NCBI GenBank assembly: GCA_965178125.1
Contig: OZ237755.1
Span: 558,001-622,000, forward strand
Length of the DNA: 64,000 bases
Reading direction: 5' to 3'
DNA from: Bilabrum cf. latius
Taxonomy: Eukaryota
Shown: positions 1 to 64,000 of the stretch, piece by piece
How positions within the stretch are numbered: position 1 is the stretch's first letter
How the letters are laid out: every line of letters starts with the position of its first letter
Notes under the pieces: model-generated
What the model saw: only the letters and a program-made list of their open reading frames with translations
Told to the model about the DNA's origin: nothing
The model's database searches: none
Position numbers and translations under genes: made by a program

Positions 1-1
1 C

Positions 2-817
2 GAGGACGCAGATAGGAGCTTGCTGTGTAGCACATCTGCTTCATCGCAAGCTTCTACGTCGGCTCTAGCTATAGGTTCCGCGGGTACATTTGGGGATGCT
101 GGTGGGCTCGGAATCTCCCCCGCCGAGGCTCGTGAGCTGCTCGCGAGCGGCGCGCTGCTTTCGGGCGCCAGTGCAGTCGGATCAAAGCGGGGCAGGGAGT
201 CCGGGCCACTTGCAGGAGCAACGGAGGCTGAGCTTGCTGCAATCAGAGGCGTGCTCGTCAATCTTGCTGCCATGGATGCTTCAGGACTCGGAAAGTTAAA
301 GTTGCCTGTTGTCGTGCGGGGAAAGCAACTGGCTGAGGCCTGTCGCAGGTTGGGCGTGGATGAAGCGACGATTGCCCGCCTGCAGAACGCTTTTGTGCAT
401 GATAGTGAGCATGATAGCGCAGATGCAAGGCGGCCCGCCAGCAAGCGTGCAAGGAGCGATGCCGATGCCGCGGCTGCTGGGGCCAGTATTGCAGGCGGGT
501 CTCCCGACGGCCTGGCAGCCATTCAGGCCATCACTTCTACGGCGGCTGCCATGTACGGTGATCACTTCTGCGTGACACGGCGGCCGGCACAGCCAGAAGC
601 ACAGGCGTCATCCAGTTCTGGTGCTGGGGCGGGCACGGCAGCCGCGAGTCGACCGACAAGGAAGGCAGCAAAGAGCAGCCGTAGGGCGGGTTCGCAGCCC
701 AAACCGGTCACTGCAGAGGAGGCACGGGAGGCAGGCACCCGGGCGTTGGCTGCAGGAGGGGAGAGCCTCCTTGCGGCAGCTGCGGAGTTAGCTGGCACTC
801 GAAGCGTGTTCGGCTGA
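2..817 (+). CDS. 3' part of an Ala-rich protein of unknown function (5'-truncated by the window edge)
   Basis: Frame is open from position 2 to TGA 815-817. Composition matches neighbouring genes; no recognisable domain. Confidence 0.6.
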   Translation, partial: EDADRSLLCSTSASSQASTSALAIGSAGTFGDAGGLGISPAEARELLASGALLSGASAVGSKRGRESGPLAGATEAELAAIRGVLVNLAAMDASGLGKLKLPVVVRGKQLAEACRRLGVDEATIARLQNAFVHDSEHDSADARRPASKRARSDADAAAAGASIAGGSPDGLAAIQAITSTAAAMYGDHFCVTRRPAQPEAQASSSSGAGAGTAAASRPTRKAAKSSRRAGSQPKPVTAEEAREAGTRALAAGGESLLAAAAELAGTRSVFG

Positions 818-1035
818 TGGATCCGGAGTTTGGATTCCAGATCTGGATCTGGGGCGGACTGCATCGGCACTGCGATCTAAATTCTTGATCTGAGGGTGAA
901 CTTTACACCTCAAGTCAGTCATTCGCTCTGCTGGCTGTGACAGGCTGCACCAGCAAGACCATGCCAGTAGTAGCACTCTAACCATCTCAAACGCGTCTCG
1001 AACGAGGACTGGAGTGATCTCAGTTCTAAATTCCA

Positions 1036-2578
1036 TCACTCCTCATCCATGGCTGCCTGGGCCTCGTCCAGCTTGGCCTTGTACGCAGCCCACTGCTGGT
1101 GCGTCTCCTCGATGACCTCCTCCGCGAAGGCCCTGTTCTGGTACTCTTCCCTGAGGGCAAACTGGTTGATCTGGTCAGGGCTCTTGTACAGCCTCATCCA
1201 CTCCCTGAACGATTCCGAGGCACCGCTCGCTACGTCGATCACGTCATCGATGTCCTCCATCAATGGGGCCATGGGGTCCTCCTCGGCAATCCCGATGACC
1301 TTCCAGTCCGTCTCCCCGTCGTCGATCATGGCCAGAACCCCCAGAGGCTTATACCTCACGATCGCGCCCATGGGCCACTGCCGCGTGCCAATATCGATCT
1401 GCGAGTTGAACGTGAAAATTGCATGGAACGTGTTTACGTGTGTGCGTATTGGAATTAGAGTTGAACCGCGAAACAAGGAGTTAGCTAGACTTCGTGTCTC
1501 GAGTCTCTCACCACGTCAATCGGGTCACCGTCGCCCTTGTGCTTGGTGCGATGGTCCTCCACATCAGGATCCTCGTAGGTCTGCGGAAGGGCTCCATAAT
1601 TAAACATCATCTGCGACGAAGGCGAACAGACAGGGGGTTCGGCAAAGGCGGAGCGTGCTTCTGTCTGCACACGGCAAGATAGGATAGCTACCAACATTCG
1701 ACAACCCAGTCAGACCATCGGGACGCGGAACGCAGACATAGGCACGGCCGCCGATGCAAGTCTCACGTCTCCCCAGTGGTAATCCCTCAGCTTGCCCTTC
1801 TTGATGTCCTGCTTGATGGGGTTGAAGTCCGTCTTGGTGTCGATCTCCATCTTGGCGCGCGTCCACTTGGGGATCTCGCAGATCATGTTGAAGGTACCGT
1901 CCTCGTTTTTTAACGGGATATCGTGCCAAGGGGAGATCCGGTCTTCTGGCTCGCCCGGCCGCGTGCTCTTGAGGTACCCGACCGTGAACTCCTTGCTGGG
2001 GAATCGCCCGTGCTCGTGGAAAGAAACGCCCTGGACCCCTTTGCCGCCCATGCGGGCAGCGATTCCAGCAAATGTGTGGGCTGCAGCAGCCTGCTCCTTC
2101 GAATTGGCGGCACCAGGCTGCAGATTCAGCCTCATGGCCTTCGCGCAGTCGTCCGCAGACATACCGTCCGACGCATCGGACGCCAGCTCGTGGACAACAG
2201 TGGCAGCTTGGCCCGGGTCAATGTACCCTCCTACCATTTTTGCGCCAGTCTGCATGGACGAAAGGTCATCGATGAGAGTTTTCGGCTTCATCGGACTGGA
2301 AGGTGCGTTTCGGCACGAAGGCAGGATTATCATTACTGCGAAACAACACGGACAAACCCCCTCACTTTGATTTCACCAGCAGTAACAAACTCTGTGCTGT
2401 TAAAATCAAGAATGCTGGCAATGAAGCGCCCGTGATTTTCAGCTCGCGCAATGGCATCAGCCATTGAATTCGAAGCAACAGAGGTGCCTGCAAAGCTGCG
2501 GGACTGGCCGATGCCAAGCGCCATCGCGCGCCTCCCGGCAGACACAAGCTGCCTTGTACGAATGGAGATGCTATGCAT
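1036..2578 (-). CDS. Soluble inorganic pyrophosphatase (family I) with probable mitochondrial presequence, ~385 aa, 4 exons
   Basis: Exons 2578-2366, 2249-1767, 1610-1512, 1398-1036 with GTGAG..GCAG introns. Motifs [62 protein letters not shown]. Ends TGA; no internal TAG. Confidence 0.93.
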
Positions 2579-2683
2579 GGTGCGATTGAACTAGTACAAG
2601 TGCGTGCAATCGACGAAGTACGCGAACGCGTGACGGGCCAAACAAAAACCGGAACTTGCTCTTGCGTTTCACGAGAAAAATCC

Positions 2684-5600
2684 TTAAGACGCTCCACCGG
2701 CCACAACGCGAGCTTGCGAAGTGGCAAGGACGCCAGGCCTGCCGTAGAGTATGTCACGACTGTTTCCAAGTACCTGCCGCTACGCCACGAGCGCCATGTG
2801 CGTTTCGTACGCTGCCTGTCGCCTCCACTCTCGCAGCCTCGCTGCATCGCTAGGACCTCTTTCCTCGCCCGAAACTACCTCACCACCCAGAGCAGCAGCT
2901 GTGGAACCGACCCCCACCGAACCAGCACTCCTTTCCCTGAGCCGCATCTCCTCGATCGCTTCCCGAGGGTCCATCAGCCCGAGCACGTCTACCTCCTCCT
3001 CCATGGGACAAACCGGAAGTGGGGCATCTTGTTCCTCGGGCGTGAGGCCCAGCACCGGACCCCGCGCCTCGTGATGCAGGCCCCCTCCCGCACCCCAGCT
3101 GCCCCCCTCCGCATCGGTTCCGCCCTGCAGAGCCACCTGGTCCCCGGGCACGTAGCCCCTCACACCAACCCCTTGCCACCCGTGCGGGCCGCCTTGATCC
3201 GATCGCACCATCGACACGCGGACTTGCCTTGCACTAGTGCGCGCCGCAGATCCACTGCCAGGGCTCGCTTCTAGACCCGCAGCGCCTGTTTCTCCCCCTA
3301 CTAAGTCCACTCGCCTCCGTTTCGCGCCTGCCTCGCCAGCATCGCCAGCCATCCCATCGTAGTCACCTGCGGCAGACCCTGCCTCCCTTGGCGAATGAAG
3401 GTTGTTCGTCCTCGACCGCTTAGTACCAGGAGCGGTCACTGCAACTGGTTTACCCGTGCTTCTGCTTGCAGCTTGCCGCCTCAGGGGGTCCTCAAATGGA
3501 CCTCTTCCACCGTCCCCATCACCTCCATGTGAGCCTTCCTGCTGTCCGTGATCAGCCAATACAGCCGGCTCATTCGGAAGTTCTGTTCTAGCCGCAATTC
3601 TCGGGTGCTCCTCCAAGGCCCCTGCCGCTCCGAGGATCAGAAGGGCCGCGGTTGGCTCCTGCCCGATCGCATATGGAATGGGGGGCTCATCGCTCCTATC
3701 TGTGAGTGCCGCATCAACGGCATTGCCTGACTGCTGCTCCCGCTCGTGCTAGGCGCATGCTAGGATGGTAATTGCACCGTAATCCCCTTCAAGGGGCAAG
3801 TCGCCGCATTCAGGATCGTTCGCAGACAGCTCTGCGCCCTCAGAAGAATCCTCATCAGCAACAGCGCTCCCACTGCCGTCCAGCTCTGCGCCCTCAGAAG
3901 CATCCTCATCAGCAACAGCGCTCCCACTGCCGTCCAGCGGGCAAGCACCGCGACTGCGTGCCACGGAGCCGCCCATGCGACCGACGTCCTCCTCTGCATC
4001 CATAGGATCCTGGTTAGCGGCGGAGATCGAGCTACTAGACTCGGAGTCCTGCTGCTACAGCCCAGCGGGCAGAAGGCCAGCGGTCTGTGCAGTCGGTCGC
4101 CAATCGGGGTTGGCCCGCAGCCACGCATCAAATGCCTCCCAGCTGTCGAACGTGCCGACTGGATCCCACTTTCGCAACGGAGTAGCCAAAGGTAGAACTC
4201 TGCCAAGGTCCAGAGTGGCGGGGTCAGCTACCACACCCTTTGCCAGCGCACCGCTTTTGTCGGAAGACTGCTGGGTGCGAGCGGCAATTATCTCGGCTGC
4301 TAGGCTGGGCGAGCTGACCTAAGGTCCATCGGTCGTTCGATGCACTGAAGGCAGCAGCTTTGCTCTGCGGCGCCACAACGGGACCATTTGCTCCATCAGC
4401 TGCGCGTTCAGTCCAGCGACTGCGCACATGTCGACGTGTTGCAGCGCTTTGCGCGACACCAGCAAGCGCATCTGCTCGTCGATGAGGTCGTGCTCATCCT
4501 CGGCCTCCACGTACTCGAGATTCTGCGTCACTCGCACGTAACCGATGGGAAACTCGTGCCTCTCTGATACGGGCGTCTGGCCCCACATGACCATATGACC
4601 GGAGCAGCTGATCGTGGCGAGTTCGCCGCGGGTGGGATGCCACGCAAGCACGCTGATCCTGTCCGTCGTGGCGCGCAGCCGGCCAAGGAATCGGCTTGAA
4701 TGGGTCGAGTATGCCAGGGCACAGTGGGTCTCTAGCTGAACGTTGCTGGCAACGGGCTCGCCCACCGGCACGTCTGGTTCAGTGTGAGCAATCACCACGC
4801 TGCCGTCGTTGGAGAGAGTGGCCTGGGTCCATGTTGCGCACCCTTTTGGCGGATAGATCATGCACCTGGCCCGCAGTGTGCAGGCATCGACAACGACAAG
4901 TGGCCCGCGAAGCACTGAAATCACGAGGCAGTCTGGCGGGGCGGCATCTTCCTCGTGCCATAGCTTGCTCAGCACCGCGCCGAGGGGAAGGATCCGAGTC
5001 TCCTCGGGTAGCTGTCGCTAGCCTGGCCGTTCCACCGACTCCTGCCTACTGACAACATTTGCTTGACTTACTCGACCAATCGTGCCTGGCGATAAAGGCG
5101 GGGCGGCTGGTGGCTTCGAACGAACAGTGCCTAATTGGCCAAGAGTGCTATAGTGTGGAAGCACCTCCTGAATGCGCAAAGTGCTGGGCGCTTCGTGCAA
5201 GCCATTCATCCACGGCCCGTCAGTGCCTCTCACATCCACGATACCACTATCCACCGTAGGCAGCTCGTGGTGCCTTCCACTTGCATTCGCTGCGCGCATG
5301 CGCTGCAGCGCATCTTTGGCTTCCACCTGATCCTGAGACTGGCCGTCAGGGCCCTCAGAGTCGACGCTTCTCCGTGGATTCCGGCGACTCGGTCTCCTTG
5401 TACTGTCCCCGCCTGTCGAAGCTGCAGAGCTTGCGGATGACTCGCCTTGCGCCCGTGATTCTTGATCGGTTTGTTCAGCTGGTGCACTGTCCCAATCCAA
5501 CAACGTGCCTTCGATATCGCTTGAATGCAAGCTCACCACTGTTGTTGCTTGGCTGCTGGATGCAGTCGACTTTACGTTTGCACTGCCAGCACCCCGACCA

Positions 5601-7525
5601 CCAAGACCTGCCTTGCGGAGCATTTCGTTGCAGCTTGTGCGAGATGCAACCCAGGCCGGGAAAAGCCCGTCCGCGCTTTGCAGACAAGCGAGCGAAGGCG
5701 GCGCGCCTGTGCTTGCATCCGACAGAGCAGCTGGAGGCTTCGCAAGGACGAGAGGCGGGCGCTTTCCAACCAGCCTGCCGGACTGCGTTACGCCACTGAC
5801 GCGCCACCTCGGGTCAAACGCCACTGTAGCAGAAGTGGCGGGGTCGTCAGCGTGCTGCGCTGACGGCGCAACCAAAGACTGCCTGCTGCTCCGTTTCTGT
5901 ATCGCCCGCGACACCCCAGCCCAAGTGAGCTGCCACTGCCGCGGGTCGTACCGAGCCTGACTGTTTGCTCCATTCATGCTACTGCCTATCGCTGCTCTAG
6001 CCATCGCACTGCCGGCAATGCCACCACCTTCGAGCGTAGTGAGGTCAGCTCCGTCCCCGTCGATGGGAGGCACCCCGTCAGTGCCGGGCGCGCTCCACCG
6101 AACCACCCTGCCCCTCGCTGTGCACGCCACTGCCCTGCAAGATCCGCGACTGAGCGATCCTCCCACCCACGGGTCACAGCTAGGGAGATTGACAGCGACG
6201 GCACCGAAGCTCGCGACCGACTCCAGCTGGATCCCATGCAGGGCGATACCGGTCCTGATGGCCACTGCGCGCTGCAACACGCTGAGCCCATCCAACGAGA
6301 ACGGCCCATTCCCAGGCTTGCCGTCTGCTGCTGCAGTGGAACTCTTTCCCGGTGTTTCCAGAGTCTCGACAGGAGTGCTATTGGCTGGGCTGCTGCTTGC
6401 AGCCGGGACGGAACTGGCATTGGACCCAGCCCCCTTGGTGTGACTATGTAGCTGGCCTTTCTGGCTGCTGCCGTCGGCTGCGCTACGCTGTCTTCGAATA
6501 TGCACTGGAGCCATAAGAGGGAGCGTCCACGTGGCACCGGAGAAAACACTCAGGAAAAACGGGCCTACAGGCACGGCTGCAGGCACGGGAGCGGGCTCAT
6601 TCCCAGCAGCAGCAGCAGCTGCTGCTGCGCCGGAGGCGGAGCCACTTGGGGAAGAAACTCGCAGTTCTGCTTCCAAAGCAGCGACAGGAGAGCGGGGTTG
6701 GACTCCTGGCAAGCGGGGTATCACGAGGACGACAGCGAGCGTCGGAACTGCTCGCAGCTCGACCGCGTGAGAGGCGAACTCGTGCCGTGTGCATGCTCGT
6801 GCTCGGCTCTCGATGTGCTATTGCCTTCGTATGGCGTCGATCTCGAAGCCAATACCTCGCTACTTTGCTGTGCGCTGGGTCCGCCACGAGGGACTCCTTT
6901 GCGAAGACCTCTTGCTGCCCCCCTTGCTTTGCTGGGGCGCGGCCGGGCTGCTCGCCCTTCCACCACTCGCCGCCCTGACGCCACTTGTCAAGCTTCGGGC
7001 TGCAGACATCGGTCTCTATATATCACTAGTTTCTGGCATGCCGTCCCGCCATACTGCTATCGAGCGGTCATCCTCAGATCCAGAGGAGATTAGGAAGAGA
7101 CCCCTGCCAGCCCAACACAGGCTAGATACTGCGGCACCCGGGATGTGGGCCTAAAACTAGCTTCGAAGCTAGCCAGAAGTAAGATCGATCACATCTATCG
7201 TACCATCTGTGAAACCGCAAGCCAGCAGTGTCCCACACGGCGAGTACTGCGCCACTAGCGCTCGGCGCGGTGGGCCCAAGTTCACATTGGCTCGCAGGTC
7301 AGTTGCGGACGGCTAAGAGCGCTGATCATAGGACACATCTAGTATTGCTCGACCAAATCCATACGCTCGATACGGATGACGGGGCAAATTTACGGGCAAG
7401 CCCTCTGCAAAAAGGTGAGGCAGTGGATTGAACAATTGACATCAGATGCACGGCAATCAGAAGGCCCAGCGGTGCACGTTCTTCTCACATGTAGAGTCGT
7501 CATCCTGGAAGCTCGGAACAGCCAT
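2684..7525 (-). CDS. RBBP5: RBBP5/Swd1-like WD40 subunit of COMPASS with long low-complexity insertions, ~1585 aa (TAG=Gln)
   Basis: Exon 7525-7489, intron 7488-7405, exon 7404-2684. One frame broken only by TAG (7313, 7169, 7157, 7151, 7016, 6860, 6818, 5018, 4319, 4055, 3749, 2780); ends TAA. N-terminal YSPCGTLLACGFTDGTIDVID..AH..VSSLCW and C-terminal LAWHPTRGELATISCSGHMVMW..VTQNLEYVEAEDEHD resemble RBBP5 (WHP..ENVEYEERESEFD). Confidence 0.78.
3827..3938. repeat. 54-bp tandem duplication (2 copies, 1 mismatch) inside the RBBP5-like CDS
   Basis: Units start at 3827 and 3881 and encode LDGSGSAVADED(A/S)SEGAE twice on the minus strand. Confidence 0.92.
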
Positions 7526-7685
7526 GGCTTGCAAGAAAATTGTAAGTGTGCTTGCGTAGGTGCCTGAAAATGTCCTTGCGAATCGCAGAATCGATCGGAG
7601 CAGTCCGGATTGCCGAACGTTAGAGCCCTGACATTTTTTGGCAGATACTGAATCTATCCGTACGAACATCGTCAGTCAAACAAAA
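7526..7685. promoter_or_regulatory. Short divergent (bidirectional) intergenic region
   Basis: 160 bp, AT-richer, between opposing start codons. The same layout occurs at 16265-16398, 22726-22891, 46230-46435, 51366-51576 and 57877-58055. Confidence 0.55.
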
Positions 7686-9883
7686 ATGCCATTCAGTGCG
7701 AGTCCGAGAATTGAAATTGAGTGAGAAACGTGCAGCAATTGAATGGTATGCATGTGTGGTGTTTGAGAACCGCAGGATGATGTGTCCGCATCCCTTGTGC
7801 CCGCAGTGACGACTCTGCCGATGGTGATATATTCTCAGTAAAGTTTTCGCCCGATGGGAACCTGGTAGCAGCTGGCTGCACCGATGGTGTGGTGCGTATC
7901 TACGACCCAGAGACTGGACGAAGCAGCCACAAGCTTGGCTCTTCCACGCCAGACGCTGGGGGAATAACTGCGATCCGGTGGCGCCCGCACGTTAAAGGTA
8001 GTACCGCCCGAAACATTCTTGCAGTCGCGTGTAAGTTAAATCAGGATTCTGGAACTCGTTCCTAAGCTGATTGGTTGACGATGGTGGGCACTTTCTATCT
8101 GCTAATCGTCTCATTTTCTGCGATCGCAGCATCTGATGGGTGGATCCGACATTATCACGTTACTGGAGACCGTATGATCCATGAGAATCAGGAGGCTTTC
8201 CTGCCCGAAGACATCACAAAGGCAGCTGACCCTCTGAAGGCGTTCGCGCAAGCTGCTGAGCAGGAGCGATTGCGGGTGCTTGCATTGCAACGAGCCAAGA
8301 CCGCTGAATCTGCTGGCAATCCAGACGCTGGGAAGGGTGCAGAAGCATCTGCTTCCGGTGCTGGAGCGTCCGAATCCAAATCCGGCGATGCGGGGGATGC
8401 CGACGCCGGCGGCGCTGACGCCGCAGGGGAGCACCCCCACGGAGCAGTTGCTTTGGCCGGTGGATAGAGCATGCCAGTAGACGTGAGCGGAGTCGTTGCT
8501 GTGAGCGAAGTTCCCGGAAAGCTGCTGAGCGCGCCGGATGCATTGCCTGGTGGTGCAGGTTTCATGGCCCCTCACGGGATCAGGCTCAACCAGGTCCTGT
8601 GCCTGGACTACTCCGTGGATGGGGCGCTGCTTGCGTCAGGAGGAGAGGACAAGGCGATCCGGATCTACGATGAGAGCAGGCACGCAGTAGCTAGGGTCCT
8701 CCGGTCAGAGTACGCGTCCAAGGGAGGCCACGCGAACCGGGTGTTTGCCGTGGCCTTCCACCGACCTGCTGGCGGGATTGAGGCCGAGGCCGAGTGGGAA
8801 CCTTGGTCCTTGGCCTCTGCAGCGTGGGACCAGACCGTGCAGCTGTGGGACTTGCGCCAAGCGCGCCCAACTGCGTGCTGCCATGGCATCGCGGTTGGTC
8901 CGAGGGTGGAGGGAGAGGGGCTGGTGTACAGAGGCGACGAGATCATCGTAGCGTCGGCTCGGCCCAAGGAAGCCCTTCAGGTGTGGGACAGACGCATGAT
9001 GGGGATGGGCGCGAAGGATGATGCCAGGGAGGGTGGCGACGGCGTCAGGGTGGTGGAGTGGTCCCTGACGAGGCGCTCTGTCATCGCAGGGAACGATGCT
9101 ACCACGCCTCTATTCGCGGCTGCAGTTAGTGCTGGCGCTGGCGAGCGGGCAGGCGGCGCTCTCCTTGTGGCAGGAGGAGGGAACACGAACGAGTTGAGGC
9201 TGTTTGACAGAGCAAGAGGCGATCGCCACATCGCCACGGTGTCTGGCATGTGTGGCACGGTGTACTCTTGTGACTTCAGTCCTAGCGGGAAATTGCTTGC
9301 CATTGGCGGGCAGCGGGCCAAGGCAGGCTCGGGCGGGCAACCCGTGGGGGCTCCGCTGCTGCGAGTGCTGCGAATCGAGGGCGAGTCCTCGGGAGATATT
9401 AGTAGCAGCATGGGCGCTGCAGTTGAGCTTTCGAGTCCTGACTCGGCTGCAGCTGGGGCCGAGTCAGCAAGCGGTGGGAAGGGCTAGCGGGTAGGCTTCG
9501 ACGCCGCTCAGATCGACGAGGCGCTGGGAGGGTCCATGATGGGTGCGGATGACGGGGGAGACGCCGAAGCTGACGCGGTGGTAGACCGCATGAAGGCTAA
9601 GCAAGCGGCATACCACGCGCAGTCAGCTGACACGGCAGCTGCACCAGCCGCTGTGGGCGAGTCTCTCCCCCGCGTGGCTGGCAGCGGACCAGCCGCTGTG
9701 AGGGCACTGCGGGCCAGGATGGGGGCATCAGCGGGCTCTGGCGCCGACGGGACGGCTCTGGCAGACGAAGGGGCTCCAGCCTCCAGCGGTGCTGGCGCAG
9801 ACTTAGCAGGTAACAGGGACGAGCCGATGGGCCCGATCAGTGCGGGTGCAGGCGAGAGCAAGCAGGGAGATGCGGGGGATTGA
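7686..9883 (+). CDS. WD40-repeat protein, ~670 aa, 3 exons (TAG=Gln)
   Basis: Exons 7686-7720, 7807-8030, 8130-9883. WD repeats IFSVKFSPDGNLVAAGCTDGVVRIYD, LDYSVDGALLASGGEDKAIRIYD, GHANRVFAVAF..SAAWDQTVQLWD. In-frame TAG at 8465 and 9485; ends TGA. Confidence 0.85.
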
Positions 9884-10037
9884 CCCCGTACGGCTACCCG
9901 TAGGTATCCTGGATGGATTTGATCTGTGTCGTTCATTTTTTTTTTCAATGGTACATTTTTCTTTCACTATTCCCACAACTCGTACTGGGTGTGGCACATG
10001 GGCCATCCAAAGTTGTCAAACTCAGAGAATCCTCGAT

Positions 10038-13000
10038 TCACCACCCAACAGACGTGCCCTTGGGATCCAGCTCGGAAGACAGCAACTCAAACTGTAGCCC
10101 ATCTTGTGAGTACGCATTGGCACCCATCTGCCCGTCTGCCGAGGCAGCGCCGCCCCACGAGCTGGTGCTAGCGGAAGGCCACCCATCACCCCACCCTGCC
10201 TATGGTGAGTCTTGCGAGGCAGGCCCAGGCGCCCAAGCAAACTGACCGGAGCTGTCTGGCACCCGAGAGAAATCTGCAGGCATGCTTTCCGCACCCATAT
10301 ATCCAGCAAACTGGGGCATAGCAAGAATTCCATCGTCGCCTTCGGAATCGCTTGTCGCCACAGAGCCATCGCCGCTGCAAGCGGTCGTACGCGTACCACC
10401 GAATGCTGCAATGCTTGGTCTCTCCCCTGCTCCCTGCACAATCAAAGCACCCTTCGTGCCATCCAAGGGGGAGGTATTCCGGCCCCGGTAGTCGCTATGC
10501 GAGTCAAGACTCTCCATGTCTCCTGCATCCTCGTCATCTTCGGATGGCTCCATAGCGACAGCACCGTGCTTCCTTTGGAGCCGTGTAGCAGGCCGAAATG
10601 CTCGCCTGCCTTCAATCGAACCACCGTTCGCGGAGCCTTGGCTGCCAAAGGCCTACCAAAAGCGGGGTGCGTGCGCTTGCGCTCGGCCGCGCTTCCTCCC
10701 CCCACCGGCGCGCAGCGTGGCATCCTCCTCCTCCTCGCCAGAGACTTGGTCTGCCTCCTCGCAATCAAAGCCCGCTGCACTAGAGCCCTCTGTTGAGCCA
10801 TATTCGTCTGCTTCTGCCCCCCAAACTCTGCGCCTAGTGCGGCGGACCCCTGACCTCCTTCCGCCCTCCAGCGACAGCGGCCGAGGAACCCGTTCCTGCG
10901 GCGCGGCCGGCAGCAGTAGGCGGTCGTACTGCTGCATACCGGCACGCGCCCCGTCCACTCCAAACTTGGTCCCAAGGGCAGCGCGCCAGTCCGTGCCAAG
11001 CAGCACGTCTGCCATTGGCTGACGCCACACCCGCGGCAGCATCTGCTCTATGCCGCGCAGTAGCGATCGCAATCTCGCTCGAGGGTTCTGCTGATCCCAG
11101 CCGTTCCCTCCGGTCCCATCGTGGTTGAGATACCCACCGGACCTGTCCACCTCACCAGGGCGCAGTGGACCCATGCTGGGAGCCTGCTGAGGTGCCTATC
11201 CGCTTGCGTGCCTCTCCCACCCGCCCCAGGCAGCCAGGGACAGTGCCTTGAGCACAGCGACTGTGGGCAGCTTCGGAGGCCCGCGCTCTGCAGAGACGCT
11301 GGGGGTGGCAGCGGCAGCGGTGCCGGTCGGGGATCCAGGCGAGGAGGACGCCACAGCAAGGAGCCTCAAGCTGCGGAGCTGCTCCGGGGCTAGTCGCACC
11401 GTGAAGGATCGGATCAGCTCGCCGGGGCTGGAGCCGGAGCCGCCGCTCACCCACGCCTAGCCGCGCCCAACGCTGGCTGTTCCCGAGGTTGCCGAGTAGC
11501 CGGAATATCCACCCTCCCTGGATGAGAATGACGACTCAGACTCATCCCACATGCCTGGTGCCTGTGCCCTGTAGCCATCAGCATTCAGGGAACCCGCTTC
11601 AAAGCGGAGGATGCACAGGGCGCGCGCTGGCTTGCCGGGGACTCCGGCCCTGAGGCGGACCACGACAGGCCCGGGAATCCCAGTAGCGGCTGCGGACGGA
11701 CAGGCAGCGCCTCTACCTCCTGCCCTGGCGGCATCAAGCGCCGCATCGTTGCGGTCCCAATTCGCAGCATCTCCTTCGGCACAGCCGGGGACGGCTCCGA
11801 ATCCGCTTGGTTTCTAGCTGTAGCAGTAGCCCCGCTGCAAGTCCTCGATGTCTGGTCTGGGTGCCTATCCACCCGCCTCCAAGGACGGCGAGGTCGTCGC
11901 CCGACCTGATCCGAATGATGCGCTTGAGGCACCCACCGAATGCCACTCCATCGGACTCGGGCTCGCAGACCGCGTGCCTGGCCCGTGGTGTGCCTGTGAA
12001 ATGCCCATGTTTGGAGACTCGCTATCGTGGAAGCATGCATCATCCGATTGCCCGCCGACGCTGAGCCTGCCGAGTGCTTCCTCTAGTTCGCTGTCGAGCC
12101 CATCACTACGCTCGTCCTCGTCGTCGTGCATGCCGGCCTGGGCCCTCTGTCGAGGCATGCGCCTGTTCGTCTCCAGCCCCAGCGCCCCGTCAATCCATGA
12201 AGTTGATTTGCTGGAGGACCTGGCCCCTGCCCACCGTCCCGGACCCTTGCTGCTCTGATTAGACCGCCACGGTCGGTCCGGCGCGTGTCTCGCAGCCCCC
12301 TTGCCTGTGCGAGGGTTCAGAGTAACGTCTACATCGAACGCCATGGTGGCAGGGCCGCACGCCACTTCGGCTGCCGTGCCGTCTATCATCGCCCCGTCGT
12401 CCACGCTCCAAGGTGTGGGATCAGGCGCCGTAACGCGCGGAGGTGCACATTCCTCCCGAGCTGCAGAGGCGCCTGCGGTCCCGTTGGCCATGCGAGACCC
12501 CCGTTCTTCCGTTCCGTACGCCATGTCACGGCGCCGCTTGGAGGAGGACCGCAGCGGAGCCTCGCCTGAGGTGCCTGTGGACCCAGAGCATCCAGACGTG
12601 AAACCAGAGGAGCCCGACACAGCATCTGGGGCACGTGCTGTCCTCTGTCCTTTGACAGCAGGCAGCGATGCTTCTACTGCAATACCGCCGGCAGCTGCCA
12701 TCTGTGCATACGATCGCTTGCATCCTATAGGCGGTCCAGCCGAACCAGGCAAAGCCAAGCTTCGTCGGGTCGGGCGCTTCGTCGTCGTTCTCGTGCGCAG
12801 TGTGCCGAGCCGGCTCCTCCCGCGACGGCTCTTTGCTCGATGCGATGATTCGACTGTGGAATCCGCTCTCATCATTGCAACAAGCCGTGCGGCGCGGTCT
12901 GGTCCGCTTCCTACCGCATCGCTGCTAGAGGCCCCCGTCCCCGTTGCATCAGTGGCCCACTTGAAGTTACTGCTGCAAGCGGCTTGTGGTGCATCGAAAA

Positions 13001-13856
13001 TTGGGGGATGCGCACCACTATTCGGCAGCGAAGGCCCCGTACTAAAACTGCCTGCAGTTCTAAGGCTCTGTGCCGCGATCGGACCAGCGCTAATAGCATG
13101 ATGCAGGGGAGTCTGCACGCTGCTCGATGCGTGGAGCAATTGCACGCCAGGCGCCATGGATGCACAAGCAGATCCAGAGGAGGAGCTGGAGGAGGCAGCC
13201 GCAGAGGATGATGAACTTGCCGATGGCGCTGATTTCCGCTGATCTAGAGAGGGGAAACCGGCATAACAGCTACTGCTACCGAGTGCGGGACTTTTAGATC
13301 TTATCGAGCTGCCCCACGCGTCTTTCTTGCCGCCCGTCACCGCCCCGCCTGCGGTCCTCGTGGACCGCATCTTTAGACTGCTGCCAATGGTATCAAGCTA
13401 AACCTAGCTATTTCCGAGCTCTGCGGCTGCGTCACTGTCACATGTCTGTGCCCAGGCGAATTGCGGAGAAGCCTCGCTGTCGTCTTGCATAGCCATACAT
13501 GCATCCCATGAAGGGTCACATGAACCATTCGAACAATTTAGCATCCATTGACTGCTAGAATTCGTCCCCTTGCCCGCTTTAGCGGAGTCTGGGCGCTCGG
13601 AATGTTGTCGAAACCGTGAGAAAGTGGAGGCCACGTTTCCCTACTCCTGCTACAGTGCAGCTCCAGGACTAGTCACATCTACTGGATATCGCATGTTTGT
13701 ATACTTATCTTCGGCCGCGAAGCGCTTCGGAGGTGTTTGTGCCCACCCGGCTGGCTCACACCGCTTCAAAGGCAAAATAGCGGGGCACGGCGCAACTCCT
13801 GACCGCTACGACCAAGCAGCTGACGGACCTCTCGATCGTCGGCGATTCACGTTCAT
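10038..13856 (-). CDS. Large Ser/Ala/Gly-rich protein of unknown function, ~1272 aa, single exon (TAG=Gln)
   Basis: Six track ORFs (13404, 11865, 11457, 11196, 10653, 10200) share one frame. From ATG 13856 to TGA 10038 the only interruptions are 11 TAGs. Confidence 0.72.
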
Positions 13857-14202
13857 ATTTATCGCTACTGAATTCAACAGGTATGCCGTACTTTATTCTA
13901 ATTTAATCAATGTGTCGGGCATGAGGGAGGAGGTTGCAGCCACGCGTCCAGTGATCGGGCACTTCCGGTATTCCAAAAGGGTTTGGCTCAGCCCGACACG
14001 CCTTTCTATGGCGATCTAGATGGAAATTAGTATGGTTAAGTCGCCATTCATCAAGCAATGCAACACGTCAACACTCGGCTGCAAGCGATAGACCTCATGT
14101 GCCCCTCGGCACACACCGCATCTCGCTGGCACCAAAAACCGACGCAATTACGCAACACCTGCTTGCGTTCCGCCAAATCACCCCCCAGCGGAGACGAATC
14201 GA

Positions 14203-16264
14203 TCAGCAGCAGGACGGGTTGCCCGCGGGACACCTGTAATAGTTGGGCCACTGGCTCGGGCACTTGCTGTTGTAATCCTTGGTGATCGGCACGGTGTTAT
14301 AATCAGGGAGATCGAGCTCGTAAGGGCCCATCAGCTGGCAGAAGGTGCCGGCAGGCGTGGTCCGAAGCCCCATGGGACAGTTCTTGCTGTTGAAGAAATC
14401 CGGCTGGTAGATCTTTGTCTTGTAGTTGTCCACAGGCATCTGCTCCTCTGACTGGAAGCTGGGGATGGCGTCCCCGAGCCCGTTCTGCCAGGCGCGGGCC
14501 GCGAGCACCGAGCACACCATAGAGTAGTTGCCGGCGTACTTCCATGCATCCTGCTCCTGCTCAGCGATCACCGAGCTCATGGCAATTCCTCGGCGCACGA
14601 TCTCATCGGTGGCGCAGTCAAAGTCGGTGCAGTTGAGCCCGAGCCGCTTGTTGAGTCCCATCGTGACGAGTGCGTGCACGCTCACGCCAGTCTCGGTCTT
14701 GGGCAGGATCTTGTCGAGGGCGAAGAAGAGGCCCTGGGTGGCCTTGTCTGTCAGCGGCAAAGGCAGGTTCATGTTCACACCGTTGGCGTAATCGTCGATC
14801 CAGGTGGCGATGAACGAGCTGCGACCGAAAGCAAACAGCACGGTGGCGTAGATACAGTGCAAAGCAACATGAGACACACGGGGAACTGCAGGGGCAACAC
14901 GGACGGGGATCGTGTTATCGTGGCGACTCTCTCACTTGTACCCGTAAGGCAAGCCCTCGTTGGCGTCGAACCACTTCCAGAACGTCTCCTCGTCCCACTT
15001 GTCTGACAGGGACCTCTCGATGGGCAGCAGGCCCACGTGGTACGTGGCGTTGATGGCTTGCTCGAACCACTGCTTCCAGGGAGTCTTGATGACGCCATAG
15101 GGCGCAGGCCAGTAGGGCTTGGGAGTGAACGGGTCCGCGTCAGTGGACTCCACCACGAAGAGCTCGTCCCCGCGCCACACGGCCACCGCAGAGTGGCCCG
15201 TCTGGCCCCCGCTGCCGAATGCGATCATGGGGTCCAGGCCGTCGAGCCTCAGGATCGCGAGGTAGTCTCCGGAGCGGATGTTCTCTGCGGGCACGAACTG
15301 GTGCTTGCCGTAGGGCACCGGGCTCTTGGGGAACAAGCCCCTCTGGGCCAGGAAGTCCTTGTTGCGCTCCACGAGACCGGGGCCGTCCCCGAGGAACAGA
15401 TTGACGGTCGCCAGTGCGTTGTCGACCGTGCCCAAGATGCCGCAAGGGAGCGCGAACACGCGCATGCCGCCTTGCTTCACGTCCTGCACGGCGAGGTTGC
15501 CGGGGAGCGGGTCGAACCGAGCCTCCACGGAGGGAGTCAGCTCGCCGACCTCAGCGAAGGCGCCGCCATACGAGGTGAGAACCAGAATAATGTCAGAGCA
15601 GAGAAGCTTCTTGGGAGAGCCCTGGCCTACGAATTGGATGGAAGCGCTCTTGTTGGACTCGGTCATGGTCATGGTTGCCTGGATCGAGTCGAAGCAGCTA
15701 GAGTTGAGAGTCGCCGTCGCAACGTTGGAGCCGGCAGCAGGCTGCAGCGTACCCAGCTCTACGGGAAGCAACTGGAATCCAGCCGAAGTGTTGTAGCACC
15801 ACCTGCATTCCAGAAAGGCGAGCATCGTTGGAAACGGCCAAGAGATTCAGCTGCGGCAACACCGTTAGCGTACAGGGCAACAAGAAAGAGCAGGCGGGGA
15901 ATTTCATCTATAAAAACGGAACGGTAAGGCGGAAACCACGAGCATGGTGCAGCACAAAAGGCTCTCACTGGTCGTCGATATCCGTTCCCACAGGCCAGTC
16001 TGCAGACTCCAGCGCACTCCAGGTAGACTCGTCGCGAGACTCAACCAAGTCACCGAGCAGCTGAGCTGTAGCAGACAGTACTGAATCCTTTGGGGCAGTT
16101 GCCCGTAGCTCTCCAAGATGGTGACGGCACTACGTCCCATCGCTCTGGCACGACGGCAACTCTCGGATCGCATCCACCATCCTTGCCTCAATACCAGCTG
16201 TTGAGGCCATCACACTACAAATGGATCCTATCGATGCCAGCACAAAGGCTGTAAAACTTCGCAT
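14203..16264 (-). CDS. Secreted protein with a permuted papain-like (NlpC/P60, His-before-Cys) domain, ~592 aa, 3 exons
   Basis: Signal peptide MRSFTAFVLASIGSICSVMA. Exons 16264-15969, 15802-14936, 14818-14203. IRSGDYLAIL..GHSAVAV..LFVVES..GLPYGYN..MVCSVLAARAW. One TAG at 16130; ends TGA. Confidence 0.75.
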
Positions 16265-16398
16265 CGCGCTGCTGTACCACGGAAACGACCGAAAGAAAGT
16301 AAATGGTAAATAATGTGATTTATGGATTTTAGTACAGTGATGTATAAACGGGAAAAACGCGGCGCTCAACTCCTCTGCGTCCACTACTAGCCAAGCAG

Positions 16399-19300
16399 AT
16401 GAGAAGCAGCAGCCTATACTTATGTTCTATTGTTGCTGTATCAATGGCAATTGGTGGCGAAATCAATTTTCCAGGAGGCCAAATACGGCTGCATTATGAA
16501 GTGTTTGACTCCTTGGTCGCTGCCCGCGGCTCGTAGTAGGGCGCTGCAAACAGTACGTCCAATCCAGATAGCTCGTCGGCATTTGCGCGATTCTACTTTG
16601 AGTCGTTGGATGCTCAGGAGACTGGCTGGTGTGGCCTGGGAATCGGGGCTTCCATGCAGGATGCTGATATCGTCACTTGCTCGTGGGCACCTGGATCGAA
16701 TTCCGACGCCGTGGATCGCACTTCGTCAGCATACGGCGTGCCACAGATCGACTAGTTTCAGGGTGATACAGAAGCAGCTGGTGCGTTTGTCCCTGGAGAT
16801 CCCAATGCACAGCCAGACCCAGGCAGCACCGGCTGCGGCTTCATTCGTCGTGTCACCCCAAGTACTCCAGCTAGAGGTACGAACAAGCCGCTGTGGGACG
16901 CTAGCACTACAGCTGAGACAGTCAAAACGGACTTAATTGCAGCGTGGGGTCCAGGATTTCCTGATGTAGCGTACCATGGCGGGAATCGGGCAGCATACCG
17001 AGTTTAGTTTGTCTCAGCGTCCGGTACCCCTCTCTCACCGCAAGAGGCAGCGACATCTGGGGTGGTAGAAGGGGTTTCACGCAGATTTATCCCACTAACT
17101 TACATTGCGCACGCCTTTGTGATGCTCATTGTTTGGGCCGTGCTAGTTCCAATCGCGGTGCTCGGCATTCGGCTCTGCCCCGGGCAGCGCCAGTGGCTCT
17201 TAGATTCGCATCAAAACTCCATGTTTCTCGCGACTTCATTGACGATTCCAGCGGCTACTGCTGCGTTCATAGCAAAGGGCACCTGGAACGGCCTGTCCCT
17301 GCACGGCGTGCTGGGTGTCTGCATCGCCGTGATCCTGGTCGTCCAGAACGTCCTCGGGGCAGGGGCGCGCGCCTACTTCCGTCCGCAACAGGGCGTGCCG
17401 CAGCCTTCACTCGCCTACGTGCGGTGGATTCACAGGGCGCTTGGTGTGGTAACGCTGTCACTTACCACGGCTAACGTCTGCATCGGATTCTCAAAGCTGC
17501 TGCCAGAGCTTTGGTTTACGCCAATCCTTTGGTTCCTGTGCATCGCTGCAGCAGCCCTCGGGATCGCCTACTACAACCACTTGGACCACATGGCTGCAGT
17601 GGACAGATTCAAGCCGCACCAGCTGCAAATTAAGGCGCAGGAGCACGTTGAGCTGCAGGAAAAAGCCGCGACGGGGGGGGTAGAGCTGGGGGCAGCCGCG
17701 GTGCAGGCGGACCCACCTCGAAACGACATGACCAAGACGCTAGCCCATCTCGCGGCCATCAAGAAGCGGTCCGTGGAAGGAGGCCACGTTGATGAATACA
17801 CTGGAATTCTACGCAATGGATCGTCGTGGGCACAGTAGGGCCAGGGCGGAGGCACTCGGTCCGGGCCTGCGACACCCGAGGACGAGAGCAGGTTCCTCAA
17901 AGTCACCATGCCCGAGGTGACGGAGCGCGCAAGGGCAGGCGAGAAGCTGCTGGTTATTGCAGGCCTGGTCATCGACGTGCAGGGGTGGATGGAGTCACAC
18001 CCTGGAGGCACGTACAGCATCGAGCAGTACATTGGGAAGGACGCCACCAAGGCATTCATGGGGGCGGAGTCCCCGCACCCTTCCATGCCTCGTGCGTTCC
18101 ACAGCGACTATGCCCGGACCCTCGTGCAGAGCATGGCAGTGGCAAAGCTGCGCTACGTTCCGACCAGCACTCCATCAAATGTGCATGGAGCACCTGCTCC
18201 CGTCTTGCGCACCCAGGCTTCCTCTTCGAGCATCGCTGGCGTTTGCCGAGCCGACTCCACGAGCCCATCCTCGTCACTTCAGCCACCAGATGTGCTGCAC
18301 CCCAGTCAGATACTAGGAGCAGATCCATCTGGGTCCTTTGACAGCATCGATCTACAAAACGGGAGGGTCCGTGCCAAAGCAGAACTGAACGGCTCCATCC
18401 AAGCCGTGTGGCAAAGGAGGAAGAGCCAAAGCAGCAGACAGAGCCGACCACCCAATGGGTCTAACGCAGTGCACGCGTACACAGCAGAAGACCTGCATAC
18501 CCAGTCAGTGGTAGCGCAGGCGGACGAGCAGCTAGGATCTACGGAAAAGACCCTTCCGCTCGGTGGTCTCGGTGCTGTGCCGGAGGAGGTGGAATTCACG
18601 AAGCCTTGGCCGGTTCTTCACAAGTGCGCAGCGACAGATCCTTCTTAGGACCCTCGTCCAGCCACTCGTCTACACCTCCGAATGTCGCCTAGCTTTGATC
18701 TGTGCCAAGGAGCTCACTCTGTCATGACACTGGGCACATCCGGGGGACAGCAAGGAACGATTCACTTCCGAATGACAGAATCGGAAAGGTTTCAGGCAAA
18801 GAGAGATGGAATGCTCGACGACTTGTCCAGTTCAGCTGCGAGCAGCGCTTCCCATGCGGTACAGTATCAGGCTCGATTCTTCTGCAGGCACGTCATGATT
18901 GGCATGCATGAGCACCAACAGTCCGGCAAGCCCCCGGTTGCAAGACCCTACACGCTGCTGTCGTACGATGTTACATCTGCAGGATCGGCTGCTTTCCCGG
19001 GTCGGGCTCGGGCCGGCACGGCGTACGTCGTTGTGCGGCCTCGGGAAGGAGGTGCCGTGTCACCCTGGCTCGTCAGCCGAGTCAGTGGCAATCTAGTCTG
19101 GGCTGGGGTACGATCGCTGGGGAAGCCGCTCGCGATTTGCGATTTAGATCGGATGGAGAGCTTCATGGAACAAGTGGATGCAGCGGGCGCCAGGTCAAAC
19201 CGGCGAGAGAGCACTGAGAGCGAAGAGAACTCTGCAAGCGGCGCGCAACGCGAGATATCAAGTGGCAACGAACTATTCGGCCGGTCCCGGGCAGCTGGAA

Positions 19301-20121
19301 GCAAACAGGATCGATGGGCCCCGCAGTCCACAGTGGACGAGGCCCGCAGAGTGGGCGTGCTTGGGAGACCCAAGTCGAGACTCATGATGGACCACCTCGT
19401 GGGACACAACGCGATCAAGGTGGCGTTCGTGTGCTAGGGCACCGGCAATGTAGCGTGGGTGGATGTAGTAGGGTGGATGGTAGAAGAGGCGATGTACCCC
19501 ACGCAAGAGCGCAGCAAGGGTCCCGGTGGTTTCCGTGCCCCGGAGCACGTCAGGATTTTGAACGTCTGTGGCAATGAGCACGACGCAGTTGGTTGTGGCT
19601 ACCTGAGGTCCGCATAGTGGGTTCTGAATCCAAAGCACAGCCATGCCAGAGCCGCCGAGAGGAAACTTTTTGTGAGGCTGCATGCATATCTCCGGTCCCA
19701 GTCGTGGGCTGACGAGAAGCCTTTCGAGCGGTCGGTGGGTGACACGCTCGGCTCGCAGCTGATCCTCGACCTGCTCACTCGGTCATCGGCCCCAGAAGCG
19801 CTCGAAACCAGCGACGGTGCAATGAAACGAATTGGCAGTGCGATTGGTTCCCTTTTTATGCCGTCAGGAGAGAACCGCTCGAGCGGCGGGGTCGCTGCTC
19901 CAGCCGGTGCAGCCGGTGCCCTTAAGCAACAGCTCAAGGTGGACATGCTGGTCGTCTGCGGCCCACCTAAATTCGAGAAGACGGTCATGTCAGCGTGCAA
20001 GGAGGCTGGGGTGCTCGGTCTCCTACAGGTGAGGGCTCTGACCAGCGGCATTCGGATAGGTGTGGACCGCCAGCAGGCCGCAGAGTCATCGGCCGCTGAA
20101 GGTGGGGCGGGGGCAAAGTGA
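16399..20121 (+). CDS. Signal peptide-DOMON-cytochrome b561-cytochrome b5-FAD/NAD(P)H reductase fusion, 1240 aa, single exon (TAG=Gln)
   Basis: DOMON GWCGLGIGASMQDADIV..AWG..YHG. b561 His motifs AHAFVM, SHQNSM, LHGVLG, IHRALG. b5 HPGG..GKDATKAF..FHS. FNR-type RPYT, GAVSPWL, QGTG, VCGPP. TAGs at 16534, 16537, 16753, 17005, 17836, 18646, 19435, 19615; ends TGA. Confidence 0.85.
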
Positions 20122-20271
20122 ATTACCTTTGGGGCGTTTGGGTCGTGAGCATAAGAAGCTATCAACAACGATATTCAAGGTTTAACATCGTGCATATCGC
20201 GGTGAAATCGTGCTTTTCAGCTGATTCACTAGTAAGGCAGCAGTACTCCGTGCACCCTGCTGCTTGGCATC

Positions 20272-22725
20272 TCACAGTCTGGTGCTGTTCCCAACTCCCT
20301 ACACCTTAGATCTAATGGCCCATTCGGCTGGCTCCATTGCGACCTCACTATTGGCAGCTATCCTGTGAAACGTAGTAACTCCTCGCAGACAAAAAGCCTG
20401 CCTCACCTTACGCTCGCAACCTCCAGCAGACTCGCTGGGCAGGGGCCCAAGGCCATCAATAACCTCCAGCGGCTGCTCAAGCGAGTGCAGTCGGCCCTCT
20501 TCCACAGGAAGCCTAGCTTCCAGCTCCGCCTGAGCAAACTTGGTCACCGAGCTCTGCTCAAACATGTGATAATGGACGGCATCTCGTTCTAGCTCCATGG
20601 CGTTCATGGTGGCCACAGGGCGCTGGCACGTGCTGCCATCAGGGACTGGCTGCCGGCAGCCCGGCAAAGCCACAGCGCACTCGGCAGACACAACCTCCAG
20701 GGGCGCATACCTGGCAGACAGCGCGGATACATTATTAGCCTGATCCCACTGCAGGCACGCACGGTCGAACTCATTCACCAGTGCAGCGTGATGGATGTGC
20801 AGCCAAGCCGCCAGGTCTGTACGAGCCACGTACTTGGACCGGTGTGCGCCAATTTCCACCAGCCGAGATGCATGCTCCCCTAGCTGCTCGAGCGATCGAA
20901 TTCCCAGAGCGTACTCGCTGAGGATAGGCTGACGCAGCAGGGGCCAGTAGGCAGGCGACGACCGGTCCCACCACGGTTCTCTCCGAGCTGCTGCCATGTC
21001 CAGTGGCCGCAAGACGCGCTCAAGCAGTCTCTAGCCCTCACGCGAGTCCGTCCATGGGTGCGTCGCAGAGGTCCACTTCAGCTCCAATCCCGCGTGCTTC
21101 AGCACAGCCTTCGTAGCGACAAGATGCGACATCAACAATCTGAACATGGGCATGTTGGGCGATAGCTGCAGCGCCTTCGGCGGGCATGTCGCGAACCCAG
21201 ACTGCATCGACAGAGCCACCCGCCCGAGAGCAAAGCGATTGTGTAGCTCGATGGCTCCCGGAGGAGCTTCGCCCTTCTGCCTGGCGTGCGCGTCTGCCTT
21301 GTCGACTAGGTCAGCAATCGAAGCTACGTTGAAGTACTCGTCCACATCGTGAGTCGTGATCCACTGGGACAGAGGCTTGCCATACTTGAACAAGAAGTGC
21401 TGCGCGGCCATCTGCTGAGACTCGTGTGAAAATTGCCCCTTGTCAAAGCTGTATGCATTAGCTTTTCTGAATGGCCACGATAGCTCCAGCACGACTGGAG
21501 CTGACCTGCTCGTGTGCTGCACCACGGGAAGACACATGGGCACACTGAAAAGTCGCGTGGCGCAAGTCCCCTTCGCGTCATAGCTGGCACCCATCGTAAC
21601 TGCGGCAGCAGGAACACCATCCGTACCATTCGGCCAGGCTGCGTTGCACAGAAACTCCAGCTGAGACTGCACCAGGCATCCACCCTACCTCCACTCGTCA
21701 TCATTTCTGTATGTCACGATCGCCTCCAGGCCCCTGTCGGCATGATAGGCAGCCCATGATGCCATGAATTGCTCCCTGTCCTCAAACATCGTGAATACCA
21801 TGCCAATCACCTTGTGCGGCCGCAGGTCAATCAGTGAGCCTGAGGATGAAGATTGCCGAGCGTAGACATCATCATGATCCCAATGCGGCGTCGCGGCACC
21901 GCCGAGCTGACTCATGGTGCGCATACCAGTGGGATTGGACGGAGCTGCCACAAGAGACGGCCACATGCAGCGCCAGCCAGGATGGCGAATGCACTCCATG
22001 TTGGAGCCAGATGGCCAAAGGGGCTGGCCCTCGCCTCCTCCTGCATCATGATGGCCTGAGAGCGCCTGCCTCACCTGCTCGCGCAGAATCTCCGCATGCC
22101 ACACTCGGATCACATGTACAAGCGATGAGTATGCAACCTTGATCCAGATGAATCCTCCATCCGGAAGCAAGTTGCGAATCTTTGGTGGTATGGGCCAGCG
22201 AGCCACCTGGCCGCCTGCAGCATCGGACGAGTGGCGCGACGTATTTTGAGGCACAACTTGATCAGCAGGTCCTACTGATTCCCAGTCTTCCCCTTCCACT
22301 TCAGCTCGAACTTGGATTACGACCTGCTCGAAACGATTGGGAAGCCGCCTGTACTGCGGAATCACGCCGAACACTTGGCCATCTCTCGCGAAAATGTCCA
22401 AGAAGAGCCATCGCCTCCCGACATTGGCCAAATTCAGATTCTCGTCAAATGGATCGTCAGGAGATTGATCTCCAAGTCGCCACCCGCAACTTCTCACAGG
22501 GACGTCAGGTGGACCGGCGGCCCTATCGTTGCCCAATCCGCCGTACGTGGGATCGCTACACATGATCATGGGCTGTATTCTATGGTATGGGTGAGAAGCA
22601 TCACCAAGGATACTTCGGAAAGCAGTTTGCTGCTGCTTTCGACTCGTACCAATGACCACTGCAGGGGCACAACAAGGGAGCAGTAGCCAAGCAAGTAAAG
22701 CGACACAAATGCCAGCCAGCTACAT
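20272..22725 (-). CDS. Secreted or Golgi glycosyltransferase, GT92/DUF23-like, ~817 aa (TAG=Gln)
   Basis: ATG-TAG-LAGICVALLAWLLLPCCAPA signal peptide. FMASWAAYHADRGLEAIVTY, WITTHDVDEYF (DxDE), AVHYH. TAGs at 22720, 21685, 21031, 20299; ends TGA. Confidence 0.72.
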
Positions 22726-22891
22726 GATACTTGTTGGTTTCCAGTCGTTATACGATATAGAAACGCTGCAAAGGGCAGCAATCGGGCGGGACCTCTTGCG
22801 CCAAACAAAGCCGGAACCAGCGGCGCTACTTCGATTCAAATTGGTCGATTTAATTGACCACTCCTTCGCACATCAAGCACACGTTAATACA

Positions 22892-25800
22892 ATGGTGACG
22901 ATTTCCAGGGTGTCCAAGCGAGACTATGAGCGCATACAGAGCGGCTAGGTCGTGACAAGCCTTGCGGTTGCACTGAAAGAGCTCGTCGAAAATAGCCTGG
23001 TAAGGAGGGGCGTGTCGCATCCATCACAACCATCGTTACCAATAAGATTTGCATTTATTTCGCAACTACTGCATTTCATTGCAGGACGCTGGTGCGTCGG
23101 GGGTCGATGTTAGGCTGGAGAGTTTTGGAGCCGACCTGATTGAGGTTTCCGACAATGGCCGAGGCATCTGCAAAGCAGATCTCACAATGCTGTGTGTGAG
23201 GCACGCGACCAGCAAAATCAAGTCATTTAGTGAACTAGAAGGCGTCTCGACGTTTGGTTTTCGCGGGGAAGCGCTAGCATCCCTCTGTGCTTGCTGCGAT
23301 TCGGTGCAAGTCGTCTCGCGCACCAAGGATGACCTAGTTGCAGAGTCCGTTCGCTACGGCCACGGTGGAGAACCTGTCAAACGGAAGCCGCACGCGCGAA
23401 ATGTGGGTACGACAGTATCGATTTTCGGCCTGTTTGCAAGACTTCCGGTCCGCTAGGCAGACTTTAAGCGTGCAGGAAGCAGACACATGGCAAAGGCCCT
23501 GCAGCAAATGCAGGCGTATGCTGTGGCTGCACCGCACTGCCGCTTCTCCGTAGTACACACGCAGGGTGCAGGTGGAGCAAAGTCTCGATCACCAGGCGGC
23601 AAGGCGCGGGGTGCCAAGCCAGGAAAGACTGGCCCTGCTCGGAGGTCCGTCCTGCTCCAGTGTCCCGCTGGCCTAGGCCTCCGGGACAGGGTGAGCGCTG
23701 TCTTTGGACGAGACTTTGCTTCGGGGCTCATTGAATTTGAGGCAGCGGCAGGTATAGGGGACTTGCGACCCGAAATGCAGGACGATGGCACCGGTGGCGG
23801 CGGTGGGACTGGGTCCTCAGCTGGTGCTGGTGTCGGGGCAGCGAGCAGCAGTGGAGCCGGTGCAATGGGCGCCATCGCGGGGGCACAGGCAGATGACACG
23901 GCAAGCATCGATAGTGCTGATGACCGCCAGATGCTCATGTCACCGGATGCTCTGCAGCCGTTGGCCATAAGTACGAGAAAGGCAGCAACATCGAGTAGCA
24001 GCAGCGACGGCAGTGGCAGTGGCAGTGGCAGAAGCAGCAGCTCCAGCAGCAGCAACGGCATTAGCAGCTCCAGCAGTAAAAGCTCCCAGCCACCGTCAGG
24101 CAGCACTAACCTGGCTCAGTTTGCAGCCGGGGGCAGCAATTTGGCGGTTGCAGCTGTTGCAGGATCCACGGATCCAGCGCCAAGAGGTGCTGCTGCTGCT
24201 GCCACAGGCGCGAGAGGCAGCACCGCAGTATCGTCACAATCTGCCAGCAGCGAGACCCAGCCGTCAGCAAGGTCTGCTGACATGATTCGATTGCGGGGCC
24301 TGGTATCTAGTCCGGCTGGTGGTATAGGAAGGGCTGCGGGCGACCGCCAGTTCGTGCTATTGAACGGGAGGCCTGTAGATGCGCCATGGCTTGTCAAGGC
24401 CGCGCAAGCAACCTGGAGGAGGTACGAAATGAAGCACAAACCAGCCATTGTGGTGTCCATGGAGGCACCTGGCTGGGCATACGATGTGAACGCCTCGGTA
24501 GACAAGCGAGAGGTGCACGTAATTGGAACTGACCGCGTTGCGCAGTCTCTCCAGTAGGCGCTGCGAGAGCTGTGGGAGCCAACGAGGCAGGAAATGAGGA
24601 TAGGCGAGGGTGGTCTGGGCCTGGCGCAGCGGGGTGGCAAAGGCTCCAAGTCTGCTGCTTCACTAGGGTCCTTTGGTTTTTCAGCAATGGTGAGTCCCTC
24701 CGTTAGCCCAGCGCCAAGCAGGTCGCCGAGCGTAGGCAGAGAGCGACCCGGGACTGAATCCAATCGCTAGACCGACACAGCCTCAGCAGCAGCATCGTCC
24801 AAAACTGGGCTTGATAATTAGCACCAGAAGAAGAACAAGAGCGCTACGGCGGATCGCAAGACGGACAAGCGACGTGGAAGAAAGTCGGGCGCTACTGCCG
24901 CTCGCATTGAGTCGGGCGACATGTGGGAGGAGGAGGAGGAGGAAGTCGGCGAGGATGGGGATGGGGATGATGACGGAAGCGAGGATGAAGATGAGGATGG
25001 GGACAATGAGATAGGCCGTACTTGCAGCGCAGATGCCGGTAGTTCGCCTATCACCAGCAATGCGGAAGCAGCAAACGCAAGGCAGCGACACGGGCAGCAT
25101 GGAGCGGCAAGCAAGGCAGCCGCTGCGCACCGCGAACCATCAAACGCAGCCGTCCTGGCACCAGCGAGTGCCAGGCGAGAGCACAGGACAAAGCGCAGGC
25201 ACGATGTGGATGCAGTTGAGACCCAACCGCTGCACGCAGTGGCAGCGACTCTGCCGAGTCCCGGGCGTGCACATCCGGCAAGACGTGAGCCAGACAGCAG
25301 AGGCACAGGCTACGAGCGACCGCCGAGAAATAGGCAGGCAGTGCAGCCCCCCGGGGTCCCAAACCACCCCACGCAGCGAGAGAGCGTACGAATGGACTCG
25401 GTCAGGGCAGCAGTGCGCAGGCGATGCGCACGGATGCGCGAATCGAGGGGCGAAGCACCCGCCGCCGGTGCTGCAGCGGAGGGCACTGCACCGCCTGCCT
25501 CCAAGCGACCCAGGACAGAAGATTCTATCGAGGCTGGGAGCAGCAACACTGTCGTTGCGAATGAAGGAGACCCATCCGCAGAAGGTGATGTGTCCGAGCT
25601 GGCGAAAGCAGCGGATGCAGGCGCAGAGGCAGCGGTAGAGGCAGCCCGGAGGGCAGAAGCCCGCCTGATACGGGTTCTCGACAAGGAGCGATTCGCCCGG
25701 ATGCAGGTTGTAGGGCAATTCAACAAAGGCTTCATAATCGCCGCGGATGGCAGCGATCTGTACATCGTCGACCAGCACGCGAGCGACGAGAAGGCCCGCT

Positions 25801-26438
25801 TCGAGAACCTAAGGGCCACCACGGTGCTGCACCAGCAGCCACTGGTGGTGCCCATGCGGCTGGAGCTCTCGCCCGCGGAGGAGCAGACTGTCTTGGAGCA
25901 CCGCGACACCGTGTTCAGCAAGAATGGGTTCCGGTTTAGCGTGGACGAGGGCAAGCCCGCCGGCCAGCGGCTGTCCATGGTGGCCGCGCCCTTCAGCAAA
26001 AAGGTGCACCTGGGTGTGGACGACGTGCGGGACCTGGCCGCGCTCGTGCAGGATGCGGGCTTGAGGGCGGAGCGGCCGCCGGGCTCCCACGTCGAGGACA
26101 GCGCGAGAATCGATAGACATGGGGAGGGAGAGGGAGAAAGAGACGAAGCGAGAAAGGGAGGGGGTGGGACCGAGGGATAGGCAGGAGGGGGGCCTGTGGT
26201 GCGGCCGCCCAAGATCGAGGCCCTGCTGGCTTCGAGAGCCTGCCGAAGTGCAATCATGATTGGGAGATGGCTCAAGCGAGACCAGATGCGTAGGGTGCTA
26301 AGCGGCTTGGCCCGGCTGCACCAGCCTTGGAACTGCCCCCATGGGAGGCCAACGTTGCGCCACCTCGTCGACGTGAGGCAAGTGCTACGCAGACCAGCCT
26401 CAGGAGCCGTCGGCGCCGATCGGGACGAGCAGGACTGA
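22892..26438 (+). CDS. PMS2: DNA mismatch repair endonuclease PMS2 (MutL-alpha subunit), ~1153 aa, 2 exons (TAG=Gln)
   Basis: Exons 22892-22999 and 23085-26438. IQSG[TAG][80 protein letters not shown]. TAGs at 22946, 23454, 24555, 24768, 24819, 26178; ends TGA. Confidence 0.96.
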
Positions 26439-26715
26439 GGGTTTTGTGTTCGCCACGCTTGCGTCGAATCAGATTGGTCGTAGTTTGGCCTAGAACGAAG
26501 TCCTTCAATGGAAACGTGCACTTTGAAAACGAAGGTTCTATTTCTGGTTTTTGAGTTTGAGGGCAGTGACGTGCGGGGATTTCATTTTGTACAGCCCCGT
26601 TTGGGCCTACCCAAATAGTACAGTGAGTCCATACCCAGATCATGTGCTCATTGTTTAAGTTAGTTTGAACAGATTTGACGCATTTTAGGTAATTCGTGTC
26701 ATTAGCGCGCAGACG

Positions 26716-29700
26716 ATGGTGGCTGGCAGCCAGTCGAAGACAGATATTGTGGGGCATACTCCAGCAGCAAAGGAACCTGAACCCCCAACGTGCTTCCGCT
26801 TGTTCTGTCTATTTGTATGGACACTGTATCTGCGGAAGGTTAGGAAGCCAATGGCAACGGCGCTAGAGATTCTGGCCCCGGTTGCGGTCTCAGGGCTGCT
26901 CGCGGCCGTGTTTAGCGCGGTCAAGATCACGAATGTGCCCGCAGGCACCTACGTCGATCTGACACAGTCTACATCTACATTTCCAGTTGCAACTCTGGCG
27001 TCAGCTCTCACCCAAGACGTTCGGGGAGCTCCGTACCGGCTGGCTCTGACGCCGGGTGAATCCGAAGGTGCGGGGAAACTTGCGGAAGCCCTCGAAACGT
27101 TCTTCCCGGGAGTTCAAGCCAGCGAGTACCTCGGAAATGACTTTGCAGCGATCGACATGCGAGCAATGCGCACGATGCCGCCTGGGATGCCGGGTGCTGG
27201 CAACCGGTCCGCGGGTACCATTTCGCTTGAATACCAGGGATCTGCTGATATAGGGCGGCACGTAGACGGGACCAGGTACGGCTTGTCCGGCTCCGTTGAC
27301 CGAATCTACGCGGCTGTTGAGCTCGGGCAGTCCTTGTCGCAGGGATCGCCACGTGACGCGCAGCCGCCGGCGGAGGGAAGGTCGGCATATTTCGGGTACC
27401 AGCTCCGAGTGAACTCGAGCATGCTTCCCACCACGCTGAGGCAAGTTTCGATCCTATCCAGGGGGGTCAGAGAGAGCGTGCAGATCTAGTACACTTCGAA
27501 TGCGGGGGCAGACAGCACCGGAACTCTGTTCTCGGGAGACACGGGGCTGCCCATGGGTGTGCCGGGGTTCGCCCCCCTGCAGGCTGTTGTGGACCGGTAC
27601 GTGCTATACGAAGCAGCGCAGGCGCAGGCACCTGGGACAGGCGAGCAGGATATCAAAGCATCAGACGAGCCATCTGCGCTTTTCGAAGCCCCTCCTCTGA
27701 CGGGGGAGACCCTCATCGATGAGCCGGCGTGTCTGCATGCGTTTGCCAGCGCTGCCCTGCTTGGAGCGCAGTGGAGGCCGCAGCTGCTGCCACCCCAGTT
27801 TAGGAACAACCCACTGACCGGCCCGCAAGAATTCGCAGAGTACGCGACAGCGGCGCTCCTGGCAGCAGACCCCACGGACCAGGCTGCCGTTTTGAGGGGT
27901 TTCTACGGTGACTGTGCCCTCCCTCCGAACGAAGCCACCCTGACTCCATTCCCCAGCGCGGCATACCGCAACAACCTGTTCTTCTTCATCGCATCGGCGC
28001 TGTTTCCTCTTTTCTTTGTTCTGGCCATGGCAGTGCCTGTGAGCCAGCTGGTGCGTCTCCTCGTGGTTGAGAAGGAGACTAGAATGAGGGAGCAGCTGCG
28101 CATGATGGGCGTGACCGCCTGGTCCACCAACACTGCTTGGGTGCTCTGGTACATCGCTGAGATGGCCGTCTGCAGTCTGCTGTGCACGATCGTGCTGCAC
28201 TTCAGCGTGCTCTCGGAGAGCGATTTCCTGCTGGTGTTTGTGGTGTTCCTGCTCTTTACCGTCAGCTCCATCGCCCTTGCCTTCCTGCTTTCGACGTTCT
28301 TCTCGTCGTCCTCGACGGCGGCTGCGCTTGGAGCCGTGCTCTACATCGCGACATTCTTCCCGGCTTTCATCTTCAACTCTCCCAACGCAAGCGATGCCGA
28401 CCAATCCGGTGGCAAGATGGGAGCATCCATACTCGGCCCGACCGCCTTTGCCCTCACAATCGGGGAGGTCTACTCCTTCGAGGCCGGTGGCACCGCGGCC
28501 ACCTGGGGCAGGGTGGATGTGGAGGCGAGTCCCGGGTACACGATCAGTACCGGCATGCAGATGCTCGTGCTGACTATCGCGCTGTACTCGGTGCTGGCTG
28601 CGTACCTCGATGCAGTCATCCCGTCCGAGTTCGGATCATCCGAGCCGTTCTACTTCTGCTGCCTCCCCCGGTTCTGGAGCGGGCTATGCGGGTGCTGTGG
28701 CGGTAGGAGCGGCGTCTCTGCCCAGCAGTCAGGATCATCACAGGGCGTATCTGCTGGCGCAGCCGTCACTGCAATCACGTCCCCGCTCACGAAAAGCAGC
28801 CCCGCCGCAGCACCGGCCGCCCCTGCGACCGCCCTTGCGACAGGACCGTCGTATGGGACGGGCTCCAACGGACAGGGCCGGGCCAGTCCGATCGGACCGG
28901 GTGCCGCATCGCTTGTGGAGCCGCTCACAGGGTCTCAGCGGGCGGCTGTCGAGCAGCAGAGGTGCGTGCGGGTGCAGAACCTGCGGAAAGAGTTCTCGAC
29001 GCCGGATGGAATCAAGGTGGCGGTGGGCGGAGTATCCATGGACCTGTGCGAGGGCGAGATCAGCGTGCTGCTTGGGCACAACGGAGCGGGGAAAACGACC
29101 CTCGCAAACGTGCTCACCGGGCTGTACACGCCCACCAGCGGCTCTGCCTCGGTGTTCGGTGCCGATCTGCAGACTGACATGGCCGGAATCCGCAGGAATC
29201 TAGCATTCTGTCCTCAGCACGACGTGCTGTGGGACGACCTGACGGTAGAGGAGCATCTCGTGTTCGTGGCAGGGGTGCGTGGGGTGGACACGGCCAGGGT
29301 GCAGCGGGAGGCCAACGAGCAGCTGGCGGCGGTGCGGCTCGAGCACAGGCGACGCAACGGCGCGGGCGAGCTGTCCGGGGGTCAGAGGCGCAGGCTGAGT
29401 CTGGCCATGGCGTTTACTGGCAGCCCTAAATTCGCATTGATCGATGAGGCATCCAGCGGAGTGGATGCCTATGCTCGCAAGCAGATCCAAGAGTACATCG
29501 CGTCGAAGCGCGCCGGCCGCGTGATTCTGATGACGACCCATTTCATGCAGGAAGCCGACGCCCTTGGCGACACGATCGTGGTGATGGCTGACGGGCGACT
29601 CGTGTGCAAGGGGTCGAGCCTCTTCCTCAAGCAGGCCTTCAAGGTGGGGTACAATTTGACCTGCGTGCGAGCTGGGGCAGACGGTGCGTCCGGTAATGGG

Positions 29701-32700
29701 AAGGGTGCGGCCTAGGGCAGCGTGTCGACCCGCGCCATCCGACAGCTCGTGCAGTCGCATGTGCCCGATGCTCTCGTGGAAATCGACGGGGCCAGGGACG
29801 TCAGGTTCCGGCTCCCGCTTGACTCGCAGTCTTAGCTGCCTGCCCTGCTGCGCGCCTTGTCCGCCGAGGAGACGCGCGGCCCGGTGGCTGACTATGCGCT
29901 TGGTGTGACGAGTCTGGAGGACGTCTTCGTGAAGATTGCCGACGGGCACTACCCGCAGGGAAATGGCGACAACAGCAGCAGCGAGCCGACGAAGAAGCAA
30001 TAGCAGGAGGTGGCCGGCGCTGCAGCCAGCGGCGGTGCCGCGCTGTCTGCTGGTCCTGCTTACCAGGGCCTCCTCGGCGACAGCGGCGGGCAGAAATCCG
30101 TGGCTGCGGCAGGAAACGATGAGGATAAAGCCCCGGCGGTGCACCCGTTCCAGCAAGAGGACAGGGAGGCGCTACTGCAGGGCAGTGCGCTGCAGTGGCT
30201 GCAGGCGGGGGCGCTGATTCTCAAGAGGTACAGGTCCACGCTGCGGGACCTCAGGGCGCTCTTCTTTATCGTTGTCATCCCGCTATTCGCCCTTGCGATT
30301 GGCTTGTTCGTGGTGAGGGGTCCAGCCCCGTTCCAGCCCAAGTCGTTCGTGCCCTCCACTAGCTTCTACAATGGCGGCAGGCAGGGCGCGCCGATCCTGT
30401 TCGGACAAGGGCCCGGGACGCTCGCCAACGACACGTTCGGGCTGATCCCGGCCGGCAATGGCTCTGCCACAGCCATGCCACTCGACATCGTCCCCGGCCC
30501 GGATACCCCTGGCACGACGCTGCTATCTCGCTTGCAGAACGCGTCAGACTACCTGCTTGCTACGTTAGACGAGAACGAGCTGTCGAGGTACGGTGCCTAC
30601 ATGCTGACCGAGGTGAACCAGAGCGCCACAACAGGGCCTGTTTAGTCTGTTTCGTACTCTCTGCTGCACAACACGACGGCGTTCCATGCAATCCCGGCGT
30701 ACATGTCAGTGGCACACTCGGTCTTGCTGCAGCGCCTGACGAACGGGTACTTTGGCCCAGCACCACTGGTGCAGTCGAAGGTAAACCCGCTGCCGTTTAC
30801 CAGGGGGTAGCAGGGCGTAGCAAACGGCGTGTCGGCGGTGAATGGGGCAGTCATCATCGTGATTGCGTTCGCGTTTGTGCCTGCGTGCTTCGCGGTGTTT
30901 GTTGTGACGGAGAGAGAGACTGGGTCCAAGCACCAGCAGCTCGTGTCAGGCCTTAGCACCCCAGTGTACTGGGCCACCACGTTCGTGTGGGACAACCTGT
31001 CCTACTTTTTGACCGCCGTGGTGAGCTTCCTCATCATATATGCATTCGACATCCCCGGCATCTCGAGGGGAGGTTCTCTGGGGCCCGTGGCGATGCTGCT
31101 GCTGCTGTACGGGTCGGCGTCTGCCGCTTTCGTGTATGCCGTCGCGCCGCTGTTCGGGTCCGCCTCGCAGGCGCAGAACTACGTGCTCTTCATCTTCCTT
31201 CTTGGGGCTCTTCTGATGATGGCATCCTCGGTGATGGCTACGCTGCCGAGCACTTGCAAGGCAAACGACGCGCTCAAGTACATATTCGGTCTGCTGCCTG
31301 GATACAGCATGGGCACGGGGCTGGTGCAGCTGGCGCAGCTCGACTCCATCCGTGCCACCAGGGCGCAGTGTTTCGGCGGCATCCCTTCCACGGATCAGGT
31401 GCAGCCGTTCGATTGGCTGGGAGCGGGCAAGGACGTGACCTACTTGGCGTGGACCACCTTGTTCTATCTGGCAATTGCGATCGGAAACGATTACGCCCAG
31501 GCTTACGCGCCAGCCCAGCGGTTCCTGTCTCAGGTTGCCGCCGCGATCGATTGCGTCTTTTGCAACGTGCTGTGCTGCGGCCGCTGCTACTGCTTCCGAG
31601 CCTGCGCCTCCTGCATTGGCAGCTGCTGCGGCTTCGGGAAGCCCCGGCCGGGCAGCGCCGGCGCAGCTGCGGAGGATACCGCGGCTGATCGCGCACAGAA
31701 GGGGGGGCTCTAGCGAGAGCTCAGCTCGGCCGGTCCTGACCCCGCCGTCCAGGCCGAGCAGACCAGGGTGCGCGGCCGCGCGGCCGGCGGGGCCTCTGGC
31801 GATGTGGTTGTCATTGACGACCTCCGCAAGGTGTATGAGTTTACCAAAGGCGGGGGCAGGTCTGAGCAGATCGTCGCCGTTGACAGCATCACCGTCGGTG
31901 TCCGGAAGGGGGAGCGGTTCGGATGGGTGGGTGCCAACGGGGCAGGCAAGACGACATCGTTCAAGTGCATCACGGGCGATATCGCCCCATCGTCTGGTAC
32001 GGTTCTGGTGTCCGGCCATGACGCCCAGACCAACGCGCCCGAGGCCAGGAGGTGCATGGGTTACTGCCCGCAGTTCGATTCGCTGCTCCCCAGCCTTACC
32101 GTCAAGGAGCACCTGGAGCTGTACGCGGCCCTGCGTGGATACCCAGACACGGAGACTATCGACAAGGCGGTCAAATCGAGGATCGATGCGTTTGGCCTGG
32201 GGGAATATCCTAACCGCCTGGCAACCACGCTGTCGGGCGGCGGCAAGCGCAAGCTATCCGTTGCGATCGCCACGCTGGGCAAGCCGGACGTGCTTCTGGC
32301 CGATGAGGCCAGCACGGGAATGGATCCTGCCGCCCGTCGGCGCATGCGCACGGCTCTACAGGCCCTTAGCGAGCAGGGGTGCGCGGTAATCCTCACCTCC
32401 CACAACCTAGACGAGGTGGAGAGCTTGTCCCAGCGTATTGGCATCATGGTGGACGGCAGGTGGGCCGCTCTCGGGACACCCTCCGAGCTGCAGCGCAGGC
32501 TCGGAGATGCGTTCCTGCTAGAGGCCAGGGTAGACTCTCTGAGCGAGTCGTAGGCAGACGCCGTCGCGGAGCAGATGCTCGGCGCTAACGTTGCCAAGGC
32601 GATCATCGGCGGGGCGGCCAGCGACGCAGTCGTTCCCGACACGATGCTAGGGGAAGCCTGCCTCTGGCTTGCTCGCGGCGATGCTGCGGCTGGGCAGTGG

Positions 32701-33618
32701 CTCTCCGAGGAGATCAAGGCCGGGGGCCGCGGGGAGGACTTGGCTATGGGCATGCGGCCGTACGAGCTGGAGGGGGGCGCGGAGGCAACGGGTGCTTCTG
32801 CTGCTTCTGCTGCTGCTGGTGCTAGTGACGGTGCTGGGCCCGGTGGCTTCGAGCGATAGGCCAGGCAGGGGAGTGCAGGCAGCGTGGGTTCCGTCAGCTC
32901 CCAGAGAACAGACGGTGGCGTGCTGGGCGGAGCAGGTGGGCCCAGGGCATCGGCCATTGGCGCCGCTGAGCTCGCTGCGTGGGCCTATGACGAGCTTAGG
33001 TCGGCTGAGCTGTGCAACTTCGTTGACGCTCTCAGCGGGCGCGGATTCCTTCAAACGGAAGAGTCTGTGGCTGCGCTGAAAGCCTCTCGGACTGCCAGGG
33101 CGCTCGTCGCCGGGTCTCCTCGCGCGGGATCGAGCCCGGGAGGACGTGAAATCTCAACTGCCTCCCCCCTCCCCTCTGCTGCACCGGCCTCCAGCGGACC
33201 TCTGTCCAAGTTTCCGCCTAAGCGCTCGACGCTGTCCGAGCGGGTGGGTACCTTGCACAGGTTCCGTGTGGATCGACGCGTGCGCGGCGCCCCTGGTTCC
33301 GCTGGACCCTCCGACGCGACGATGGACAACACGCTTGCCGACATCTTTGAGGCTCTCGAGGCGGTGCGAGCCGAAAATGCGCTTGGGGGCAGCAGATCCA
33401 GCAGTGGTGCAGCTGAGTCGAAGGAGATAGGAATGGGAAGGAGTGGGGGCCGGGTGTAGGTAACGAAGAGCAGGGTTCGGTAGCTGGTGGAGGACGCCCG
33501 GTCAGGGGCGGTGGGGGCGGAGGGCCGCGTGGCGGTGCAAGAGTTCTGCGCGAGCCCGGTCACGCTCGAGCAGATCTTCAATTTTCTGTCTGCTGCCGCA
33601 GAGGATGCAAGGGACTGA
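26716..33618 (+). CDS. Full-size ABCA-subfamily ABC transporter (TMD-NBD-TMD-NBD), 2300 aa, intronless (TAG=Gln)
   Basis: EKETRMREQLRMMG, Walker A GHNGAGKTT and GANGAGKTT, signatures LSGGQRRRL and LSGGGKRKL, TSLEDVF, HNTTAFHAIP, ERETGSKHQQLVSG, terminal TLEQIF. 11 TAGs (27487, 29713, 29833, 30001, 30643, 30808, 31711, 32551, 32857, 33457, 33481); ends TGA. Confidence 0.94.
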
Positions 33619-33725
33619 GATAGCTAGCGCTGCCATGACGAAGAGCACCCAGGTTGTTTCTAGTGCGCTGTTCCGGTTTTATATCAGATTCATTGAGGAT
33701 CGCAACGAGACACACTTTTCCCGCA

Positions 33726-36700
33726 ATGATGCGTCTTTACAGGCTAGCCCTCATGATTTCATCTTGTTTAGCTGGGAACTAGCTTGACTGGTCGTATGGC
33801 TGGAAGTTTAATGCTGGAGACGCAGCCGGCGCACCGGTGTGCAACTTTGAAGAGGACTTAACTGGTCAGCAGTGCGAAGGTATACGGTACACTGGTGAGG
33901 CATAATTGAAGCCATCTTTTCAATTTTATCCACTAGATTGCCCAACTCCATGTCTTTGGAAGGCCACTATTTGTTTTGGTGCAGGTAATGGCAGGAAAAA
34001 CCCGAGTGACTGCCGGCTGTACTGCTGCTCCCGCCCCGACTGCTACGCTTGGTAGTGGGGGGTTCTGTCAGAATACGGTTCAGCTACCGGTTGCTACTTT
34101 GTAGTTGATGCACCGCCCAAATGTTCGCCGTACGGCGTTGAGGCTCCGAAAACGAACCTGACAGGAGGCTTACGTCGTTCCGTCCCCCCCGAGCCGGCAA
34201 CGTATCCGTACAGCGCCCCAAGCTACGACGACTCGCACTGGGACACGGTCTAGGTACCGCACGACTTCGTGATCGGCCATAGTTTCAATAAGAGCGCGGG
34301 CCAGTGGCACGGGTACATCAACCGCGGCCCTGTGAGCTGGTACCGCAAGATGATCAAGATGCTTCCGGAATGGAAAGACAGCGCGGTGTACGCCCATTTC
34401 GAGGGCGTCTACCACAAAGCCGAGGTGTGGGTCCAGGGAAAGCGCGAGGGAACGTTCCGCTCCGGATACCTTCCTATCGTCGTGCGGCTCGACGACAAAC
34501 TTGAAGCAGGTGCAGGTGCTGATGGCACGGATGAGGTGACCATCGCGCTTAGGCTGGATGCTCGGTATGGCTCTGGCCACTGGTACGAAGGTGGTGGAAT
34601 CCGCAGGCCGGCATGGCTCGAGATCGTACCCAAGTCCTCGTGCTCTCTCCTGCCCACCTCTGGCGGTTTCCTATACGCAAGTGATCCGACGGGCGAGGAC
34701 GAAGACGTGGTCTTCAATGGCACGGCTTGGGCCTAGAATCTGCTCCCAGGCACCCAGTGCGCCGTGAAGGCTCGGTTCACCGTCAGAGGTCCCGGAAACA
34801 GTACCGAGGTAGTCGCGACGGGCACATCAGACACATTCCGCGTGGATTCGGGCAAGAACGCCTCCGCTTCCGTTCAGTTCGGCGTATCGGTTGACTCGGC
34901 ATCGGGGGCTCCCGCAGCCAAGCTCGCGCGGTGGTCCGTCAACCACGCGGCACTATACCAGGTATCGGTTGAGCTCCTGGACGGCTCCGAGTCCGCTCGT
35001 GCAGCGGATGCCCTCGACAGCGTGGGATTCTCGTTCGGGCTCCGCAACTCGACCTGGAGCCCCGATGGGTTCCTTCACCTGAACCAAGGCCTCGTGAGGC
35101 TCCGTGGCTTCTCGGACCACGACGATTTCGGGGGCGTTGGTGTGGCCATGCCCCCTCGCGTTCACCTGTACAAGATCTAGGGCATCAGGGCCATGGGTGG
35201 CAACACCCGCCGCCAGAGCCATAACCCTCCAGCCGTGTCGCAGCTGGACATTCTGGATCGGACCGGCACGCTCACGTGGGATGAGAACCGAGACTACGTC
35301 TTTGACGGGGCCAGGTACATGACCCAGCTCGTGCGGCGAGACCGAAACCACGCGAGCGTCATCGTTTGGTCAAGCTGCAACGAAGGCGAGTGCAGGAACG
35401 ACCCGCAGGATGGCAACAAGACTACGCTGGACTACTTCGGCAGGGTCCATCACGAAGATCCATCCAGGCCGACGTCAGCCAACCTGAACCCGCAGTCTTC
35501 AGCAGCGTTCCAAGACCTGGTCGACGTCATGGGCTACTCGCATCGATCCGCAAAGGATTTCGTCGCCTACCACAACGCTCACCCCAGCAGGCCACTCGTC
35601 GCTTCAGAGAGCAGCAGCTGCCAGACGCAGCGAGGAGAGAATGCGATGAACCAGAGCGCAGGCGTGTACTACCCCCTGTGGAACGGGGACTGCATGCAGG
35701 AGTGCTTGGAGAGAAGCTATGTGCTGCCCTACGTGACAGGAATGCTTGGCATCTGGACTGCGTACGACGTGAGAAGTTGAGTGCTACCTGCTTGATGAAC
35801 AGATTGGCAGGCAGTCCCGGGCGCCCTTGTCAAACAGCCCTGCATGTGCCCACCTGCGCCTGATAGTATCAATGCTAGCACTTTGCACTGCAGCTGCAGG
35901 GGCCGACAGCATGATTTTGTTTGCTTTGCCCGTCTCTTGTTTGACCTCGCAGTATCGCGGAGAGCCTCGACCGTACTGGCCTGAGGTCACATCATCGTAC
36001 GGCTAGTACGACCTGAGCGGATTCGCGAAGCCAGCAATCGGCTTCTACAGGTCCTGGTTTCTGCACAACGCAACGTCGGACGACCCCGGGAAACCGCGCG
36101 TGATCGTGCCGGAGGGTCGCCGCCATGCAGTGCAGATCGTGGAGGAGTGGGATCCGGAGTCGCCGCCGCCCAATGGCACCATTCACGTGTTTACTGACGC
36201 GCCGGGGATCCGGCTCGAACTCAACGGACACATCCTTGGCGACGCGAAGCTGAATTCTCAGTACGGCTGGGTCCAGTTCGACTCTGTGCCGTTTGCGCCC
36301 GGGAATCTGACGGCCGTTGCTCTGAACGAGGCGGGCGAGCCAGTGGAGCCAGCGGCGGCAAATCGGCACACTCGCCGCAGTGCACAGCCAGACGCGGGTC
36401 CGCTGCGCCTGCAGCTGTCTGTGGATGCGCCAAGCCCAAAGACAGGCACAGGCAACGCATTGCTCCTCGATGGACATGACGCCGCGCTGCTGCGGGTCAC
36501 GCTCGTGGACGCAGCAGGTGCTCGCGTGAACCAGGGCAGCAGGCAGGTAAACTTCACGCTAACTGTGACGAGTGGACCCGCTGCAGTGCTGGGCGTGAAC
36601 AACGGTGACGCCACGAGCACAGAGCCGGACACTGCCTCGTGGCGCACTACCTACCATGGCCTCGCTCGCGGAGTGGTACGAGTGAACGCAGATGCCACGA

Positions 36701-37017
36701 GCCTAGGTCGATCAGAAGCGCTCCGGTCGCTGCCGCAGCTGCAGGGCACAGTGGAGAGGTGGGCGCCGGGCAGGGCTGAAACCGCCGTTGTGATGCCTGG
36801 GAACGAGCGGGCGTTTCTCGATCGGGCTGGCAGCGTCGTCACGGTTCGGGTGGACTGCGCTCCGATGCAGCCCACTTCATTCGCGCAGCAGGCGTGCGCA
36901 TCGGGCAGCGTGCTCGGCTCGGCCGTCTCGTTCTCAGTGTCCACCGACCCGGGGGCAGGCGTGCTTGCCGCGGCAGCGTCCCAAGTCCCGACGGCGGATG
37001 GCTTCGACAGCAGCTGA
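33726..37017 (+). CDS. Secreted glycoside hydrolase family 2 (beta-galactosidase-like), ~1005 aa, 3 exons (TAG=Gln)
   Basis: Exons 33726-33894, 33985-35768, 35953-37017. GWKF..GD, DDSHWDTV[TAG]VPHDF, FEGVY, WYEGGGIRR, SHNPP, RDRNHASVIVWSSCNE, DYRGEP..SSYG[TAG]YDLSGFAK. TAGs at 33780, 34053, 34251, 34734, 35178, 36004; ends TGA. Confidence 0.92.
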
Positions 37018-37386
37018 AGTGGTCACCAGAAATACAGAAATACATTGTTGGGTAAAGATTCCATAAGCACCCAGATGCACCGTCGCCCCAGAAGGGGTTT
37101 GGGTGATCACCTAGATCCAGAGGAGCCCTAAAACAAGGACTACAAGACCCCCGACCCTTTCAGGCCAAAGGCCCCCCGTTCTCAGCCTATGCCGCCGAGT
37201 TCCCATTCTTCGCCATCAGTGTGGTCCCCCACAGGCCCCCAGCCTGTTGCCTGTCACCCCTGGCCTCTATTGTGACGTGCTGATTAACCTCCATTGATCT
37301 CGATTTGCACTGCCTGTTTCACTACCTTTGCCGCTTAGTCTATTATCGGGAGCGATGCTATTATTCATACCTTCCCCTGATACACA

Positions 37387-39638
37387 ATGAAGGCAGTGAG
37401 CGATTGAAATTGTGCTCTGTCTGTGGTTTCTGGGTTTTGAGTTGCCGACTAGGCTTGCTTGACGGGCATCTCTCTGGCTTATACGCAGGTCAAGGCATCA
37501 AGGAAACGGCCCAGAAATGATGTTATGTCCAAATCGATCGCGGAACCGGAGGTGCATGTGCCAATGCACGACGGTGCTTCCCCCGTTAGGACGAACGTAA
37601 GCAAGATGCTTCATCGCGTCCAACTCTTTCGAACCAGGCCGAATTGTGCACGGTATCCGTGAATCATAAACTAGTCTTGCAGGCGCATATACTGGAGTCT
37701 AGCAAGAAAAAGCGACGAAAGTCGGGCAAGGGCGGTGGCCGAAGGCGCGCGTACCAAGACTTCGCTTTGCCCCCAACTGCGCAGCCCTGGCCAGAGTCTT
37801 CGCAGCGTAGAAAGTACATAGTGGAGTTGCTAAGCAGTGGTAGAAATGGTATGGAACGTCTGGCTGAGCGGCGACGTTGGGCCGATGCTATCGCGTCGTT
37901 CTTGGATTCCGATGACTTGTGCCAGCAAGCCGCCCTTCGTGTCCTACAGTGGGATTCAATGCAGCCAGAAAGCTGTATAGAGCATACACAAGACGGATTT
38001 TTCCGCTTCAAACCGGGGACTCCACCGTTTCGCGCGACAGACAACCCTGAATACCGCCGCCGAGAAGGCGCCGTTAGGCGAGCGCCAAGCGGCTGCTGGG
38101 AGGTTCGGCCAGTAGAGCATGCCACTGGGTTCTGCTTTCCGAGAAGAAATAGATTGAGGGCGCAGGGACAGCAGTCCGCTGACGCTGCCAAAGCGTGGCA
38201 GGTCACCATCACGTTTCAGCCCATCGGGCCCAGCAGGCCTGGCAAGTTGGGCAAGACTATGCGGCGTGGCGTGGCGGTGCAGCGGCTCATCAAAGGAGCT
38301 CGCACAGATGCAGTGAGCCTGACAAGACGGCTAGGGTCACCATCAAGCCCATAGGCGAACTGCGACGAGGACGTGCAGGGATTTTTTGACCTATTGCTGG
38401 AGCGAGGCATCCTGCAGGATATGGCCACGAACGGCGCCTTGCAGGCAGCCAGGCCACCGCAGCAGATGAAAAATGCTCTAAATCACACTGTGCAGGCACA
38501 GTCTTCATCAAGTGAGTCACTGTCCGGGCGCTCTTCCCATTCGGGCGGCTCGTTGGCAAGCAACAGCGAAAGCGGGAGCGGTTCAGTTGCGCCCCCCGCC
38601 GCTAAAGCGCCCCGGTTAACGGCCAGTGCAGCACCCGCCAAACGTGTGATTTCACCAGCATCCAGCAGGCCCTCGGAACGAAACGATTAGATGAATCCGA
38701 GGCTTGGGCGAGAGAGACTGCCCGTGGTACAAGCACCCTCCGGGACACCTGGCCCAGCCCACGGTAGATCTAGTCGACCAGTAGCTTTTCCAAACGCTGC
38801 GCATAGAGCAGCGGGAACCGCCCAATATCCTGTACCGGTCCCACCCGCAACTCGAGGGGCAGATGGGCGGACTCATGGCGGCGCGATGGCTTTGGCAGGC
38901 ACAAGACCACCCGCAGTGTCGAGTAGCCACCTTCCGCATATTAATGGTCCGGCCAGCACAACAAGCGCAGAGGCAGCAGCAGCAGTAGCGGCAGCGGCGG
39001 CGGCAGCAGCTGCTGCGGCATCTACTGCGTCTGACTTGAAGAAGCCGCTTACAAGCAGCCCCAGCCTCAGTCCTCTGAGCAGCCCACGCGTGCCCAGCAG
39101 CCCTCAGCTGTTCGAGCGCCCGCAACATCCAGCAGTAGCAATGTCCTGGTCTGCATCCCACGCTGGCATGTCCCCAACCTACGCGTGGCACCAGTCGAGC
39201 ACCAGCGCACCAGTGAGACAGGGGGCAAGCGGCGGATCTGCGCGCGCTGCTCACGGAAATTCCAGCAGATGGTCACCGGATGGGCCACACTACGCCGTGT
39301 CGTAGCAGGGCTGGCACGCGGTCAGGTCCGGTCAACCACCTGATAGAATTGGCCCGGAGCTCGGGGGCAGCATGCGCGGGAGCGGACGATCATCTGTGGC
39401 GTCACTGGTGGATCTGCACGGCGTGCGTCCGGGTGTAGGACCATAGTTGGAGTCCAGCCATCTCGGGGCCCAAGCCAGGCAGGTTATCTCGTCTGATTCG
39501 GAGACGAGCGCGTCTGATTCGGAGGCCGACCCGATGCACATTGTTGCGGCTGCAGCTGCAGCCGCTGCCGCGCTGGCTGCAACAGAAGGTGACGTGCAGA
39601 TGGTCCCTCGCGTACCGTCTTCTGAGGGCATTAGGTGA
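37387..39638 (+). CDS. Probable nuclear protein of unknown function, ~690 aa, 3 exons (TAG=Gln)
   Basis: Exons 37387-37395 (tentative), 37489-37596, 37683-39638. NLS-like KKKRRK, a globular-looking core, then a Pro/Ser/Ala-rich tail. TAGs at 38352, 38688, 39303, 39444; ends TGA. Confidence 0.62.
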
Positions 39639-39797
39639 TGCTACGGTGGGTTTCGTTGACGAGTACTAATATATATGTCGTTTCCATGGGCTTGTACCTT
39701 GTAATAATCCAAGTGAATGATTGGATCTCGAATTGAATCTTGGTGCGTCATCTTCGACGCATTCCGGCGTTTGCTGCCTTGCCCGGACCCACACTTC

Positions 39798-42605
39798 TCA
39801 GTCTTCCTTCCCGCCAGCTCCGGTACGTCCAACCAAGGCAGCGCTGTTTCTCCCCTCGTCGCTTGGACGTTTCGAACGCAGCACAATCTGCGGCTAGAGA
39901 AGCACCCGTCCCGCCGCCCAGCCCGACCACGTGTCATCGCCTCTAGTGCCAGCACCAATCGTGCACGCGAACGCCCGAGTGACTCTGGCTAAACTCATGC
40001 CAATCTCCACTGCGGCCCTCTCGTAGCGAGCGATATCGCTCGACTGCTGTTCCACCCTGATCTGACCGCTTCGCACAACCTCTCGCTGCTTGGCACGGAC
40101 TGCCTGGCACAGCACGGAGTCAGCAGTGCAGCTAGGTCCAGCACTGGATTCCGTGCCCGGTGGCTGGCTTTGATCAGTGAGGCTGCAATTTAGGCTTGCT
40201 ACCGCAGTTGCGTCAATAGCCCGAGCTGCAGCGTATGCTGCAAGCAGCGATGCGCCGTATCGCTCTCGGCTGGCCACTGTGCTCGTCCACGTGCCCATGT
40301 ATCCATCCACGTCGGCTTCCTCACGCACCCACACCGCCAGCACTGGCCTGCATGCGTACAAAGCACCACCAAGTGGGCTCATGCCACTGCCACGTCGTCC
40401 AGCCGATAGCGTACCGCACATTATGAAGTGCAATTGCTGCAGGAATAGCCTCGTCACAAAGCCAACGGGGTCAAGGCAGAGGCTACCCACGCAATCCCAA
40501 ACGAAAACGAACACCCACTTAATGCCAAGAGGCGCTACGAGCACCATGTACCTGCACGCAGACATGCCAACGAATGCCGGCAGCACCAGAATCATCCCCC
40601 CAATGGTCGTGATCAGGGTACACACGAACGCGAAGGAGCCCCACACTGTTGCGATCCAACGACCGTCGCGCAGCGGCTGCTAAACGTACTGACCGAAGTA
40701 CGCTTGCAACCCGCTGTACTCACGCTCCAAGGCGGTCAATACGATGGTCCAGGCAACCTGCCCTGCTGGTAGGAGAGCCGCTGCGAATCCATTCTGTTGA
40801 ATGCACTGCATGCGTGCATTTGCCCTTGCCTCCATAGCCGCCTCGTCATCAGCTACGATGCTGCGTGTTTTGTCGAGCAGAGCCTGCGTATCGGTGGCCT
40901 TGCCGGGGTTCTGACCCACGGTGCCAAGCAGAGCAGCAGACGCGCCAAAGTGCAGGTGGCACAGGGCAGGACAGCCAGGCACCTGCCTGCCCTTCCAGGC
41001 GATTGCGGCTGCCGGTGCGGATAATGCATCGGAGTATGTTGGCAATACGGTCTCGTCTTGACGCCCAGCCAACTAGAGCAGCAGCTAGCATACCAACGAG
41101 TATGCTTTCGCAGCGGCACCTTCGCACCATCGCCATGTCCGGCTGATCGTGCCGCCGCACAGCACGTTGTCAAGTCGGCAGGCGAGCCAGCTCGGCACTC
41201 GGATGATGGCATCCGTGGCAGTCCACCTGACCCTCGGCAGCACAGAGTCGAGCGAGTTCACGACCGAGGGCGACCGCATGGCACGAATCATGGCTCGAGC
41301 GGCGGTCGACTCCTCCTACTCCCATCGGTCCTACTGCTAGGTCCTGCAGTCCATGTGTGGGCGGGTTGGTGAGCGGTAGTCAGCGGATACCCTGGCTGAC
41401 CCGGAGGCTGCGCCAGTGCTCGCGGTTGCACCATGCTGCTCGCTTGGCCTAGCACGCCGCAGCAAGGCAACAAGGCTGTCCATCGCTGCTGCGGCGTCAC
41501 GGCCAGCACAACCGCACGAATCGCGCAACGACTGCGCCAACGACCCTCCTGCTCCTTGGCCGCGATTGATAGCTGCTGTGCCTGAGCCCTGACCCCCGCT
41601 GCCGAGGGGGCTCTCAGCTCCTTCTGCCGTTGAAACTGACTGCGGCTCTTGGCCTTTATCTTTGCCTTCATCGTCGCCTTTGCACTCCCCGCCTTTGCCG
41701 ATTTCGTTGTTGGATGGTGCTGCTTGCGACCGGCTGTCGGTGCCTTCTGTGTCTGCCACGATTCCCAGAACACAGCTGGCCAGTCCAATGACAACGTCGG
41801 CTCTGTTTGCATTCAAACTGGAGAGCCTGAGCGCTCGAACGCCCCTCCAGTTTGCCCACACGTGCACGCCGGTCAGCACCAGGAACATGCTCCAAGCAAC
41901 GGATCGGTCTGAGCCGGCCCAGCCGGCGAGTGCCCAGCCGAGAACCAAGCCAAGTAAAGTAACAAACGTTTCTTGTGAATTCTCTTTGGCTGCAACGTCT
42001 GCCTGGTTCCCTGCCCTCGCCAGGTGAGCCGAGATGGCAGCCCTCGTCGATCCCGCGGCCACCCCACACACGGCCTTCAGGATGTTCGACACGCAAGCTG
42101 CAACTATTAGCGCAGTCATGGAGGGGGTAAACACGCCCTAGGACTCCTCGATTGACAAGTCGTCCTAACTGTGTGGAGAGAGCAGCGGCAGCAGCATGTC
42201 TACCGTCAGCGCTACATCGTTCGAGACGTCAGCCAGCAGCCGGTAGAACTTGACTTCGCTGTCGAAACCCCTACCAGACTGCCACGCAAACAACAAGCCG
42301 CCGATCATGCCTGCCCCATCTCTTATGAGCCACTGCTGCGTCGCTGCAGCGGCGGTTGCACTTGCAGCCCCAACCCCAACACTGCTTAGTACCGCTTGAG
42401 TACACAAAACCCCTCGTAGATACGAACAAAGAGCTTGAATAGTATCGTACACCTGGAATTCAACGTATTCCGGAGCCACTGATGTGGGGAACCCGGCTGG
42501 CACGAATATGCTAGCGATCGAATCGAACGCGCTGCTTCCCTCTGCATTAGATTCCAATCGCACGGCATTTGGGTCCACGTCACTGAAAGCAAATCTGTCT
42601 CTCAT
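39798..42605 (-). CDS. RUS1 family (DUF647, root-UVB-sensitive) protein with large insertions, ~935 aa (TAG=Gln)
   Basis: FVPAGFPTSVAPEYVEFQVYDTIQALCSYLRG, WLIRDGAGMIG, FDSEVKFYRLLADVSND, GVAAGSTRAAISAH, ADVAAKENSQET, LTGVHVWANWRGV. Five track ORFs in one frame joined by 9 TAGs; ends TGA. Start codon tentative. Confidence 0.85.
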
Positions 42606-42822
42606 TGAACAAAGTATCGGCAGTAAGCTGGATTGACGCTGGTGCACACGAAATGCGCCGATTTTGATCCATAGATTGCTCCGGATCAACCAACCATTAT
42701 TGGTGTTGTCTTTCAGAAATTTTAGCGACAATGGCGCGAAATACTACTAACTGCTATATTACAGCTGTGGTTGTGCCTAACTACGGACAAAACAAGAGCT
42801 CGGTGCCTAGATCCAAGTGCAA

Positions 42823-44935
42823 TCAGAATCCGATCGGGTGCTTGGCGTTGTAGCCCTCCGCCTCGAAGACAGCGTCGGCCACAGCGTGGCGGTACTTGTC
42901 CAGATCCTTGACAGAATCAGTGGAGAACTCTCGCACGTTCGCTCGCACGCGCTCGATTGCCTCCAGAGCGAACGCGTTCGCCAAATCGGCCTCGTGGCTG
43001 GCGGTCTCGGAGCCCTCGGAGATCGCCTTGGCGGCGCGAGACGTGGCGGCAGTCGCTGCGGTCAGATCAATGATGCAATCCGCAACCCTCTCGAGGTGCA
43101 TCTGCTGGTCGATGATCTTCTTCCCGTACTTCATGAGGAGGTCGCGGGCGCCCGCCCCGAAGATGGCCGTGCCCTCCTCCACGGCGCTCGCGGCGGGCTT
43201 GAGCTGAGAGGGGGCCCAGGAGAGGGATGGGCGGTCAGGCATGCCCAGGCGCGCCTTGGCCATGTCCAGCGCCACGGGAGCGATGGTGCCCAGGTTCGCC
43301 AAGGGGTTCTTCATGGCATCCTAGACGGGCTTGAGGTCCTTGCCCAGCGACTGGAGGCCCGTCAGGGCGATGAAGAGCCGCAGGATGTCGTTTGTTCCCT
43401 CGAAAATGCGGAAGATCCTAAGGTCCCTCAGCACCCTCTCATACCCCGCGTCCGTCATGAACCCAGTGCCCCCGAGCACCTGGATGGTCTCATCCGCCAC
43501 CCACCACGCGCTCTCGGACGCGAAGATCTTGGAGGCAGCCGCCTCGAGCTGGTAGTCCTGCGCGCCCCTGTCCATGTTCCCTGCGACCATGTATGCCATG
43601 GCCTCGGTCGCGTACAGCCTCGTGTTCATGCCGGCGATCTTGCCCTTGATTAGGCCGAACTCTTTGAGGGTCTTGCCGAACTGCACGCGCTGGACTGCGT
43701 GGTCCGTGGCGCCCTTGATGCAGGTCCTCATGGTTCCGCTAAGCGCGGCGCCCATTCCGAATCGCCCGTTGTTGAGGATGGCCATCGCCACCTTGAAGCC
43801 TCCACCCACCTCGCCCAGCACGTTCTCCTTGGGAATCTTGACGTTGTCGAAGTGCACCTCGGCCGTGTTGCTGCACTTGATGCCCATCTTCTTCTCGGGC
43901 GGCCCGTTGGTCACGCCGCCGAACCCCCTCTCGACGATGAAGGCAGTCACCTTGTCCTTGGTCTCGCCCGTCTTTGGGTCCTTCACCGGGGTCTGGGCGA
44001 ACACGGTGAAGATCTCGGCCATGCCGCCGTTGGAGATCCAGATCTTGCCGCCGTTTAGGACGAAGTGGGAGCCGTCCTCGCTGGGCTCGGCGCGGGTGCG
44101 GATGGACGCGGCGTCCGAACCCGAGGAAGGTTCGGTGAGAGCAAAGGCTGCAATGTTCTCGCCGGTGGCGAGCTTGGGGAGGTACTTCGCCTTCTGCTCG
44201 TCGTTTCCAACCAGCAGGATTCCCTTGTAGCCGATGCTCTGGTGCGCTCCCAGGAAGATACCGACTCCCAGGTCGTGCGCGCCAACGATCTGCACCATGC
44301 GAGCGTAACCCGTGTTGCTGAGGCCGACGCCGTCATACTCCATGGGCACCTGCAAGCCGAACGCGCCGAGCTCACCGAGTCCCTTCTGGATTTTCTCTGG
44401 CACCGATGCGTTCTGATCATTAGCCATGGCGTCGTTCTCATTCTCAAAGAACTTCTCGACGGGGTCCACGAACTGCTGCACCATCTCAGCCTCCTCGCCC
44501 TCCAATACGGACGGGAACGGGTGCACAGCGCTCGTTTCGATCCTTCCAGCAAACAAACCGCGTGCAAATGATGGGTAGTCGGCCCTGCGAAGAGCGAGTG
44601 GGCATGCAGATGGTACAAATTGGTGGAGAGGCACCAACACATAGGCACTCTACTATGGCTCGTTGCAACACCCCAGGAGACATACGCAGAAATAAAACGC
44701 TTGAATTGCTATTGAACAGAACTAGTTAAATAAAACACGTAACTTTGATACCAGCATATCTTGTGTGGAGCCCAGATTTTGGAATAGCAACTTGGAACTC
44801 TTTCGCATTGAAAATACTCAAGCAAACTTCGGAAACTCACCCTCCAGCAGCAGACGTGCCCATAAAACGAACACTCCTAAATGATCTGGTCATAGATCCA
44901 GAGGCGGCCGCAAGTCGTCGGGTCATGCGCATCAT
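42823..44935 (-). CDS. Mitochondrial very-long-chain acyl-CoA dehydrogenase (ACADVL/ACAD9 family), ~618 aa, 2 exons
   Basis: Exons 44935-44841 (presequence-like) and 44584-42823. [53 protein letters not shown]. One TAG at 43321 joins the VLCAD-type C-terminal domain; ends TGA. Confidence 0.93.
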
Positions 44936-45522
44936 GATTAGGTTGGTATTGAATGCGAACGGACGGCCGAAACTATTCGCCGGGATGTCGGTAGTATTTA
45001 TCTTCATCATTTAATCCTGACGTGGGTATATGGAACGTTCGGTTTCGCTCGTGAACTTCGTTTGTATGGCGATTCGAGGAACAACATGATACTTTAAATC
45101 AAGCACCTTTCTTAACCCGTTCATGCAATCCCATGGACTGGCTTGGCACAGCAGGGCTCGAGAAGAACTCAGCATCCAGGCCACCTCTATAGTCCGCGGC
45201 GGCACCATCGCTAACTGGGTGGATTTTAAACCCCCATTTATTTGCTGCATAGCCTAATGTAGGGACGCTTGCATCGATGCTGCCACTGCTAGGAGAGCGC
45301 AGCGAATCGCCTATTGACGCATCGCCACCAAAGAGAACTTGCTCAGGTGGCAGACTACCCGAGCGGGGGCATTCGCGCTCTCCGAGCACACGAGCGCGTC
45401 ACCATGCATCAGTAGATCTGCAAGCTGGCACGCCGAATTCACCATACCGAGAAATTGCCAGCGAGCGAGCACGCAGGCAAGTGCTTCGAGCCGAGGATGA
45501 CGGTCGGAGGAGCACGGCACGC

Positions 45523-46229
45523 TCACACGTCTTCGAGCTTGTACCGCTGCTTCACCAAGTCCTCAATAAGTTCTTTTCCTCGTTGAATCTCGTACAGGAA
45601 GTAGGCCATCGTCATCCCGAAGGCCACTGGGATGACAGGCAGCAACACCAGGTGGTACTCGGGGAGACCTTTCGAAGCGAACACGGCAAGCCACAAAAAC
45701 GCAGGAATTACCCCAAGCGCCGCGCCCATGTATACCAACACATGCGTGGCGCGCGTGTACCACTGCTTTCCGTCCCCTCCCTGAAGCGCGTATCCCACTC
45801 CAATGATGACGCACTGCGTAATGAATAGCCCGTACGTAATCTTCAGCTCTGGGCCCTTGAGCACCCCGCCGCGCAGCCCAGACACAATTTCAAGCTGCAA
45901 AGGGGCTTCCCATTCCTATGTCAACAACCAAAATGCGCCGATGCCCAGGAAAAGAGCAAGCATGGCAAACCCGCTCGACGCTCCTCGCTCGAACGTAATC
46001 TAATCCTGCATGAACTGCTCGATTCTTTCATTCTACTCTGCGGGGTGCGAATGCAAAATAGCAATAAGTGTTAGGTGTTGTGCCTCTGGACGGCATACCA
46101 CGAGCCTCAAATGGTGCGGCAGGTCCCACCTTTCGTGGTCAAGATCTACGTTGGCTCTGCCTCTCGCTCAGAGCCACCTGTGGCGGTTTCCGCCGTGCCT
46201 GTCGCTGCATTCCCACGTTTACGGACCAT
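45523..46229 (-). CDS. Small multi-pass membrane protein, ~204 aa, 2 exons (TAG=Gln)
   Basis: Exons 46229-46130 and 46037-45523, about 4 hydrophobic segments, C-terminal LIEDLVKQRYKLEDV. TAGs at 46146, 46033, 46000, 45916; ends TGA. First exon tentative. Confidence 0.65.
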
Positions 46230-46435
46230 GCTTGATAGCCACTTGTCCTAGTGCACCGATTCAAGCTATGGTATGGCGCACAGAAGCAATCTCCGATTGC
46301 ATGGTCCGGAATGGAAATTTCCGAGAAGTGCACGAATTCAGGCTTCTAGCACTCTGCATTAGATCATTCTCCCCAGCCACTCCTTTGTCGTAGATTTTTT
46401 GAGTGCACCACTTTTTGTTCGCGCGCGCTTTACCC

Positions 46436-47839
46436 ATGGGACCTGTCGCAGTGGCCGCCCTTTCTGGCTTATTCGCCGGAGGCGTAGCAACTCTAGTTAC
46501 GTGGGCTGTAGAGAATTTTGGGGGTCTTCTGGGCGGCGTTCTTGGTACTTTGCCGACCACGATCATACCAGCCACGCTTGGCATAGCTATATCTGTGAAT
46601 GCGGGGCGTGGGGGGGACCATAGCGATGGCAACAAAGAGCTCATGCAAGCAGGCTTCGCGGTGCCGCTATCCATGCTAGCAGATGTTGTTTTCTTGTTGC
46701 AGTGGAGAGTATGGCCAGACCGATTGGGTGGGGGTGGCGTTAGCTTCTCATGTAAGCTTGCGAGCATGATAGGGGTATCTATGGGAATTTGGCTGCTAGC
46801 CGGCGGGTGCGCATTCGGCGTATCGGAACTGGGAGCGACGATGGGCGTGGGAGGGACCGTCACGGTAGGCACCATAGGGCTAGTGGTAGCGGTAGGATTG
46901 GGCATCTGGACAACATGGGATCACCACCCGGCGCCCAAGGGAGCCAATCGAGTGAGCTGGGCCGTAATGCTCGCTCGCGGCGTCTTCGCCGGACTGGCCA
47001 TCTTCGTGTCTGTGCTCGCCGGCCGCACCAGCTCAGTTCTCGCTGGAATTCTTGCGGCATTCCCTGCTATTTTTCTCACGACCATGGTGGCCGTCTGGCT
47101 GGCCCAAGGGGAGGCGGTAACGACCGGTGCTGTGGGGCCGATGATGCTCGGCTCTTGCAGCGTGTCTGTGTACGCCATGCTCTACTCCATACTCGTAGGG
47201 ACCGCGGGGAAGTGGGGCTCCATGGTGCTCTGCTGGCCCCTGAGCGTACTCGTCACATCGGTGCCCATCGTGCTGTACCTCCGGTGGAGGGAGGAAGTGT
47301 ACGAAGAGTACGGTCCCTCTGGGGGAACAAGCGGGGCGGGGGGTCACCATGTTAGGCTGGAGGAGATGGAGGCAGAGGCTTTTGCGGTGGTAGGCTCGGG
47401 GGCAGCTGGGCGAGGCAGCCGAGGGTCGTCGTTCGGGTTTGGGGGACACGGAGCTGGGTAGCCGGCTGCGGGAGTTGCTGGAGGTGCCAGTGGTATTGAT
47501 GCCCACATCGATGCCCTGAGAGGGGCTGAGGCAGGGGGAGATCTGGATAGGTAGCGCGCAGAGGTGCTCGTTAGTTCCGGTATTGCTAGGGAACAAAGCC
47601 GTGAGCTGCTGGGGGGCAGTGGTAGCGGTAGCAATGGCAGACGGGGCGGCGGAGTGATTGCGATGTCTGACAGCGGAGGGGTCAATGCCGGCGCTCATGA
47701 TGCAGCGCGGCGAGTTGTCACCGACGATGCGGCTTCAGCAGCAGCAGAGGGTGACTAGACTCCGGACAGCTAGGGCAGCCGCGCTGCCGATCTGCTCGCG
47801 TCGCCCCGACCTGCTGGACCGGGCAGCCCGATCGTGTGA
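46436..47839 (+). CDS. Polytopic membrane protein with an internally duplicated hydrophobic motif, ~467 aa (TAG=Gln)
   Basis: About 8-9 TM segments with related halves GGVLGTLPTTII and AGILAAFPAIFL. Gly-rich tail with TAGs at 47459, 47552, 47756, 47771; ends TGA. Confidence 0.72.
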
Positions 47840-47941
47840 CATTCGTTTCGATCGTGGGGTGCAACCATTTGCAAAGCAATTGCCTTGTTGTGCATGCAGT
47901 CACGCGTTGCCACATGCCCAAGAAATACACCATCAAGTTCG

Positions 47942-47993
47942 CCCCACCCCACCCCACCCCACCCCACCCCACCTCACCTCAGCCCAACCCCAC
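47942..47993. repeat. (CCCCA)n / (TGGGG)n pentanucleotide microsatellite
   Basis: Six perfect CCCCA units at 47942-47971 followed by degenerate units, lying between two convergent 3' ends. Confidence 0.9.
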
Positions 47994-48087
47994 GCTGAGC
48001 GTGGCCCATCCTGGGGCTCTCAAGCGCACTTGAGCTGCGGGCACAAAGCACCGTCGACTACGCGAGGTGAACGATTCGAGACCAGAC

Positions 48088-51000
48088 TCAGGATCGCTTG
48101 GAGCCACCGTCCCGGGGAGACGGGCGGCGCGGCTGGGCCCCTGCCTGCCTACCCGCTTGCGCTGCCACCCCCTGCCAGGCAGTCCGCACTGTTCCCTGGC
48201 TTGTTCCCTGGCCCTCCGGCCCGGGCGCGATCGGGTCGCTCGCGGGACCCTGCACCTGCTGTGGCATCCCGGCGGAAGCAGCCCGGATCGATGCGACTGA
48301 CGTGGCTGACGTGGTCGTGACGGCCACAGGAACGTCTGCGTCGGCCCGAGGTACGGACGACTGGGCAGCTGATCGCTAACGCACCTATGCTGCACCCGGC
48401 GATGACGGCGATGACGAGGAAGTGGCTGCAGGCCCGGGCCCTGGCCCTGGGCCCCCGCTGCCGTGTCCAGCTGCCAGTGGCACCTGCCGCATGGGTCCTC
48501 TGGCCACCCTCCCGCCCTGCACGCCGCCTCCTGCCATTGCAGCTCGCCACCCAGACGACGACGAAGAGGAAGAAGACGCGCTTCCGCTTGTTCCTTGGTT
48601 TGTTCCCTGGGACGGTGAGGAAGACGCGGTTGCAGAGGTTCTCCATCCCTGAGCCCCCCCCGATTGTTCCCTGGGCGATGCAGGCGGAAGAGAGGGGCTG
48701 CTGCTGGGCCCGGGCCCGGCCGCCCCCGTCACCGCCTGGCCTGCCAGACCGCCGCCGACGCCGACGCTCACGCGCTGCCTCCGACGGGTGCCGCCCGGGG
48801 ACGTTGGGTCCAAAGATGACTACGCACCGGCTGCAGATCCACCACCTCCACTGTTCCCTGCCCTGCTCCAGGCCCTCCCTTCGCTCTGTGTACCGAGCGG
48901 GGGTCCGCTGGCAGTGCGGGCGTGGGGGCCTCGGCGTGCCGTCGCAGCTGCTGCGGTGCCACCGTCCGCTGATGGCGCCGTCGATGGCACCCCAGAGGGT
49001 CGTGACTCCGCCTGTTCCCTGGAATCAGCTCCGGACTCCCCGTAGGGACCAGTGTCACCTGGGAGCCGAGGGTTTTCCGGAGACATGTGGCCCTGGGCGG
49101 TTCCGTTTTGCGCGGCGCCGTGCCCACCTGGCACTTCCGGTTCACCGGACCGATCCCCAGATGCACCACCGCGCGATGCACCTCCAGCATCCTGACTAGG
49201 CACGTCGTCGCCGGCGTCCGCTTTCCCGACTGTCCGGCCGGCGCCCACCCGACTGGAGCCCACGCTGGGCGAGGGGTCCCTTGCGGAACCAGAGGATTGC
49301 GCGGCGCCGGATGCACTGCTGCGCCTCCTGGCAATCAAATGCGACCCAGGGGCGCTTGTTCCCTGGTACCCAAGCAGGCCCGGGGCGAGGCCCTGGCCGG
49401 GTGTCCCGAACGTGCCCCTTGTGTGCTGGGCAGCAGCCTGGACGGCTGGAGGCGCCATGCCCGCGGGACCGAATCCCGTTGGGGTGCCCTGGGGGGGCGG
49501 CGGCTGCATCATGCCTCCTCCGCTGTGGAGCATGGACGGGCCCAAGAGCGGCGAGCCGCCCGCGATGCCCATCCCCATTCCCACGCCCATGCCCATCCCG
49601 CCCATGCCCATGGCCCCGATGCCCATCGCACTGCCACTGCCAGGCACCATAGGAGCAGAAGGGGGCGTGGCTGCCCCCATCCCTGCCGCGCGGCCTGCCA
49701 TGCCCGCGCTGGGCGTGTTCTGCCTGATCTAAACGATCGTGTCGACGAGGAGTGCCTGCGCCGCCTTGACCGATTCAGGTGTCCCCGTGAGTGCGATGAG
49801 CCTGCATCCCCCGCTGATGTCCATGTCTGCCACCGTGATGGCGCATCGGCTCTGCTGCCTGATCGTGTTGATGGTCATGCCCCTCTTCCCGATCAACCTG
49901 CCTATCAGCTCCGAAGGCACGCCGACCTGAATCTGCGAGAGGCAAACGAATGAATGGACAAGCGCGCGAGAGTGAGCATGCAGTGCAATGGGCTGCATGC
50001 AAAACGAGGAGGGGTGAGCAGCTGCTTTCAGCATAGACTGGAGCGCTGTGACGGGCGGATACGTCGGAATGCAGCTGATGAATAGATCAGACGTGCCGCC
50101 ACGAGAGACGAGGGCAAGCACCAGCACCAGTGCAAGCAGTGGCGCGATGGAAAGCTTGGGCTGAAACATGGATGCGCCTGCGCCTCACCGTCATGAGACT
50201 TCCCTAAGCAGGCACGGCCATGTGCTGCGCCGATGGCCCGCTCCCTGCCACGCTGCCAATAGCGGGCCCGGAGGACGACCGGATCAGCTGAACCGCCCCG
50301 ACGGCGTCATAGCTGCCGTTGGATCCAGCCGAGGCGCGAGACGAGCGTCCACCGGACCCACCCGCGGCGGAAGCCCCGCCTCCCCTGCTCGCCTGTGCGC
50401 TCAGGATGTCGAGCAGCTGCTCAATGGCGGCGGCAACATCCGCTGCAGTGCCCTGCACCTGGAGCACGCGCTCGCTAGCCTGCGAATGATGTGGAGTCAA
50501 TACAGCGCCAGTCACGAACATGAGAATTGGACATTTACCCACTCCACTCAGAGCACACCGGCTGCAGTTTGGAGCTAGAAGACGCTGGTGGCTTGGCACC
50601 GCAGGCCGGGCACACGCAAGGCGACACGTTCTCAAATCGGGGCACGGGCAGTGGCCAAAACCACGGAGCTTCGACACCGCAGGCGAAACGGCTTCCTCAC
50701 TACAGACACATTACACGAAATCTCACCTCTGATCTGCCTTCACCGCCGACGCTAATCGACGCGCGCTGCTGCCGGCGCAATCGCGTGATGGTCTCGCCTT
50801 TCGGGCCGATGATAGCGCCGGCCTGCTTTGGGCTCAGGTTGAACTGCATACTCTGGACCTGAAGCGCTCTACCATCGGGACTCAGCGCAACGAACGGGTT
50901 GGATTGTTTGGCAAGCGTTGCCTCGGACTCTTGCACGAGGCTATGAATAGAGGACACGGCTGCTTTCACGTGAGCTGATGGCCCCTCGATCTTGACCTGC

Positions 51001-51365
51001 GAAACAGCAATGCTCAATTGACAGCCAGGTTGTCACCCAAACACTACCACATCTGCACCAACGCATGCGGACACAATACTCAAGCTTTGCCAGTGATCCG
51101 AAATGCCACGGCACAGGAACTGCAGCGATCGGATGAAGCCTTCACTCACCTCCCGGCCGCCGGCAACTGTAGAGTTGCTAATCGTTATTTGACACCCAGA
51201 TTCAATTCGCAGTCGCCCCACAGTGCTTCCGGAACGACCGATCACTCGACCAGTAGAGCGCGGTGGAATCAGCATAGTTAGCCTGAGCGAAACTGACTCC
51301 CCCGTGCTATCAGACAGAGACTGTGCCTACGGGGGCCTGCCTGCTTGTCTTGAGTATCCAGACAT
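48088..51365 (-). CDS. RNA-binding protein with three KH domains and a Gly/Met/Pro-rich tail, ~873 aa, 4 exons (TAG=Gln)
   Basis: Exons 51365-51150, 50996-50727, 50479-50189, 49932-48088. GxxG loops GRVIGRSG, GAIIGPKG, GRLIGKRG. TAGs at 51327, 50204, 49729, 48820, 48385, 48376; ends TGA. Confidence 0.86.
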
Positions 51366-51576
51366 TGGTACCCCCTTGTACGTCTAAACTTTGGAACGAC
51401 GCTAGATGGTTCGATCCACCGCCAACTTAAAATATGAAATTTGCCGAGCAAGTAGTAAGGTGTATTTACCAGCGAATCTTCGGTCAGGTGCAGCGAACCA
51501 AGTCGCGCTGGCCGCGATACTGAGTCGGATACTCCCAGACCAAACGCTTGCCCGTGGTCATCTACGCGCCCAGCAC

Positions 51577-53352
51577 ATGGCAGAGCAGTCCACACTTAGG
51601 ATTGAAGCATTGCTTTCTGAAGCCGCCGGGGAATCGAGACGACCAGCGGTATTTCGGGTAGCAAGGCTCCGGTTGCCGTAGTACAGCGCTCGACTCGCGG
51701 GACGAGAGCGCGCTTCCCCAAGGGAACCGGCATGTGCTCGGGGCAAATTCCTGCAGATTGCATCTAAAATTCGTAGGCATATCTTGGATGTCAAGCCATG
51801 GTAGTTGCAGTACGAGCCATTGTTGCAATCCGTGCCTAGAATGCTCCTCACAACTCTCGCAACCATGCACCACGGCGACGCCAGGGCTGCAGCGCACATG
51901 ATTGGCATTTTGCTGGACTACATTCAGCTAGAAGACATGAAAGCGAACAGTTCGAGTGATTTGGCAGAATGCCTGCTTCTGGCTTGTGATTTCAACTCGT
52001 TCAGTGTCGCGTGGAAAGTAGCAATAGCCGCACAAGGGGCTCACGCTCGACTCCTTCGCACCCCCAAGGAGCACGAGACGAAACGATATAATGAGTACGA
52101 CTTTGGCATCGTAATCAGAACGGACGAGAGTGCAGTACAACGATGCTGCCGCCTGCAGCGGTGGGAGGCACTCCTCGGGGTGCTTGCTGCTGCAATGCAA
52201 GGAGCTGCACGGGAGGTGCGTTCGGTACTGAAACATCATGCAGCTACTGGAACAAGCGATCATAGGCTGTGCTCATCCAGCCTGCAGCTGGAGCTAGCGT
52301 CCACTCGAGAATCCTCGCGGTGCAGCAGCATCACCGAGCCAGCCGAGTCGATTGGCAGCCGGGGCAGCTCCAGAGCCAGCGAAGAATGCTCGACACGCAA
52401 AAGTGTGGAATCCCTTGTGCTTGAGGGAGACAAAGAGGCCTCATCGGTGGCACTGAAGCAGGTGCCCAGCAAGATGGCCGAACTTCGCGAGTCGCTCGGT
52501 CACATTGCGAGCACTCTTGCATGCTACAGGCGATCCCGCACGCTGCGTCGCACGCACGGAAGACCAAGGAGAGCTCTATCAGGGTCTGAATTCCACGTCT
52601 AGATGCACGACTCTGACGACCCCGACGAACCTGATGACGCCCTCGCGGCTCTAGCAGAGCTGGCCGGTCGCGTCGATAGCCTAGTTCGCTCCCATGTTCG
52701 TTCCTTTGCGGCATTGCAAGAATCTTTGAAGCACGAAACGGCTTCGGAGCTGAACTGCATCGAATCAGGGTGGGGCTCTGGAATCGAATCGTCACAGGCT
52801 GAGGCTTCGGTGGCTGCGGCCTTGCCCGTTCGGCGTGCTCATATGTTGCCAGCACCTTGCCAACTGCCACCGGCAGGTTGTGGCAGCCCGAGGCGCAAAC
52901 AAGCTCCAAACGGAATGTGGGCTATGGAAGAAGACACCCCTGCAGTTCTTTAGTCGGACCCGAGAAGCAAAGCCGAGGAAGGCATGCAGAAGGGGCAGCA
53001 GCACCCATTCGAATCTTTGGCCTGGAACATCCTTCGAGCAACAGAAATTGACCGAAGAGGTTTGGATGAGGCATTAGGAGGAGGCACCGACGGGAATGCC
53101 TGCCTTGCTCGTCAAGGTAGAGACAAGCTGGTCCTCGAGCAAGTGCTCGACATCGTACATGCCGAGCGACCGAGCCGAAACTGGGCGGCACGACGTAGCT
53201 TAATACTTTTTCGATAGTCGTCTCGAGCTGCTAGGCTGCAGTCTAGGGCTCAAATGGCTGTCTCAAATACGCCAGGCATGGCGAAGGTGCTGGGCTATGG
53301 CAAGCAGGCCGGAGATGCAGTCTTTGCGTGTGCTGAAACCGATTCGGGCTAA
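51577..53352 (+). CDS. Helical protein of unknown function, ~591 aa (TAG=Gln)
   Basis: Track ORFs 51406, 51805, 52603 and 52984 share one frame joined by TAGs at 51679, 51802, 52600, 52951, 53215; ends TAA 53350-53352. Confidence 0.62.
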
Positions 53353-53370
53353 ACAATCCAAAGGTAATGC

Positions 53371-56300
53371 TTACTATCCCGTGCCACGACCCACAATCTC
53401 GATGTCGCTATCGTCGTCGCTAGACGTCAACTCGATCGCAACGGGTACTTCACCCCCCTTGGGCACGCTGCCCTACTAGCCAGGCGCAGGTTGCGCTGGC
53501 GGTGGTGCCGCCGGCTCTGGCTGAACCTAGGCCTACGCTTCTGAGATGAAAGTCTGCGGCGCCTGCCATCTAGCACTACCATCGTCCAGGGCATTAAACT
53601 GCTCGCTCCGCTGAACTCCCGTGCCCTACCCTGCTGGGTGTGGGGCCGGTTGCACTGGTGCTGCAATGTTCTGGGCTGTGCCGTTGCTGCTGCCGTCCGT
53701 CCTGCCCTAACCCTGAGTGCTGACCGCCGCACTGGCTTCGTCCACTCTGCGTCGCTTGGATTGAGGCCTCTCTGAGTCTTCTCTTATGGTGTTGCTGGTG
53801 GTGTTGCTGGTGCCGCCTGCACCATGCGACGGTGGGCTGCTGTGAACATCCCCAGAGGCATGACCCGCGGCGAGGTCTTGGGAAGGCTTGCCGGCAGAGC
53901 CACTCTCGAGATCCTCTGGCACAGTTCCTCCATCCAGGGAACAAGCGGATCGGATCATCTCCCTCAGCTGCCTGAGCTCGACGCACACTCTCCGCACGGC
54001 CGGGTGGATCCTGCCGCGCCCAATCAGCCGATTCCTCTGCGCGCTCTCTATCACCGACCGCCTCAGGCTATCCAGCGCAGTGCCGATGCTGGCGTACACG
54101 TGCACGCCAGCTGCGCGCCTCCATGAATCAGGGAGATAGGTCTTTACTCTGACCCTCAGCTCTGGCTGGTGCCTGCGGGCCGAAGCACGAGACGAGGAGG
54201 GCCCGGCAGAGGCCCTGGCCGGACTGCTTGTTCCCAAGCCACCCAGTGAGCTTTGGGACGCCTAAGACGAAGGACCGCTATTGCTGCCTTGGCTCTCCTA
54301 AATTGACCCAGACTGCAATGACGGCCTGCCGCTGCTTCCGTGGCTGGCCTGCCCCGACCCGCTGTGCCAACTCAATGTGGAAATTGCAGGCTGGAGCTTC
54401 TTCTCGTTGATCAGCTCGGCGTGCTCGATCGGCACACCTGAGGTAAGCACTTGAGCGAGGTCCGCGTGAAGCAGGGCCACGGCATCCGCAATGGTCGTGA
54501 GCATGAGCACGATCCGCTGCCTCTTGCCCATGTCATCGCACGGCGCGTTGTAAAACTCCGAACGAGGGAGCGCGCCATGGCACGCTGCCATTGCGTCCCC
54601 GCCCGTGGTGCACCGCCTCACCACGCCCACTGCCGCGCTTTGAGGCTTGCTCCAGAGCTTGCCCAGCCGAGTGTTCGTTGACGTGCCGTGGCCTGCATCA
54701 GGCGTCCATGATACCTCCCAGTCCTCGCGTAGGAACCAGTACGGCGTGGTGCTTCGTGTCGGCATCGCCTTGACTGGCCCCATCTTCTGCGCTGCATCGT
54801 TGCCGTTCGACTTGGACTCGGACTCGACACCGCTATCGTGAGCGGCCGCGCCGCTAGACGTAGGTGCATCCGCCCTGCCATGCCCCCCCATACGTTTATT
54901 CACAGAATCTGCCGCATGGCGCGCCTGATGCATCGCCCTCTCCTCCATCGCTTTCTTGCGCTCTGAGACAAGCCTGCAGTTGTACGACTCGACCATCTTG
55001 AGCTTGTGGATCTGGCTCTCGAGCATTTCCCTCGGGAACGAGGACAGTTCCAGGTTGGTGGGGTCGCCCCGTTGCTTGCTGGGGGATCGCATCCGCGCGC
55101 GAGGGACCGGGAATTTGGGGGGCGGGGGTGGTACTAGGGATCCTCTATCAGCCCCTGCAGAGAGCGAGCGGATGCCGCCGCCCGAGATGGAGGCTTCTGC
55201 GGGCGGGCCAGCCGACGAGGCGGGGTCCATCTCTTGGCGAGATCGCTTCACGCCGGCCGTAGCAGCGGCAAGCAGCCCGGGAGAGCTCCTGGAGAGGGCT
55301 CGGCCCTTCAGGCTCCGAATGGTCATGCGCTTCGACGCCTTGGACCACACTCGTGCCAGGGCGTTTCGCCAGCGTCTCGTGTCTCGGATCCCCGTTGTTA
55401 CCATGAGCTCGTCACCACCATCTCCCAGATTGACTAGCACGCAATCCAGCATCCTCGGTAGCACCTGCTGCAGCGACTTGCTGCACGCGTCCACGATGGA
55501 CTTTCTTGCAGAAAGGCAAGCGTCGGCAGTCGCCACGATGCCTCGCTTCTCGTGAGGCCAGCAGTACGCGCATGCCAGGACTTCCGCAGCGTCCATTCGA
55601 TCGTCCTCGATGTTGGATGCCTCAATCTGCGTCAGGCTGCAAATCACCAGTCTGCCACATCGCGCAGCCAGACACGGATCAATCAGCAGCCCAGCGGCCC
55701 ACGCTTCCGACAGGTCTGCCAGCACGGATATCGAGGATCGGTGCACCTCTGCTTGCCGATCCGTGTCTACCGTATGCGACGCCTTTACCTGCTCCACTTC
55801 GTCTGCGAGCTATCGCGTGAATCGTTTGGACCAGAGGGATGGCATCTTGTGCAGTGGGTCGTCCTGATCCACGCCTTTCATCGCGTCGCCCAGGTGCTCC
55901 TCGAACTTGCTCGGGCCTGCCATGCCGGGGCTGTAGGCCTTCCGCTTCTAACGAACCCTGCCAGAGCTCGATTTGCGGAGGCCACGGTGCACGGCCCACT
56001 GGGCATCATCGACGCAAGCAGGAGAACCGTGGATCCAAGGCAGGCCTCTGAGCTGCGCAAGCGCAGACCCCCTAGGAGGCGGAAGGAACAAGGAGAGAAC
56101 ACCGCCCCACGCTCGCTGCAACAGCTGCCTGTCCACTTGAACCGCAGTAGCATCTGCGTCTGAAAGCTTGTAGGGCTCGTGCTCCAACTCAATGCGAGCA
56201 TGCACCTCTTGGCCGCTTGCCGCAGCTTGCTTGGATGATGACGACTATGCCGATGACGCTGCTGTCGCAGAGCTGGGTGCTGCTCCAGTAGCACCAGAAG

Positions 56301-57876
56301 CAGAGGACTTGCTCGATTGCCCGTCCATCAAATTATGTTGCGCCCCTGAAATGGCCAGCTGCCTTGCCTCCTTGCCAGCGAGCAGGTGGCACGCACCCGT
56401 TGCGAACGGGAGAATGGCAACTGCCAGCTCCGAAGCGTGCTGCACAAGCGCACAGGCCCGCAGTAGCTGGGCTCTGGCTGCTCTTACACCCGCGCGGATT
56501 CTGCCCCCCGGTGAGGCAAGCTTTTGCGCATACATTAGCTTGAATAGTTTGTGAGTGCCGCTGATGTCCACGCCCCCGAAATATGCCATGCTCTGCAAGC
56601 TGATGCGGTTCTGGGTAGGGTCCAGCACGTGCCTCTGGTGGTGCTTTGCCTTCATGGGGTCGTGCAGCATGACCACCCTCTTCTACAGACTGTGCTCGAT
56701 GCTAGCTTGCACGTCGGCTCCGGCTCCTGACGATGCCCCTTGCTTGGAACGCTTCCCATTCCCATTCCCATTCCTGTTCCTGCCCTTGCCTTTGGCCTTG
56801 CCTTTTCCCTTTGCTTTGGTTGATTTTCGCTTGTCACCACCCTCGCTGTCCTTAGTAGCGGCTTCATCCTCTAATTCAGCGTCTGAGTCGTCGGAATCCG
56901 CACTAAACTCGCTGTCATCGTCATCCTCATCGTCGCCTGTGCCGGCCTTCCTTTGCTTCCCGCTGGCCTTTCGTCTTCTCGCAAGTGCTGATGCTGCTGC
57001 CGTGGCAGCCGGTCGTTTACCTCTCCTGCCACCTCTCTTGCCAGCGCTGATCTTTGTACCATCACCGCCGGAGTCTTCATCCTCTTCAGCACCGGCCTTG
57101 TCTTCCTCCTCCTCTTCATCATCATCCAAGCGTCCAAAAGCCGGGCCATCCATGGCCATGGCCACCTGCACCACCTTGCGATCCGTCTCAGCATCCGCAG
57201 GCAGACTCGTGATGACTTCATCGTGCGGATCCTCTTCGTCCTATCGCCGGATTTTCAGATCCACTGCCAGGCCCCTGCCCGAAGCGAGCACGTACCCCGG
57301 CGGGACATGCTGCACCTGTGTACTACCAGCGGCTCCGGAACGTGGGGAATCGGGGCCATGCTCAGGTGCAACCATCGGAAACAGCTCGATCATGTCAGGC
57401 CAATCAGCAAAAGTTTCCCCTGTGCGGATGCAGCGCGAAAACTCTGCAACCAAGGTTCGTGCAGCCATTTGCATGCTGACAGCCACCAAACGCGGTTTCT
57501 GGACTACCAGATACCGCGGCTAGTTATCACTAATTGCACACTTTGAAATTTCACGGAGCAAATCGACGTACTGTTGAATGGTTGCAGGGTCTTCAACCTA
57601 AGCAGTTGCCCCGAGCAATGCATGCTAGTATGCATCACTCGGCGGGTGCCTTGGCTCCGGAATGGGCACACTAGGCGCAACACGACCAAGCTAAACTACT
57701 GCGCTGCGTACTACTGCGGGAACAATATCATTGCGAAAATCCTGGACAGCACCGCCGTACGCGATGCCACCACGCTGCTGTTCAACCGCCTCTGAGTGAG
57801 TAACCCAGCGCTAGCTCGCACGACCATACGGTCGAATATACTAGGCAGCAGATTTTGCTGCAGAGCTGCCAGACAT
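53371..57876 (-). CDS. Large probable nuclear protein of unknown function, ~1501 aa, single exon (TAG=Gln)
   Basis: From ATG 57876 to TAA 53371 there are 20 in-frame TAGs and no TAA/TGA. Acidic and basic tracts; C-terminal SIM-like VAIELTSSDDDSDIEIV. Confidence 0.75.
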
Positions 57877-58055
57877 CGTTCAGGCAATCGTGTTTTGGAC
57901 AGGCACATTTGCCGCTCGTTTGGCATAAAGAACACCTTACTAATACAGAAAAATCTCATTTGTGTGGTTTCTTTACCCTACAAATTATTCTGGTATTCTG
58001 GTATTCATTTTGCGACAAAGGCACTGAAAGCGAGTTTTTGTGCATCGAGGTTGCC

Positions 58056-58849
58056 ATGCGCCGGTCATTTGCTGCTCTTGCGCGTACAGTTAAGGCTACG
58101 ACTGGTATCGCTGGCCTCCCAGTTGTTCCGAACTCCAAAGAGGTGTTGCAGTAGCTGGTCGACAAAATGCTGAAGGATGTTCAGGTAAGCCCACGGCACG
58201 TAGTCTATGTTTGAATCTTTGAATGCAGTGTCTGTGTTGTTCACCTCCCTGCGATGCGATCTTCGTCGGTAGCGGAGGCGGTTGGCAGTGTTAGCAACTC
58301 TTGTCGCATCACGCAGATTCTCGACGAGGGCGTCTTCTACCGAAAGTACGTCACTAGCACGTACACCAGAATGAAGAAGATTTTAGAAGAAAACGACGAT
58401 GTAAGAGATGCATCCCGATGTGCAGCAAATCACCGAATCATGGAACGAATCACACGCCCAAGATCATCTCGCGGTCTTGTATCCTTGTGCAGATTGGCGC
58501 TATCGAGGACTAGCTTGGGTACGGGTAGGCCGAAGAAGCCATTGAAAAGATTAAAAAGCACCTGCGGCTGATCCCTAGGCTTGCCTAGGTGCGCCCTTGG
58601 GAGATGGAGGTTCCTGACGTCGATGACGAGGATTTCCAGGACACGATGGATCAGGGCATGATCAGCGTGATGGAGGAGGAGAACCTGGACAGATTTTACG
58701 GCATGACCCCCGAAGATCTGCGAAATGCCGGAGAAAAGTACCCGAACAGAGAAGAGTTCACGGAGCACTTGCGCAGGCTGCACCTGGAGCGCATGGCCAG
58801 GGAGGAGGCAGGCAAGGGAGATGTGGCGGGTGGAGGCGGGCGCCAGTGA
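58056..58849 (+). CDS. NDUFA5: NADH:ubiquinone oxidoreductase subunit NDUFA5 (B13), ~189 aa, 3 exons (TAG=Gln)
   Basis: Exons 58056-58184, 58317-58400, 58493-58849. KATTGIAGLPVVPN..L..YRKYVTS..IED[TAG]LGYG[TAG]AEE..RPWE. TAGs at 58152, 58511, 58526, 58586; ends TGA. Confidence 0.88.
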
Positions 58850-59181
58850 TGATCAAACAGTTGCTGATATCTGTGCTTGGACTGGTAGGATCCTATTGCC
58901 GTCTACCTGTACGAGGGCTGGCCAAACGCGATTCGTTTCGACTTGGTATTTGGTCCCGCTTGAAGATGTAACTCTAGTTTGTGAGATCATGCCTTGCTGT
59001 AAAATCTACGGCGTACTCCACAGCGCGTTCCACCGCGATAATTCATGGGTTATGGCCCTTGACTGCCCCCTGCCCCCAGTAATCTGGCCATTGCGGAACG
59101 AATAATTGCGCGGCGCCCCAGCTGGCGCCCAAGAATACAGCAGGGTGCAACATCTCGTGATCAGTCTGCCTTCACTGCAGC

Positions 59182-61418
59182 ATGCCATTCACGATCCAAG
59201 TAAAACAGGTAAAAGGAAGCCCGAGCCCTGTCCAAGTAGAGGGATCCGAAACGGTGAGAGGCTACAGGCGGGGCCACAGTTTGACCGGCCGTCACTATTC
59301 TGCTCGCTCGGCCACCAGAGCATGAAGCTTTTACTTGCACCATATAGTCCAGTCTGGTGGCATTTTCAGTTGTGTACAAGACCTTTGTACGCTCATGGAC
59401 CTGTTTTTGTCTATGATTGAGGCTTGAGACTGCCTTTGCTTCCGCTGAGAATTCAACTAGTTCTGCCGATCATGCGGGGACCATGCAGCCATTTTGACAC
59501 ATTGTTTGGTAGTCAGTACATCTATATGAGTGCCAATATTCATTAAGCTGCAAGATTTGCCACCGTGCCGCAGATCGGTGCCATCAAGGACAAGATCGCT
59601 TCATCCCTCGGGTGGACGAGGGAAGGCATGAGGCTCGTGTTCTCCGGGAAACTTCTGAAAGATGATATGACTGCAGAGGCTGCAAAGTTGAAAGAGAACG
59701 GCCTTGTCATCGCAATGGTGAAGAAGGTGAGAGCAAATCGTGCTTGCCAGCGAGCTGCAGACTGGCACACGCTCGCGCGGATGGGGGGCATCCTTGTTAC
59801 CGCCGGCAGTCGTTCCACCACTAAATCTTGTTGTTTGTTACTGCTGCAGGGAGGAGCCGCCAAGCCAGCCGGAGCCGCTGCCCCAGCCGCAGCTCCCGCT
59901 GCAGCCCCTTCGCCAGCGCCCGCCCCGGCGCCCGCGCCCGCGCCCTCTTCCGGCGCAAGTGCCTACGGAGCAGCCTCATCGCCCGCCCCGGCCCCCGCTG
60001 CCGCAAACCCGTACGGCGCAGCAGCCGCGGCCCCGGCCCCCGCTCCCGCTGCCCCGGCCGGACTGAGCATTCCCGGCATGAGCGGCTCCGAGGCCAGGAC
60101 CATGGTGGACAACCTAAAGGAGATGATGGGAAGCCCAGAGGACCAGGTGGTGGCAGCTCTGAGGGCTGCCTACGGCAATCAGGAAAGAGCCGTTCAGTAT
60201 TTGCTGGAGGGGATTCCCCCCGGGGCTGGAATGGGGAATGCTGGCGGGATGGGTGGCCCTGCCGTTCCACCAGTGCCGGCCGCTGCGCCTGCACCCGCAC
60301 CGGCACCAGCACCGGCACCAGCCCCGGCGCCAGCATCTGCGTACCAGCCCGCAGCAGATGCACCTGCGGCTGCTTCCCCCGCACCTGCACCTGCACCCGC
60401 ACCTGCGGCGGGCACATCAGCCCCCGCCCCTGCCCCCGCTCCAGCATCAGCCCCAGCCCCGGCCCCGGCCCCGGCCCCGGCTGCCGGTGCCTCAGCTGCA
60501 GCCAAGGAACCTTCGCCCTGGTCCGAGGAAGGCCGCAGGAGGAAGCCCCTGCCTCCCATCCTGGAGAACCTCAGAACTTCGGCTCGGTTCCGCACGGTCC
60601 GTCTGCAGGTGCAGAAGAACCCTTCTATTGTTCCCCGAGTCATCGAGAGCCTTAGTCAGCGGAGCTCTGAGATCAGGGATGCTATCCTGATGAACAAAGA
60701 GGCCTTCATCGACATGCTCAACACCCCTGTTGACGAGGACCCGGCGGTCAAAGCCGCGGAGGCGGCGGCTGCTGCGGGTTCGCCCGCTGCTGCCGCACCG
60801 GCACCAGCCTCGGGCGGCTCTTCCGCTTCGGCCCCGGCCCCGGCAGCCGCACCATCCCCTGCCCCTGCTCCCGCACCGGCTCCCGCACCGGCTGGTGGCG
60901 GAATCCCTGGCATGCCCGGCATGGGTGGCATGGGCGGCGGCATGGGTGGCATGGGCGGTGGCATGCCCGGCATGGGCGGCATGGGTGGCATGGGCGGTGG
61001 CATGGGTGGCATGGGCGGCGGCATGGGTGGCATGGGCGGCGGCATGGGTGGCATGGGCGGGATGGGCGGTGGCATGCCTGGAGGCATGGACCCTCGGATG
61101 CTGGGTGCCATGATCGCGCAGATGAACCCGGAGCAGAGGCAGGCGCTCGCGCAGAGAATCGGCGTGCCTGTGGAACAGCTGCAGATGATCGGACAGATGA
61201 TGGCGCAGGGTGCAGTGCCTGGTGGTGCGGGCGGATCGGGCGGTGCTCCCCCGGGCGGTGTCCGAGTTGAGCTGACCCAGGAGGAGGCGGGCCAGCTGAG
61301 GCAGCTGATGGAGCTGGGGTTCTCGCAGTCGGAGGCGCTGCAGGCGTACCTAGCTTGCGACAAGAACTTCGAGATGGCTGCCAACCTTCTCTTCCAGCAG
61401 AAGGACCAGGAGAGCTGA
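59182..61418 (+). CDS. RAD23: RAD23-type ubiquitin shuttle (UBL-UBA-XPC binding/STI1-UBA), ~597 aa, 3 exons
   Basis: Exons 59182-59253, 59574-59726, 59850-61418. UBL RLVFSGKLLKDD, UBA1 ALRAAYGNQERAVQYLLEGIP, UBA2 LMELGFSQSEALQAYLACDKNFEMAANLLF. No internal TAG; ends TGA. Confidence 0.93.
60899..61090 (+). repeat. Coding GGCATGGGT/GGCATGGGC (Gly-Met-Gly) tandem repeat in RAD23
   Basis: Imperfect 9/12-bp units encoding GGMGGMGGGM. Pro-Ala repeats also lie at about 59870-60060, 60270-60500 and 60780-60895. Confidence 0.85.
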
Positions 61419-61686
61419 GCATGTGCGTGAAGCGCACTGGTTGTGTTGGCTGTACTGCTTCGTGTTCAATGGTTTCGACAGCAAGCTATGGTCTAAAAGA
61501 AGAGAAATAACTATGTGAATATATGGTGCAAGCCTGCAGTACCTGTTGGTCATGTAAATAGTAAACACCATCAATACCTGGCATCCCTGCCTGGCCATTC
61601 CTGCGGCAATGTTACCACCGCCGCCCGCTTTGGGGGATAGGCCGACCAAGCCTGGCCGAACGGGGCACTGTCCCAGAGCACCGCCT

Positions 61687-63735
61687 TTAGGTCTCCTCAT
61701 CGGGAGCACACGTGAGCTCCCACGCGAACAGGTCGGCATCCTGCATCGCCACCTGCAGCCTGACGGCCTTCCCTGCGAACTAGCCAAGATCGCCCGTCAC
61801 ATTGCGCGCAGCACCGCAGTTAGTCATCGTCGCCAGTTCGCTGGGAAGCAGTCTTTCGCTGGCTGCTTGACGCAGCGCCGTCTAATTCCATGCCACCAGG
61901 TGCGCCGTGTCGTCACCCCTCAACGGCACGCAGTCACTGACGCCAAAACCGGGGTAAGGGCTGCGGTCCTGATCCTGATCCACTCCGGTGATCCCGAAGA
62001 GGACCGAACCGGCCGTGGTGGCGCGAGCGTTTACCCGGAGACGGAGCACAGTGGGGCGTCCCCTCACATCCAGCACTCCATCGCACGCACCAGGGCTGGC
62101 TAGCTGCACGACGATGGTGGTCGCATTGCCGACCGCAGCGCTCGGCTGACCCTCACCGTTCCAGCGGGCGACCCCCGACGAAGCTCCCATTACGTCATCT
62201 GCCGGCCCCTACATCGGCCCAGTGGACAGGCTCGCGTGCCCTTCGAAGCGCAGGGACCCGCTGAGCACGCCCATGAACGCGTGCCCAAAGTCCTCCCAGG
62301 AATAGGCCAGTCCGCCCGCGTGGGTCATCTGCCCGCCCCAGTAGAACACGGTCCAGCGCGGTGGATAGCACGCCCTGTCATACCGGCCCGCAAGCTCGGC
62401 CTGGCTGCACTCTGACGACCACGGAGCCACGGTCCCGCCCGTCGTCATAAACACAAAGCCAGCGTCGCGGTCGCTGCCCGTCGTGTTGAAGATCTTGCTG
62501 CTGGGGTCTTTCCAGCCTGTGCCTCGCCTCAGAATGGGGGCCCTGTTGTTCCCTGGGTACACAAACGAGAGGTTTCCCGAAGCACCTGCGTCCCCACCGC
62601 TTGCACTCAAGCTGCTTGCGACAAGGGTACGAGGCGCGTTGACACTGCCCTCGCGCCCCACCCTAGCAAAGAGTGCTCGCACGTCCATCACGCCGTCGTT
62701 GTCCCCGGCGCGGGCATTTGGAGCCCCCGACTGCCACGGCTGCCAGTGCCACATGAAGCTTGGCTGGATCGCCAGCACGTCGGCCTACTCGTGGAGGAAG
62801 GGAGCGGGGTTGTAAATGTCGAAGCACGCCTCGGGGTCCGGCGAAGAAGTGCGCAGCACGGTGAACGGTTGGGACCACCCTGCAAAAGGAGGGGCGCTAG
62901 AGTTCCCGCTAGCCCTATGGGCGGTGCGCTGGAGCACTCGCTCTCCCCCGCCGAGCAGGTGCTCCGCAGAAGAAGGAGCAAGAGACGCGGAGACCTGCCG
63001 AAGCGAGGCGTATGCCTGCCCGCAGTAGCCCCCAGGCGTGCCGGCGTCAACGCGGCCGAACGCGGCCCACACTCCCATTCGCTTAAGATGGACGAGGGCC
63101 GTTTGTGTGTCTGCAAATTCCTTCGTGGTGATGATTGGCGTGGGGTTGCTCCACTGCCCAAGACCATCCGGGCTCTCCGTGATATAGAGGTGCCTGTCTG
63201 GCGTATTCTCCCACACAAATAAGAACCGACGATTCTTTGTGCTATCATCTAACCACAAGCTGCCCATGTTTTCGTTCGGACTCGTCTCAAAGACTCGGTT
63301 CGTAGGAGATCCATCCGTCCAGGGAAAATACTGCAGCCTAGGCTTTTCCCAGTGCACTAAGTCGCTGCTATTGGCTACACATACATGCTCCTTATTGAAA
63401 TAGTCCGTATCATTGAGGCACATGTAGTAAATCCGATATTCTGGGCTTTGCTCAGGGGTGAGGGGTGGGATCGCAAGGAATGCAGTGTAGAATCCAGCTT
63501 GTAGCTCCCACGGGTGCTCCGGCTGAACTGCAGCTGGAGCTCCGATATTTTTTTTAACATCATGGGGTTGGATAGCAAGCGAGCCGTTCGTTGAATCGAG
63601 CATGCTGTCATCAACAAAGGCATGGGGACGACCGAGCTCGAAAGATGCAATTGTACCCAATCTTGTCCGATCTGCTGCTGTGCAGCCCAGTGTGCCAAGT
63701 AGAATCCAAGATACCATCAAATTGACATTAGCCAT
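61687..63735 (-). CDS. Secreted bacterial-type five-bladed beta-propeller glycoside hydrolase-like protein, ~682 aa, intronless (TAG=Gln)
   Basis: Signal peptide; FVDD, PEHPWE, YRIYY, CVANSSDLVHWEKPRL, ESPDGLGQW, LRFEGHASL, PGFGVSDCVPLRGD..W, terminal DLG[TAG]FAGKAVRLQVAMQDADLFAW. TAGs at 62785, 62209, 61882, 61780; ends TAA. Confidence 0.72.
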
Positions 63736-63901
63736 CGTGTTCGCCGCAAGACGGCGGTCTGCGCTTGCAGTTTAGTCCGCTTGGATCTGTTCCGGTCTCC
63801 ACCGCGGGTTGAGCAACTTGAAGGATCCACTCACGATGCAAAACATGAAACCAAATGCCACATACTGAAATCAAAGCATGAAACAAGCCGATCCACCCGA
63901 A

Positions 63902-64000
63902 TCACTTCCGAGGGGCTTGCGTCGCAGCCGCGGCCGCTGCTGCGGCTGCAGCCGCAGCAGCGGCCTGGGATGCCTTGCTTGCACCCCCCATCTTGCGGCC
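63902..64000 (-). CDS. 3' end of a gene extending beyond the window (poly-Ala tail)
   Basis: Reads ..GVQARHPR-polyAla-TQAPRK then TGA at 63904-63902. Confidence 0.45.
   Translation of the reverse strand, partial: GRKMGGASKASQAAAAAAAAAAAAAATQAPRK

Follow-up and report, generated by a model that had tools for sequence, protein, structure and literature searches.

Evidence that UAG encodes glutamine, with UGA and apparently UAA as terminators, in a nuclear locus of possible bicosoecid affinity

The window, which is the whole 64-kb stretch of nuclear DNA that was analysed, is compact and intron-poor, with a GC content of about 60%. About 20 nuclear genes are carried on both strands between positions 2684 and 63771, with in-frame TAG triplets in 17 of 21. 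On the forward strand, the large exon of a PMS1/MutL-type mismatch repair gene (23046-26438; five TAG) is followed by the main exon of an ABCA-type ABC transporter (26713-33618; 11 TAG; Pfam ABC_tran, 1.2e-58), exons 2 and 3 of a GH2 glycosidase (33984-37017; five TAG) and the last exon of a gene of unknown family (37683-39638; four TAG), all four ending in TGA; the PMS1 and GH2 assignments were also made with Pfam. On the reverse strand lie a frame of the RUS / UVB_sens_prot family (39798-42758; up to 11 TAG; Pfam, 1.5e-77) and a VLCAD-type acyl-CoA dehydrogenase, the homologous part of which spans 42823-44595; the first three TAGs of the latter frame are upstream of this part and were not counted as codons. 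An NDUFA5/B13-like complex I subunit gene (57804-58849, forward strand) holds a TAG at 58526-58528. Four frames end in TAA, namely a 1585-codon frame for a WD40-containing protein (reverse strand, TAA at 2684-2686), the frame at 51388-53352 (forward, TAA at 53350-53352), a 1502-codon frame with 20 TAG at 53371-57879 (reverse, TAA at 53371-53373, the preceding codon being TAG) and the frame at 61687-63771 (reverse, TAA at 61687-61689). The four genes without TAG are a pyrophosphatase, RAD23, the gene at 14203-15846 and a partial gene at 2-817. An in-frame TGA in the third of these (14932-14934) was rejected, as it falls inside a 117-nt GT..AG intron.

When TAG was treated as a sense codon, six frames of more than 1000 amino acids were opened in the window, against none under the standard code or with TAA taken as sense, and this gain is far beyond chance. 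TGA was the commonest stop triplet on the forward strand (795 TGA, 488 TAG and 211 TAA), yet reading it as sense also opened no frame of this length. Across the 21 ORF segments, 110 TAG were found among 17,506 in-frame codons, with no TAA and no TGA, so that if TAG is counted as glutamine its share of the codons for this residue is about 14%. The sequence-only reading had put the in-frame TAGs at about 120, in 19 of 21 genes, and had listed 23 gene ends (19 TGA and four TAA); the recount gave 110 TAGs in 17 of 21 genes and 21 ends (17 TGA and four TAA), which leaves the direction of these claims standing with slightly lower numbers, because the gene models differ. Its statement that no modelled exon contains an internal TAA or TGA held without change, and every run of glutamine codons that it cited was found as described and in frame: CAA-TAG-CAG at 29998-30006 on the forward strand, TAG-CAG-TAG at 41339-41331 and TAG-CAG-CAG at 4057-4049 on the reverse strand, and CAG-TAG with its last base at 24557 and again at 58154, both on the forward strand. 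Two further TAGs were rejected as codons: the one at 26686 lies inside an RNA-proven intron, and the one at 37587 does not fall in the reading frame of its exon.

The presence of TAG in transcripts was assessed with contigs from three public runs (X5, X7 and X8) from which canonical GT..AG introns had been removed. These runs are not on record as RNA, and their RNA origin was inferred from the spliced contigs themselves; run X5, labelled "RNA? (probably DNA)", was taken to be RNA on the strength of its spliced contigs and of a depth that differs from gene to gene. Five forward-strand introns were delimited in this way: 26623-26712 (90 nt; joint in X5, unspliced in X6), 33894-33983 (90 nt; joint in X5), 35769-35952 (184 nt; joints in X5 and X8), and 37396-37488 (93 nt) and 37597-37682 (86 nt), both with joints in X5, X7 and X8. 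Twenty TAG codons in three genes (11 in ABCA, five in GH2 and four in the gene at 37683-39638) were present unchanged in the spliced contigs, with no differences. For ABCA, a single X5 contig of 7031 nt spanned 26713-33721, GH2 was covered by a spliced X5 contig, and the gene of unknown family was covered by spliced contigs from X5, X7 and X8. UAG is therefore kept in mature mRNA at these 20 sites, as the sequence-only reading implied. Among 18 listed variant positions none fell on a TAG codon; the one coding difference in four runs was C>T at 24625, outside TAG codons, and the remaining positions were all in a repeat at 37063-37219. A TAG/CAG polymorphism between strains was sought in these four runs and none was seen.

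These data bear directly on the view that the TAGs are artefacts of assembly or sequencing error, unrecognised introns, RNA editing or pseudogenes, which is barely credible and has no finding in its favour. For the three genes with RNA coverage, the spliced contigs, in which the 20 TAGs are unchanged, rule out editing, assembly error and splicing, and independent runs of several studies gave the same sequence with no differences. The frames are broken by TAG alone and never by TAA, TGA or frameshifts, and the TAG-broken frames encode full-length ABCA, PMS1, VLCAD, RUS, GH2, DOMON-cytochrome b561-b5 and KH proteins. The same pattern was also seen in a second organism, a relative in which the RUS ortholog (78-81% identity), called with the standard code, is present as three fragments, one of which stops just before the TAG at residue 955 of the window's protein and another of which begins two codons past the TAG at residue 207.

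The meaning of TAG was examined by scoring the 11 TAG sites whose alignment columns had at least 60% occupancy. Glutamine was favoured by 8.6 nats, against log-odds of -1.3 for arginine, -2.1 for serine and negative values for every other residue, and it remained the top residue when any single column was left out. The sequence-only reading of TAG as glutamine is supported by these columns. As a control, the same procedure was applied to 58 sense codons: with every available column it returned the right residue for each of the 58, and with subsamples of 11 columns it did so in 2769 of 2900 cases. The clearest single sites were residue 499 of the VLCAD/ACAD9-type frame (43321-43323, reverse strand), with glutamine in 114 of 120 homologues, and residue 1115 of ABCA (30001-30003, forward strand), which lies between CAA and CAG and has glutamine in 54 of 85 occupied rows (of 120). 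For the NDUFA5-like gene, the TAG at 58526-58528 was opposite glutamine in both of the plant NDUFA5 chains shown for a 25-residue PDB query, at a non-significant E value of 1.3-1.4; the same chains reached 0.0013-0.0015 with a 53-residue exon query. The top PDB matches of that exon were designed TPR proteins, which were judged spurious, and a PDB search with the whole 208-residue frame gave no match.

It was also considered that TAG is a sense codon for some other residue (leucine, glutamate, lysine, serine or tyrosine), as in other lineages. Several columns would fit such a reading: glutamine was rare (at most 8% of rows) in six of the 11 scored columns, residue 137 of PMS1 showed glutamine in none of 120 rows and was dominated by serine and histidine, glutamate prevailed at PMS1 504 and ABCA 1965, tyrosine and leucine occupied the column of RUS 198, and RUS residue 693, a TAG in the window, is leucine in the close relative. 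Little information is carried by RUS columns 198 and 207 and PMS1 columns 137, 504 and 575, which are variable or gapped, and four of 12 ABCA TAG positions had no more than two occupied rows. Variable columns are, however, to be expected for glutamine, because the CAG and CAA columns of the same genes show an equally low glutamine share, with means of 0.24 and 0.22, respectively, against 0.22 for TAG columns and a background of 0.036. Given that all other residues scored negatively, about 10 nats below glutamine, that two near-invariant glutamine columns carry TAG, and that TAG occurs within runs of CAG and CAA, a different meaning was considered very improbable.

Termination was then assessed at the ends of the genes, of which 17 are TGA and four TAA. 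Three homology-defined C-termini (VLCAD, ABCA and RAD23) end at TGA: the VLCAD frame stops exactly where its homologues end, ABCA likewise runs to their very C-terminus, and the last UBA domain of RAD23 finishes two residues short of TGA. These ends argue against an ambiguous UAG, read as sense within genes and as a terminator near mRNA 3' ends in the manner of Condylostoma, karyorelicts or Blastocrithidia. Genes truly ending at TAG would escape notice, because only TAA and TGA were used to bound the frames, and the gene at 53371-57879, which ends in TAG-TAA, has a TAG for which a terminating role is possible. Against this, two TAGs in ABCA lie only 44 and 52 codons before the stop and are followed by a conserved motif that aligns with the ends of homologues, the transcript contigs end 39-103 nt past TGA, and no gene end requires TAG, which makes an ambiguous role for UAG quite improbable. 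In PMS1 the conserved C-terminal endonuclease region is likewise found downstream of the last TAG (26178), in keeping with the earlier claim that conserved motifs continue past TAG.

The status of TAA was more difficult to establish. If TAA also encoded glutamine, about 33 would be expected in the 17,506 codons from the ratio of CAA to CAG (155/517), and none was found; this zero is partly circular, because the frames were cut at TAA. In homology-bounded spans, which are free of this circularity, 5,994 codons contained 28 TAG and no TAA, against 4.0 expected (P = 0.019). A code in which UAA and UAG both specify glutamine (table 6), with TAA simply too rare in a GC-rich 64 kb to be met and translation continuing past the four TAA ends as far as the next TGA, was accordingly judged unlikely, though it is the strongest of the competing explanations. 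In two published accounts (PMC5304391; PMC11687900), the two codons are described as nearly always reassigned together, and the code is recorded for many ciliates, Ulvophyceae, Hexamita, Streblomastix and Amoeboaphelidium, which resemble the window in the change of UAG from stop to glutamine and differ from it in that in-frame TAA is absent here from both codon sets. With 4.0 TAA expected, the power of the non-circular test is modest, and none of the four TAA-ended genes has a conserved C-terminus; read-through at their ends would add 4, 63, 35 and 312 codons, of which the 4-codon extension is indistinguishable from termination. Set against this are the 110 TAG without a single TAA in frame, and the ratios of A-ending to G-ending sister codons, which show that the former are not rare (CAA/CAG 0.30, GAA/GAG 0.38, AAA/AAG 0.32). 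Furthermore, if the convergent TAAs at 53352 and 53371 were read through, an overlap of about 100 codons would arise between two coding regions, and no two genuine ORFs join across a TAA, the merged frames being antisense shadows.

Taken as a whole, the nuclear DNA of the window was best described by a code in which UAG serves as a regular glutamine codon of fairly low frequency, UGA as the main and UAA as the minor terminator, corresponding to NCBI table 15, a reading to which a probability of about 0.8 was assigned. TAG as sense, its meaning as glutamine and TGA as stop are each supported by independent tests, comprising ORF statistics, spliced RNA contigs, alignment-column likelihood and conserved C-termini. 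TAA is apparently a stop, on tests of moderate power, and this part is less secure than the rest; the table 15 code proposed from the sequence was thus borne out for TAG and TGA, with its TAA component reaching moderate support. By analogy with other reassignments, UAG would be decoded by a tRNA-Gln whose CUA anticodon pairs with UAG and not with UAA, and eRF1 would have lost or weakened its recognition of UAG and kept that of UAA and UGA. No tRNA genes were found within the 64-kb window, eRF1 is not among its genes, and no Rfam family reached gathering score in it.

The organism may have stramenopile affinities, near the bicosoecids, and is probably a relative of the flagellate Cafeteria, as judged from sequence comparisons. 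The named best matches of ABCA and PMS1 were mostly oomycetes and brown algae. In a tree of the single gene VLCAD, the window and one other sequence were sister to Cafeteria and one further sequence with support of 89/89, and this Cafeteria-containing group fell inside a 100/99 clade, apart from opisthokonts. The best VLCAD match, which in EukProt carries the prefix of a GenBank transcriptome, is presumably a Halocafeteria transcriptome. The earlier suggestion of a bicosoecid-type stramenopile fits both the best matches and the tree, with the tree resting on one gene at moderate support. A metagenome scan for DNA of close relatives returned a single locus (L001) at 30% identity, which was useless for codon-level comparison. 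No report of a nuclear UAG = Gln code in stramenopiles was found in the searchable literature, so that the description of this reassignment as undescribed agrees with that search, and its independence is plausible, not proven. That a bicosoecid-related stramenopile lineage, comprising two or more organisms whose proteins differ by about 20%, uncoupled UAG from UAA independently and without an earlier report was given somewhat less than even odds. The code variant itself is already known as table 15; it is the lineage that appears to be new.

Code-15 bacteriophages, in which TAG encodes glutamine through a suppressor tRNA of their own, share the table number, but they are phage genomes, whereas the window is eukaryotic nuclear DNA and carries spliceosomal introns. 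Among eukaryotes, changes of UAG without UAA are described as few in the two accounts (PMC5304391; PMC11687900), being listed for Iotanema, a rhizarian, Scotinosphaera and some ciliates. The fornicate Iotanema spirale, as characterised by Panek et al. 2017 (PMC5304391), uses UAG for glutamine with UAA and UGA as stops, its tRNA and eRF1 having been described; it resembles the window in the reassignment of UAG alone, whereas it belongs to the Metamonada and the window comes from a stramenopile-like, aerobic (complex I subunit, VLCAD) organism with a GC-rich genome. Glutamine is also the meaning of UAG, with UAG alone reassigned, in Protocruzia tuzeti and two lineages of phyllopharyngean ciliates (PMC11687900), which indicates that this variant arises repeatedly. 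In contrast to these ciliates, the window is a long piece of multi-gene chromosomal DNA in which ordinary GT..AG introns measure 86-184 nt, and oomycetes, brown algae and Cafeteria provide its best matches. The uncultured rhizarian exLh, another non-ciliate SAR member in which UAG was reassigned alone, uses it for leucine (PMC5304391), a residue strongly disfavoured in the window by the column test.

If confirmed, the uncoupling would give stramenopiles their first known change of the nuclear genetic code, one that would have arisen in a GC-rich genome with UGA, not UAA, as its main terminator. Changes limited to UAG are test cases for the co-evolution of release-factor specificity and suppressor tRNAs, and another independent case would be a data point against the notion that UAA and UAG have to move together. 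Standard gene callers shred these genes, as seen in public protein sets with the three-fragment ortholog of the relative, and table 15 is therefore needed for the lineage; without it, annotation, phylogenomic matrices and metagenome binning would be wrong. The organism would be a free-living, GC-rich stramenopile that is apparently culturable and already has RNA data, and it could be a tractable system for the study of UAG/UAA discrimination by eRF1.

The GC content of the window lies between 56 and 63% along its entire 64 kb, and both strands are densely filled with eukaryotic genes. Pfam matches were obtained for an ABCA-type transporter (26713-33618, +), a PMS1/MutL homologue (23046-26438, +), a GH2 glycosidase (33984-37017, +), a RUS (UVB_sens_prot) protein (39798-42758, -), a VLCAD/ACAD9-type acyl-CoA dehydrogenase (42823-44595, -), RAD23 (59547-61418, +), an inorganic pyrophosphatase (1036-2372, -), DOMON-cytochrome b561-b5, WD40 and KH proteins and, as a weak match, a complex I subunit resembling NDUFA5. 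Spliced contigs prove canonical GT..AG introns 86-184 nt long. The window is protist nuclear DNA and not of phage or organelle origin. Five long TAG-containing frames of 654-1502 codons (10038-13892, -; 53371-57879, -; 20272-22872, -; 51388-53352, +; 61687-63771, -) had no Pfam match at E 0.001 and may be lineage-specific genes; two of the five encode low-complexity, Ser/Ala/Gly-rich proteins. The frame at 45055-46755 (+), open under table 15 (566 codons, 8 TAG, GC3 0.53-0.54), has an implausible protein sequence and is probably not a gene, and no convincing gene model was obtained for 44818-46402.

Under the standard code the longest frame in the window is 741 codons. Reading TAG alone as sense opens six frames of more than 1000 codons (2319, 1585, 1502, 1284, 1257 and 1130), while reading only TAA or only TGA as sense opens none, even though TGA outnumbers both other triplets. 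The accepted coding set of 21 ORF segments (17,506 codons) contains 110 in-frame TAGs and not one TAA or TGA, as the sequence-only reading had held for the latter two; some TAGs of the long frames are intronic or precede the true coding region. At least one TAG is present in 17 of the 21 genes, and the genes end in TGA (17) or TAA (4). Owing to different gene models, these counts depart slightly from the earlier ones (about 120 TAGs, 19 of 21 genes, 19 TGA and 4 TAA ends), the pattern itself being upheld, and the five TAG-containing codon runs cited earlier are all present and in frame.

Editing of TAG to CAG, splicing out of the TAGs or assembly error could each have produced this pattern. 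Four public sequencing runs (X5-X8) were compared with the window over 23046-42758, where three genes are transcript-covered. None of the runs is recorded as RNA, and X5 was automatically guessed to be DNA; however, five GT..AG introns (+ strand: 26623-26712, 33894-33983, 35769-35952, 37396-37488 and 37597-37682) are missing from contigs of X5, X7 and X8, which must therefore come from RNA. The first of these introns is retained, unspliced, in X6. A 7031-nt X5 contig matches 26713-33721 with no differences, a second spans the GH2 gene with both introns spliced out, and a third spans 37683-39685. All 20 in-frame TAGs in the transcript-covered exons are unaltered in the spliced transcripts, and of 18 listed variant positions, 17 lie in an intergenic repeat, one at 24625 and none in a TAG codon, which excludes the three explanations for these genes. 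The repeat (37034-37252, between GH2 and the next gene) is covered 5-10 times as deeply as the flanking sequence in each of the four runs and shows many loose ends and a number of variants; it is a dispersed multi-copy repeat.

The amino acid at TAG was examined by Codetta-like scoring of four proteins, each aligned with 120-147 homologues, using TAG columns of at least 60% occupancy. Over the 11 columns that passed, the log-odds were +8.6 nats for Gln, -1.3 for Arg, -2.1 for Ser and lower for the rest, bearing out the proposed assignment to glutamine; Gln remained first whichever column was dropped (minimum +5.4, without the VLCAD site). As controls, all columns per codon gave the correct residue for 58/58 sense codons, and random 11-column subsamples did so in 2769 of 2900 cases. 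The mean Gln share of TAG columns (0.22) is six times background (0.036) and indistinguishable from that of the window's CAG (0.24) and CAA (0.22) columns. Gln is found in 114 of 120 homologues at VLCAD residue 499, in 54 of 85 occupied rows at ABCA residue 1115 (the CAA-TAG-CAG site) and, as the most frequent residue, in 24 of 92 at PMS1 residue 592. At GH2 residue 425 the best solved structure has Gln and the next three Glu, and a TAG of the NDUFA5-like gene aligns, in both displayed chains of plant complex I, with Gln in a conserved motif flanked by glycine (these chains reach E 0.0013-0.0015 in another search). Counting against Gln, the close relative carries Leu at RUS residue 693, and Gln is scarce or absent in six of the scored columns; in this small sample of 11, these resemble variable Gln columns of the controls.

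Conserved sequence also continues past TAG: a C-terminal motif of ABCA lies downstream of two TAGs, which precede the stop by 52 and 44 codons, as does the endonuclease C-terminus of PMS1 downstream of its last TAG. No gene needing TAG as terminator was seen in the window, although one ends TAG-TAA. The claim that TGA remains a stop was borne out, since both ABCA and VLCAD terminate at TGA, the former in line with its homologues and the latter on the same final residue as its own; the last UBA domain of RAD23 extends to residue 621 of 623, followed by TGA, and contig 3' ends lie 39-103 nt beyond gene-end TGAs. The sole apparent in-frame TGA (14932-14934) lies between two high-GC3 frames, and a sense reading was rejected, as it stands at the start of a frame-keeping GT..AG intron (14819-14935, -; 117 nt, a multiple of three, open except for this TGA).

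The evidence on TAA, the least secure part of the case, is what separates the rare table 15 from the common table 6, in which TAA is also Gln. There is no shortage of sister codons ending in A (CAA/CAG 0.30, GAA/GAG 0.38, AAA/AAG 0.32), and about 33 in-frame TAAs would be expected in the 17,506 codons if TAA shared the meaning of TAG, against none observed; this zero is partly circular, as frames are cut at TAA. A non-circular recount over spans bounded by homology alone (5,994 codons) found 28 TAG and no TAA against 4.0 expected (P = 0.019). Read-through of TAA joins no two genuine ORFs, the resulting fusions being antisense shadows of RAD23, ABCA, PMS1 and the 14203-15846 gene. It would add 4, 63, 35 and 312 codons to the four TAA-ended frames, none of which has a conserved C-terminus, and at 53352/53371 would make a convergent gene pair overlap. 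TAA probably stays a stop, with a probability of roughly 0.85-0.9; the count supports the original claim with moderate power. Just 18 nt separate the TAA stops of the convergent genes (51388-53352, + and 53371-57879, -; stops at 53350-53373), which means that the 3' UTRs of the two must overlap; transcript contigs elsewhere run 39-103 nt past the stop, and the genome is very compact. The minus-strand member, a 1502-codon gene with 20 TAGs and no assigned family, ends TAG-TAA (53371-53376).

An exhaustive protein search with RUS returned three short proteins of a related organism, with 78-81% identity, matching residues 209-402, 572-746 and 749-954, with near-identical copies in Logan and ENA contigs (P0370-P0372, P0520-P0522). 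Their initial methionines are alternative starts of the kind that prokaryotic gene callers produce. One stops exactly before window TAG 955 and another begins two codons past TAG 207, indicating in-frame standard stops in the relative's RUS, partly at the same places; the stop of the third lies opposite a window CAG, where the alignment has no gaps but conservation is poor. A gene caller using the standard code halted at in-frame stops and so split this ortholog into three small annotated proteins.

Of the 782 Gln codons, 110 (14%) are TAG, which shows the behaviour of a rare codon that codon-biased genes avoid. It is rare in VLCAD and absent from three genes with the strongest codon bias: the pyrophosphatase, 14203-15846 (-) and RAD23. 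GC3 is 0.72-0.76 in two exon frames of the first and 0.81-0.85 in the second, whose product looks secreted; that of RAD23 is only 0.68, but it has no CAA against 26 CAG. In low-GC3 genes TAG reaches 24% of Gln codons. Absence from codon-biased genes is expected if a minor tRNA serves the codon. Codon usage and meaning are read from the window, while the decoding machinery is drawn by analogy from accounts of other lineages in PMC5304391 and PMC11687900: a tRNA-Gln(CUA), which Watson-Crick pairing restricts to UAG, would leave UAA untouched, and eRF1 would have to ignore UAG.

Among the named best matches of ABCA and PMS1, oomycetes predominate overwhelmingly, alongside brown algae and other stramenopiles. 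The best VLCAD match is a EukProt transcriptome record (66% identity), possibly Halocafeteria, and the best from a named species is Cafeteria roenbergensis (60%). A maximum-likelihood tree built on 25 VLCAD sequences hand-picked from 121 placed the window and one other sequence as sister to Cafeteria and one other (89/89), within a 100/99 clade apart from opisthokonts. The suggested bicosoecid-type stramenopile fits these matches and this tree, which is of one gene.

No report of a stramenopile nuclear code change was found in the mainly open literature, nor in the searched sections of a stramenopile review (2024) and a culturing guide (2026); the runs date from 2025, and a report may exist. 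Amoeboaphelidium, first suspected of having the same code, is reported with UAR = Gln (PMC5304391 and PMC11687900). The code itself is already known: PMC11687900 describes UAG alone as Gln in Iotanema spirale, Protocruzia tuzeti and two lineages of phyllopharyngean ciliates, whereas its meaning is Leu in a rhizarian and Ser in Scotinosphaera. The TAG = Gln code of the window is of real interest to researchers of code evolution.
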